A stretch of 64,000 nt of DNA from Chiloscyllium plagiosum (taxonomy: Eukaryota): positions 103,791,963-103,855,962 of the forward strand of contig NC_057718.1 of the NCBI RefSeq assembly GCF_004010195.1, written 5' to 3'. This document shows, in pieces, positions 1 through 64,000 of the stretch (its first letter is position 1; each line of letters starts with the position of its first letter). The translations under genes were made by a program, and so were the position numbers. The notes below the pieces were generated by a model that was not told the DNA's origin, did not search any database, and saw nothing but the letters and a program-made list of their open reading frames with translations.

Positions 1-635
1 ACAATTGACACAAAGCTGGATGGGAGGGTGAGCTGTGAGGACAATGCAGAGGTGTTGCAGTGGACAGGCTGCATGTGTGGGAAAACGCATGGCAGATGCA
101 GTTTGATGTGGATAACTGTTAGGTTATCCATTTTGGGAGTAAAAATAAGAATCAGATTATTATTTGAATGCCTGTAAACTGACAGAGGGGAATATTCAAT
201 GAGACCTGGGTGTCTTCATGCACCAGTCGCTAAAGTAAGTGTGCGGGTACAGCAGGCGATAAAGAAGGTGAATTATATGTTAGTCTTCATAACAAGAGGA
301 TTCAAGTATAGGGACAAGGATGTCTTGCTGTAATTATACAGGGAATTGTTGAGGACACACTCAGAGTTTTGTGAGCAGTTTTGGTCCCCTTATATGAGGA
401 AGGATGTTCTTGCTGAGGAGGGAGTGTAGCGAAGGTTTACCAGACTGAGTCCTGGGATGGGAGGGCTGACTTATGAGAAGACATTGAATCGGTTTGGATT
501 ATATTTACTAGAAGTTAGGAGAATGAGAGGGAGATCTCATAGAAACCTGTGAAATTTGTACAGGACTAAACAGGGTAAATACAGGAAGGGTATTCCCAAT
601 GGTGGGGTAGCCCAAAATTGGACATCATTGTTGAA
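1..635 (+). mobile_element. Old CR1-clade LINE ORF2 (RT C-terminal) fragment
   Basis: Decayed translation DTKLDGRVSCEDNA...WQMQFDVDNC*VIHFG, typical of CR1 RT; stops and frameshifts present. Confidence 0.85.
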
Positions 636-636
636 G

Positions 637-720
637 GTGATGAAGGAGCAGTGCTCTGAAAGCTAGTGCTTCCAATTAAACCTGTTGGACTATAACCTGG
701 TGTTGTGTGATTTTTAATTT
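637..720 (+). mobile_element. PLE family B terminal-repeat fragment with truncated hammerhead motif
   Basis: tgatgaaggagcagtgctctgaaagctagtgcttccaattaaacctgttggactataacctggtgttgtgtgattttt matches 16097-16180. Confidence 0.8.
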
Positions 721-3654
721 AATTGAATGGGGGTAGCAGTCCCTCTCTCAGTGTTATAAACGTGGCTTGCGATACGTCAGTCTAAAAAAAAACAAATGCA
801 GCTTCATACATTTGAGTTCTTTATATTCCCTACCACTCCCAGTAATCTTAAATATCATTCCAAACTTTTCCCTGATGTTGACAGTCCTGAACGTACTGTA
901 TCATCGTTGGTGTGTGTGTGTGTGTCTCTGCTTGTTACTAGTCTGATCCTCACTTCCTCGGCAGCAGTCTCTGTCTGGTTTGTCCATTAGCAAGAAGCCT
1001 GCTGTCTGAAAGTAACGGCCTGAAAGAGGATCCATCCAGCAAACACAAAACAGGTTAGTTGCACCTGACTTCAAGATGACACCGGGCAATTTGATCAAGA
1101 ATTTACTTGCTGTGAACTAGTACACCAAATCTAAAGGCCAGGTTCCTCAGAAGAGTTGAGTAATAAGCTCACTACTTAATACATGCAAAACAAAATTACC
1201 AGGAAAGTATGAAGGCCCCAAGGCAAAGGAGGAATTCATCTGGGTATTATATTGCAGGATGACTTTACATAGAGTATAGAAGGCAACATGCACTTACCTG
1301 GAGCTGCACCTAACCTGCTATAACCCGAAAAACAGTAGATTTGGAAAATGAGATTAGAACTGGTGGCTAGTCTATCCAGCCATAATGGGCTGAATGGTCT
1401 TTTTCTAGAGCAGAGGTCACACAGCTTTCAAATAAAGCTGTTGGACTATAGCCTAGTGTCATGTGACTTCTGACCTTGTCCACTCCAGTCCAACACTGGC
1501 ACCCCCACTTCATACCTTTGTAGATATTTTCTAATCAACCCATTCATTAATGTTTTTACATGCTTCAGCAGCAAGTAGAGGAGAATGTGAATCTGGTCCT
1601 CCCAGCTCAGAGATAGGGACACTACCACTACACCACAAGAACTCCAAAAAGGTTCTAATGTACAGCATAGTTAAAATCACTTGTCCCATGTTCCAGTCCT
1701 CCTACTGTTCATTCTATCGACCTATCCTTCTCGTCCTCTCCCCCTCGAGCTTTTATGCAGCTGCCCCTTCCAAGTGTCTCTATTATTCATGTCAACCACT
1801 CCATGTAGCATTGAGTCCCACACTCTCTGGGTGAAGAGGCTTCTTTATTGGCTCTGGGTGAACAGCCTCATGTTTTGTTCTTTCCCATGAGTGGAAACAT
1901 TCGGTCTCTGCAGATCTGTTTTGTCAAAGCCTCCTCATTTTTAAAAATTTTTGTTTTGCCCGATTACTTTTTTTTCATACCCCTACATTACTGCCATACA
2001 AACAGCACCCACGTGTAAGTGTGTGTAGCTGCAGGACACAGAGAAAACATCAGGTATCTAAATGACTTCATTAATATTCCACTACCAGGAGAAACACTGA
2101 TGTGACCAAAGAACCAGTGACAAGCAGAGCCCCATTGGGTCAATGCCTACATGGAAAAAAATGAAGGTGGGGGAGTGGTGTGTGGGGCAGAATAGGGATC
2201 AAATCAAAAGAGAATTTGAGGGGGAATTAAAGCATTCCACCCCCCACGGTGTCCACCTCTCCCTAAAAGCATTGAGAGTCAAAGCCTCTTCATTGTTTGA
2301 AAGACGGTCACTCAATCAATTAATCGCTTTGTGATCATGTTTGTCCGAAAGGGGAGACCCAGTTTGTTCACCATCTCCTCATGGTCCAAACCTCCTGTTT
2401 CTCTACAAAGCAGAAAGATACAAATTGAAGTATACCAATAACCAATTCGAAATTTTATCCGGAATATTTTCATTGCATCATAGAAATCCAGATCCACCAC
2501 CAAATTTTGATTCGGGGCAGCTGACTGGCACATTGGTATAATCAATGGTGTAAAAAATATTCCTGGTGCTAAGTGCTTTCCTCGTGTTTGTGTTTCGCCT
2601 GAATTTGCTGACGTCTAATTAAGTTGGCTGTAGTGCAGAGATTTCCAAATTAGCTATTGTTATCTTCAGCTGATTGAACACCTGACCGATGCACAGTTTT
2701 GACGAAATTTATTGTTCTTGATCAAGCTACCAGTATGAGCTTTAAATTTCATAGCTAGATGTTAATTTAATGTGGAACAAAGCAATTTGCATTTACTATT
2801 AGACCAGCAATTACTTTCCTTGAGATTCATCCTTCCAAAAGCACCATAAAAGACATTCTAAAGATTTCAAATATTTATCGCAATTTTCTCAGATTTTCTT
2901 TTCTTCACAAAACATAAGTAGAAATTTAGTTCAACTATTTAGACATACAGCCAGGACAGGAGAGACTTGAACTGAGGCCAGTTGGACAAGAGGTAGGGAT
3001 CACAATTCCCTCTAGCAAGAACGTAGAAAACCAGTTAATCAAATATTTGTATTATATCTGTCAGCGTCAGGATGATTGATAAACGACAGTGGGCCAGAGA
3101 GTAGGCCTTTGTTCCTCGTGTGTACTTGCAGCAAGGAACTGTTTCGTTGTCTTCTGGAAAAATATTTCAGGAAGCTGGGGAGCTTGTTGCCAGCAATTTT
3201 TGGATGTGCTGGACTCTATCCCGAATTTCGGCTCTCCTGTTGGGAATCTCTTCACCTCAGCCTGCTAATGGAATTTTGGCTGCTTGATCTCTCAGAATAT
3301 ATATATGTGCGTAAATATATACTTAGGTTTGTGTGTGCACATGAATATGTATACACTGTGTTATGTAACATGTACAGGAGCTTGTGACTATCTGTCAACC
3401 TTACCAAGGCCTCTCCTAATCAATATCAAATGAATTATGATTAACCGTTTTGAGAAAAAGCATAATTATATGATATTACAATTAATGGAATTCTCTGTGG
3501 TTACAGCAGCAACTAACACGACTCTGCGCTCAGTCCATCTCAACAGCTTTAATCTGCAGGGACTACCAACAGTATGAGTTTTGTATAACTATCCTGCAGC
3601 TTTTGCATTCGGTGTTAAGCAGTTAAGACAACCTGTTGGTCTTTGTACAAAGTC

Positions 3655-4700
3655 TTACAGTCATAAAGGTCTGCAGCATGAAAATAGACCCTTCAGCCCA
3701 ACATACCCATGCTGTTCAGTTCTCACAATTTAAACTCGTCCCATTTGCCTGCATTTGGCCCGTATCCCTCCATTGGAATATTACATGCAATTCTGATCTC
3801 CCTCCTATCGGAAGGATGTTGTGAAAATTGAAAAGGTTCAGAAAAGATTTACAAGGATGATTCCAGGGTTGGAGGATTTGAGCTATAAAGAGAGGCTGAA
3901 TAGGCTAGGGCTGTTTTCACTGGAGCATCAGAGGCTGAGAGGTGACCGTATAGAGGTTTATAAAATCATGAGGGCAATGGATAGGGTAAATAGCCAAGGT
4001 ATTTTCCCCAGGTGGAGGAGTCCAGAACAAGAGGATATAGGTTTAGGGTGAGAGGGGAAAGATATAAAAGGGACCTAAGAAGCAACTTTTGCACACAGAG
4101 GGTGGTACGTGTATGGAATGAGTTGCCAGAGGATGTGGTGGAGGCTGGTACAATTGCAACATTTAAAAGGCATCTGGATGGGTATATGAATAGGAAGGGT
4201 TTGGAGGGATATGGGCCAGGTGCTGGCAGTGGGACTAGTTTGGGTTGGGATATCTGGTCGGTATGGACAAGTTGGACTGAAGGGTCTGTTTCCGTGCTGT
4301 ACATCTCTATGACTCTATGACTCCATACCTATCCCATCCATGTACCTGTGTAAATGTTTCTTAAATGACAAAATTGTGCTCACTTCCATCACTATCTCGG
4401 CCTGCTTGTTCCACTTACTCACCACCCTCTGTATGAAAAGATTGCTCCTCCATACCCCTTTGTGTCTCTCCCCTCAAACCTGTGCCCTCTAATTTTAGAC
4501 TCCCGTATCATGTGCAAAAACTATCAGTTTTATCTATGTCTCTCACGATTTTATAAACCTCGTTAATGTCACCCCTCAATCTCCTACGCTCTGGGGGAAA
4601 AAAAAGTCCCAGCTTATCCAATCTCTCCTTATAACTCAAACCTTTCAATTCAGGTAACTTTCCAGAAAATGGTTTTTGCACAGTTTCTAGGTTAAAAACA
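3655..4700. mobile_element. HER1/CR1 LINE 3' end (+, about 3785-4325) nested in an older minus-strand CR1 3' fragment
   Basis: KVQKRFTRMIPGLEDLSYKERLNRLGLFSLEHQRLRGDRIEVYKIM; tail ctctatgactctatga; flanks read as the reverse complement of a CR1 3' end. Confidence 0.9.
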
Positions 4701-4749
4701 TCCTTTCAATCTTGTTCGAGACAATGCGATTTATATTGCTGGATTCCAC

Positions 4750-5620
4750 GGTGTGCACATCCATACATCCTTGAAGCTAGCAGGACAGGTAGTTAAAGTG
4801 GTTAAGGCACATCTAGAATAATTGTCTTTATTAGTTGAGGCATTGAAAACAAGAGCAAGGAGGTTATGATAGAGCAACAACAAATGTTAAATAAGCCACA
4901 ACTGGAGTATTGTATGCAGATGATCACCACATTATGGAACAAATGTGACTCCTCGAGAGAGGGTGCAGAGGGGGGCCCTGATTGAGGTGGACAAAGTTTC
5001 AAGAGGCTGAGACAGGATAGATAGGGAGAAACTTTTCCCATAGCAGATGGGTCAATAACAAAAAGGGGCACAGTTTTAGGGAAGGAAAGAAGGCTTAGCA
5101 GGGAGTTGAGGAAGCTGTTTCATTCAAGGGATATCTGGAACTCTGCCTAAAAATGATAGCAGAGGCAGGAACTCTCAAGACACTTTCGTAGCATTTCGAG
5201 GTTCACTTGAAAAGCCAGAGCATCCAAAGCTACAGGCCAAGAATTGGAAAATGGGATTAGAATAGATGGATCTTTGATGACTGGCTTAGATATGATGCGC
5301 TGAAGGACCTCTTTCAGCGTTGTAAAAACTCTGACTCCATGTGAGCTGTAGGATTCCCAAGCACCATGGCCAGCAGGTGGTGCTTGGTGAGTATGGGGGT
5401 GGCAAACGCACAGTGCATCCCAGGACCATGGCCAAAGTGACCAATGCTTTCCTTTATTGGTCAGAGTATTGAGTACAGGAGTTGGGAAGTCATGTTGTGG
5501 CTGTACAGGGCATTGGTTAGGCCACTGTTGGAATATTGTATGCAATTCTGGTCTCCTTCCTATCGGAAGGATGTTGTGAAAGTTGAAAGGGTTCAGAAAA
5601 GATTTAAAAGGATGTTGCCA
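4750..5620 (+). mobile_element. Two CR1-clade LINE fragments (about 4750-5345 and 5443-5620)
   Basis: LSFIGQSIEYRSWEVMLWLYRALVRPLLEYCMQFWSPSYRKDVVKVERVQKRF; degenerate CR1 3' end upstream. Confidence 0.85.
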
Positions 5621-6764
5621 GGTGCCACTGTTAATGGTGGTCATGGCTGGGACTGCACCCGCAGAATGAGAGGGAGTTTGTGGATGCACATCCTTGAAGT
5701 CATGTGAGTGAATTCAGGGGCATCAGGCAAGAATAGGTGAGGGTTGGGGCCATGGTGAGGGGTGCTGCTGCTTGAAGCAGGTGCCAGCTTTGCTGCAGAG
5801 GCTATCACCGCTGGCAAGAACATCTCCATTCGGCTAACTCTTGAACTGATGGTTGACCATTTTTCTCTCAGTTTGCAATTTGCCCACATTCATCACTTTT
5901 AATTACCTCATCCACTTGCTGGTTGTAACGCAAAAGCATCAAATGTTGAGAATTATTGACCAATTTAAACCATTTGAAGATATTCCAAAACAAACACAGA
6001 ATCAGTGTTGAGTAAAGCATGGAAACAGACCCTTCGTTCCAACTCTTCCATGCTGATCAGGTATCCGAAATGAATCTAATCCCGTTTAACTGCTTCTAGC
6101 CCATATCCCTCTAAACCATTCCTTTTCAAATACCCATTCAGTTGCGTTAAAATTTTAGTAACTGTCAGGTAAGTGATCACAATGAAAAACTGGCAAGATT
6201 TTATTGAACTGTTATTTCCTACAATAATGATATAGAGATTATACCAATGAGGCACATCTCTCTTTACAAAACAACATGATCTCAGCTGGACAAGTCAGTT
6301 CTCTGAATGAAATCTCTCTTGATAGTTTATATTTTGTTTATAATTTACAGGAGTGGTATTTCTCTAAAACAAGGACAAAGATGCAGATTTAGCTTTAACA
6401 ATAAAACAGAAGTTTATTAATCAAAATAAATAAAACATAAAATAAACCAAGCTATCAAAAGGTAACAGATTTTAAAATTCCAAAACAAAGACAAATATAA
6501 TTCCATCTATTGCTTAGCACTATCATTTCACAGTTAATTAAAACAGAGAAAGGTTCCTTTGCTGTCTAATCTATAGGTTTGACTCAGCAGTTTCTTTCTC
6601 AATTCCTCTCCTGTTAGCTATGAAGTATTTTTCTTTAATCCTCACACAACTGCGATCTTAGATTTTCTCAACTTTGAATAACTAAAGTAGAATTCTAACC
6701 AAACACTTTTGGTCTGGAAGTTTCACAAACTACATTATTTTACTGAGGCAACTCATTCCCTTTT

Positions 6765-6890
6765 GAAGGGTCACTGGGTCCAAAATATTAACTGCGCTTT
6801 CTCTCCACAGATGCTGCCAGACTTGAGTGCTTCCAGTAATTTATGTTTGTGTTTGATTTCCAGCATCTGCAGTTATTTGTTTTTTTTATT
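6765..6890 (+). mobile_element. Degenerate PLE family A' terminal fragment
   Basis: gaagggtcact...ccacagatgctgccagact...tttccagcatctgcag, similar to 27742-27878. Confidence 0.65.
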
Positions 6891-7769
6891 CCTTTAACTG
6901 TTCTGAATAATTTCCTTTTCTTGAGGAGAAATTATACTTGCATCTGACTTTCATTAAGTCGCCATCAAACTGCCCAAAGGCTTTTCAAAGTGTTGTTTTC
7001 AAATAAAATCAATGATTATTTTAAACGTAAAATCAAGCTATTGTCATTCAATGTTTTCTATCTCCTGTCATAAAACCAGACAAAATCAACAAACTTCCAT
7101 TAACACTCCAGGAGGCACATATTGATTTTAAATCATGGTTCTCAAAAGACTGACCTAGTTAATTAGAATCATAAATTTACATGGAGTCACAGCATGGAAA
7201 CAGACCCTTCAGTCCAACTTGTCCATGTTGACCAGATCCTAAATTAATCTAGTCCCATTTGCCAGCATTTGACCTATATCCCCATAAACAGTATTTTGCT
7301 CTTCTCTGAATGCTACACTATCATTACATGCTGTTCTTCATATAGCAGTCTCTCATTTCCATTATCCAATGCATCATAGGTTCTGCATTCAGCATGACCA
7401 TAATTAAGGAGAATATTGGGTAGCAGCATCTGGAAGCTATAAAGGAGTATCTACAAGTTATCTGTTTCACCACAAGTTGTACCAGTATAGTGCTTAGATT
7501 CATGACTGAAGTCTAGACCACACTATCCCTACCCAGGAGTTATCCATTGGACATACCAGACAACATTAGGGCTGCTACATTCAGGCACAAGTGAATTTTT
7601 AATCAATTCAATAAATCCTAATTACTGTCAAACAGCATCTCTGGTCCTGAAAAATTAAGTTTACAGTCTAATTTCTTCTGAATTATTGCTGTCTCTTAAA
7701 TCTCTCTTGACTCTATGGTCATCCCTGGTGAATAGCAGATATGGACAGCTCAGTCCATGAGTAACCTGA

Positions 7770-9660
7770 TCTCCAGGCCAGATCTAAATGAATACTGTTT
7801 GTCAGTGTTGAATAATGAGAGGGATGGTGTTGGTATAGAAATGAACGAGAAGGAATGGGACAAACTTTAAAAAATTAGCATAGACAGAGACGAGGTTCTA
7901 AGTTATATTGCCAGCTTGAAAAGTAGATAAATCTTCAAGGTCAGATGGAACATATCTCAAGCTGTTAAGTAAGGCGATGGAGGAAATAGCAGGGGTGTTG
8001 GCAATCATTTTCAATTCCTCACTGGCCACAGGTGAAATACGGGAAGACCTTTTAAAAAAAAATAATTCACCCATGGGATGTGGGCGTCACTGGATGGGCC
8101 AGCCTTTATTGAGAAGGTGGGGGTGAGCTGCCTTCATGAACCGCTGCAGTCCATGTGCTGTGGGGAGACCCACAATACCCTTAGGGAGGGATTCCAGGAT
8201 TTTGTTCTAGCGACACTGAAGGAACGGCGATATAGATCCAAGACAGGACAGTGAGTGCGGTTCTGCAAGATTCAATGTCGGGTTCCTTGCTGTTAGTAGT
8301 TTATATAAATGATTTAGACTTGAATGTGGTGAGTTGATTGGTAAGTTTATGGATGATATAAAAATGGATGGGGTGGTAAATATTGAGGATAGCTTTCGAT
8401 TACAGGAGGAGATAGACGGAGTGGTGAGATGGGCTGATCTATGGAAAATGGAATTCAATTTGATTAAATGTGAGGTGATGGATTTTACCAACAGAAATAA
8501 GGCAAGGGAATGCATGATGAACAGTGGGAGCCTGGGAAGCACCTAGGATCAGAGAAACCTTGGTGTGCATGTCCACGGTCCCTTCAGGTAGTGGGACAGG
8601 TGGATAAAGTGGTTAAGGCAGCATATGGTTTACTTGCTTTTATCAACTGAGTCAGAGAGTTTAAGAGTATGCTGGATCTTTATAAATTGTTGGTTGGTGA
8701 TAGTTGGAGTATTGTGCGCAGTTCAGGATTTCACATTCTAGGAGGGGTGTCAATGCACTGGGGAGGGTGCAGAGGAGATTTACCGGGACATTGTAACTAA
8801 AACTCTCCAACCCAGTCAAGGAGAGAGTGGACAGACTGGGGTTTTCTGTGGAGCAGAGGAGACCAAGGAGGGAACCTGATTGATAGAGTCATAGTCACAG
8901 CAAGGAAACAGAACCTTCAGTCCAAATTGTCCGTGCCGACCAGATATCCTAAATTAAACAAGTCCCACTTGCCAGCACTTAGCCCATATCCCTCTAAACC
9001 CTTCCTATTATAAAATTACAGGGGACGTAGACAGGGTAGACACGAAGAAATGCTTCCTCTTGATGGAATAATCAATTACCGGGGTGAGAAATCGATTGTA
9101 AGAGACAGGAGGGTTACAGGAGAGGAGAAGAAAGTGGTGGGAATCTGACCTCACTGCCTGTGAGGATGTAGGGACAGAAACCCTTGTAACATTGCAGCTT
9201 TTAATGGGGAGGTGATGACGTAGTGGTGTTATCACTGCGCTCTTAATCCAGAGACCCAGATAATGTGCCAGGTACCTGGGTTCAAATCCTACCGCAGGTG
9301 GTGGAATTTGAATTCAGTTTTAAAAAATAGATCTTAAGTAAGAGTCTAATGATGATTGTCAGGAAAAACTCACCTGGTTCACTTTAGGGAAGGAAACTGT
9401 CATCCTTACCTGATCTGGCCTGGAGTTGATTCTTAAATGCCCTTTGTGCAATTAGGGATGGACAATAAATGCTGGCCTAACCAGAGATGCCCTCATCCTG
9501 TGGGTGAATAAAAACATTAAATATATTTGTGATACCAAGGCAGACAAGATTATGGGCCAAGTGCTGGAAAGTAAGGTTAGAATAGTTACTTGATTGTTTT
9601 TGACCAGTACAGATGTGCTGGGCCAAAGGGCCTTTTTCTATGCTGTAGACGTCTATGACA
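7770..9660 (+). mobile_element. Old CR1 LINE ORF2 remnant with nested insertions (minus-strand LINE tail about 8050-8255, HER1 3' end about 8885-9008, SINE 9207-9515)
   Basis: IGKFMDDIKMDGVVNIEDSFRLQEEIDGVVRWADLWKMEFNLIKCEVM; the colinear CR1 sequence resumes after each insert. Confidence 0.8.
9207..9515 (+). mobile_element. tRNA-headed SINE family 2; other copies at about 12710-12950, 20750-21040(-), 28695-28870 plus 29780-29920, 49533-49920, 56135-56480(-), 57370-57580 plus 58215-58300
   Basis: ggggagg..atg..tagtgg head, ggttcaaatcc B-box, ggaaggaaactg-ccatccttacc core, aataaatgctggcc...gaataaaa tail shared with the LINE at 12950-13330. Confidence 0.8.
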
Positions 9661-10879
9661 CAGTGAAGTGGCTGACTCCAAGCCACTCAGCTCAAGGGCA
9701 ATAATGCGCACATCCCATGAAACAACTGATAAATATAACATCCCTGAGACATCTCAATGTTTGAAAAACTTGCAGCATTATAAAAAATGCTGCTAATGTT
9801 CTTCCAAGATCTACCTGGAAAGCTTCCCGCAGGATCTGAGTTACTAGCTGACAGTATAACTTCAACATAAGCCACTAATCCCAAGCACTGTGTGACTAAG
9901 CTTTCTCTTTGCAAGCATCTGTTTATTCAGGAGCTGGAGGTTAAGTGAAAGCCAACGTTCAATAAGTACACATGGGATTTTCAGTACAAATGGAGGCAAA
10001 GTGCAATGTACTGTGAGCAGTTCTACACCATCCCAGTGACAGAGAAATATATAGCAACATGACCAGAAATTCTGAAGGCAGTCTCCTGGTGAGTCATTGT
10101 GAAATAAGTTTGGATTAACACTTGGGGTGTTAATGTATGCAGACTGAAATTAGTAACAAAAATAAGGTTTCAATGAAATGCCGCATGAGTGCAATTTTGT
10201 ACAATCACAAAAATATGTGCCAGATTTTCTTTCATCCCTCTACATTTATCACTGCAGACTAACTATTAAAAATAATTGTTTATTTAAAAACGTTTGCATC
10301 AACCTCATCGAGGGTCTGACAGTTTTGCAGGTTAAGCTGTTTCAAAGCAGCAGTACTCAGTCCCAGGTTGGACACATTGCACAAACTGGTGGATGGTTAT
10401 TCCCATTGGACAGGTTGATCCAACACTCCAAGGATGCAGTGATCTCTCGGGGTGAAGGAACCACACACCAGATCAGAGACTGGCTTCACTTCCCAGATGA
10501 CAGGAGGAGGAAGATAGACAAGCAACAGCAAATGCTGGACAGCATGGTGTGGCCAGGAATCAGGAGGGGTTCAACTCCAACTGGATGTCCGTCTCCAGAA
10601 TATAGCAGAATTCTGTTTGCTCTCTGAAATGATAGGCAGCCTGCCTAGTGAAAGTTGTTGTTTGAAATTCACTCAGAGCTGCCAAGATGGACAAGCAGAA
10701 ACTCATCTCTGATGGACAGCAGGTGAGGTCACTCAAGTAATCTCATCTGCAAGACGTATCTTTCCTTCCACTTACTGCAAATAACTCAATATTTTGGAGG
10801 ATCCCATTAAAGTGCGTATGCTGTCAACTAACAGAAGGAGTCTACACTAGAACTAAACGATAGCTATTAATGCCCCCAG

Positions 10880-11150
10880 ATAGTTGTGAATGCAGCCCAG
10901 CCATCACGCAAACCAACCTTCCATCTGTTAATTCTATCTATATTATTCCATCAATTGAGATCCCTCCCACCTCGGTTATAATCTCTTCCATCAGGCAAAA
11001 GATAGCAAAGTTTAAACACACGTGCCAAAGATTCAAGAACAGCTTCTCCCCTGCTATTATTAGACTTCTGATTGGACATCTCAAATTTCCAAACTAATGC
11101 TTTTTATGCACCTTCTTTGCAGCTGTAACTTTGTATTCCTCATCCTATTC
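10880..11150 (+). mobile_element. Rex1/Babar-type LINE 3' fragment
   Basis: ITQTNLPSVNSIY...RFKNSFSPAIIRLL, homologous to the Rex1-type ORF at 45244-45894. Confidence 0.7.
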
Positions 11151-11159
11151 ACTCACCCT

Positions 11160-11440
11160 AGGTTAGATTCCCTACACTGTGGAAACAGGCCCTTTGGCCC
11201 AATCATTTCTCCGAAAAGTAACCCACCCAGACCCATTTCCCTCCGACTAATGCACCTAACACTACGGGCACTTTATCATGGCCAATTCACCTGACCTGCA
11301 CATTTTCGGACTGTGGGAGGAAACTGGAGCACCCAGACACAGGGAGTATGCGCAAACTCCATACAGACAGTCACCCAAGGCTGGAATTGAACCTGGCACC
11401 CTGATGGTGTGAGGCAGCAGTGCTAGCCACTGAGCCACCG
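11160..11440 (-). mobile_element. HE1-type V-SINE
   Basis: Reverse complement gives ggtggctcagtggctagcactgctgcctcac head, V-domain tggagtttgc...cctcccacagtcc, tail cagtgtagggaatctaa. Confidence 0.9.
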
Positions 11441-12396
11441 AACCTAGTGAAAATAGGTACTGACAATAATAAATCAAAACAAAAAACATTGTGATCTGGA
11501 CCATTCTTCCCCATCACAATGAAAATTCCAGCAACAGCTAGAGTAGCTCTTACCTTTAATTTTGCATCAGATGTTTTCCAGTCTCACACAGATGGTATGA
11601 ATGGTGTTTGGTTTGTTGTCCATCACTAGACATTTTAAAAACAGGATTAACCATTACGAATATAAAGTTTCAGATTACAAATATCAATCTCCTGGATCCA
11701 ACTTCATAGAAACCAAGAGGAAACCAATTGGAGCTAGCTGAACGTGAAAACAGGTGATACGTCCAATTGGACAAATACATGGAGGATAACACACAAAGCA
11801 ATACACAGCATGACATTCCTATTTACAATATTATGAGGGAACAGAGACTCAGGAACATAGGATTAGAGGACTGAGTTGATCATTTGGCCCTTTCAACCCC
11901 TTCTGCTCTTCAGTTAGAATATATTCAATCTGATTGTGCTCTCAAACCCATTATCCTGCCTGCCATCATGACCATTCCCCCTCCCGCACCCGCTCCAACA
12001 ATAGCTGTTAACCCCATGGTGTATTTCAAAAATCTATCCAATTCAACCTTAAACACATTTAATGATGCAGTCCCCACTAATTTGAGGAGGAAAATTCTGT
12101 ACTCTAATGAAGCTCTGAGGGGAAAAACAATTCTCCTTATCTCCATCTCAAAAGTGGCGTCTCTTGTTTTAAACCATTTACTCTAGTTCTACAATCCCCA
12201 CTGCTTTGCCTCTTCCTCCCCTCTTCTCCACACCACCCCCCCCCCCCTTTTCTGGGAACAGAAGTAGGCCATTCAGCCCATCATTTCAATAAGCTCATCT
12301 CTCATTCTTCAAAAAATTTCTGACTCAGCCTTAACAACCTTTCCTCATAGGGTAACCTGTCATTCAAGGAATGAGTCAAGTATAAAAAGGATAAAC

Positions 12397-13795
12397 AATT
12401 ATCAGAGTTTGTAATGGATAAATGGATTCCAGCAGTTAACACACTGCCAGATTAATTACACAGGAAAGTGTTCATCACCGCTATATAGGGACTTATCTGG
12501 TGGGCTAAACAATCTGATCACTATAAAACCCAGATTTGCATTGTGTTAATTTCAATTAATGATTGTCCCACAGGCAGAAAGAACATGGGATTTACCTGAT
12601 GGAATTTAATATTCATTGTGTTCATAGAGTGTCACTGAGGTTGAGCGTGTACATTGCCAAAGCAATTATGGCTGCATCACTGGATTAATAATAATCCTGG
12701 GAGCACTGGCTAAAATATTCTGGGCACAGGGTTTCAAACCCCATCATTGTGCAAAATTAAACGTTTAATGAAGCAAGTCTCTAACAATGACCATTATGCT
12801 GCCATCTTTTGTTGTAAAATCCATATGGTTCACTAATGTCCTTTAGGGAAGGAAATCTGCTGTCCTAACCTGATCCGGCCTACATGTGACACCAGACCTA
12901 CAGTGACGTCGCTGATTCTCAACTGCCCTCTGACATGGTCCAGCCAGCTCTTTCCCTCCACCACCGACACTCAGTAGTAGCAGTGTGTACCATCTACAAA
13001 GTGCACTACAGAAATTCAAAGATTGTTTGACAGCACCTTCCAAACCCATGACCACTTCCATCCAGAAGGACAAGGTGGAAACCCCACACTCTGCGATTTT
13101 CCCTCCAAGTCACTCCTCAGCCTGACTTGGAAAAATATCACCGTTCTTCAGTGACACTGGGTCAAAATCCCGAATTCCCTCCCCAGTTGCATTGTGGGAC
13201 TACCTAAAACACATGGACTGTAGTGGTTCAAGGTAGTTCACCATCACCTTCTCAAGGGGCAACTAGGGGCAGGCAGTAAAAAGGATGCTGGCCCAGCCCA
13301 TAACACCCACCCCCCATGAGTGAATAAAAAGGCCCCTCAATTGAGGGCAATTAAAGATGGGACACAAATAGAATTATAGTCACACAGTACAGAAACAGAC
13401 CCTTCAGCCTAACCAGTCCATGCTGACTATAATCCCAAACAAAGCTAGTCCCACCAGCCTGCTCCTGACCCATAGCCCTCCAACCCTTTCCTATTCACGT
13501 ATCCATCTAAATGTCTTTTAAACATTGTAACTGTAGCCACATCCACCACTTCTTCGGGAAGTTCATTCCACAGTTAAACCACCCTCTGTGTAAAATATTT
13601 GCCCCACATTCTTTCCACCTGTGGGACAATCATTAATTGAGATTAACACAATGCAAATCTGGGTTTTATAGTGATCAGGTTGTTTAGCCCACCAGATAAG
13701 TCTCTATGTGGTGGTGGCAAACATTTACCTATGTAATTAATCTGGCAGTGTGTCAACTGATGAAATCCATGTATCCACTACAAACTCTGATAATT
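12397..13795. repeat. Inverted duplication of about 190 bp (12397-12590 vs 13602-13795)
   Basis: aattatcagagtttgta...gattgtcccacagg recurs as its reverse complement; about 90% identity by eye. Confidence 0.9.
12950..13330 (+). mobile_element. L2/CR1-group LINE 3' end (tail partner of SINE family 2); other pieces at about 21185-21840, 37735-38075, 48500-49070(-), 61560-62035(-)
   Basis: cagcaccttccaaaccc..accacttccatc.agaaggacaag motif repeated at several loci; RT text MFTDDCTMFSTI at about 48900 (-). Confidence 0.75.
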
Positions 13796-13939
13796 ACCTA
13801 TTTTTAAAAAAATCTCTCGTCAACATGAAAATGCATCCCCTCATCTTGATGTGGCAGAGCCAGTGTTGGACTCGGGTGGACAAAGTTTAAAAAAAAATCA
13901 CACAACACCAGGTGATAGTCCAACAGGTTTATCTGGAAG

Positions 13940-13975
13940 CACAAGCTTTCGGAGCGACGCTCCTTCATCAGGTGG
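13940..13975 (-). ncRNA. Minimal type-I hammerhead ribozyme motif (PLE family B)
   Basis: Minus strand reads cac-CTGATGA-a-ggagc(gtc)gctcc-GAAA-gc-TT-gtg: stem I cac/gtg, perfect 5-bp stem II. Confidence 0.75.
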
Positions 13976-15437
13976 TTGTGGAGCAGCATCAGAAGACACA
14001 GAATTTAGAGCAAAAGATTACAATGTCAAGCATCTGAAATGATATATTGAACAAATCTAGATTGTTGCTAAATCTTTCATTTTTTAGAACGGGTTGCAGG
14101 GTTCAGTTCATTAATATGTAAATCTCAACTTCTTTTAAGTCACATTCTCGAGATAACTTAAGGCTTTATACAAAAAGGTGACATTTCAGCTCAGACAGTG
14201 CACTAAAGGTGTGAGATCAGAGTCTGTCTGTATCCCAATCTTGAGTCAGATTGGTTCTATTTCCAAAGTGGAATTTACAAAATATTACATGGATAGACTA
14301 CCTGCATATTGTGCATTTTTTGAACAAAATAGAATATATCTGCAAATATAATTCTGCAAATACAAATTCACCTTATAGACTTAGGGGTATGTGTGTGTAC
14401 AAGACAGAGAGGGACAGACAGACAGACAAACAGAGAGTGAGTGTGTGTGTGTGCACGTGCAAGCAAGCTTGGTGAAGTCTGTGTGTGAGTGTGATGGAGT
14501 ACAAGCGTGTGAGAGGGTGTGTGTGTGAGAGAGAGAGGGTCTGCATGAGTGTGAGGGTATGTAAGAGTGTGTGCGTGTGCGAGTGAGAGAGTGTATAGTG
14601 CAGTGGGGTCACCTCTAGTGTGACATAGACAATGTTGGCCGAGTCACATGAGTAGCTGCCACATACATGGTGGGTGGTGCCCCCTTCATTGTCCAGTATT
14701 TTCTGGGAGCTGAAAAACTCACCATGTTCTTTGCAGCATTATTAATGAGGATGAGCATCTCGCCAAGACCTTCCTTAAAGCCTCCACTTCTCACCTTTAA
14801 ACAGCCGCCAAACCTTAAACAGACCATTGTTCCCAGCAAACAGTCCAGCCTTCAGGACAACATCAGCCACAACACCATTCAACCCTGTCATGGCAACCAC
14901 TGCAAGACATGTCAAAGTGTCGAAATAGATGCCACCATTACACGTGGGGACACCATCCACCATATTTGCAGATATATTCTATTTTGCAGGTGCTCATGTG
15001 ACACGGCCAATGTGGACTGTCTCATAAGCTGCAGGCAAGGATGCTCTGAGGCATGGTACATTGTCGTAGCATCTGCTTGATCTTGCCAACAGATGAGTGG
15101 ACACTGCGCAACAATCCCTAAACAGGAATTTTCCCTCTCAGTTGGGGAACACATCAGCAGTAAAGGACCTTCAGCCTCAGACCTTCGGGTGGCCATCCTC
15201 CAAGGCTGACTTCGGGACAGGCAACAACACAAAGTGGCCGAGCAGAGGCTGATAGCCATGTTCGGTACCCATGGGGGTGGCCTCAACTGGGACCTTGGGT
15301 TCATGTCACACTACAGGTGACCCCACGGAACTGTACACACACATACACACACTCACACAAGCCCTCTCTCGTTCACGCACATAGACCCCCCCACACTCAC
15401 ACACACACTCTTACAGGCTTACACTCCATCACGTGCA

Positions 15438-15652
15438 CACTTTACCAAGTTAAAAATTACACAACACCAGGTTATAGTCCAACAGGTTTAATATGAAGCA
15501 CACTAGCTTTCCGAGTGCTGCTCCTTCATCAGGTGATTGGCTAGTATGCTTCCAATTAATCCTGTTGGACTATAACCTGGTGTTGTGTGATTTTTAACTT
15601 TGTACACCCCAGTCCAACACCGGCATCTCCAAATCATGACACTTTACCAAGT
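15438..15652. mobile_element. Nested fold-back mini-PLE (family B) with 13-bp TSD
   Basis: cactttaccaagt at 15438-15450 and 15640-15652; inverted arms; hammerhead motif on minus strand at about 15501-15535. Confidence 0.85.
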
Positions 15653-16093
15653 GTGCGCACTCACTCACTCACTCTCTCGCACACGTGCACACACATAAGT
15701 CTATGGGGTGAATTTGCATTTGCAGAAACGTTCTATTTTGCTCAAAAATGAACGATCTGCAGGCAGTCAATCCATGTAATATTTTATGAATTCTTACTTT
15801 GGACATAGGGCCAGTCTGACTCAAGATTGGGATACAGACAGACTCTAATCTCACACCTTTAATGCATTGTCTGAGCTGAGATATCACCTTTTTGTTTTAA
15901 AGAATGTTAAGTTATCTTGAGAATGTGACTTTAAAGAAGTTCTGGGTTTACACATTAAAGAACCGAAATCTGCAACCTATTCTAAAAGATGAAAGACTTA
16001 ACAACAATCTAGGTTTGTTCAATATATCATTTCAGTTGCTTCATACTAATCTTTCGTGATAAAATTCTGTGTCTTACGATCCTGCTGCAAAAC

Positions 16094-16128
16094 CACCTGA
16101 TGAAGGAGCAGCGCTCTGAAAGCTAGTG
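16094..16128 (+). ncRNA. Minimal type-I hammerhead ribozyme motif (PLE family B)
   Basis: cac-CTGATGA-a-ggagc(agc)gctct-GAAA-gc-TA-gtg. Confidence 0.75.
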
Positions 16129-16270
16129 CTTCCAGATAAGCCTGCTGGACTATCACCTGGTGTAGTGTGATTTTTAACTTTGTCCCTTAATCTTGAAATC
16201 CCCCATCCTAGGGAAAGGACAACTACCATTAATCCTCCCTATACCTGATTATTTTATAAACTTCTACCGT

Positions 16271-16582
16271 GGGCGGCACGGTGGCACAGTGGTTAGCACT
16301 GCTGCATCACAGCGTCTGAGACCCGGGTTCAGTTCCCGCCTCAGGAGACTGACTGTGTGGAGTTTGCACGTTCTCCCCGTGTCTGCGTGGGTTTCCTCCG
16401 GGTGCTCCGGTTTCCTCCCACAGTCCAAAGATGTGCAGGTCAGGTGAATTGGCCATGCTAAATTGCCCGTAGTGTTCGGTAAGGGGTAAATGCAGGGGTA
16501 TGGGTGGGTTGCGCTTCGGCGGGTTCGTGTGGACTTGTTGGGCTAAAGGTCCTGTTTCCACACTGTAATGTAATCTAATCTA
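16271..16582 (+). mobile_element. HE1-type V-SINE inserted in a minus-strand CR1 fragment (about 16190-16740)
   Basis: gggcggcacggtggcacagtggttagcactgctg head with A/B boxes, V-domain, (taatc)n tail. Confidence 0.93.
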
Positions 16583-17979
16583 AGCAGGTCACCTCTCAAT
16601 CTTCTACACTCAAGTGAAAAAAGTCCCAGCCTATCCAGCCTTTCTTTACAAATCAAACTATCCATCCCAGTAACATCCTTGTAAACTTCTTCTGACCCCT
16701 CTCCAGCGTAATAATATCCATTGCTCTACCAGCAATGCCCTAGTCCCACAAAAGAATAAAAGATGTTTGATAAGTCACAAGGAGGCTTTCATCCCATGAA
16801 GTAAATTCATTAATAAAGGGCAAAAAAGGCATGCCGTTGTTTCAAATGTGGGGAAGATATGTTGTGTGATGCTGGGAATTTAAATAGAAAGTGATTGAGT
16901 AATTCTTTTTGCAGGAATTAAAAAGCTGACCACTTAAACAATCAAAGACGATGCAGACAATTAGACTTGAAATTCGATTCATTTGGACTGAAAAGATCAT
17001 GTAAGGGTAACAATAGATGTAAATAATTCAACCACTCTCTTTTCTATTACTTAATGTATTTTCTCAAAAAAAATTATGCTTAATGGAACTATTCGCATAA
17101 TGGTACACAGAAATGTCTACACCATCATGATGCATAATTCATTCAGAAAGCAGAGACAATTTTGAATTTTAAATAATACTTAGCAAATAGTGAAGCCATA
17201 TAGGAGGAATGGAAAGCCTGTGGCAGTGGTGAAAACGTCTTTAAAAGCCTTTAAACTCCTACATTCTGATCCCCCAGTCCATCCCAGAAAGCTTTCTGGA
17301 GACAGTGGTGACGAGGAAAGTATCTTTGTTTTCTGAACCTGGATTTAATGTTAATCCAACAAGAACCACAGCGACCCTTGTGACAACAAACCAACCATTT
17401 ACAAACCTCGACAAACATTTCCAGCTGGGTATTACGTAAACACTGCCCCTTTATTTATCTCCTTTTCTCTCTCTCTCTCTTTCTCATCATCATTTTTCAA
17501 CCTTGGTCATGTCTGATTGATGACCTTTCACCTGTGTAGGTCAATGAGATAGGGTCTTTCTGGAACACAGAATCCATTTAAAACTCTTTGGAGTGAACTT
17601 AATATCTTTTAGCTGTTTCAACATAAAACTCTGTGCTGGGAGCACTGAAGAAAAATATTTGTCTGGCAATATAGTTTTTTCATTAAAATAAATTCAGACA
17701 GTGCAACAGATGACACATGCAACATGCCTATAGCACCTTCTGACCATTACCAGTACACATACCACCTAAATCATCTGTATTTGGGGTGAGAAATAGGATC
17801 AGGACAGGGCTGTTCAGCCCCTGGAACCTGCCCCAACCATACCTCGCGTCCACATTCCTGCCTGTTTCCTTGATTGCCTGACTGGTCAAGAACCTATCTC
17901 AGCCTTAAATATGCACAAGATCTCTGCCCCCACAGCTATCTGTGGGTAGGATAAAAAGGTAAAAGATAATAAGAAAAAG

Positions 17980-18195
17980 AGGTAAAAACAAGGACTGCAG
18001 ATGCTGGAAACCAGAGTCTAGATTAGATTGGTGCTGGAAAAGCACAGCAGCTCAGGCAGCATCCGAGGAGCAGGAGAATTGACGTTTCAGGCAAAAGGCT
18101 CTATTCCTGATGAAGGGCTTTTGCCCAAAATGTCAATTTTCCTGCACCTCGGATGTTGCCTGACCTGCTGTGCTTTTCCAGCACCACTCTAACCT
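17980..18195. mobile_element. Fold-back mini-PLE (family A) inside a minus-strand CR1 remnant (about 17790-18480)
   Basis: gtgctggaaaagcacagcag... and ...ctgctgtgcttttccagcac inverted arms around a decayed ctgatgaagggcttttgcccaaaatgtc. Confidence 0.8.
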
Positions 18196-19161
18196 AGGAG
18201 TTCCAAGACTCAAGCCTCAGAAAATAAATTCCTCCTCATCTTGGTCTTACATTGCCCACCCCTTTACTTTGAGACTGTGTCCTCTGGTCCTAAACTCTCT
18301 CATGAGGGTAAACACCCTCTCAGCATTGATCCTGTCAAGCCGCTTCAGAGTCCTTTATGTTTCAATGAGATCACCTCTCATTCTACTAAACTCCAGCGAG
18401 TAGAGTCCCAACCTATTTAACTTTTCTTCCTAATGCAATCCCTCTGTACCAGGATCATCCTCGTGAACCTTCTTTCTGAAAGTCATTCACTTGCCTCTAA
18501 GTTTGACCCAGTGTTAACAGCACACCTTGAAGTAAAGTCGCTCAGCTTTGAAGGGTGAATTTTAATTGGAATTGCACTCTGTAATCTATCCATATACCTC
18601 CCTCTCTGACAGGCTAAATATGGTGAGCCTGCCCATTCCTATACCTGAAATGTCAACCCTCCTGCTCCTCAGGTGCTGCCTGATCCACTGTGCCTATCCA
18701 GCACCACACCTTTCAACCACCATTTTCACACCTAGGTGCAGACTGGCACAAGGATTTGGGTGGAGAAGACAGGGCAAGCAATAAAAATTGATGATTGGCA
18801 GATTTTTAAAGTGGTTTCTAAAGATTTATCATCAAGGTAAGCAAAAGACCCAAAAACAAAATAATCCCATGCAAGTGAGGAACAACAGGCCTGCATTCAC
18901 ATTGCACTTTTTGTGACTTCAAGCTGTCTTAAAGTATTGGTCAACCAAGGAAGCTCTTTTAAAAGTCACTGTTACAATATAGGGGGAAACAAAAGTCAAA
19001 AAGAGTCTATATTCCAATGATTGTAGGACAAACATATCAACCTCAGAAGACTGTTCCTTGCATACCTTGTATAGTGAACCTTCTATGGATCACCTCCAAT
19101 GCTGATATATCTAGCTTTAAGTAAGTAGCCCATGGTATTGCTCTTTTGAAGTTGTCTAATT

Positions 19162-19498
19162 GGGCGGCACGGTGGCCCAGTGGTTAGCACTGCTGCCTCA
19201 CAGCGCCTGTAGACCCGGGTTCAATTCCCGACTCAGGCGACTGACTGTGTGGAGTTTGCACATTCTCCCCGTGTCTGCGTGGGTTTCCTCCGGGTGCTCT
19301 GGTTTCCTCCCACAGTCCAAAGATGTGCGGGTTAGGTGAATTGGCCATGCTAAATTGCCCGTAGTGTTAGGTTAAAGGGGTAAAGTAGGGGTATGGGTGG
19401 GTTGCGCTTCGGCGGGTCGGTGTGGACTTGTTGGGCCGAAGGGCCTGTTTCCACACTGTAAGTAATGTAATCTAATCTAAAAAAAAAAAAAAAAAAAA
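19162..19498 (+). mobile_element. HE1-type V-SINE with poly(A) tail
   Basis: Full tRNA-like head, V-domain, taatctaatct followed by an A run. Confidence 0.93.
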
Positions 19499-19540
19499 TT
19501 AGACTGCTCCTACTCAGGGTCTGCTGCATCCCCAACCATA

Positions 19541-20486
19541 CCTTATTGAAGAGTAAGAATGTGTTGCTGGAAAAGCGCAGCAGGTCAGGCAGCATCCAAG
19601 GAGCAGGAGAATCGATGTTTCGGGCATGAGCCCTTCTTCAGGAATGAGGCGTGTGCGCCAAGCAGGCTAAGATAAAAGATAGGGAGGAGGGACTTGGGGG
19701 ANNNNNNNNNNNNNNNNNNNNNNNNNNNNNNNNNNNNNNNNNNNNNNNNNNNNNNNNNNNNNNNNNNNNNNNNNNNNNNNNNNNNNNNNNNNNNNNNNNN
19801 NNNNNNNNNNNNNNNNNNNNNNNNNNNNNNNNNNNNNNNNNNNNNNNNNNNNNNNNNNNNNNNNNNNNNNNNNNNNNNNNNNNNNNNNNNNNNNNNNNNN
19901 NNNNNNNNNNNNNNNNNNNNNNNNNNNNNNNNNNNNNNNNNNNNNNNNNNNNNNNNNNNNNNNNNNNNNNNNNNNNNNNNNNNNNNNNNNNNNNNNNNNN
20001 NNNNNNNNNNNNNNNNNNNNNNNNNNNNNNNNNNNNNNNNNNNNNNNNNNNNNNNNNNNNNNNNNNNNNNNNNNNNNNNNNNNNNNNNNNNNNNNNNNNN
20101 NNNNNNNNNNNNNNNNNNNNNNNNNNNNNNNNNNNNNNNNNNNNNNNNNNNNNNNNNNNNNNNNNNNNNNNNNNNNNNNNNNNNNNNNNNNNNNNNNNNN
20201 NNNNNNNNNNNNNNNNNNNNNNNNNNNNNTCCCGCCTATCACCCTCACCTTAACCTCCTTCCACCTATTGCATTCCCAATGCCCCTCCCCCAAGTCCCTC
20301 CTCCCTACCTTTTATCTTAGCCTACTTGGCACACCTTCCTCATTCCTGAAGAAGGGCTTATGCCCGAAATGTCGATTCTCCTGCTCCTTGAATGCTGCCT
20401 GACCTGCTGCACTTTTCCAGCAACACATTGTTCAGCTCTGATCTCCAGCATCTGCAGTCCTCACTTTCTCCTTATTGAAGAGTAAG
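19541..20486. mobile_element. PLE family A with inverted termini spanning an assembly gap; 17-bp TSD
   Basis: ccttattgaagagtaag at 19541-19557 and 20470-20486; hammerhead motifs at about 19612-19646 (-) and 20341-20378 (+). Confidence 0.85.
19702..20229. other. Assembly gap
   Basis: Run of N. Confidence 1.
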
Positions 20487-21338
20487 TCTCTCTCACTCCC
20501 AAGGAGTCCTGGAAATTCTCTATTCTAATAGACAGAATCCCCTCAGTAGCTCTTTAGCACCATGCTTCATTTTTCGCTTCTTCAAGTCCTGACGACATGT
20601 GGAAATTGATAGCAGGTTTGCCCCATCACTAACATATTCATTTTCCATTATACTACAGTAACTGCATTTCAAAAGTACATCATCGGCTTTAAAATACAGG
20701 GATGTCCAGAGGCAAATGTGTTTACTGGCAAAATGTACCATCAGGCCTTGAACTGAGTGGCTCACTAAGGCCATTTTTGGTGATAGTTAAGAGTTGTGGA
20801 TCTGGAGACACATGTAGGTCAGACCTGGCAAGGACGGCAAATTTCCTTCCTTGATAAAAAAAAGGGGATATTAATGAATGAGTTGGGTTTTTACAACTTA
20901 ATCAATTGTCATTCCTAATAAACAAAACTTTTCTCATTCCAGATTTACATAATTAACAGAGTAAAAATTTCTCAACTACCAGGTGCATACTCAAACCCTC
21001 CAGGTTACAAACTCAGTCATACAACCACCATGCTACCATTTTTAAGCCTTTTAACATTACAGAATGTATGCAAGGACAAGCTCACCAAATAGAAGAACAA
21101 TAATTTCATCAAAATTAGAGACGTAAGCACTAAAGTGTTGTTTGAAATCATCCATAAAACCTTTCAGACTGAACAAAAACTCAATGCTCCTCACTTGCCT
21201 GGATGGGTGCAGCTCCAACAACCCTCAAGAAACAGCATGCCATCCAGGCCAAACCAGCCTGCTTGACTGGCACCATATCCACAAACATCCACTCCCTCCA
21301 CCACCAATGCTCAGTACACACTGCTACTACTATCTACA

Positions 21339-21620
21339 GGCAGCACGGTAGCACAGTGGTTAGCACTGCTACCTCACAGCGCCAGAGACCCGGGTTCAAT
21401 TCCCGCCGCAGGCGACTGACTGTGTGAAGTTTGCACATTCTCCCCGTGTCTGCGTGGGTTTCCTCCCACAGTCCAAAGATGTGCAGGTTAGGGTAGATTG
21501 GCCATGCTGAATTGCCCGTAGTGTTAGGTTAGGGGTATGGGTGGGTTGCGCTTCGGCGGGGTGGTGTGCACTTGTTGGGCCGAAGGGCCTGTTTCCACAC
21601 TGTAAGTAATCTAATCTAAA
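21339..21620 (+). mobile_element. HE1-type V-SINE inserted in a LINE 3' fragment
   Basis: ggcagcacggtagcacagtggttagcactgct head; taatctaatct tail; host LINE resumes at about 21625. Confidence 0.9.
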
Positions 21621-21840
21621 AGAGGCTCTGCAGAAATTCACCAAAGATCCTCAGACAGCACCTTCCAAACCCACGACCACTTCCTTCTAGAAGGACAAAG
21701 GCAGGAGATACATGGGAACACCACCACCTGCAGGTTCCCCAAGTCTTGACATGGAAACATATCACCATTTCTTTAATGCCACTATGTCAACAACCTGGTA
21801 CTCCCTTCTTAACATTGTGCGTGTCCCGACACCAAATGGA

Positions 21841-23630
21841 CTAAATTGTGGGGACGTCATTCCTACAAGTCAGGCCAGCCTCTGAGAACAGAACAGCATG
21901 AATAACCTTCTAAATCAGCTGTAAATGAAAATTAGTAGTTGGTTAAGTACCTGAAACAGCATTTGTGTGAGTACAGCCGGCTGATTGCTTCACAGACTGG
22001 AGATCTGAGGCTTGACTGACTGAAAACAGACAGGGGAGTGGTCTTTACGGGGTGCTGATAGGGGAGGGGAGGGAAATATATCCTTGGTGGTGGGGTCCGT
22101 TTGGAGGTCACCCATACAGAGTGATAACTTCACAAGTGGAAATTTAATGAAAAGATCCCATGATGTGTTCCATGTTTTGTGACACTTACTGTAACAGAAC
22201 ACACACAAAGTTAACATTGACTCAACAATATTTCATCATGGAACATAAACTGTAAATGGTGAGAAGTCTTCCCATCAGTTTTTATATTGACCAAGAATCA
22301 CAGGTGTTATGGTGCAGAAGGAAACCATTTGGCCCATCGTGCCTTCACTTGTTCTACCACCTGGTGCAAACTTCCCATCTCTTCCTTAAGTCCCTGCACA
22401 CCATTTCTATCCAAGGGCCCTCTTGAATGCCTCAACTGAACATACCTCCATCACATTTCCAGGCAGTGCATTCTAGGCCATACTTACTCACTGTGTGAGA
22501 ACATTTTCCTCACATCAACCTTGCTTCTTTTAAATTGGCAGCTCAATGCCACCTTCCCAAGGGCAGTTAGGAAGGCCCACATCATATGGACGAAGTAAAA
22601 AGCAAGTCCAATGGAAAACCACTAACCTTCATTGAAATGGTGTTCAATAGATTCACCATTGTCTGTTCTGTCCTAGGGCTTTATGAGTGGAACATGTGCC
22701 CTCATATAAACACAAAGTCTTTTCTTTCCTTTTCAAAGGGGACAGCAGCAGCAGATTTAAATCTAATAACGGGCGGGCAACACAACAAGATCACTTTGAC
22801 AAAACTCCCTCAGGACCCAAACTGCACACAGATGTAATGTTGCCTAAACTACCTTCTTGTGTGGGTCTTAGAGTCAGCTTTATTAGCCTGGAAATTGCTA
22901 TTCCTGTCCTAATTGTAGGCTAACTTTGAATGATTAAAATTTTCTGGTAGAGTGTACCCCTGCTGGTTAATACACAATTTTCTGTTTTCAATCTGTGGTC
23001 TAAATTGTGGGGAAGTCATTCCGACAAGTCAGGCCAGCCTCTGAGAACAGACCAGCATGAATAACCTTCTAAATCAGCTGTAAATTGAAATTGTTAGTTG
23101 GTTAAGTACCTGAAATAACATTTGTGTGAGTACAGCCATATTGCTGGAGATGGGTGGCATGGTGGTTAGCACTGCTGCCTCACAGCACCAAGGTCCCAGG
23201 TTCGATTCCAACCTTGGGTGACTGTCTGTGTGGAGTTTGCACATTCTCCCTGTGTCTGCGTGGGTGTGATCCAGCTTCCTCCCACAGTCCAAAGATGTGT
23301 GGGCCAGGTGAATTGGCCTTCTAAATTGCCCATAGTGTTAGGTGCATCATTCAGAGGGAAATAGGTGACTCTTCAGAGGGTCGGTGTGGACTTGTTGGGC
23401 CTTAGGGCCTGTAGGGAATCTTGACTGACTGAACACAGACAGCTTATCACAAGACTGATAACTTCAAACATCCAGTGACTGATTGAAAAGATCAGTGATA
23501 CAGTTTTATGTTTTGTGACATTTAGTGTAACAAACAAACTAAAAGTTAACATTGAGTCAACATTGTTTCAATGTGAAATTCTAAGTATGGGAAGTTTTCC
23601 CATTAATTTTTACACTGACCGAAAATCCCA
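21841..23630 (+). repeat. Local direct duplication (about 21841-22292 and 23000-23630)
   Basis: ctaaattgtgggga..gtcattcc.acaagtcaggccagcctctgagaacag... repeated; the second copy carries an HE1 SINE. Confidence 0.9.
23152..23420 (+). mobile_element. HE1-type V-SINE
   Basis: gggtggcatggtggttagcactgctgcctcacagc head and V-domain. Confidence 0.88.
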
Positions 23631-23863
23631 CTCCACCACTACATATTATTGCACCCTTTAAAGGACATCTCATTTTCGAGAAATCAATCTAAAGTAATTC
23701 ATACCTCCCGAAGGCTTGTATTTTACCTTTGCCTTTCCAAGTTTGGTGATTCCTAACTCAGCAACTAGAATAACCATCTGCATGGTCTAGGAGGAATCTG
23801 AATCTGTCAATGCCCACCTCTGAATCCAGAGTGACCCCTATCACTCAGTTACAAGCAATGTAG

Positions 23864-24070
23864 CAATTTACCCCAAAGTGCATTACTCAATGAGCAATTT
23901 ACTCTAGTAGTGCATTACCCCAATAGCACAATACCCCCTAGTGAAATACTCCAGGGGTGCATTACTCCAGTAGTGCATTACTCCAACAACACATTACCCA
24001 ATGAGTGCATTACTCCAATAATGCATTACTGCAGTTGCACATTATCCAAGTAGTGATTTATTCCAGTCGT
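23864..24070 (+). repeat. Degenerate 16-bp minisatellite (about 13 units, consensus near tgcattactccaatag)
   Basis: tgcattactccagtag tgcattactccaacaa cacattacccaatgag tgcattactccaataa... Confidence 0.85.
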
Positions 24071-24275
24071 ATTCAATAACATACAACCCTCCCTTCACTA
24101 TTAGCCCAGTAAACCTTCCATAAATTGCTTCCAATGCATTTGTATCCAATAGTTCATGACTACAAGAAGCTTATCTAAAATTATAAAGAGGTCTTAATCA
24201 ATTGGGTCAATGGGCCGATGGGTAACAGATGGAATTTAATTTGGATAAATGTGAGGTATTGTATTTTGGTAAAAC

Positions 24276-25825
24276 AAAGAACAAAGAACAATATATCACA
24301 GGAACAGGCCCTTCGGCCCTCCAAGCCTGCGCCAACACATTTTGCCCTTCCATACTAAAACTGTCTTCACTAACAGGATCCGTATCCCGCTATTCCCTTC
24401 CAATTCATGTATATGTCCAGGTGCTTCCTGAATGCTGCTGTTGTGTCTGCTTCCACCCCCTAACCTGGCAGTGCGTTCCAGGCATCCACCACCCTCTGTG
24501 TGAAAAACCTGTCTCACACATCTTTTTTAAACTCCTCCCCCCACCTCACCTTGAACCTGTGTCGAGAAAGTGAGGTCTGCAGATGCTGGAGATCAGAACT
24601 GAAATGTGTTGCTGGAGAAGCGCAGCAGGTCAGGCAGCATCCAGGGAACAGGAGAATCGACGTTTCGGGCATAAGCCCTTCTTCAGGAAGAAGGATGTTC
24701 CCTGGATGCTGCCTGACCTGCTGCGCTTCTCCAGCAACACATTTTCAGTTTTGAACCTGTGTCCCCTAGTAATTGATCCCACCACCCTGGGAAAAAGCCT
24801 CATACTTCTCACTCTGTCCATGTCATTCACAACCTTATAAACTTCTATCTGGTTGCCCCTCAACCTCCTGCGTTCCAGTGAAAACGAATCCAGTTTGTCC
24901 AACCTTTCTTCATCGCTAAAATCCCCCACACCAGGCAACATCCTGGTAAATCTTTTCTTTAACCTCTCCAAAGCATCTACAAGGTAGTGTGATAACCAGC
25001 AAGTGTGACCTAACTAAAATTTTATAAAGCTGCAGCGTAACTTGTCTATCCTTATACTCAATGCCCTTTTCAATGAAGACAAGCATGCCATAGGCCTTTT
25101 TACTACCTTATCTACCTCTGCTGTCACCTTCAGCGATCTGTGGACCTGCACTCCCAGATCCCTCTGCGTATCAATACTTTTAAGAGTTCTGCCGTTCACT
25201 ATGTAATTTTCACCTGTACCTGACCTTCCAAAATGCATCATCTCACATTTGTCCAGATTAAATTCCATCTGCCATTTTTCTGCCCATGCCTCTAACTGAT
25301 CTATATCCTGCTGTATCCTCTGACAGTCCTCCTCACTATCTGCAACTCCACCAATTTTTGTATAGACTGCAAACTTACTAATTAGACCAGCTACATTTTC
25401 CTCCATATCATTTATGTAGATCACAAACAGCAGAGGTCCCAGCACTGGTCCCTGTGGAACACCACTAGACATAGCCTTCCATTCTGAAAAAAGCATTCTT
25501 CCACTGCTACCCTCTGTCTCCTATGACTCAGCCAGTCCTGTATCCATCTTGCCAGCTCACCCCGATACCATGTGACTTCACCTTTTGTACCAATCTGCCA
25601 TAAAGGACCTTGTCAAATGCTTTACTGAAGTCCATGTAGACAATATCAACCGATTTCCCTTCAACAATCACCTTCATCACCTCCTCAAAAAACTCTATCA
25701 AGTTAGTGAGGCACAACCTCCCCCGTACAAAACCATGCTGTCTATCGCCAATCAGTCCACTTGCTTCTAAACAAGTGTAGATCTTGTCCCTGAGAATCTT
25801 TTCCAATAAGTTCCCTACCACTGAC
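24276..25825 (-). mobile_element. CR1 LINE RT fragment nested in a plus-strand CR1 (about 24180-24275 plus 25826-26560)
   Basis: SGVPQGPVLGPLLFVIYINDM..KFA, VYMDFSKAFDKV, QHGFVRGRLCLTNLIEFFEE; the host reading resumes after an aaacaa duplication. Confidence 0.92.
24551..24763. mobile_element. Fold-back mini-PLE (family A) with 13-bp TSD and intact hammerhead core (minus strand, about 24655-24690)
   Basis: ttgaacctgtgtc at 24551-24563 and 24751-24763; minus strand reads ttc-CTGAAGA-a-gggc(ttat)gccc-GAAA-cg-TC-ga. Confidence 0.88.
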
Positions 25826-26572
25826 AAACAAGGATGGGACTTATACAACAAATAGTCGGGCCCTGGATGGTGTGGTAGAACAGAGGTTCAGGTACATAAT
25901 TTTTTGCAATGTTAGTCATATGTAGGCAGGGTGGTTAAGAAGGCATTTAGCACACTTGCTCAGACATTTGAGTATAGTAGTTGGGAAGTCATGTTGAGGG
26001 TGTACAAGACATTGGTGAGGCCTGGAGTACTTTGTCCAGTTCTGGTTGCCCTGTTAGAGGAAGGACATTATAAAACTGGAGAGGGTTCAGAAAAAAGTAT
26101 TGCCAGAATGGAAGGTTTGAGTTATAAGGAGAGGCTGGATATGCTGGGACATTTTTCACTGGAGCCTACGAGGTTGAGGAGTGACCTGATAGAGGTTTAT
26201 AAAACCATGAGGGGCATAGATAAGGTGAATAGCAAGTGTCTTTTCCCTAGGATGGGGGAGTTCATAACTAGAGGGCATACGTTTAAGGTGAGAGGAGAAA
26301 ATTTTGAAAAGGACACAAAGGACAACTGTTTTACAAAGAGAGTGGTTTGTGTGTGGAATGAACTGCCAGAGGAAGTGGTGGATGTTGGTACAGTTGTAAT
26401 GTTTAAAAGACAATTAAATAAGTACATCAATGGGAAAGGTTTGGAGGGATATCGACCGGGAGCAGGCAGGTAGCACTAGTTTGGTTTGGGAACATGGGCA
26501 GTGTGGACTAGTTGGACCAAAGGGTCTGTTTCAGTGCTGTATGACTCTATGACTCCATATAGAGTGACTCTA

Positions 26573-26640
26573 CATATTACCCTAATAGTGGATTAGCATT
26601 ATAGTGAATTACCCCAATAACACATTACTCCAATAGCATT
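26573..26640 (+). repeat. Second block of the same 16-bp minisatellite (about 4 units)
   Basis: catattaccctaatag tggattagcattatag tgaattaccccaataa cacattactccaatag. Confidence 0.7.
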
Positions 26641-27399
26641 GGACCTGAATAGAAGCACTCAAGCAAACATGACGTTCCAGTATCGTTCCCTGCAATAACC
26701 TCCAGTTCACTTCTGAAACTTCCACAGAAGCACTTAAGAACAAGGGCAGGAGTAGGTAATCCAGCCTCTCGAGCCTACTCCACCATTTGATACAATGATG
26801 GCTGATCTCATTTTGGCCTCAACTCCACTTCCCCCTGTCCACTGTCTGTAACCCTTTAACCCATTAGGAATCAAAAATCTCTCTACCTCCTCTTAAATTT
26901 ATTCAACAGCCACTGTACTCTGGGAGTAGTAAGTTCCACAGGTTCATGGTTCTTAGAGAAAAGTACTTTGTCCTTATCTCTGTTTTAAACCTGCTACACC
27001 TTATCCTTGCCGGGTCTTATTCTACGTTGCTTGTTCTAGGTAACCCCACAAGGGGAAACGTCCACTGTGCATCTACCTCATCAACCCCCAATAAATTACC
27101 CAGCAGAGCTATCTCCCAATGTAACAAATATTTACCAACTTTAGCAGTGGGTAATGGATGTCATCAAGATCCACTTTTGAACCTGAATTTCCTCAGATTA
27201 TTTGGTGTTGTGCTGTCAAAACTCTTTGGGAAATATAACAAATTCCAGGATTTTTCACCAAATCATTGAGAGTAGCAAGTATTTTGAGGGAATTCTGATC
27301 CTTGCAATTCCTTGAATTTCCAGCTTAAAAGCCAAAGCTTTCAAGTTGGAAGCAATAGTTGATTTATGGAAGTTTAAACCGTGAGGTCTCCTGTCCAAG

Positions 27400-27878
27400 T
27401 AAAAACTAAAAGAACCGCAGATGCTGTCAATCGAAACAAAAACAGAAGTTGCTGGAAAAGCTCAGCAGGTCTGGCAGCATCTGTGCAGAGAAATCAGAGT
27501 TAATGTTTCAGGTCTGGTGACCCTTCTATACAACTGTCCCCTGTCCTTTTATGTGGCTGTTGGCTTTTTTACTGGACCCTGCAAATTAAACTGGCAACTT
27601 TGACATTGTCCCCTGAGCCACTAAAATCAGCATCCAAGGATTGTCAATACCATCTTCAGCTGACCTGGGCCAGCAGGAGAGATATTATTAATCATTACAA
27701 GCAGAAGACCTTTAGCAACCCAGCAACAGTGATTACCCTAACGTTCCGAAGAAGGGTCACTCAACCTGAAACGTTTACTCTGATTTCTCCCCACAGATGC
27801 TGCCAGACGTGCTGAGTTTTCCCAGCAATTTCTGTTGTTGTTTCTGATTTGCAACATCCAGATTTCCTTGTTTTTTTG
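27400..27878. mobile_element. Inverted pair of PLE family A' termini (about 27400-27527 minus, 27742-27878 plus)
   Basis: gctggaaaagctcagcaggtctggcagcatctgtg vs ccacagatgctgccagacgtgctgagttttcccagc; decayed hammerhead ccgaagaagggtcactcaacctgaaacgtt. Confidence 0.8.
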
Positions 27879-27914
27879 TACAGTGCATTACCCGAAACGT
27901 CTTCTGTTGTACAT

Positions 27915-28420
27915 GACAACGGCCTGTCAAAGGAGGAACGGTTGAGGACTCTGGGTCTGTACTTGATGGAGTTTTGAAGGATGAGGGGGAAGGGGGAATC
28001 TGATTGAAACTTACAGCATACTGAGGGGCCTGAATAGAGTGGATGTGGACAAGATGTTTCCATGAGTAGGAAAGACTAGGATCTGAGGGCACAGCCTCAG
28101 AGTGAAGGGACAACACTTTAGAACTGAGATGAGGAGGAATTTCTTCAGCCAGAGGGTGGGGAATCTGTGGAACTCATTGATGCAGAGGGCTGTGGAGGCC
28201 AAGTCACAGAATAGATAAGAATAGAATAGAATAACCTTTATTTTCATGTGTGGAGTGTATTTAAGACAGAGATTGGTAGGTTCTTGATTGGTAAGGGATT
28301 GAAGGGAGAAGGCGGGAGAATGGGGTTGAGAGACACATCATCAATGATAGAATGGCGGAGTAGACACAATGGGCTGAATGGCCTAAATCTGCCCCTTTAC
28401 CTTACGGTGTTATGGATATC
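27915..28420 (+). mobile_element. CR1-clade LINE 3' end
   Basis: gaggaacggttgaggactctgggtctgtac...atgaggaggaatttcttcagccagaggg...aatgggctgaatggcct. Confidence 0.85.
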
Positions 28421-28949
28421 TTTAGTTAATTTCAGAGCAAGCACACAAATACACATGACTTCCTAAAAATGAGAAAGCATTGTGTGAAAGCCTGCTCAGT
28501 TCCTTTACAAGGTGCACTGTGACAGGTTAGCGTCACTGCATTCCAGCAGCCTTTCTGGTCCACAGACAGTGGAGGGTCAAATGCTGCCTAGTTACTGAAA
28601 TATATGAATGTGGATGGACAGTATTGTAGTACTGCCATTGCCAAGTGTGTAAGCTGTGACACACTTAACCAAGGATCACACTCCCCAGGTTTGGTGAAGT
28701 AGTGGTGTGGTCTAGCACTCTGTTAAACCTCAGGACAATGAGTTCAAATCCCACCGTGGCAGATGGGGAAATTTAAATTCAGTAAAATAAAGAGCTGGGA
28801 AATGGTGAACATGTATCTGTTGTCAATTGCTGTTTAAAACCCATCCGATTCACTTTGGATGGAAATCTTAGAATCCCTACAAAGTGGAAACAGGCCCTTT
28901 GGTCCAACAAGTCCACACCAGCACTCAGAAGAGTATCCCACCCAGACCC

Positions 28950-29505
28950 TATTATTGGGGAGACAGGCCGGCTACTTGCGGAGCGTTTCAGAGAACACCT
29001 CTGGGACACCCGGACCAACCAACCCAACCACCCTGTGGCTCAACATTTCAATTCCCCCTCCCACTCCACCAAGGATATGCAGGTCCTTGGACTCCTCCTT
29101 CGCCAGACCACAACAAAATGACGGTTGGAGGAAGAGCGCCTCATCTTCCGCCTAGGAACCCTCCAACCACAAGGGATGAACTCGGATTTCACCAGTTTCC
29201 TCATTTCCCCTCCCCCCACCTTGTCTCAGTCAATCCATCGATCTCAGCACCGCTTTCCTAACCTGCAATCTTCTTCCTGAACTCTACGCCCCCACCCCAG
29301 TCTGACCTATCACCCTCACCTTGACCTCTTCCCACCTACCACATGTCCGACTCCCTCCCCCAAGTCCCTCCTCCCTACCTTTTATCTTAGCCTGCTGGAC
29401 AAACTTTCCTCATTCCTGAAGAAGGGCTTATGCCCGAAACGTCGATTCTCCTGTTCCTTGGATGCTGCCTGACCTGCTGCGCTTTTCCAGCAACATATTT
29501 TCAGT
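28950..29505 (+). mobile_element. PLE family A 3' portion (GIY-YIG C-terminus plus pseudo-LTR), inserted in a minus-strand HE1 SINE (28870-28950 plus 29505-29776)
   Basis: IGETGRLLAERFREHLWDTRTNQPNHPVAQHFNSPSH...RLEEERLIFRLGTLQPQGMN. Confidence 0.92.
29411..29447 (+). ncRNA. Minimal type-I hammerhead ribozyme motif (PLE family A)
   Basis: attc-CTGAAGA-a-gggc(ttat)gccc-GAAA-cg-TC-gatt; GUC cleavage triplet; stem I imperfect. Confidence 0.72.
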
Positions 29506-29933
29506 ACACATTCCCCTACCCTATTACTCTACATTTCCCATGAGTAATGTACCTAACCTACACATCCCTGAACAATATGGGCAATTTAGCATGGCCAATT
29601 CACCTGACCTGCACATCTTTGGACTGTGGGAGGAAACCGGAGCACCCGGAGGAAACCCACACAGACACGAGGAAAATGTGCAAACTCCACACAGACAGTT
29701 GCCTGAGGCTGGAATTGAACCCAGGTCCCTGGCACTGTGAGGCAGCAGGGCTAACCACTGAACCACCGTGCTGCCCAACCACTGCCATCCTTACCCAGTC
29801 TGGCCTGCATGTGACTCCTGACCCACAGTAATGGGACTAAATCTTAATGGCAGTTAAGGATGGGTCATTAATGCTGGTCTAGCCAACAACACCCATATTC
29901 TATGAGTTTAATTTTTTAAGAAATGGTCCAAGT

Positions 29934-30030
29934 CTAGAGTTAGGTTTAAGGTCAGGGTTAGGGCTTGGGTTAGGGTTAAGGTCAGGGCCAGGGTCAGGGT
30001 CAGGGTCAGTTTCAGGGTCAGGATTAGCAT
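29934..30030 (+). repeat. Degenerate telomere-like (TTAGGG/TCAGGG)n hexamer tract
   Basis: ggtcagggttagggcttgggttagggttaaggtcagggccagggtcagggtcagggtc. Confidence 0.75.
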
Positions 30031-30039
30031 TATGGTGAA

Positions 30040-30372
30040 ACAAGGCTGATATCAGAGAGAGGTACTGAAGGAGGGCTGCACTGTTGGTGGTGCTGTCTTT
30101 CAAAAGGGAGGTTCAACCAAACGCCTTAATGTGTACCTGGGTGGATGTACTTGATTTTCCCTGGTACACTCTCTAGGAAGAGCAGGGGAGTTCTCTCTGA
30201 TGCCCTGGATAACCCTTCAATCAATATTACAACGCAGATGATCTGGTTTCTGTAAAATTGCTGGATGTCTGTGCATCAGCAATGGTGTTTCCTTCATTGC
30301 AACATTTTTAAAAATTCTTCTTCGGCTTTAAAAACTTTGAGGTGTTTATTGGTTGTGAAAAGTGCTACATAA
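30040..30372 (+). mobile_element. Old Deu-domain-like SINE (SacSINE1-like); another copy at about 59185-59800
   Basis: ctgcactgttggtggtgctgtctttc...gaagagcaggggagttctc...gaaaagtgcta, with ataaatgcaa tail after a CR1 insert; resembles the Deu domain as I recall it. Confidence 0.6.
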
Positions 30373-30374
30373 GT

Positions 30375-30830
30375 TGTCAGGATTGGAGTATTTGAGTGAC
30401 AGGGAGAGGCTGGATAAGGTGGGGCTGTTTTCCCTGGAGCATCAGAGGCTGAGGGATGACCTTATAGAGGTTTATAAAATCATGAGGGGCGTGGATAGGA
30501 TAAGTACTCAAGCTCTCTTCCTTGGGATGGGCCAGTCCAGAACTAAAGGGCATGGGTTTAGGGTGAGAGGGGAAAGATTTAAAAGGGACCTAAGGGGCAA
30601 CGTTTTCACACAGAGGGTGGTACATATATGCCAGAGGATGTGGTGGAGGCTGGTACAATTGCAACATTTAAAAGGCATCTGGATGGGTATATGAATAGGA
30701 AGTGTTTGGAGGGATATGGGCCGGGTGCTGGCAGGTGAGATTAGTTTGGGTTGGGATATCTGGTCGGTATGGACAAGTTGGACCGAAGGATCTGTTTCCG
30801 TGCTGAACATCTCAATGACTCTATGTCTCT
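30375..30830 (+). mobile_element. HER1/CR1 LINE 3' end
   Basis: LEYLSDRERLDKVGLFSLEHQRLRDDLIEVYKIMRGVDR. Confidence 0.9.
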
Positions 30831-32404
30831 ATAAATGCAACTCTTTATCTTCTTGTGAAGCAAACCCCTCTGTTATTCAGGTACAATGGCATCGTGGTGT
30901 CTTGTACTTAACTTCAAATATCGCCACTGTTTATGTCGTTGTTTTGTTTCTATCCCCAGGCAGCAATTTGGCAGTAGCACAGGGATAGGGGCAGTGGTAT
31001 TCAGATGACAGTTTGACTATCCTCTGCCCCTAATATTCCTGGGTGTGGGAGCCTCATTATGTTCTGTAAGTCACAATGAGATGTGTGGGTCCCCATGCAG
31101 TATGTAGATGCCAATGCCAGACCACACCCTCCATGATTTGGGTATAAATTTGCATAACATAAGAGCATAAAAGCTAGGAGCAGGAAGAGGGCATACAGCC
31201 CCTTGAGCCTGCCCTGCCATTTAATACAATCATGGCTGGTCTCATCCCGGCTCCAACTCCACCTCCCTTCATGGTCCCTTTAACCTAGTACTCGTCAAAA
31301 ATCCAACTCCTCCTTAAATTTACTCAGTGTCCCAGCATCCACCACACTGGGGTAATGAATTCAACAGATTCATGATCCTTTAGAGAAATAATTTCTCCCA
31401 GTTCCATTTTAAATCTGTCACTCCCTTATCCTAAAACAATGACCTCTCGTTCCAAATTGCCCCACATGAGGAAGCATTCTCTCTATGTTCACATTACCAA
31501 TCCCCTTTAGCATTGTATATATGTCAATCACATCACCTCTCATTTTTCTAAACTACAGAGACTAAAGGCCTAGACTGCTCAATCTCTCCTCTTACACCTC
31601 TGGCATTAACCTGGTGTACCCATCCCCAACTGTCTCCAATGGTATTACAGCAGGTCACCCATAAAGTAAAGCAAGTAAGGCTATTTAAAATAAAAGACAA
31701 GAGCAAGGAGTCCACAAATGTAAGACAGTTATTCATATGGAATGTGAATAAAAATGCTCATTACCACAAAAGTTGAAGCTAAACAGGCAGGGAGGGAAAT
31801 GAAATAAAAACAGGAGTGAGAGAAAGAAGTGAAAGACATGTTAATAGGGTGGGATGAAGAGGGGGCGAGAAAGGCTTGGGCAGAGCATACATGCCAACGT
31901 GGGTATCCTGGGCCGAATGGCCTTTTCTCAGTGCTATGAATTGTATCTAATTCTGTTTTGGTTTCACAAATGATCTTTCCATCTATTCTAAATACAACTG
32001 CATAGCATCAGTTGGATTTAATTTAAGCGAGCATGGTATTAAATCTATAAACAAACATACCACAGAACAGAAAGTACAAGTTTTTAAAATTTATTTTTAA
32101 CAAGAGAGTACCAATTACCTGTCCTAGATCAGTGAACTGATTGAAAGTAAATTACCAAATCTTTCTATAGACTACAAGTCAATTTCAGCTTGAAATATTT
32201 AGTTGCTATCTCCCTGAATTCTCAGGCCATTCCTCCTCTTGTTATTGGCTTTTTTTTTACGTGGTTGGACAACTATTTTCTTCCACCTTCTTGGTTATCT
32301 TAAACTCTTCATAGACACTGACTTTTCAACACCATATTTCATGCCTCAAAATATTTTTTTAGCTCAAGTCCAAATGATTCAAGAATTCCATTACTCAATT
32401 CAGA

Positions 32405-33570
32405 CTTTAAAATCACACAACACCAGGTTGTAGCCCAACAGGTTTATTTGAAAACACTAGCTTTCATGGTGTTGTGTGATTTTTAACTTTGTCCACCCCA
32501 GGCCAACACCAGCTCCTCCACATCAGTTCAGACTCACACCTGCCATTAATGAGATAAAACTACAACAAAGGGACAAGTGCTAAACAAGAATTGCTCTACA
32601 AACCAAAACAGGAGTCTCCACTTAGGATGATAATCTTTAAAAAAAAAAATTTGGAGCTGCTGGTGTAGGACTGGGGTGTACAAAGTTAAAAATCACACAC
32701 CAGGTTACAGTCCAACAGATTTATTTGGAAGCACTAGCTTTCAGAGCGCTGCTCCTTCATCAGGTGATAGTGGAGTATAAGACAGTAAGACACAGAATTT
32801 ATAGCAAAAGTTTACAGTGTGATTTCACTGAAATTATACATTGAAAAAGACCTGGATTGTTTGTTAAGTCTCTCATCTTTTAGAATGGGCATGTTGGTTT
32901 CAGTTCTTTCAAATGTAAATCCCAGAACTTTTTTAAAGTTACATTCTCAAGTCAACTTTAATAACAGGTGCCATGTCAGCCCAGATTATGCATTGAGGGC
33001 GTGAGGTGCCCTGTGTGTCTGTCTGTGCCCCAATATTCAGACTGATTCTATTCCTAAAAAAGGGATTTACAGAATCTTACATGGATTCATGCAATTTTTG
33101 AGCAAATTAAAATGTAATTTGCAAGTACAAATTCACCCCACAAACTTATGTGCATGTGTGTGAGTGCGAGTGCAAACGGATATAAGTCTGAGATGTTGCG
33201 TATATGCGTGAGTGTGGGAGTGTATGTGTGAGTGTATGTGTGAGCACATTGTGTGTGTGTGTATAGTGCAGTGGGGTCACCTATAGTGTGACATGAACCA
33301 AAGGTCTCCTTTGAGGCCATCCCCATGGGTACCAAATTTGGCTTTGGGACAGGCAACAACACAAAGTGGCCGAGCAGAGGCTGATAGCCAAGTTCGGTAC
33401 CCATGGGGATGACCTCAACTGGGACCTTGGGTTCATGTCACACTAGAGGTGACCCTACTGCACTACACACACCCACAGATACACACACCCATAGACACAC
33501 ACACCCACAGACACACACACACACACACACACGGACACACACACACACTCACGCAGACCCTCTCTTATAC
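32405..33570 (-). mobile_element. PLE family B: mini fold-back unit (about 32405-32526) and larger pseudo-LTR (about 32650-33340) with a short inverted piece (about 33345-33570)
   Basis: Colinear with 13850-14630; hammerhead motif on minus strand at about 32732-32767; (CA)n tract. Confidence 0.85.
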
Positions 33571-34419
33571 ACATTCTCTGTCAGTCACAATTACTTCACC
33601 ATTAACAGAATAGTTGTTTTTTAAAAATATTTTATTTAGTCTAATTCATCAAACATGTATGGAAACGTATAGCACAGAAGGAGGTTACTCAGTCCACTTA
33701 AGGATTTACAGCATTGAAGACAGTTCCAAAGAGAATCATTCAGCTGGGATGAAGGGTTGACTTATTGAGAACTGTTAACCAGGTTCGGCCTTTATTCATT
33801 CAGAGTTTAGAAGAGTGAGGAGTGATTTTATTGAAACATACAAATTCTGAGGAGCTTAACAGGGTAGATGTTGAGAAGATGTTCCCACAATTGGGGGAGT
33901 CACAAACTAGGGGACGTAGGTACATAATAAGAGGGCACTCATTTAATACAGCGATGGGTAGGAATTTCTGCCCTGAGGCTAGTGAATACCTGGAATTCTC
34001 TCTAAGCTGATTGGGATCAATCCCCTGCACTGGGATAGGACAACCCCTTGACTGACCGTGAAGGGAGTACCTGCTTCATCCCAATAAAGGCAGCCCTCCT
34101 TTGGTTTTCACACATGACCATTTGGTTGAGGCAGAACCAGCAGGTTTGCTGTGTTAACTGTTGGCATATGCCTGAGGGTTGATGTTTACGTAATATGACA
34201 GCAATATGTCCATCCAACTTTGACAGTGTGGTGCTCTCACAGTAACAAGCTGCTTAAATTCCCTTTTCACCTAAATAAAACAATGCAGACCACAGACTGG
34301 TAGCCATCAAGTAAGGAGTAAAGTGAGTAGGCACTAAGAGAGCAAGCTCCAAGCCAGAGGATGCATCCTATTCAAATGCATGTGTCTCTGAACGCAACAT
34401 GATCTTAGCAATTTTTGAA

Positions 34420-34755
34420 AAGATTTGTAGTTCAGGTTCTGGATATAAGTTTGCTCACTGAGCTGGAAGGTTCAGTTTCAGATGTTTCATCACCATGCTA
34501 GGTAACATCATCAGTGAGCCTCTAATGAAATGCTGGTGTTATGTCCCACTTTCTACTTATGTATTTAGGTTTCTTTAGGTGATGGTGAACCAGAAATGAC
34601 ATCACCAAACACCCAAAAAAACCTAAACACATAAATAGAAAGTGGGACATAACATCAGCGCTTCAACGGAGGTTCACTGATGATGTTACCTAATATGGTG
34701 ACGAAACATCTGAAACCGAATCTCCCAGCTCAGAGAGCAAACTCAGATCCAGCAA
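34420..34755. mobile_element. Fold-back PLE terminal unit (family C-like) with two inverted hammerhead motifs
   Basis: Arms about 34439-34585 and 34600-34752 are reverse complements; agatttgtag end resembles ctacaaatct at 43929. Confidence 0.82.
34673..34714 (+). ncRNA. Minimal type-I hammerhead ribozyme motif
   Basis: ttca-CTGATGA-t-gttacc(taatat)ggtgac-GAAA-ca-TC-tgaa: 4-bp stem I, 6-bp stem II with one G-U pair. Confidence 0.75.
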
Positions 34756-34952
34756 AGTGATCTAGCAGGAATATGCAAGCCTTAGGCATCCCTGAGCTCT
34801 GAAGTAAAGTGTTGAAGGACTGAAGTGGTGTCTGAGGTAGTCCAGGAGCAGATGCAATGACATGGTGAGGCTGGTGGTGTGCGATGCTAACCTGTGTGTT
34901 CAAGGAGTTGAGGAGGCTTGTGGCCACAAAATATTCGGGAATGTTGCATGTT

Positions 34953-36470
34953 GGCTGGGACAAGCATTTGTTGAGCTCAGCTGCCAGTACCTGCTCTAAC
35001 TTAGATTCTTAAGTAAGAAGAAGAGAATTGGAAAGGATGTATAAATAAGACAAGTTAGGGCCTTAATGAGATCCAAATGTATGGAAATAAGGTAGTCAAT
35101 CCTCAAATAGCAGGGTTCTGAAGTCACCATTCAGGGCTGGAAAGGAAAATGTTTTTCGATGTTGAGAATCTGATTTTCTCATTCTCTCCCAGTATGTTCC
35201 CACCTTTCTCACTGTTGCTGACATCACATCAGGGAGGGGAAAGTTCCCAGAATTTCTTTTCTAACTGTTTATTTGAAGTGACGAGTGGGTGATAGTATTA
35301 TTTCACCTCCTATTGCTGAGAACAAAACAAATTTAAAAAAACACATTTGTGAGGTATTTTGGCCAATCTTGGGACAGGAACAGGAGGAGTCCATTTAGCC
35401 TCTCAATCCTGTTCTATCATTCAATGACATCATGGCTGATCTGTGATCTGACTCCATACATCAGCCTGTACCCCATATCCCCTAATACCTCAGTCTTCAA
35501 AACTCTCCACCTGAGATTTAAAATTTACAGGTGATTTAGTATCATCACACGTTTGAGGAAGTGTGCTATGCACTTCTGTCATCCGTTCTGTGTAGAAATG
35601 TTTCTTACTTTCACTCCTGAAAAATCCAGCTCAAAAATCCCCTTAGTTGGAGAATCTCCGACCAGCAGAAATAATTTCTCTCTAACTACTTGATCTACTC
35701 CTCTTAAAGTCTTGAAAACTTCCATCACACCATTACCTTTCGGTTTTGAAATTCCAGTGAGCGCAATTCTCATGTGCTGTGTTCCTGGAATTTAACCCCT
35801 GGAGTCCAGGTATCATTCAGATAAATCTCTGTCTCACTAAATCTTGAAAACTGAATCAAATTAAATTACAAACTTCTAAATTTAGGGAATACAATCCTCA
35901 TAAGTGAAAAGCACTACAAAAATCCAAACAATCACTGAGCCAGGGGTGGAAATACAGCTGGTAAAGTTACATCAAGATAAAATTGTGATTTTTTTTTTAC
36001 AAAAGGGATCTTCTCCAGGTACAAATAAGCCTTACCTTTGGCTTTGTGATTTCCTCAAAAAATTTTGTTGAGGCCAGCTTTTGGTTGTTTCTTTACTGTG
36101 TTGGGTCTGCAGCTTACTCAGTTTGTAGGAAGTTGACTGAGCAGAAGACAACAAAGATGCTATTTTCTCGAACTTGCACTTCTGCCACAAAGCATCAGTC
36201 TCTCCAAGCAGAACAGCTGAGACTGGGACTCAGTGGTTGTCCATGCTGCTGAGAAAGGGTTTAACTATATTGGAGGCTGGGACAAGCATTTGTTGAGCTC
36301 AGCTGCCAGGTACTTGCTCTGACTTAGATTCTTAAGGAAGAAGAGAATTGGAAAGGATGTATAAATAAGACAAGTTAGGGCCTTAATGAGATCCAAATGT
36401 ATGGAAATAAGGTAGTCACTACTTAAATGGCAAGGTTCTGAAGTCACTATTCAGGGCTGGAGGGGAAAAT
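34953..36470 (+). repeat. Local direct duplication of about 200 bp (34953-35150 and 36275-36470)
   Basis: ggctgggacaagcatttgttgagctcagctgccag...ttcagggctgg; central about 80 bp identical. Confidence 0.92.
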
Positions 36471-37249
36471 CTCCTATTGATCACTGAAATGAGTGGGTTG
36501 TTTTATGGGGAGAGGTTGGAGAGACTGGGCTTTGTTTCCACGGAGTTTTGGAGAGTGAGGTGTGACTTGATTGAAGTGTATAAGATCCTGAAATAACTTG
36601 ACCAGGTGGACATGGAAATAGTGACTCCTCTTGTAGGTCAGTTCAGAATGAAGAATCATTGTTTTAAAATTGGGGTCACCTTTTTGTGACATAGACGAGG
36701 ATAGTTCTCTTGTCTCCTCTGTCTGTGTGTCTTTGGAACCCTCTGTCTTGCTGGAAAGATTGGTCATTAAATATCTTTAAGGTAGAATGAAATGGATTCT
36801 GAAATAAAAACAGACCAACTCAACAGAACACAGAGAAATAACCTCCTGCAATACTAGCAACACACACTACTGAGCTCTGGCATAGCAAGAGTCCAGACAA
36901 AAGTCCCACTGTCAGCCAGCTTAAGCTGTCTACACTGTATTAAACCTGTGGGGTCAGCTGGCAAAGAACAAATTAGATTCCAATCCACTTTCCATCCAGT
37001 GGAAGAAAATTGTCTGCCCCCTCCAATACATTTCTGCCCTAGGTCTTAAATCCAAACAAAGGAAACTATGAAAGTGTTTGGGGAAAATTGGCTAAGGTAG
37101 ATTGAGGGACTACTTCGAAAGACCACGATGATAGATGGGCAACAGCGAACATTTAAAGAGCTACTATGTAGTTTACACCAAAGTACAATCCTTCGATACG
37201 CAAAAACTCATTAATGTGCTCCAACTATGGACAATGAAAGAAATGAAGG

Positions 37250-39290
37250 ATTGTATTAAATCAAAGGGAGTGACGAGTAAAGAGACTAAAGAAAAGGTAA
37301 GCCCAAAGATTGAGAGGATTTTAGAATTCTGAAAAGGAAGATAAAGGAAAAAGATGAAGAAATAGGATATACAAGTAAACTAAAGAGAAAAATGGTCTGT
37401 AAAAACTGGTATGAGAAAAGGAAAGGAAGGAAAAAAGAAATGTGGATCTATTATGAGCAGAGATCAGGAATTCATAATGTGTCATGAGGAAATGGCGAAG
37501 GAATTAAACAAATACTTTGTACATGACTTCACAGAGGGCAACATTAAAACCCCGCCCAGAAATAATGGAGAATCTGAAGATTAATATAAACAAAGAATGC
37601 TAAGAAAATGATATTCATTTTAAAAATGTACAAGACAATTTGATAGAACTTACAATAAGTAAATCCCCAGGACTTGACAATTTACATCCTGGAGTGTAGA
37701 AAGAGGTTGGCACAGGAGTAATCCTTTAATGGACAGCTTTCAAATTCACCAAGATTCCTTAAGACAGGATCTTCCAAATCCATGTCTATCTAGAAGGACA
37801 AGAGTAGCAGATACATGGGAATGCCACCCTCTGCATGTTCTCCTCCAAGCCACTCACCATCCTGACCTGGAAACATATCGCCTGGAAATATATTCAGTGT
37901 CACTGGATTAAAATCCTGGAATTACCTCTACAAGGGAATTGTGGGTCTCCCTACCACACATAGACTGCAGCGGTTCAAGAAGGCAACTCACCCCCAGCTT
38001 CTCAAGGGGCAACTAGGGACAAGCAATAAATGCTGCCCAGCCAGTGGCACCCACATTCCATTTGTGAATAAAAAATGACACTGGATAGATTCCTGCAAAT
38101 TGGAAGGTGGCAGATATTATTTAAGAAAATAGAAAGGGAGAAAGCATGATCTATAGACTTGTTTGCCTAGCATCAGTCTTCTGTAAAAGGCTCAAGTCCA
38201 CGATAAAGTATATAATAATACGAAAAATAGAAAGTAGTATTGGATACTATGGATTTGTGAAACAGCAACATCTAACTAACCTGTTGCTTTTTTTGTGGAT
38301 GCAACAAGTAGAATAAATAAGGGGGGAATGTTGGATGTTGTATATTTAGATTTTCAGAAATCTTTTGATAAAGTCCACACAGGAGGTAAAGAAACAGAAT
38401 CAGGGATTGGGGCAGTGCAGTGGCCTGGATTGAGAACTGGTTTATAAACAGCAAATTAGAATAAATGGGTTATTTTCAGGTTGGCAGGCTGTGACTGGTG
38501 GGGTACCACAAGGATCAGTGCCTGGGATACAACTGTTCACAACCCATTCTAATGACTTCAATGTGTGCATTAAATGTAACATTTCCAAGTTTGTTGGTGA
38601 TGCAAAACTAGGTGAAAGTGTGAGTTGTGAGCTGGGTGCAAAGATGCTTCAGGGTGATTTCGAGAGTATAAGTGAATGGACAAAAATTTCTTTGATGGAA
38701 GACAATGTGGAGAAATGCAAGGTTATCCACTTTGGTTGGAAAATCAGAAATACAAAGTATTTCTTAAATAGTAAGAGGTTGGGAATCTCTAGGGAATTAG
38801 GTGTCCTTGTTCATGAATCACTGAGAGTTAATATGTAGGCACAGGAAGCAGTTAAGAAGGCAAAAGGTATGTTGGCCTGTATTATAAGCTGAGTGTATTA
38901 ACTGCTAACTGCAGAGCCTGGTTGAGAGCACATTGGGAGTATGATGTGAATGCTTGGTCCCTTTACCGACAAGGAATGATACTCATCCAAGAAAGAATAC
39001 AACGAACGTTCATCAAACTAATTCATGTGATCGAGGGAATGTTCTGAGAGGGAAGGTCAAATAACCTGTGCCTATACTCTCTGGAGCTTATTAAAATGAG
39101 AGGCGATCACATTCAAAAATATGAAGTTATTTGGATGAGAAGGAATGTCTTCACTGAATCTTTGGAATTCTCTGTCTCAAAGGGATATGGAGGCTCAATC
39201 ATTGAGACTGTTCAAGACAGAAGCTGATAGATGTTTATGTGTTAAAAAGCATTGCGTGATATGGAATAGTGTATGAAAATGGTGTTGAAG
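37250..39290 (+). mobile_element. Old CR1-clade LINE ORF2 remnant (3' tail resumes at about 45083-45155)
   Basis: TGGVPQGSVPGIQLFTTHSNDFNVCIKCNISKFVGDAKLG...NVEKCKVIHFG. Confidence 0.85.
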
Positions 39291-39299
39291 TTCTTGACG

Positions 39300-39886
39300 T
39301 TGCTGGGCAGCACATTGCGTCTCGGAGTTGGGATGCCACGTTGCAACTGTACAGGACTTTGGTTAGACCACTTTTAGAATACTGCATTCAATTCTGGTCT
39401 CCCTGCAGTAAGAAGCGTGTTGCGAAACTTGAAAGGATTCAGAAAAAGTTTACAAGTATGTTGCCAGGGTTTAGAGAGTTTGCACTCTAGTGAAAGGCTG
39501 AATAGGCGGGGGCTGTTTTCCCTGGAGCATCGGAGGGTGAGGATGACCTTATAGAGGTTCATAAATCATGAGGGGGCATGGATAGGGTGAATAGCCAAAG
39601 TCTTTTTTCTGAGGTGGGGGAGTCCAAAACTAGAGGGCAAAGATTTAAGGTGAGGGGGAAAGATTTAAAAGGGACCTAAGGGGCAATATTTACACACAGA
39701 GGGTGGTGTGTGTATGGAATGAACTGCCAGAAGAATTGGTGGAGGCTGGTACAATTACAACATTTAAAAGGGATCAAGATGGGTATAGGAATAGGAAGGG
39801 TTTAGAGGGATATGGGTCACATGCTGGTAAATGGGACTACATTAGGTTAGGATATCTGGTCGGCATAGACAAGTTGGAGCAAAGGG
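39300..39886 (+). mobile_element. HER1/CR1 LINE 3' fragment (its last bases resume at about 45040-45080)
   Basis: LQLYRTLVRPLLEYCIQFWSP...VWNELPEELVEAGTITTFK; tail gtgctgtacatctctatga lies beyond the nested element. Confidence 0.88.
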
Positions 39887-39973
39887 TTCAAAGTTCAAAG
39901 AGTTCAAAGAAAATTTACAGCCCAGGAACAGGCCCTTCGGCCCTTTAAGCCTGAGCTGATCCAAATGTACTGT

Positions 39974-42780
39974 CTAAACCTGTCGGTCAATTCCTAAGCA
40001 TTTGTATCCTTCTGCTCTCCACCTACTCCTGCATCTGTCCAGACGCACCTTAAATGAATCTACCGTGCCTGCCTCTACTACCTCTGCTGACAATGCGTTC
40101 CAAACACCCACCACCCTCTGTGTGAAGTACTTGCCACATGTATCTCCCTTAAACTTTCCACCTCTCACCTTGAAAGCATGACCTCTCGTTATTGAATCCT
40201 TCACCCTGGGAAAAAGCTTGTCTCTATCCACCCTGTCCATACCCTTCATGATTTTGTAAACCTCAATCAGGTCCCCCCTCAATCTCCTTTCTTCTAGTGA
40301 AAATAAACCTAACCTACTCAACCTCTCTTCATAGCTAGCATCTTCCATACCAGGCAACATCCTCGTAAACCTTCTCTGCACCCTCTCCAAAGCGTCCACA
40401 TCCTTTTGGTAATGTGGTGACCAGAACTGTACACAGTATTCTAAATGCGGCTGAACCAATGTCTTGTACAATTTTAACATGACTTGCCAGCTCTTATACT
40501 CAATACCCCGTCCAATAAAGGCAAGCATACTATATGCCTTCTTGACCACTCTATCCACCTGTGCAGCCACCTTCAGGGTACAATGGACCTGCACTCCCAG
40601 ATCTCTCTGCCCATCAACTTGTCCCAAGGCTCTTCCATTCATTGTATAATTCGCTCTAGAATTAGTCTTGCCTAAATGCATCATCTCACATTTGTCTGGA
40701 TTGAACTCCACCTGCCAATTTTCCACCCAACTCTCCAGTCTATCTATATCCTCCTGTATTCTCTGACTGTCCCTTATGCTTTCTGCTACTCCACCAATCT
40801 TCATGTCATCTGCAAACTTGCTGATCGTACTAACAGTGCCCTCTTCCAGATCATTTATGTATATTACAAACAACAGTGGCCCCAATACTGACCCCTGTGG
40901 AACACCACTGGTCACCTTTCTCCATTTCGAGAAACTCCCTTCAACTACTATTCTCTGTCTCCTGTTGCACAACCAGTTCTTTACCCACCTAGTCAAGCAC
41001 ACCATGTGACTTCACTTTCTCCATTAGTCTACAATGGGGAAACTTATCAAACGCCTTACTGAAGTCCATGTATATGTCATCAACAGCCCTTCCTTCATCT
41101 AACAACTTGATCACTTCCTCAAAGAACTCTATTAAGTTGGTAAGGCACGATTTTCCCCACACAAAACCATGTTGCCTATCACTGATAAGCTCATTTTTTT
41201 CTAAATATAAATAGATCCTATCTCTCAGTACCCTCTCCAGCAACTTCCCCACCACCGATGTCAGGCTCACTGGTCTGTATTTACCCAGAATATCCCTACT
41301 ACCCTTCTTGTACAGGGGGACAATGTAAGCCACCCTCAAGTCTTCCAGCTCCTTACCTGTGTTTGAGGATGCCACAAAGATATCTGTCAGGGCCCCAGCT
41401 ATTTCCTCTCTCACCTCCCTCAGCAACCTGGGATAGATCCCATCCAGTCCCTGGGGATTTGTCCACCTTAATAACCTCTATCATACCCAACACATCTTCC
41501 CTACTTATACCAACGTGATCCAGACTAATCAAACCTCTACCTCTAATCTCAAGATTCATCATGTTCCTCTCCTCAGTGAACACTGATGCAAAGTAATCAT
41601 TCAGAAACTCACCCAATCTCTCAGATTCGGCACACAGCCTTCCTTCATTATTTTTTAATGGACTAATCCTTTCTCTAGTTACCCGCTGGCTTCTTATATA
41701 AGAATAAAAGGCTTTGGGATTTTCCTTAATTTTGCTTGCTAAAGCTATTTCATGACCCCTTTTAGCCCGCTTGATTCCTTGTTTAAGACTTGTCCTACTC
41801 GTCCAATATTCCTCCAGGGCCCATTCTGTTCTTAGCTGCCTAGACCTTATGTACACTTCCTTTTTCCTCTTGGTTAATTGTACAATTTCTCCTGTCATCC
41901 ACGGTTCACGAATCTTGCCCTTTCCTATCCTTTGCCTTCAACGGGACATGCCTATCCTGCACTATCTTTAACCTATCTTTGAAAACCTCCCACATACCAA
42001 ATGTGGACTTCCCTTCAAATAGCTGTGTCCAATCCACATTTCCCAGCTCTTGCCTAATTTTGTTGTAATTGGCCTTGGCCCACTTTAGTACTCTTCCCTG
42101 AGGACCACTCTCTTCTTTATCTACGGGTATTCTAAAACTTACAGAATTGTGGTCACTGTTCTCAAAGAAATCCCCCACCGCTTGTCTTGGCCTGTTCCCC
42201 AGTACCAGGTCCAATATGGCCCCTTCCCTCGTCGGACGATTGACATACTGCTCTAGAAAACTCTCTTGGATGCTTTGTACAAATTCTACCCCATCCAGAT
42301 CTCTGACGCTAAGTGTATCCCAGTCTATATTGGGAAAATAAAATCTCCCATCACCACTACCCTATTTCCTCTACATCTATTCATAATCTGTTTACCTATT
42401 TGTTCTTCTACCTCATGCTCACAGTTGGGAGGTCTGTAATACAGCCCCAACAATGTAACTGCACCCTTCTTATTTCTCAGCTCCACCATAATGCCTCACT
42501 ACCCAAGCCCGCAATAGTGTCCTCCTTTAACACAGCCGTGATATCGTCCCTGACCAGCAATGCAACTCCACCCCCCCTCTTTTACTTCCCTCCCTGTCTT
42601 GTCTGAAGCGTCTATGTCCTGGAACATTTAGTTATCAATCATCATTCCCTTCCTTCAACCAAGTCTCTGTGATGGCAATAATGCCATACTCCTAGGCACC
42701 ATTCCAAGCCCTAAGTTTATCTGCCTTACACACTATACTCCTTGCATTAAAGTAGATGCATTTCAGGCCAGCAGTTCGTC
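39974..42780 (-). pseudogene. CR1 ORF2 (APE endonuclease plus reverse transcriptase), frameshifted; longest open piece 343 aa at 39974-41005
   Basis: Consecutive ORF-track pieces 42692-42952, 41906-42214, 41353-41898, 40989-41426 and 39974-41005 form one colinear ORF2 in changing frames. Confidence 0.92.
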
Positions 42781-43083
42781 TGCGCTCACCTGTTCTCTGC
42801 CTACTCTTCCCATTATTAATGCTATCTTCATGATTCTTACAGTCTCCAGTCTCCACCTCGCTGCCTACTTGTTTTCTCTTCTGGCTCCCAGCCCCCTGCC
42901 ACATTAGTTTAAAACCTCCCCAACAGCAGTAGCAAAACCCCCCCAAGGACATTGGATCTGATCTGGTTCAGACGTAGACCGTCCATTTTGTAATAGTCCC
43001 ACCTTCCCCAGATCCTGAGATCACTACCTTTGAGGTCCTCCCCTTTAACTTCTCTCCTAGCTCCCTGAATTCTTCTTTCAGGA

Positions 43084-43966
43084 CCTCATCTCACTGTTGT
43101 GGTTCTGTTCGCCGAGCTGGAAGTTTTTGTTGCAAACATTTCGTCCCTTGGCTAGGCGACATCATCAGTGCTTGGGAGCCTCCTGCGAAGCGCTTCTTAG
43201 ATGTTTCCTCCGGTGTTTATAGTGGTCTGTCCCTGCCGCTTCCGGTTGTCAGTTTCAGCTGTCCGCTGTAGTGGTTGGTATATTGGGTCCAGGTCGATGT
43301 GTTTGCTCCCCGTGTCTGCGTGACTTTCCTCTGGGTGCTCTGGTTTCCTCCTACAATCCAAAGATGTGCAGGTTAGGGCAATTAGCCGTACTAAATTGCC
43401 CATTGTGTTCAGGGATGTGTAAGTTAGGTGCATTAGTCTGAGGTAAATGTAGAATAATAGGGTCTGGGTGGGTTACTCTTTGGAGGGTCAGATTGGACTT
43501 GTTGGGCCAAATGGCCTGTTTGCACACTGTTAAGGATTTTATGATTCTATCTCCTTTGAGCTTTCCCCCTCTCACCTTGAATGCATGCCCCCTAGTTTTA
43601 GGCATTTAATTCGACTGGGACAACACTACTATCATAGGGCAAGCCAGACAGAGAACAGCCAGGGAATTCCTAGAGGCATGGCATTCATCCACAAACTCCA
43701 TCAACAAACACATCGACCTGGACCCAATATACCAACCACTACAGCGGACAGCTGAAACTGACAACCGGAAGCGGCAGGGACAGACCACTATAAACACCGG
43801 AGGAAACATCAAAGAAGCGCTTCGCAGGAGGCTCCCAAGCACTGATGATGTCGCCTAGCCAGGGGACGAAACGTTTGCAACACAAACTTCCAGCTTGGCG
43901 AACAGAACCACAACAGTGAGCACCCGAGCTACAAATCTTCGCACAAACTTTGATCCTCATCTCACT
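43084..43966. mobile_element. PLE family C with inverted termini, inserted in CR1 ORF1; 12-bp TSD; contains HE1 and CR1 fragments
   Basis: cctcatctcact at 43084-43095 and 43955-43966; plus strand FDWDNTTIIGQARQRTAREFLEAWHSSTNSINKHIDLDPIYQPL (PLE endonuclease C-terminus). Confidence 0.88.
43839..43878 (+). ncRNA. Minimal type-I hammerhead ribozyme motif (PLE family C); inverted copy at about 43131-43171
   Basis: gca-CTGATGA-t-gtcgcct(agcc)aggggac-GAAA-cg-TT-tgc. Confidence 0.72.
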
Positions 43967-44072
43967 TTCTACTTCTATCGTTGGTGCCTGTATGCACCAA
44001 GACAACTGGCTGTTCACCCTCCCCTTTTAGAATGGTCTGCAGCCGATCAGTGAATCCCTGACCCGAGAACCT

Positions 44073-44286
44073 GGGCGGCACGGTGGCACAGTGGTTAGCA
44101 CTGCTGCCTCACAGTCCAAAGATGTGCAGGTCAGGTGAATTGGCCATGCTAAATTGCCCGTAGTGTTAGGTAACTGGTAAATGTAGGGGTATGGGTGGGT
44201 TGCGCTTCGGCGTGGCGGTGTGGACTTGTTGGGCCGAAGGGCCTGTTTCCACACTGTAAGTAATCTAAATCTAAATCTAAATCTAA
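44073..44286 (+). mobile_element. HE1-type V-SINE with internal deletion, inserted in CR1 ORF1
   Basis: gggcggcacggtggcacagtggttagcactgctgcctcacagtccaaagatgtgc...(taaatc)n. Confidence 0.9.
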
Positions 44287-44807
44287 CCATCTGGGAGTCC
44301 TGTTTTCGGCCACAGAACCACCTATCTACTCCCCTCACAATAGAATCCCCTCTGACTATGGCCCTACGAGTCTTTTTCCCGCCCTTCTGAAGAGCAGTGC
44401 CCGCCACAGTGCCATGATCTTGACCACTGCTGCCCTCTCCTGGTGAGCGATCTCCCCTAACAGTGTCCAAAACGCTGTACCTGTTTCAGAGGGAGATGAC
44501 GGCAGGGGACTCCTGCACTGCCTTCCTACTCTTTTTCTGTCTTTTGGTCACTCATTCACTGTCTCCCTCCCTCAGCAATCCTAACCTGCGGTGTGACCAG
44601 TTCAGTAAATGTGCTATCCACGACCTCCTCAGCATCGCGGATGCTCCACAGTGAGTTCACCCGCAGCTCCAGAGCCATCATGCGGTCAAACAACAGCTGC
44701 AGCTGGACACACTTCTTGCAAGTGTAAGAGGCAAGAATGTTAGACACGTTCCTAAGCTCCCACATCAAGCAAGAGGCACATGCCACAGGTCTGAGGTTCC
44801 CTGCCAT
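44287..44807 (-). pseudogene. CR1 ORF1 N-terminal part (zinc finger, coiled coil, start of esterase domain)
   Basis: MAGNLRPVACASCLMWELRNVSNILASYTCKKCVQLQLLFDRMMALELRVNSLWSIRDAEEVVDSTF. Confidence 0.88.
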
Positions 44808-45230
44808 TATAAGCTTAGCTTTACATGAACCAACTGAAACCAAACAATGCACTTAAATAAATGAAAAAGAAAGATAAGAAATAAAAGTCTTTTTCTTCCA
44901 GTTACAGGAGGGGCATGGGAGGGAGATACTACGCATGTAATATCTCGGGTTTAGCCACTGCCCAAATATAAATTAAGCCCTTACCTTCTCGGCAGCCCTC
45001 GCTTCACTCCTCCTTCTCTCCTCGCCACTCTGGCCAAATGGAGGATCTTTTTCAGTGCTGTACATCTCTATGAGCCAATGATTCTCGATGATCAGTCATG
45101 ACTTCACTGAATGTAGGAGATAGCTCAAAGGGCTGAATGGTCTTCTCTTGCTCCTTTTTCTTTTGTTTTGTGTTCCAGTGACAGACACAGATAAAAATCC
45201 AGATCAGTTTTGGGGATGATAGGGAGTGTT

Positions 45231-46065
45231 GAATTGAATTGAATTAAATGAATTGAATTGAATTTATTGTCACGTGTACTGAGGCACAGTGAAAAGCTTT
45301 GACTTGTGAGCAATAAAGGCAGATCACAGAGTTAAGTAGCACAGATAAGTAAATAATAGGTAAACAGCAGCAAAACAAAAACACAGGTAGAGGCGAATGT
45401 TTGGAGTTTGTGAGTCCATTCAGTATTCTAACAACAGTGGGGTAGAAACTGTTGTGAAACCGGCTGGTGCGTATGTTCATGCTTCTGTACCTTCTCCCTG
45501 ATGGTAGAGGTTGTAGAAGAACATTGCCAGGGTGGGATGGATCTTTGAGAATGCTGGCGGCCTTTCCTTGACATCGGGCCTGGTAGATGGATTCTATAGA
45601 TGGGAGGTTGGCCTTTGTGATTGTCTGGGCTGAGTTCACCACTCTCTGTAACCGCCTCTGATCTTGAATGGTACAGATGCCCTACCAGGTAGTGACACAT
45701 CCGGACAGAATGCTCTCAACGGTACACCTATAAAAGTTGGCGAGGGTATTCACCGTCATGCCAAATCTCCCCAGCTGCCTGAGGAAGAAAAGACGTTGTT
45801 GGGCCTTTGTAACCAGTGCGTCCACATCAAGAGCCCAAGAAAGCTTGTTGTGGATGACCACTCCCAGGAGCTTGACATTCTCCACTCGTTCCACCTCTGT
45901 GCTGTTAATGTGTAGGGGGGCATGAGTAACATCCCGCTGAAAGACAATAATGAGTTCCTTAGTTTTGCTGGCACTAAGAACCAGGTTGTTCTCAGTGCAC
46001 CATCTTCCAGGTCTTCCACCTCCCGTCTGTAGTCTGTTTCGTCGCCATCTGAGGTTCGACCGACT
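45231..46065 (-). mobile_element. Rex1/Babar-type LINE, 5'-truncated, with (caatt)n tail
   Basis: ERVENVKLLGVVIHNKLSW..KAQQRLFFLRQL..FYRCTVESILSGCVTTW..ILKDPSHPG..LPSGRRYRS..RFHNSFYP. Confidence 0.9.
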
Positions 46066-47194
46066 ATCTCAAAGGGCTAGTGAGATAGCTCAAAGGGCTG
46101 AGTGGTCTTCTCCTGCTCCTTTTCCTTTTGTTTTGTGTTCCAGTGACAGAAACAGATAAAAGTTCAGATCGATTTTGAGGATGATGGGGAGTGTTCGTGA
46201 AAGTGACTGAAAATCTAGGAAACGTATAGGCAAACAAGACTGGTCTAGTCAATCAAAACTGAGGCGAGTATTTATAATGCAGATCTTTTTTCTTCACTGC
46301 AGCCTTAGAACTGGCCATTAGACATTCCAATAATTGTTTTGGTCTGATATTCCATCTTAAATAATGGTGACTGAGACACTAAAGAACAGGTACCAAGGGT
46401 ATTTCCATATTAAATGGATGGATACAGCTGGAAAAATAGAGAGAAATTATTTTGGGGGAACATTTGTTAAGTTTTTTCACCTTCACAGCACACAGCAGTT
46501 TAAACCTGGGCCCGATTTGCATTTCTCGGCTCTGCAAAAATCAGCATCGAGGCGAGCGAAAGGAAAATTACCCCCCAATGGAAACAGTCCAAGATAGGTA
46601 CAGCAAAACCATAAACACATTTCTCAGGAATTACCGTCCAATTTTGTTACACAGAGCAGAGGGACGTCGTCAGCAGGGCGAATGTGAAAGGTTTTGAAAT
46701 GGATCCAAACAGCAGCTATCAACATTTCATGCTGAACATCAGTGTTTTGGGGATTCAGTTGCTGTGTCAGTGTGTGCCAAGAGTTCTCTACCTGTCGGCC
46801 AAAATATCCAAGTTGAAGTTCTACATGCCATGGGTCTATCATAATTATGCCCAAGGAGATTATTTTAATGAAACAGTAGTTTAGACTAGCTACCATTCAC
46901 CATTCCAGAAATCTCTAATCTAAGGAAAGGGATTTTCCTTCTGAGAAATGCAGGAATTTTGTTTGTCTGAGAGCTTCGGAACCTAATTTAGACAGAGGTT
47001 TCCACCCCTTCACTATTTTTAAAATGATTATCCATTGGATCTGGCCATTTCAGGCTAGGCTGGCATTTAACTATCCAGAGGGCAGTGCAAATTCAACCAC
47101 GTCATCATGGGCCTGGAGAGAGGTCAGGTTGTGTTTGAACTAGGTTTGCGGAGAAGCACAGGATATATCGAGTATTTGTGGAGATTGTTGGTGG

Positions 47195-48330
47195 GGGGAG
47201 GGGTCAGTTTGAAATGTGGGTCCGTGTGGCGGGGGTCAGTGTGAGGGAGTTCAGNNNNNNNNNNNNNNNNNNNNNNNNNNNNNNNNNNNNNNNNNNNNNN
47301 NNNNNNNNNNNNNNNNNNNNNNNNNNNNNNNNNNNNNNNNNNNNNNNNNNNNNNNNNNNNNNNNNNNNNNNNNNNNNNNNNNNNNNNNNNNNNNNNNNNN
47401 NNNNNNNNNNNNNNNNNNNNNNNNNNNNNNNNNNNNNNNNNNNNNNNNNNNNNNNNNNNNNNNNNNNNNNNNNNNNNNNNNNNNNNNNNNNNNNNNNNNN
47501 NNNNNNNNNNNNNNNNNNNNNNNNNNNNNNNNNNNNNNNNNNNNNNNNNNNNNNNNNNNNNNNNNNNNNNNNNNNNNNNNNNNNNNNNNNNNNNNNNNNN
47601 NNNNNNNNNNNNNNNNNNNNNNNNNNNNNNNNNNNNNNNNNNNNNNNNNNNNNNNNNNNNNNNNNNNNNNNNNNNNNNNNNNNNNNNNNNNNNNNNNNNN
47701 NNNNNNNNNNNNNNNNNNNNNNNNNNNNNNNNNNNNNNNNNNNNNNNNNNNNNNNNNNNNNNNNNNNNNNNNNNNNNNNNNNNNNNNNNNNNNNNNNNNN
47801 NNNNNNNNNNNNNNNNNNNNNNNNNNNNNNNNNNNNNNNNNNNNNNNNNNNNNNNNNNNNNNNNNNNNNNNNNNNNNNNNNNNNNNNNNNNNNNNNNNNN
47901 NNNNNNNNNNNNNNNNNNNNNNNNNNNNNNNNNNNNNNNNNNNNNNNNNNNNNNNNNNNNNNNNNNNNNNNNNNNNNNNNNNNNNNNNNNNNNNNNNNNN
48001 NNNNNNNNNNNNNNNNNNNNNNNNNNNNNNNNNNNNNNNNNNNNNNNNNNNNNNNNNNNNNNNNNNNNNNNNNNNNNNNNNNNNNNNNNNNNNNNNNNNN
48101 NNNNNNNNNNNNNNNNNNNNNNNNNNNNNNNNNNNTGTGGGAGGGGTCGGGGTCAGTGTGATGGAGTCATTGTGAGGGGGTATGTCAGTGTGAGGGGGTC
48201 AGTGTGAAGGGGGGTCAGTGTGAGGGGGTTTGTCAGTGTGAGTGTGTCAGTGTGAGGGCAGGGTCAGTATCGGGGGCTTAATGTGAGGAATTAGCGATCA
48301 GCGTGGCGTGGTTGGGGGTCAGTTTGAGGG
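47195..48330 (+). repeat. G-rich gggtcagtgtgaggg-type minisatellite flanking an assembly gap (N at 47255-48135)
   Basis: gggggtcagtgtgaggg-like units on both sides of the N run. Confidence 0.75.
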
Positions 48331-48639
48331 ATTGTAGTATAGATGAGGAGTTATGGGAAGATGGCAAGAGAATGCGATCGAGAAACACATCAGTCATGAT
48401 AGAATGGCAGAGTGAACCCGATGGGCTGAATGGCCAAACTCTGCTCCTATATCATATGGTCTTATTTAACAATGATCAAAGACAAATAATCTTCCTTCAT
48501 GGAGAAAGTGTGCATTTGTGAAGGAACTTGTGTGGCATAAATGGTACTTGCCTGGCGTTTTTGAGTTATGAATGTTAATAGCCATTTGTCAGCACAAGCC
48601 TGGACTTGTCCAGGTCCTACTGCATTAGAACATGGTCGA

Positions 48640-48848
48640 AAAGTGTGGTGCTGGAAAAGCACAGCAGGTCAAGCAGCATCCAAGGAGCACGAGAATCGAT
48701 GTTTCAGGCATAAGCCCTTCATCAGGAATGTGGTGGGGGTGGGGGGGAAGGGGGCTGAGAGATAAATAGGAGGGGGAGTGGAGCTGGGAGGAAGGTCACT
48801 TGGAGGGCGAAAGGTGGTTGCGGGTGGGGGCTGATGGTGATAGGTATT
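48640..48848 (-). mobile_element. PLE family A terminal fragment inserted in a LINE RT remnant
   Basis: gtgctggaaaagcacagcaggtc...atcgatgtttcaggcataagcccttcatcaggaatg; ttagaacatgg repeated on both sides. Confidence 0.8.
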
Positions 48849-50187
48849 AGAACATGGACTGTTTCAGTATCTGAGGATTTGTGAATGGTGCTGAACATGG
48901 TGCAATCATCGGTGAACATCCCCACTTCTGACCCTCTGATGGAGGGAAGATCATTGATGAAGCAGCTGAGGATGGTTGGGCCGAGGACACTATCCTGAGG
49001 AACTCCCGCAGAGATGTTCTGGAGCTGAGATAACTGATCTCCAACAACAACAAGTATCTTCTTTTGTGTTCTGAAATTCCCTCCCTAAACCCTTCACTCC
49101 TTTAAGATACTTCATAAAACCTACCACTTTGATCAGGCTGTTTGTCAGCTGCTGTGTTCCAGCTCAGTGTAAACATTTGTTTGATAACATGCTGTAAGGC
49201 GCCTTATTATATTTTACTGCACTTGTGTGTTATTGTTAAGAGAGACATGTTGTTGAAGTTTTTATCTTGCACTCATCAGGACAGATGCAAGAATGCCAAA
49301 ATTTCAAACTCCCGCAACAATTTATACTACAGGATGAAAGGGTGCTAACTGGTTGGCAAGTCAAGTTTGATTGGCTGAGGCATTGCCATGGAGAAAGCAA
49401 CGGGGAACCATAGACTCTTCTCAAACTCATGGCAAGTGCAAAAGAGCCTTGAACCTTTTCCTATAGTTTGCTAAGCCTCACCTCTTATTATTAATTTCTT
49501 GAGTTTAGTGGTTAATAGTATACCTACATAATAGGGGGAGGCAATGGCTTAATGGTGTAATTGCTAGACTATTAATCCAGAAACTCAGCTATGTTCAAGG
49601 GACATGGGTTTGAATCCTGCCATGGCAGATCTTGGAATTGGAATTCAATAAAAATCTACAATTAAGAACCTACTGAACATCATGAAATCATCATTGATTG
49701 TCAGGAAAAACCCATCTGGTTCACTAACGTCCTTCAGGGATGGAAATCTGCCATCCTCATTTGGTCTGGCCTACATGTGACTCCAGACACACATAACATG
49801 GTTGACTCTCAACTGGTCATTGAAATGGCCTAGCAAGCCAATCAGTTCAAAGGCAACTAGAGATGGGCAATAGATACTTGCCAGCCAACGATTCCCACGT
49901 CCCATGAGTGAGTAAAGAATACTTCCAGCAAATGAGTCAGATCATGAGCTTGTCTGCTTATCTTAATTTGACTTTAAAGGCAATATATGAATGCAATATA
50001 TATTGAACAGGATTGTTTGTTTAATGTTACGACGTTGGATTGAACCCCAAAATACTACAAAAGTCTTCAGTCCTTCATTCCAAATTGTGCTTTCAAGAGA
50101 TGAATGCTACTGAGACAAGATAACTTGTGTGAAAAACATTCCAATTGGAAGTAACTCGAAAGGCATCAAAGAAGACTGAACTGTGAT

Positions 50188-50480
50188 CAGATTAGATTCC
50201 CTACAGTGCAGAAATAGGCCATTTGGCCTAACAAGTCCACACTGACCTTCTGAACAGTAACCCACCCAGACCCATTTCCTGACATTTACCCCTGACTAAT
50301 GCAGCTAGCACTATGGGCAATTCACCTGCCCTGCACATCTCTGGACTGCGAGTGGAAATCCACACAGACATGGGGAGAATGTGCAAGCTCCACACAGACA
50401 GTCACCTGAGGTGATAATCAAATCCAGGCCCCCGGTGCTGTGAAGCAGCAAGGCTAGCCACTGAGCAACCATGCCGTCCC
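50188..50480 (-). mobile_element. HE1-type V-SINE
   Basis: agattagattccctacagtg tail and gctgtgaagcagcaaggctagccactgagc head, both in reverse complement. Confidence 0.85.
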
Positions 50481-51475
50481 TAGCTGCAAAATTTTAACAA
50501 CTCTTTTCTCAAAATGATACCCCATGCAGCTTATGTCCCAAACTGCAGAACCATTTTGTGATTTTTAACCTTTGAAGAATGCGCAAGGACATAGGTTAAT
50601 GAGCCAGCTTCAACTCTACTGGAGTGGACTAGTGAGACTGAACACTTGGGTGTGTCATGGTCTGTAATTGAGCAACAGCACATTATGAAGGTCACAGTCG
50701 GAAAAAGCTGTCCCTTAGTCATCCTGTATAGCAGGATAACAAAAGGGAGCCCCTCTCACACTCCAACTGCTGCAAAACAGTTAAAAAAAAATAGAATCAG
50801 GAGAAAGCAATTTCAATCAGTCTGCAAAACCAAGACTCTCAATGCAAATGCTCCAGTAACTTCTACTGTGACAACCTCAGCACTCAACTATCTTCTTTTC
50901 GTGAATAATTCAAAGACTGATCCGTATGCTTGTCTTCTTTTAACTTTTATTCTTTCGGACTCACCTCTTATTCCTAATCTGTGTGTATGTGTGTTTCATT
51001 ATTAATTCCTTGAGTTTAGTGGTTAATAAACCGACTTTATTTGAAACTCAAGAAAGTCTGGTTGAATTGGCTCCTTGGGAAACATACATTCATTGGAGTC
51101 TGGGAGAAAGGTATTTACAAGACAAGGGATTCTTTTTAAATTAACCTTGTCACTACCAACCATGGATTTGGGTGAATAAAGAAGGGGAACCAGTTTAACT
51201 TACCTGTTTGGGGCGGACTGTCTAGAACGTAACAAATTGGAAGACTTATCCTGGGGCCTAACATTAGCATGCTTTTTTCTTTATCTCAGGAAGGTGGCAG
51301 TATATGAAGTATTTGGGAATGGGACTCATATATCCACAACACCATTCAGAATAATTCCCCCTCAAGAAGGAAATCCTGCAAATTTGGTGCACCAGTGACC
51401 TGATTTACCAATACAATGGGTTCCATTGTCACACCATCACTCCCATACTTGTGACCAGAGCTGCTGCATATTTTA

Positions 51476-51637
51476 GGGATTGGTTAGCTCAGTTTAGCTG
51501 GATGGCTGGTTAGTTGTAGATTCAACATCTGCACAAGCTGACGTTAACATGAAGGACTCTGCTTCTCAACCTCTCCTCTCACTAAGGGTGTAGTGATCAT
51601 CAGGTTAAAGCACCACCAATCAACTCTCTTTCTATCA
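51476..51637 (+). mobile_element. SINE family 3, 5' part (3' part at about 54890-54955; another copy at about 58985-59180)
   Basis: ttggttagctcag head, catgaaggactct..ttctcaac..tcaggttaaa.caccacca core, gcagcccta..ggact tail; split by the CR1 block. Confidence 0.7.
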
Positions 51638-53705
51638 GGACAAAGACAATGTTGTCAAGGAGAATGCGGAGATACAGGCTATTAAACTAGACAGGATTGA
51701 GGTTCATAAGGAGGAGGTGTTAGCAATTCTGGGAAGTGTTAAAATGGATAAGTCCCTTGGGCCGGAGGGGATTTATTCTCTGGGAAGCCACGGAGGAGAT
51801 TGCAGAGCCTTTGGTTTTGATCTTTATGTCATCATTGCCTACAGGAATTGTGCCAGAAGACTGAAGGATAGTAAATGTTGTTCCCTTGTTCAAGAAGGGG
51901 AGTAGAGGCAACCCTGGTAATTATAGACCAGTGAGCCTCACTCGGTTGTGGGTAAAGTGTTGGAAAGGATTATAGGAGACAGGATTTATAATCATCTAGA
52001 AAGGAATAATTTGATGGTCAACACGGTTTTGTGAAGGGTAGGACATGCCTCACAAAGCTTATTGAGTTCTTTGAGATGGTGACCAAACAGGTGGATGAGG
52101 GTAAAGCAGTTGATGTGGTGTATATGGATTTCAGCAAGGCGTTTGATAAGGTTCCCCACGGTAGGCTATTGCACAAAATACAGAGGCATGGGATCGAGGG
52201 TGACTTAGCGGTTTGGTTCAGAAATTAGCTATTTGTAAGAAGACAAAGGGTGGTGGTTGATGGGAAATGTTCATCCGTTTCCGGGCAGCACGGTGGCTCA
52301 GTGGTTAGCACTGCTGCCTCACAGCACCAGGGTCCCAGGTTTGATTCCTGCCTCGGGCGACTGTCTGTGTGGAGTTTGCACATTCTCCCCATGTCAGTGT
52401 GGTTTCCTCCGGGTGCTCTGGTTTCCTCCCACAGTCACAAAGATGTGCAGGTTAAGTGCATTGGCCATGCTAAATTGCCCATAGTTTTATGTGCATTTGT
52501 CAGAGAGAAATGGGTCTGGGTGGGTTACTTTTCGGAGGGTCAGTGTGGACTTGTTGGACTGAAGGGCCTGTTTCCACACTGCAGGGAATCTAATCCTGGA
52601 GTTCAGTTACTAGTGGTGTACCACAAGGATCTGTTTTGGGGCCACTGCTGTTTGTCATTTCTATAAATGACCTGGATGAGGGTGTAGAAGGATGGGTTAT
52701 TAAATCTGTGGATGGCACTAAGGTCGGTGGAGTTGTGGACAGTGTGGAAGGATGTTGTAGGTCACAGAGAGACATAGATAAGCTGCAGAGCTGGGCTGAG
52801 AGGAGGCAAATGGAGTTTGATGCGAAAAAGTGTGAGGTGATTCACTTTGGAAGGAGTAACAGTGCTGTGCTGTTCCAGCAATAAAGTTTCAACTTTGATC
52901 TCCAGCATCTGCAGACCTCACTTTCTCCTCCCAAATGGAGTTTGATGCGAAAAAGTGTGAGGTGATTCACTTTGGAAGGAGTAACAGGAATACAGAGTAC
53001 TGGATTAATGGAAAGATTCTTATTTGTGTGGATGACCAGAGTGATGTTGGTGCCCATGTACATAGATCCCTGACAGTTGCCAACCAGGTTGATAGGGTTG
53101 TTAAGAAGGCGTACGGTGTGTTAACTTGTTTGAGTTTTGAGTTTTGGAGCCATGAGGTCATGCTGCAGCTGTACAAAACTCTGGTGTGGCCGCACTTGGA
53201 GTATTGCATACAGTTCTGGTCACCATATTATCAGAAGGATGTGGAAACATTGGAAAGGGTGCAGAGGAGATTTACCAGGATGTTGCCCAGTATGGAGTAA
53301 AGATCTTATGAGGAAAGGCTCAGGGACTTGAGCCTGTTTTCGTTAGAGAGAAGCAGGTTGAGAGGTGACTTAACAGAGGCAGACAAGATGATCAGAGAAT
53401 TAGATAGGGTGGAAGTGAGAGCCTTTTTCCTTGGATGGTGATGGCTAGCAGTAGGGGACATAGCTTTAAATTGAGGGGTGATAGATATAGGACAGGTGTC
53501 AGAGGTAGTTTCTTTACTCAGTAGTAGGGGCATGGAACACCCTGCCAGCAATAACAGTAGACTCACCAACTTTAAGGGCATTTAAATGGTCAGTGGAAAA
53601 ACATATGGATGATAATGGAATAGTGTAGGTTAGATGGGCTTCAGATTGGTTTCACAGGTTGGCACAACATCAAGGGCTAAAGGGCCTGTACTGCACTGTA
53701 ATACA
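51638..53705 (+). mobile_element. CR1 LINE ORF2 fragment with nested HE1 SINE (52282-52595) and a 69-bp PLE tail insert
   Basis: DKSLGPEGI, KGRTCLTKLIEFFE, VYMDFSKAFDKVPH, GPLLFVISINDL, LEYCIQFWSP. Confidence 0.93.
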
Positions 53706-54875
53706 GTCATAAAGTTATAGAGATGTACGGCATGGAAGCAGACCCTTCGGTCCAACCCATCCATGCCGACCAGATATCCCAACCCAATCTAGTCCCACCT
53801 GCCAGCACCTGGCCCATATCCCTCCAAACCCTTCCTATTCATATACCNNNNNNNNNNNNNNNNNNNNNNNNNNNNNNNNNNNNNNNNNNNNNNNNNNNNN
53901 NNNNNNNNNNNNNNNNNNNNNNNNNNNNNNNNNNNNNNNNNNNNNNNNNNNNNNNNNNNNNNNNNNNNNNNNNNNNNNNNNNNNNNNNNNNNNNNNNNNN
54001 NNNNNNNNNNNNNNNNNNNNNNNNNNNNNNNNNNNNNNNNNNNNNNNNNNNNNNNNNNNNNNNNNNNNNNNNNNNNNNNNNNNNNNNNNNNNNNNNNNNN
54101 NNNNNNNNNNNNNNNNNNNNNNNNNNNNNNNNNNNNNNNNNNNNNNNNNNNNNNNNNNNNNNNNNNNNNNNNNNNNNNNNNNNNNNNNNNNNNNNNNNNN
54201 NNNNNNNNNNNNNNNNNNNNNNNNNNNNNNNNNNNNNNNNNNNNNNNNNNNNNNNNNNNNNNNNNNNNNNNNNNNNNNNNNNNNNNNNNNNNNNNNNNNN
54301 NNNNNNNNNNNNNNNNNNNNNNNNNNNNNNNNNNNNNNNNNNNNNNNNNNNNNNNNNNNNNNNNNNNNNNNNNNNNNNNNNNNNNNNNNNNNNNNNNNNN
54401 NNNNNNNNNNNNNNNNNNNNNNNNNNNNNNNNNNNNNNNNNNNNNNNNNNNNNNNNNNNNNNNNNNNNNNNNNNNNNNNNNNNNNNNNNNNNNNNNNNNN
54501 NNNNNNNNNNNNNNNNCCACCACCCTCTGTCTTCTACCTTTGAGCCAGTTCTGTATCCAAATGGCTAGTTCTCCCTGCATTCCATGAGATCTAACCTTGC
54601 TAATCAGTCTCCCATGGGGAACCTTGTCGAACGCCTTACTGAAGTCCATATAGATCACATCTACTGCTCTGCCCTCATCAATCTTCTTTGTTACTTCTTC
54701 AAAACACTCAATCAAGTTTGTGAGACATGATTTCCCACGCACAAAGCCATATTGACTATCCCCTAATCAGTCCTTGCCTTTCCAATATCCTGTCCCTCAG
54801 GATTCCCTCCAACAACTTGCCCACTATCGAGGTCAGGCTCACCGGTCTATAGTTCTCTGGCTTGTCCTTACCGTT
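53706..54875 (-). mobile_element. HER1/CR1 LINE fragment spanning an assembly gap (N at 53848-54516)
   Basis: RGKSCLTNLIECFEEVTKKIDEGRAVDVIYMDFSKAFDKVPHG; YMNRKGLEGYGPGAGRWD. Confidence 0.92.
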
Positions 54876-57579
54876 CTATGTTCTATGTTCCCTCTCTCTT
54901 CCTAATCAGACAGCAGCCCTATGTCTGTTAGGACTATGGTGACTTTACCTTTTATCCATAATTTCACGAAAGGAGAGGAGGGAATAAATTTCAATTGCAC
55001 ATGTTAAACATGTACGGTCTATTATAATTTTAAATTCTTAATTCTATGAACTGATAACCTGATTATCTGTCAAAAGCCCAATGGCCAATTCTATACACAA
55101 TATTGATCATAAATCAAGTGAGGTTTTTTCACTGACAGCTGTTGAGCTGTTCACCTGCTGAGTTCCATCCTTACCTCAACTTTATACTTTGAAGTTATTT
55201 GTCCTTGTGCTCTGATATGTTGATGCATTCTTTGTTGTTTTCACACTTGGAGCTTGGGGAAAGAAGAATTCTATCTTGATTAATTCTGCAGGCTGCTTGC
55301 AAAAGCAGAGGCCCCTAGTTCAGATAGCTCCAGGTCAGATCTTGCAGATATTTCTAACCAACCTGCTCAGATTTGTTGTGACATGCCTCTGGAGCAGATG
55401 AGACTTGAATCCAGGCCTCCTGACTCAGAGATTTTGACACTATTGCTATGCCATGGTACATACTTATAAGGTGCAGCTGTGAAAATATTCCCAGCACTCA
55501 TGCATAACTTTAGTGCTTAACTCTGATACATATACGTAATACTTATACACATATATAAAATGCAATGCTATGTACAATATATATCCCCGTCTGGGAGTCA
55601 TTCCTGATTAAGGACAATTACTTAAACTTGTGCAACTCAGCATTACTCTCACAACAGCCTGTGGCTCATTGTTACACAACGTGGAAGAGAGTACAAGGAA
55701 GCTCAGGATGCCAGGAAAGCAATTCATGCCAATAATTTGGTCCTTTACATCCAATTCATTGCCATGGATTTTGTTGATGCCATTTAATATCGGGATGTGA
55801 AAGTTGCTGCGTAGTTCTCTTAGCTCCTCCATCGTAAACTAAAGAAATATTCTAGAATAATAGTCCACTATTCCACCTCACACTATCTTGGGTTGTCTAC
55901 TCATCTTGGTGAGTATAGCTCTTCTGTCATACCAATACATTCCTACATCTTTATATTCCTCCTTAGAAACTCGATTTACGTTGTTAACTCAGTACTCATG
56001 CTGCAAATTTCCTTTAGGAAAGATATTAACCTGGATAGTTCAAGGTTATTCTTTGGCTCATGTTGTTCTTTTAGCTTTTTGATGAACTCTTTCAAAATGT
56101 GTCAGTGTCTTTCAGAAGTGCCCCAAACCATTGTTAAAAAGTATTCATTCACAGGATGTGAGGATTGCTGACCAGGCCAAGATTGCTGTCCATTCCTCAT
56201 TTCCCAGAGGGCAGTCAAAGGTCAACCATATTACTATGGGCCTGGAGTCACGTATAGGCCTGACCGGGTAAAGATGGCAGATTTCCTTCCCTAAAGAACA
56301 TTAGTGAACCAGATGGGCTTTAATGACAAGCAACAATGGATTCATTAGATCCTTAATTCCAGATTTTTCACTAAATTCAAATTCCTCCATCTGCCATGGC
56401 AGGATTCAAACCCAGCCTCCCAAAGCATTACCTGGATCTCACTAACTGGGCACTAATACCATTAGGTCATCATCTTCCCATCAATAACATCAAGTGTGTT
56501 CCAAACTCTACGATCCAAACAATTTCAGAAATGCTTGCATTAGCCTCAAGCCAGACGTGCTCCAATGTGTTGTGAGGTGTGATTAACCTTGCGGATGGTC
56601 CCACATTGAATGGAAACTAGATAATTTATCAGAAAATGAAGAGGAAAATCAATTGAAACCTGATATTATAACACGTCCTGACACTCTATGGAAGCTGACA
56701 ACTCGTGCAGTTAAACAAAGTGGCAAAGTTTTTTTTCAGAATGGGATTCTAGTGAGAATGTTGCGAATGTGAATAAGTTGCAATGCCTGTCTTTACCTTG
56801 ATCACATTATTGATGCTGTTTTATTGCTGACACAATGGATTATTTTGACATGTCAATGTACACAAAAGATAAAATGTGGAGGTTGTATAAACCTGAAGTT
56901 GACACAGAGATCTGCTTTCACCTTAAATTATCTCATGCAGAATATTTCAATTCTACTCATCATCCATCAGTCACAGGGGAATGCTTCATTTTAACTGTTG
57001 TTCTTTTGTAAAAGCAATTTGAGTGCAGTGTTAGTTTAGAATTAATGTCCACAGCGTAATACATCAGGTTGAGGGCGGAGAAGGAAAGCTTGAAAATATG
57101 TGACATAAAATATAAGAAATGAGGAGTCTGTCACAGTGAAAGATGCCCTTATATTTAGCCAGGTTTACATACAGAGTAAATACAGATTCTATCCATGAAC
57201 AGTTGACAGCCTTAGGACACAGATGCAGGGAATGGCTCTGGGGCAAAATCGGCAGGTGACCCACAGGAACATTTACACCACAGCTGCCGCGGTTCCACAA
57301 AAGTAACAAAAAAGACAAGTTCTCTTGTATCTGACTCAAAGGGTTGTGGCTCCCCACTCTGGGACGCCTGGAGACTCGGGTAATGTTCTGGGGGACCAAG
57401 ATAGATGGTGGAATTTAAACTAATAACAATCTGGAATAAAGAGTCTAACAGTGACTATGAAATCATTGCCAATTGTCAGGAAAGGCCCATCTGGTTCACT
57501 AATGTCCATCAGAGAAGGATATCTGCCATCCTTACCTGTTCTGGCCTACATATGACTCCAGACCCACAGCAAAGTGGTT

Positions 57580-58215
57580 GCTTATTGGTCAGATTATTGA
57601 GTACAGGAGTTGGGAGGTCATGTTGTGGCTGTACATGACATTGGTTAGGCCACTGTTGGAATATTGCGTGCAATTCTGGTCTCCTTCCTATCGGAAAGAT
57701 GTTGTGAAACTTGAAAGGGTTCAGAAAAGATTTACAAGGATGTTGCCAGGGTTGGAGGATCTGAGCTACAGGGAGAGGGTGAACAGGCTGGGGCTGTTTT
57801 CCCTGGAGTGTCGGAGGTTGAGGGGTGACCGTATAGAGGTTTATAAAATCATGAGTGGCATGGATAGGATAAATAGATAAATTTATTTCCCTGGGGTCGG
57901 GGAGTCCAGAACTAGAGGGCATAGTGTTATAGTGAGAGGGGAAAGATATAAAAGAGACCTAAGAGGCAACTTTTTCACTCAGAGGGTGGTACATGTATGG
58001 AATGAGTTGCCAGAGAAAGTGGTGGAGGCTGGTACAATTGCAACATTTCAGAGGCATTTGGATGGGTATATGAATAGGAAGGGTTTGGAGGGACATAGGC
58101 CAGGTGCTGACAAGTGGGACTAGATTGGGTTGGGATATCTGGTCGGCATGGACGGGTTGGACCGAAGGGTCTGTTTGCGTGCTGTGCATCTCTATGACTC
58201 TATGAGTCTATGACT
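57580..58215 (+). mobile_element. HER1/CR1 LINE 3' fragment inserted in SINE family 2
   Basis: IGQIIEYRSWEVMLWLYMTLVRPLLEYCVQFWSPSYRKD...; (ctatgact)n tail. Confidence 0.92.
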
Positions 58216-58344
58216 CTTAGCTGCCCTCTGGGCAATTACAGTGGGAAATAAATGCTGGTCCAGCCAGTGACACCCTCATCCTGTGAATGAATTCTTTTAA
58301 AGTACAGAGGGTGTAGAGAGTGATCAATTACCTCAAATGCCTGA

Positions 58345-58985
58345 TATGGAGTTGCCATTATTGAACTGGGGTGGACAAAGTCAGAAGTCACATGACATCA
58401 GGTTATAGCTCGAAAGGTTTATTTGAGATCACAAGCTTTCGGAGCACTGCTCCTTTGTCAGGTGAAGTGACCATATAACCTGGTGTCATGTGACTTCCGA
58501 CTCAATTGCGTGGACAGCTGGCTTGCAGGTCCTGGGCCTCCTCCACTGCTAAATCCAAGCCACCTGACAAGTGGAGGACAAACGCCTCACCGTCTACCTT
58601 GGGACCCTCCAACCACACGGCATCAATGTCAATTTCACCAATTTTCTCATCTCCCCTCCCCCCCACCTCACCCCAATCCAACCCTCCAACTCGGCACCGC
58701 CCTCTTGACCTGTCTTACCTGTCCATCTTCCTTCCCACCTATCTGCTCCACCCTCTCCTCTAACCTATCACCATCATTCCCCACCTGCATCTACCTTTCG
58801 CATTCCCAGCTACATCACTCCCAGCCCAACCCCCACTCCCACCCTCCTATTTGTCTCCTTGCCCCCTCCACCACCACCCCCCGCACTCCACATTCCTGAT
58901 GAAGGGCTTGTGCCTGAACCGTTGATTCTCCTGCTACCCCGATGTTGTCTGACCTGCTGTGGTTTTGCAGCACCACACCTTTTGT
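58345..58985. mobile_element. PLE family B fold-back fragment (about 58345-58500) followed by a family A-like 3' fragment (about 58510-58985)
   Basis: agaagtcacatgacatcaggttata vs tataacctggtgtcatgtgacttc; decayed hammerheads at about 58430-58465 (-) and 58891-58930 (+). Confidence 0.78.
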
Positions 58986-59833
58986 GCTGGTTTGCAGTAC
59001 AGAGTGATATCAGCAATGTAGATTCCATTGCTGCACTGGCTCAGGTTTCCATGAAGGACTCTCCTTCTCAACATCTCCCCTTGCATGAAGTGCGCTGACC
59101 CTCAGGTTAAACCACCACCAGTCACCGCTCTCCCATGAGAGAGCAGCCCTACACTCTGGTAGGACTCTGATCATTTATTATTTCACTGAGGGACAGTGTT
59201 GAAGAGATGCTTCATTCTCACAGCGCTGTCTTTCAGATGAGATGATCAACTGAATATCCTGCCTTAGTCTGATGGCACTTTCAGAAGGAACATGCCTATG
59301 ACCAATGAAAGGATGTCAGACATGTGAAAAGCAGCCTTTGACAGTCCAGTTTGCAGCATTCAGGATGTGTAGCTGTTGTTTCTCTGTAACAGCACTCACT
59401 AAGCCTCTGTACTAAGTCAGGGGGATAAGCAGTCCTACACAATGTCTTCCAATGAACAGAACCTACGTTCATTTACCAATCCAGGTGTGAGTTTGGTGAG
59501 TTTATGTATGAACACAAAATCACACAATCTTACATAGACATAAAGAGCCCCATGACTCTATTTTGAAGAGCAGAAAGGTTATCCCCAGTGTCTAGGTCGA
59601 CATTTATATCTCAATCAACATCACACAATTAGATTATTTGACCTTCATATCCTTAGTTCTTGGAGCTTGCTATGAACAAATTGGCTTTCATGTTTCTTAC
59701 AATACTACAGGAACTCTATTTAAATATGTACTTTAGACACAAAGTGCTCCGGGATGACCTGTGGCTGTCCAGGTGCAATATAAATACAAATCTTTATTTT
59801 TCAAACACACTTCAGTCTTTGCTGCAAATTCTT

Positions 59834-60330
59834 CTGAGACCCCTCTCAGGCACTGAGACTGTGGATTTGAATCCCCTCTCAGGCACTGAGACTGCGCTTC
59901 TGAGACCCCTCTCAGGCACTGAGAATGCGCTTCTGGAGACCCCTCTCAGGCACTGAGACTGCGCTTCTGAGACCCCTCTCAGGCACTGAGAATGCGCTTC
60001 TGGAGACCCCTCTCAGGCACTGAGACTGTGGATTTGAATCCCCTCTCAGGCACTGAGACTGCGCTTCTGAGACCCCTCTCAGGCACTGAGAATGCGCTTC
60101 TGGAGACCCCTCTCAGGCACTGAGATTGCGGATTTGAGACCCTTCTCAGGCACTGAGACTGTGGATTTGAATCCCCTCTCAGGCACTGAGACTGCACTTC
60201 TGAGACCCCTCTCAGGCACTGAGAATGCGCTTCTGGAGACCCCTCTCAGGCACTGAGATTGCGGATTTGAGACCCCTCTCAGGCACTGAGACTGCGGATT
60301 TGAGACCCCTCTCAGGCACTGAGACTGCGG
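59834..60330. repeat. 33-34 bp minisatellite, 15 copies, with internal palindrome tctcag-gca-ctgaga
   Basis: cccctctcaggcactgaga followed by one of a few 14-15 nt variants. Confidence 0.97.
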
Positions 60331-62107
60331 TTTTGCTATCTGGACATACACTGTTCTGAAACCCGAGCACATCTCCTAGGGTATGGAACTCACTTTCTGT
60401 AATATGTTCCAGGTTGTGTTCTCTGTTTTGTCTGTATCGTTCCTGGTATATTGTCAGAGTAAGGAAACCCATCTATACAGAACAAGTACCTCATTTCTGT
60501 TTGGTTGAGTGGTACATTTTGTATTGAATTTGTTCAACTAACATCTTACTGCATTGTGCAATTTAAGTTGTTAAGTCACTTGAATGATTTCTTTTAATGA
60601 TAAGTTATAAAAAGTAGTGTGGAAAATTGTCTATCAGCAACTTGGCAGGAATTGAATGTTAATACCCATTTACCACATAGAATATCACTATACTGATGAA
60701 ACATTTGGATAAATTTAACACTTCAATGTTGTGTCTTTGCTTTCCCTCTGCCTTGATAGAAGGCAGGAACCTCAGGTGCCAGCATGAATGCTGCATGGCT
60801 AATTGGACCAAAGGACTGGGAGGGTAGACTCAGAGACATGAGACAGCTGATACTGAATGGGAAGTGAAGGCAAACAGACTGAATTATTCAGAGGGAACAA
60901 AACTCCAAATTTCAACTGGCAGCAAGGCATGTTGTGGAGACGACTGGAGGCAAACATTCTGGAGAGAGTATACAGCGCGATTTAGATGAGACAGGACCAG
61001 AGCAGTGTTTAAATCTGTGGAACATTCATACTCGGCAAGGTAACTCAGCCCCAATAATATTGAATGTTACAATAACTACCTTATACACAGTGTGAGACTT
61101 GCTAATCACAGAAATAGGGTTGAGACATAACATTATTGCAATCATATTTACTGCTTTCTGTCCGACATTTTCATGATGCTTGTGAGACAGTCACTGATAA
61201 TTGTAACTTATAAGCAGCTAGCTTCATGCCCTGTGCACATGAAAGTGAGAGCAGTTTTTTTTAGATGGCTGCACTTAATATGCATCTGTATTCCTTTATT
61301 ATGATTGATGTTGATTTATCAAAACTGTAGTCTAAATCAGATGTTACATACGAGAATTAATTCTTGGCTGTTGATGTTACAGTTTACTATGTGTCACTGC
61401 AATAGTGAGCATCTGATACAAGTTGCAATAAATAAATACATTTCCAGAACTAATCAGCAAGAATAATAATTGGGAAAAGTTTGGGTGGAAAACTTAATTA
61501 AAGCGTTTTCTAAAAAAAATTGCTGTCAATCCTATATCTGCTGTGAGAATCTTTGATTTGTTTTATTTTTATTCATTCACAGGATGTCACTCACTGCTGC
61601 TACTGAATATTGATAGTGGAGGGGGATGAACGTTTGTGGATGTGCTGCCAGCATTTATCACCCATCCCTAGTTGCCTCTGAGGTGGTGCTGAGCTGCCTT
61701 CTTGAACCGTTTCAGTCCATAGAAAGTAAGTAGACCCACAATATTGTTAGCAAGGGAGTTCCAAATTTTTGTCTGAAGGCACAATGGTATATTTCCAAAT
61801 CAGGATGGTGAGGGATTTAGAGAGGAATTTGCAGAGGGTGGTGTTCCCATGTAGCTGCTGCCCTTGTCCTTCTAGATGGAAGTGGTATTGGGTTTGGAAG
61901 GTGCTGTCTGAGGACCCCCCAGGCAAATTTATGGAGTGTACCTTGTAGATAGTACACACTGCTGCTACTGAGCATCAATGGTGGAGGGAGTGAACATTTG
62001 AGGATGTGGCGTCAATCAAGTGAGCTGCTTTGTCATTTACTAGTACTTATCAAGGATTCTGAATTTTGATTGTGTAGTTTGATACTGCCGTATATTATCT
62101 GCAGTGG

Positions 62108-62170
62108 AACTGGTTACCTATTATACTGATATTATACTGCAGATAATATCAGTATAATAGGTAACCAGTT
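62108..62170. repeat. Perfect 28-bp inverted repeat with 7-nt loop
   Basis: aactggttacctattatactgatattat-actgcag-ataatatcagtataataggtaaccagtt. Confidence 0.97.
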
Positions 62171-64000
62171 ACTGACACGCAACAAACTATACCTTGTAAA
62201 CTACAAGAAACTCTTCTAGTTAGACCAGGCAGTGGTTTTCCTCTCTCACCCTAGACCAAGCAAACTCTGTAGCTTCTCCTACACTTGAAGAGGATAGTAG
62301 CAGCAAACATCATGAAAACAGAATAAACAATGCAGTGAGCTGGCCCTGCACATACAACATCAACTAACAGAACCAAGGGGCAAGGTCCCATCAGTTCAGT
62401 GTTTCCAACTGATTGGAACCTGCAGAGATTCCAGCAGCATGCCCTATGGGGGGAGCATAAAATCACCTGGAGCAACTTCCAAATTCTGTCTTTATCTGCA
62501 CTTCTGCAGGATCCCGAAATTCCAGGGTTCCAGAGAGTAAACATTGACAGTATGATCCTGCATATTATCCAGGGCAAAGTCTCAGCCAATATCATTAGGT
62601 AAGAATCTTCAAGTGAAACAGGACCCATGTGCAAGTATTCAGTCCAGGTGGGTAAAAATAATTGCAATGGTAGACTAGAACTGAGAGCACCATGGAATGT
62701 GGAACTTTCACTAACCTAGTCACCTGCATGTATCCCCTGTTTGAGAGAAACATTCAATTGTCAATTTGCAGTTTTTCTTCACTGACAATCCAACAGTTAG
62801 AGGGTCTCCACTAAAAGAAATGGCATCCTCATTGACATAAAAAAAACAGTCCAGCTATATGGGCTTAATTTACATGGCAGGCAAGTCTGTTTACTGTGGT
62901 GGCTTGATGGAGCACACATTGCTTTTGTGTCAAAAGGCTTTGGGTTTAAGGCCCACTCCAGATACCCAGGGGTGAATTTTCCCAGTTGCTGGAGATGGGG
63001 TTGGAGGAGGAGAGAGAAAAAAATGCAAAGAATACTTCTTAGCCTTGTATTTCAAAGTGCTGCCCACCACCATCTGGTGGATGGGGGAGGTCAAGGTGAT
63101 TGGGTGCAAAGCCAGGTAACCTTGCATCTGGAATGGAATGGCAACTGAATTCATTAGCTGGGCAATTAGGAGGAATTTTGCACATAGAATCACCTTGTTC
63201 TCTACGGGGGGAGGGGGGAACTCAGTCACATGCTCTGGTTTAACACAGGAAGTTGTAAAAGGAAAGGGTACAGTGAGAGGAACTGTCCCAGAGAAATTGA
63301 CAAGCTGTGAAGGTTCTGATCAATTCCAATGGAGAGCTGCAGACATGATCAGGTGAGGGAGTGCTTTGAGGGAACTTCATGTACATAATCAGCTATATGG
63401 GAGGTACTGCACCTAACCGATACATCACCCATCTTCAGGTGCCCTTTCCTGCTGCCCTTCTGACAGACGTTTGAACATTTCATGCACTCCAGTCTCGACC
63501 TCTGCTGTGAGGTTAGGGCAGGGGCTCAGTACAGTGACATTCCACAGCCACAGCAGCATGAGGGTTAGGGTCTCATGTCAAATATATTTGCTTTGACAGG
63601 GGAGAGGGGATGGTTACCAGGAACCAGCTGCAAGGAGGCGAGCCTTCCAATGGAGGGCCTACAAGGAGAGATGTGTGATCACCGGGAGGAGCAGGCTGGT
63701 CACTGCTGACACCTCCAGCCAAGTGGCCCAGATCGCTTTCTCAGAGGAGAAGGTGGACATCTGTTAGACTTGACCGACTGGGTGGCTATCCCTAAAGCCC
63801 CACTCCCTCGATCACCTCCCCTACCTGCAAGCCCCCTTCTTCTTGTTACAACATGTACCTGTGTCTCCTGTAAGGATGCAAGATGGGAGGTGTGAAATGC
63901 TTTTGTACACAGTGTGTATACCAAATAAGGCCATTCAGCCCCTTCGGGCCAGTTGCACCATCTATTACAATGAAAGCTATTCTCATCTTGGCCTCAATTC

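Follow-up and report, generated by a model that had tools for sequence, protein, structure and literature searches.

A fuzzy scan of the window, the whole 64-kb stretch of DNA that was analysed, recovered 17 copies of ribozyme length, seven of family A, six of family B and four of family C, in agreement with the well over a dozen claimed in an earlier note on this DNA. All 11 copies named there (29411+, 24655-, 20341+, 19612-, 13940-, 16094+, 15501-, 32732-, 43839+, 43131- and 34673+) were found, and the four cuts that it had predicted (after 29443, 16125, 34710 and 43875) fall on H17 of the respective cores. The core pattern matched 14 times, and 12 of these matches agreed with a strict descriptor consisting of the CUGANGA / GAAA / UH core, a stem II of at least 4 bp and a stem I of at least 2 bp, compared with a mean of 0.005 and a maximum of 1 in 200 dinucleotide shuffles of the window. 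A scan of the window against Rfam returned 15 matches at E<=10, none of them to a hammerhead model, so that the motif call rests on our own descriptor and on conservation. The Rfam matches to MIR158 and mir-190 at 34533-34657 were rejected, as they correspond to the C2 inverted repeat. Across the genome, 80 evenly spaced stretches held 57 strict matches (0.1 expected), and 140 such stretches (1.4 Mb) held 95; if this density is extrapolated, there would be about 250,000 strict motifs genome-wide.

Table. Predicted hammerheads and Penelope-like element (PLE) remnants in the window; element types are assigned from sequence, and negative or positive offsets are counted from the predicted cut.
Feature	Position	Strand	Details
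Family A minimal hammerhead, intact	29416..29443	+	CUGAAGA, 4-bp stem II, GAAA-CG-UC; predicted cut after 29443
Putative Neptune-type element A, 5'-truncated	28954..29505	+	GIY-YIG remnant 28954-29223 (89% to A endonuclease, tblastn), 3' region, hammerhead, short tail; further supported by blastn
Family A head-to-head unit	19558..20469	both arms	hammerheads 19641-19614 (-, ACAT) and 20346-20373 (+, ATGT); N run 19702-20229 between arms; long tail on + arm; 17-bp flanking duplication
Family A fold-back stub	24564..24750	both arms	intact hammerhead 24686-24659 (-) starting at -36; opposite arm from +9; 13-bp flanking duplication; transcript predicted to fold as one long hairpin
Family A fold-back stub, older	18029..18186	both arms	decayed hammerhead 18107-18134 (+, AAAA for GAAA); opposite arm from -16
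Family A stub starting at -35	48640..48733	-	hammerhead 48725-48698 (ACAT)
Old family A copy	58514..58975	+	endonuclease remnant 58514-58681; decayed hammerhead 58896-58923
Family B 3' region	13863..14425	-	intact hammerhead 13971-13943 (AGCU, CUU)
Putative Neptune-type element B	14679..16183	+	linker/GIY-YIG remnant 14679-15314; 3' UTR from 15660; hammerhead 16097-16125; split by nested B stub 15451..15638
Family B fold-back stub, nested in element B	15451..15638	both arms	hammerhead 15532-15504 (-) from -34; opposite arm from -3 with long tail; 14-bp flanking duplication
Family B copy (-)	32663..33443	mixed	hammerhead 32763-32735; endonuclease C-terminal remnants 33283-33443, both orientations
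Family B fold-back stub without complete core	32406..32522	both arms	arms from -7 and +33; 12-bp flanking duplication
Family B stub cut at first core base	637..720	+	beyond the range 13940..58930 of the earlier note
Family B stub starting at -31	58361..58464	-	decayed core 58461-58433
Putative Poseidon-type C1 head-to-head unit	43098..43954	both arms	hammerheads 43168-43135 (-, ATGT) and 43842-43875 (+, intact, GUU); endonuclease C-terminus 43610-43855, stop codon inside loop II; another repeat inserted ~43307-43546; flanking duplication 11-14 bp
Putative Poseidon-type C2 head-to-head unit	34439..34752	both arms	hammerheads 34514-34481 (-) and 34677-34710 (+), both ACAT; C-terminal endonuclease codons continue into both cores

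The palindromic stem III ascribed to these motifs is kept as ACGT or AGCT in 7 of the 13 intact-core copies of the window, whereas the other six carry ACAT or ATGT, and four of the 11 named copies (20341+, 19612-, 43131- and 34673+) are without it. The ACAT and ATGT forms are best read as CpG decay of the palindrome. Among the 95 strict motifs, the palindrome at positions 15.2/16.2 is present in 66 and its CpG-decay forms in 23 more, and the G10.1-C11.1 pair is found in 76, with GT in 15, neither feature being required by the descriptor; N7 is free and the extra nucleotide 9.1 is present. Stem I of family A, described as weak, is so in three subfamilies (2 bp, U.U and A-U), but subfamily A2 has a clean 4-bp stem (ATTC/GAAT). 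The stem sequences of A, B and C are wholly different and yet retain their pairing, as had been stated. Conservation of the core no better than that of its flanks had been named as evidence against the motif; between the four A subfamilies compared, the core is constant while the flanks change, variation in the 28 motif columns being confined to N7 and two positions of loop II, compared with 9 variable columns among the 18 upstream and 14 among the 55 downstream. The advantage of the core over the tail is slight within subfamilies (0.94-1.00 versus 0.90-0.98). In family C, the outer pair of stem I is UA in five, GC in four and CG in two of 12 rows, and the covariation comprises two double-change pairs, a number matched by 367 of 500 shuffles (score 0.32 versus 0.23 shuffled, with kinship uncontrolled). 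C1 has a G.G mismatch in stem II. As the C motif overlaps coding sequence, part of its conservation may be at the protein level.

A, B, C1 and C2 are each linked to Penelope-like coding sequence, which supports reading the motifs as minimal type I hammerheads at the pLTR, or 3' end, of such elements. A and B are assigned to the Neptune type: the linker preceding GIY-YIG is of the type CNRRRCKTC in A and CHGNHCRTC in B, both of which fit the zinc-finger-like CX2-5CxxC linker between reverse transcriptase (RT) and endonuclease (EN), a linker also present in Nematis (PMC8557442). C1 and C2 appear to be of the Poseidon type (Penelope/Poseidon clade), with no cysteine linker between RT and EN. Their proteins are 55-59% identical, and the three lineages A, B and C share 22-47%. 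What had been called several unrelated families is thus an overstatement, as C1 and C2 are sisters and all fall within two known clades, Neptune and Poseidon; the single family C of the earlier note comprises these two sister families. RT and endonuclease motifs occur in linked loci for A and for C1/C2; Pfam matched three of seven proteins, with RVT_1 in C1 (E 7.6e-9) and GIY-YIG in A (E 2e-4, just under the cut-off). An A end lies downstream in sense orientation at 10 of 30 A RT loci, and B endonuclease loci are collinear into the B end; thumb, linker and endonuclease were found for B, and an RT core was not seen in the B loci examined. Two upstream walks yielded no complete A element, and many loci examined contain N runs. 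A single direct tandem of A, L129, is internally deleted; it starts at about -90, and its tail continues to an ATG at +135. A candidate C1 tandem, L144, proved not to be tandem.

Most A and B copies are stubs of 120-250 nt, often in head-to-head pairs. Two fixed 3' ends lie past the cut site, at about +61 and +98 in A, +57 and +94 in B, and +42 and +78 in C. Fewer than 95 nt separate the two cut sites in 65 of the 109 head-to-head pairs of A and in 27 of the 33 of B, and no tail-to-tail pair below 200 nt was found in the same count of sampled copies. Exactly one long tail is present in 43 of 46 abutting A pairs and in all 21 abutting B pairs, and target duplications of 10-19 bp flank 36 of the A pairs (control 1) and 10 of the B pairs (control 0).

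The 5' ends were mapped by alignment to 5-9 curated reference copies per family, so that unrepresented subfamilies can inflate a pile-up in older copies; copies were left out if their tail identity was below 0.8 or if they lay close to N or to the edge of a stretch, retaining 254 of 325 A, 72 of 85 B and 17 of 28 C copies. In A and B, the ends cluster at -40..-26 from the predicted cut with an approximately tenfold excess (82 of 125 ends in A, 35 of 49 in B and 1 of 15 in C). The end rate per nt in this interval is 0.073 for A and 0.078 for B, that of the other bins being 0.001-0.010 except for -25..-21. For young A copies the ratio is 16, and the excess also holds without a partner. About a third of the copies that reach -26 run past -40. 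The A mode at -31/-30 coincides with TCATTCC, a match to the initiator consensus YYANWYY; B has no clean initiator match at its pile-up, and an untemplated G preceding the -31 ends was not evident by eye in the listed copies. No excess of 5' ends occurs at -20..+10, nor at the cut itself (-1..+3; A 10/960 versus 63/5922, B 0/305). Since most copies stop just before the motif and not at the predicted cut, they were likely copied from uncut RNA.

The active dimer was computed at -13 to -17 kcal/mol, which lies above both the free co-fold and the doubled energy of the monomer fold (A, A2 and B); the C1 value, calculated with just 3 bp of stem II, is not comparable with these. That the active dimer is not the lowest-energy fold, that local pairs are mostly inverted and that the ends avoid the cut argue together against a simple dimer-cleavage picture; the active dimer cannot assemble in cis from head-to-head pairs. 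We consider it probable, at roughly 80%, that the pLTR end of these PLEs, of Neptune type in A and B and of Poseidon type in C1 and C2, carries minimal type I hammerheads for which cutting is predicted solely as protein-assisted dimers on tandem RNA, and that the window copies are truncated insertions, likely from uncut RNA.

The mechanism we propose is that the element protein would start reverse transcription at internal sites, namely the two tail ends, with both strands of a DNA break as primers, and that two short cDNAs would then be joined head to head. If A and B RNA begins near the front edge of the ribozyme, cDNA primed on the 5' copy of the tail would run off short, after about 90-130 nt. 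Selection on the motif would have acted in rare active masters and not in the window copies. For the Neptune-type elements it might be speculated further, at somewhat less than even odds, that the hammerhead forms the first ~30 nt of the element RNA, that the enzyme primes mostly on the 5' tail copy, the stubs pasted in from both sides of the break having seeded about a quarter million motifs in this one vertebrate genome, and that the ribozyme serves mRNA decapping or as an on/off switch and not as a template maker. The start of L129, the read-through past -40, the lack of an initiator in B and the lack of a pile-up in C count against an RNA start at the front edge.

The pile-up might instead mark a barrier, a protein sitting on the ribozyme or immediately in front of it that ends the cDNA as a template boundary or as a stop to 5'-3' trimming. 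Such a protein would account for a boundary that A and B, despite their different sequences, have at an equal distance from the motif, for ends spread over ~20 nt and for the start of L129, and the anole hammerhead is indeed protein-assisted (PMC11167929). However, RT halted by a fold would be expected to stop on the 3' side of that fold, where the excess is absent, and the A mode lies on an initiator-like sequence; we regard a barrier as rather unlikely.

We consider it improbable that the hammerheads cut in vivo and that the template normally copied is cleaved or circularised RNA, a proposal made in PMC4209133, in which case the short units would be retrozyme-like. Core and pairing are kept between families, a few copies do start at 0..+4, and published PLE hammerhead dimers cleave, if weakly, in vitro (PMC4209133). 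Yet the cut site is flanked on both sides by element sequence in nearly all copies, no 5' ends accumulate at the cut, and no read-end pile was seen among 1,796 mapped reads, which came from one polyA single-cell run, an unsuitable library, with B left out. A same-strand family partner within 3 kb accompanies only 10 of the 95 strict motifs, inverted pairs dominating, and a tandem retrozyme was rejected on these grounds.

It is very unlikely that the short inverted units are a separate MITE-like family from a few palindromic masters: they are inverted repeats of 120-320 nt with target duplications, and three junction types recur two to three times, but the diversity of junctions (42 different ones among 46 A pairs, and a different one in each of the 21 B pairs), by which a single master is largely refuted, membership of both arms in the same subfamily and asymmetric tails as in PLE insertions (PMC8557442) stand against it. 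Equally hard to credit is a chance look-alike spread by repeat copying, or a motif kept as promoter, protein-binding site or codons, since, even though copies within one family are not independent, Rfam gives no hammerhead match, C overlaps coding sequence and A1 has a 2-bp stem I, the same core, 9.1 nucleotide, G10.1-C11.1 pair and palindrome recur at the same place with different stems in three such divergent lineages and match the published min-HHR consensus.

That PLE pseudo-LTRs carry minimal hammerheads, Neptune and Poseidon included, is published, as the earlier note stated for PLE pseudo-LTRs in general: min-HHRs were described in the pLTRs of metazoan PLEs, among them Xena, Poseidon and Neptune elements of fishes (Cervera and De la Pena 2014, PMC4209133). 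The motif class is not new, and our finding adds families but no concept. The term shark is absent from two supplementary files of that study, in which the present families are not listed, and a literature search, with Repbase/Dfam and most subscription papers outside its range, turned up neither a report of PLE hammerheads in sharks nor one of 5' ends that cluster at a ribozyme edge. The role of PLE hammerheads is still open (PMC8557442, PMC11167929). This genome offers a test bed with very many dated insertions with sharp ends, which indicate copying from uncut RNA and single out the front edge of the ribozyme, as either RNA start or barrier.

Like the min-HHRs of PMC4209133, the present motifs have a type I core without loop 3, palindromic 15.2-16.2, an extra nucleotide between 9 and 10.1, G10.1-C11.1 and a short helix I, and they occur as several families per genome, mostly solo or as opposite-strand pairs; unlike in the Schistosoma families, stem II of A and B has 4-5 bp instead of 7-8 bp. 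The closest parallel to C1/C2 is the Anolis carolinensis Poseidon element PAc (Frangieh et al. 2024, PMC11167929), whose priming is internal and whose hammerhead depends on protein and is not required for in vitro insertion. C1/C2 share with it RT and GIY-YIG without a cysteine linker and an ATG where stem II begins, followed by a frame that stays open across the tail; this ATG is only predicted as the ORF start in C, of which no tandem copy was found. Also as in PAc, there are two 3' ends ~35 nt apart and evidence for copying of uncut RNA. Unlike in PAc, the ATG of family A lies at +135, so that its motif is in the 5' UTR, and the accessible part of PMC11167929 reports no 5'-end pile-up like that seen in A and B. 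EN+ PLE insertions are known to comprise an inverted pLTR plus a 30-40-bp tail (PMC8557442, PMC3846280), and the present units resemble them in 5' truncation, an adjacent inverted head-to-head copy, a tail on one arm and a target duplication, but are often only 120-250 nt long with the junction at the 5' edge of the ribozyme, and their 10-19-bp duplications compare with 8-10 bp in the rotifer examples in the accessible parts of these papers. Non-LTR retrozymes, surveyed with one chondrichthyan genome included, likewise carry a type I hammerhead in pLTR-derived non-coding sequence but form head-to-tail tandem arrays with a hammerhead per unit (bioRxiv 10.64898/2026.07.22.740005), whereas the copies here are dispersed or inverted. 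If the extrapolation to ~250,000 holds, the motif count exceeds more than 20-fold the highest figure in PMC4209133, where 4,000 and 9,000, obtained with a different descriptor, were called remarkable.

All eleven hammerhead copies named in the earlier note were located in the window, and its four predicted cut positions were correct. The core pattern CTGANGA-N-x-GAAA-NN-TH matches 14 times, 12 of these with at least 4 pairs in stem II and 2 or more in stem I (strict hits), against a mean of 0.005 per window in 200 dinucleotide shuffles. A scan tolerating substitutions put the number of ribozyme-length copies at 17 (7 in A, 6 in B and 4 in C), tail-only arms being additional; an Rfam scan of the window returned no hammerhead at E≤10. 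The palindromic stem III ascribed to these motifs is kept in 7 of 13 intact cores, the other six reading ACAT or ATGT, which are CpG-decay products of the palindrome. Stem I of family A, described as weak, consists of 2 bp, U.U and A-U in subfamilies A1, A3 and A4, and of 4 bp in A2. Three N runs interrupt the window (19702-20229, 47255-48135, 53848-54516), the first masking the point where the arms of an inverted A unit join.

Sampling 140 stretches of 10 kb at even spacing, all from contigs C1-C37 (1.36 Mb excluding N), gave 95 strict hits, or 70 per Mb (bootstrap 56-85); the first 80 stretches held 57, versus 0.1 in shuffles. If this density is scaled to 3.56 Gb, about 250,000 motifs (200,000-300,000) would be present genome-wide, at least one sampled hit looking like chance. 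Features not demanded by the descriptor, namely the palindrome (66 of 95 hits, with decay forms in a further 23), G10.1-C11.1 (76 of 95) and a free N7, agree with the minimal consensus in PMC4209133. Among A copies picked by tail similarity, only 3 of 28 motif columns vary across the four subfamilies (N7 and two loop II bases), against 9 of 18 columns upstream of the motif and 14 of 55 columns downstream; inside subfamilies the core is conserved just slightly above the tail, the pattern that dead copies should show. A C1 subfamily (sampled stretches L185, L171 and L129) has G at N7 (CUGAGGA), which alters the overlapping codon as well; no other core position varies. An alignment of C with 12 distinct rows shows UA, GC or CG as the outermost pair of stem I, but two-sided changes occur in only two pairs, a count not above shuffles. 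The active dimer is computed to be less stable than competing folds, consistent with the low or protein-dependent activity described in PMC4209133 and PMC11167929. Isolated hammerheads in which stem II is longer, stem I is of TT/AA type and an A-like tail follows (L074:1542+, L131, L139, L197, L200:574+) represent Neptune-like families beyond those first listed, and the tail fragments at 27448-27481 (-) and 27796-27828 (+) of the window may belong to these families.

Endonuclease remnants adjoin the window hammerheads of all four families. Upstream of genomic A copies lies an ORF whose product shows YIDD, a linker of CNRRRCKTC type and an endonuclease with YCI-C--C-LLYIG; at 10 of 30 loci chosen by the A RT N-terminal region the A end lies downstream in sense, many of the other 20 being N there. 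The ORF found collinear with the B ends contains a CHGNHCRTC linker and a WYIG endonuclease, and a long 3' UTR comes after it; no RT core was seen in the B loci. C1 and C2 combine a YVDD-type RT and a YKIPC--C--HYIG endonuclease without the cysteine linker. Pfam matched three of seven proteins, one of them C1 with RVT_1 (E 7.6e-9); the RVT_1 match in C2 (E 1.4e-6) and the GIY-YIG match in A (E 2e-4) fell under the cut-off. Protein identity is 55-59% between C1 and C2, 28% over 130 aa between A and B, and 22-47% over short stretches between A or B and C. By the linker criterion in PMC8557442, A and B are predicted to be Neptune-type and C1/C2 Penelope/Poseidon-type. At least half of the sampled words of the C1 end (43608-43920) occur in sequencing runs of three organisms, so the family extends beyond this species.

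Broken LINE copies, the commonest long repeat in the window, are presumably CR1/L2-like by their motifs; one SINE-like copy falls within the C1 inverted unit.

Other repeats in the window
Feature	Positions (strand)
Broken AP-endonuclease/RT LINE copies	39974-42361 (-), 25014-25520 (-), 25916-26473 (+), 53789-54766 (-)
SINE-like family, roughly 300 nt	16272-16582, 19164-19475, 21339-21619, 23145-23439, 43252-43546, 44093-44274, 52284-52598
Tandem array, period 33-34 nt	59803-60402

Two 3' ends, spaced about 35 nt, lie downstream of the predicted cut. Copies commonly form head-to-head pairs with less than 95 nt between cut sites (A 65 of 109, B 27 of 33; eight C pairs, shortest spacing 88), and no tail-to-tail pair closer than 200 was found among sampled copies. 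Of the abutting pairs, 43 of 46 in A and all 21 in B have a long tail on exactly one arm, and their junctions are nearly all distinct; flanking duplications of 10-19 bp accompany 36 of these A pairs and 10 of the B pairs, versus 1 and 0 in controls. Since the paired motifs lie on opposite strands, a dimer in cis is impossible, and transcripts of such units are predicted to fold into a long hairpin that conceals the motif. One B fold-back stub (15451-15638) has inserted into a longer B element, within its 3' UTR.

The 5' ends of A and B cluster at -40..-26 from the predicted cut, the core beginning at -27/-28. Ends per nt at risk there reach 0.073 (A) and 0.078 (B), against 0.001-0.010 in other bins save -25..-21; among young A copies the ratio is 16, or 15 when only unpaired ones are counted. 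The share of copies reaching -26 that end by -40 is 82 of 125 in family A, 35 of 49 in family B and 1 of 15 in family C, and genomic copies show no excess of 5' ends at the cut itself. A single-cell polyA run (1,796 aligned reads, both strands, 95% continuing into unlike sequence) reproduces this boundary, with loose ends at 29412 (-31; 136 reads, mixed upstream sequence) and inverted joints; no site of many molecules starting or stopping appeared in this library, which is unable to test cleavage, and its signal is that of genomic stubs transcribed passively. The A mode falls on TCATTCC, which fits an initiator consensus.

Beyond what motif identity, copy architecture and end positions demonstrate directly, these positions and PMC11167929 suggest that uncut RNA would serve as template, reverse transcription being primed internally at two sites in the tail, from both strands of a DNA break. 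A and B RNA may begin at the front edge of the ribozyme. The main alternative is that a protein-set barrier, not RNA start, fixes these 5' ends. B lacks a clean initiator, and L129, an internally deleted direct tandem of A whose tail continues to an ATG at +135, begins at -90, both of which speak against a single fixed start. In L067, a second internally deleted unit, the A ORF-start region is fused directly to -39 of a hammerhead end. The inverted junctions might instead arise by self-priming, as PMC3846280 proposes.

A literature search found no account of the four families or of the 5' pile-up, and passages of PMC5680766 and of a retrozyme preprint (bioRxiv 10.64898/2026.07.22.740005) held nothing specific. 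Published work already covers minimal hammerheads in the pseudo-LTRs of fish Neptune and Poseidon elements, opposite-strand hammerhead pairs and inverted-plus-tail insertions. A promoter inside the pseudo-LTR is described for D. virilis Penelope in PMC2377424. In C1, the reading frame from upstream continues across CUGAUGA to a stop codon inside loop II, and an ATG where stem II begins starts an open frame spanning the tail; the same arrangement is described for anole Poseidon (PMC11167929).
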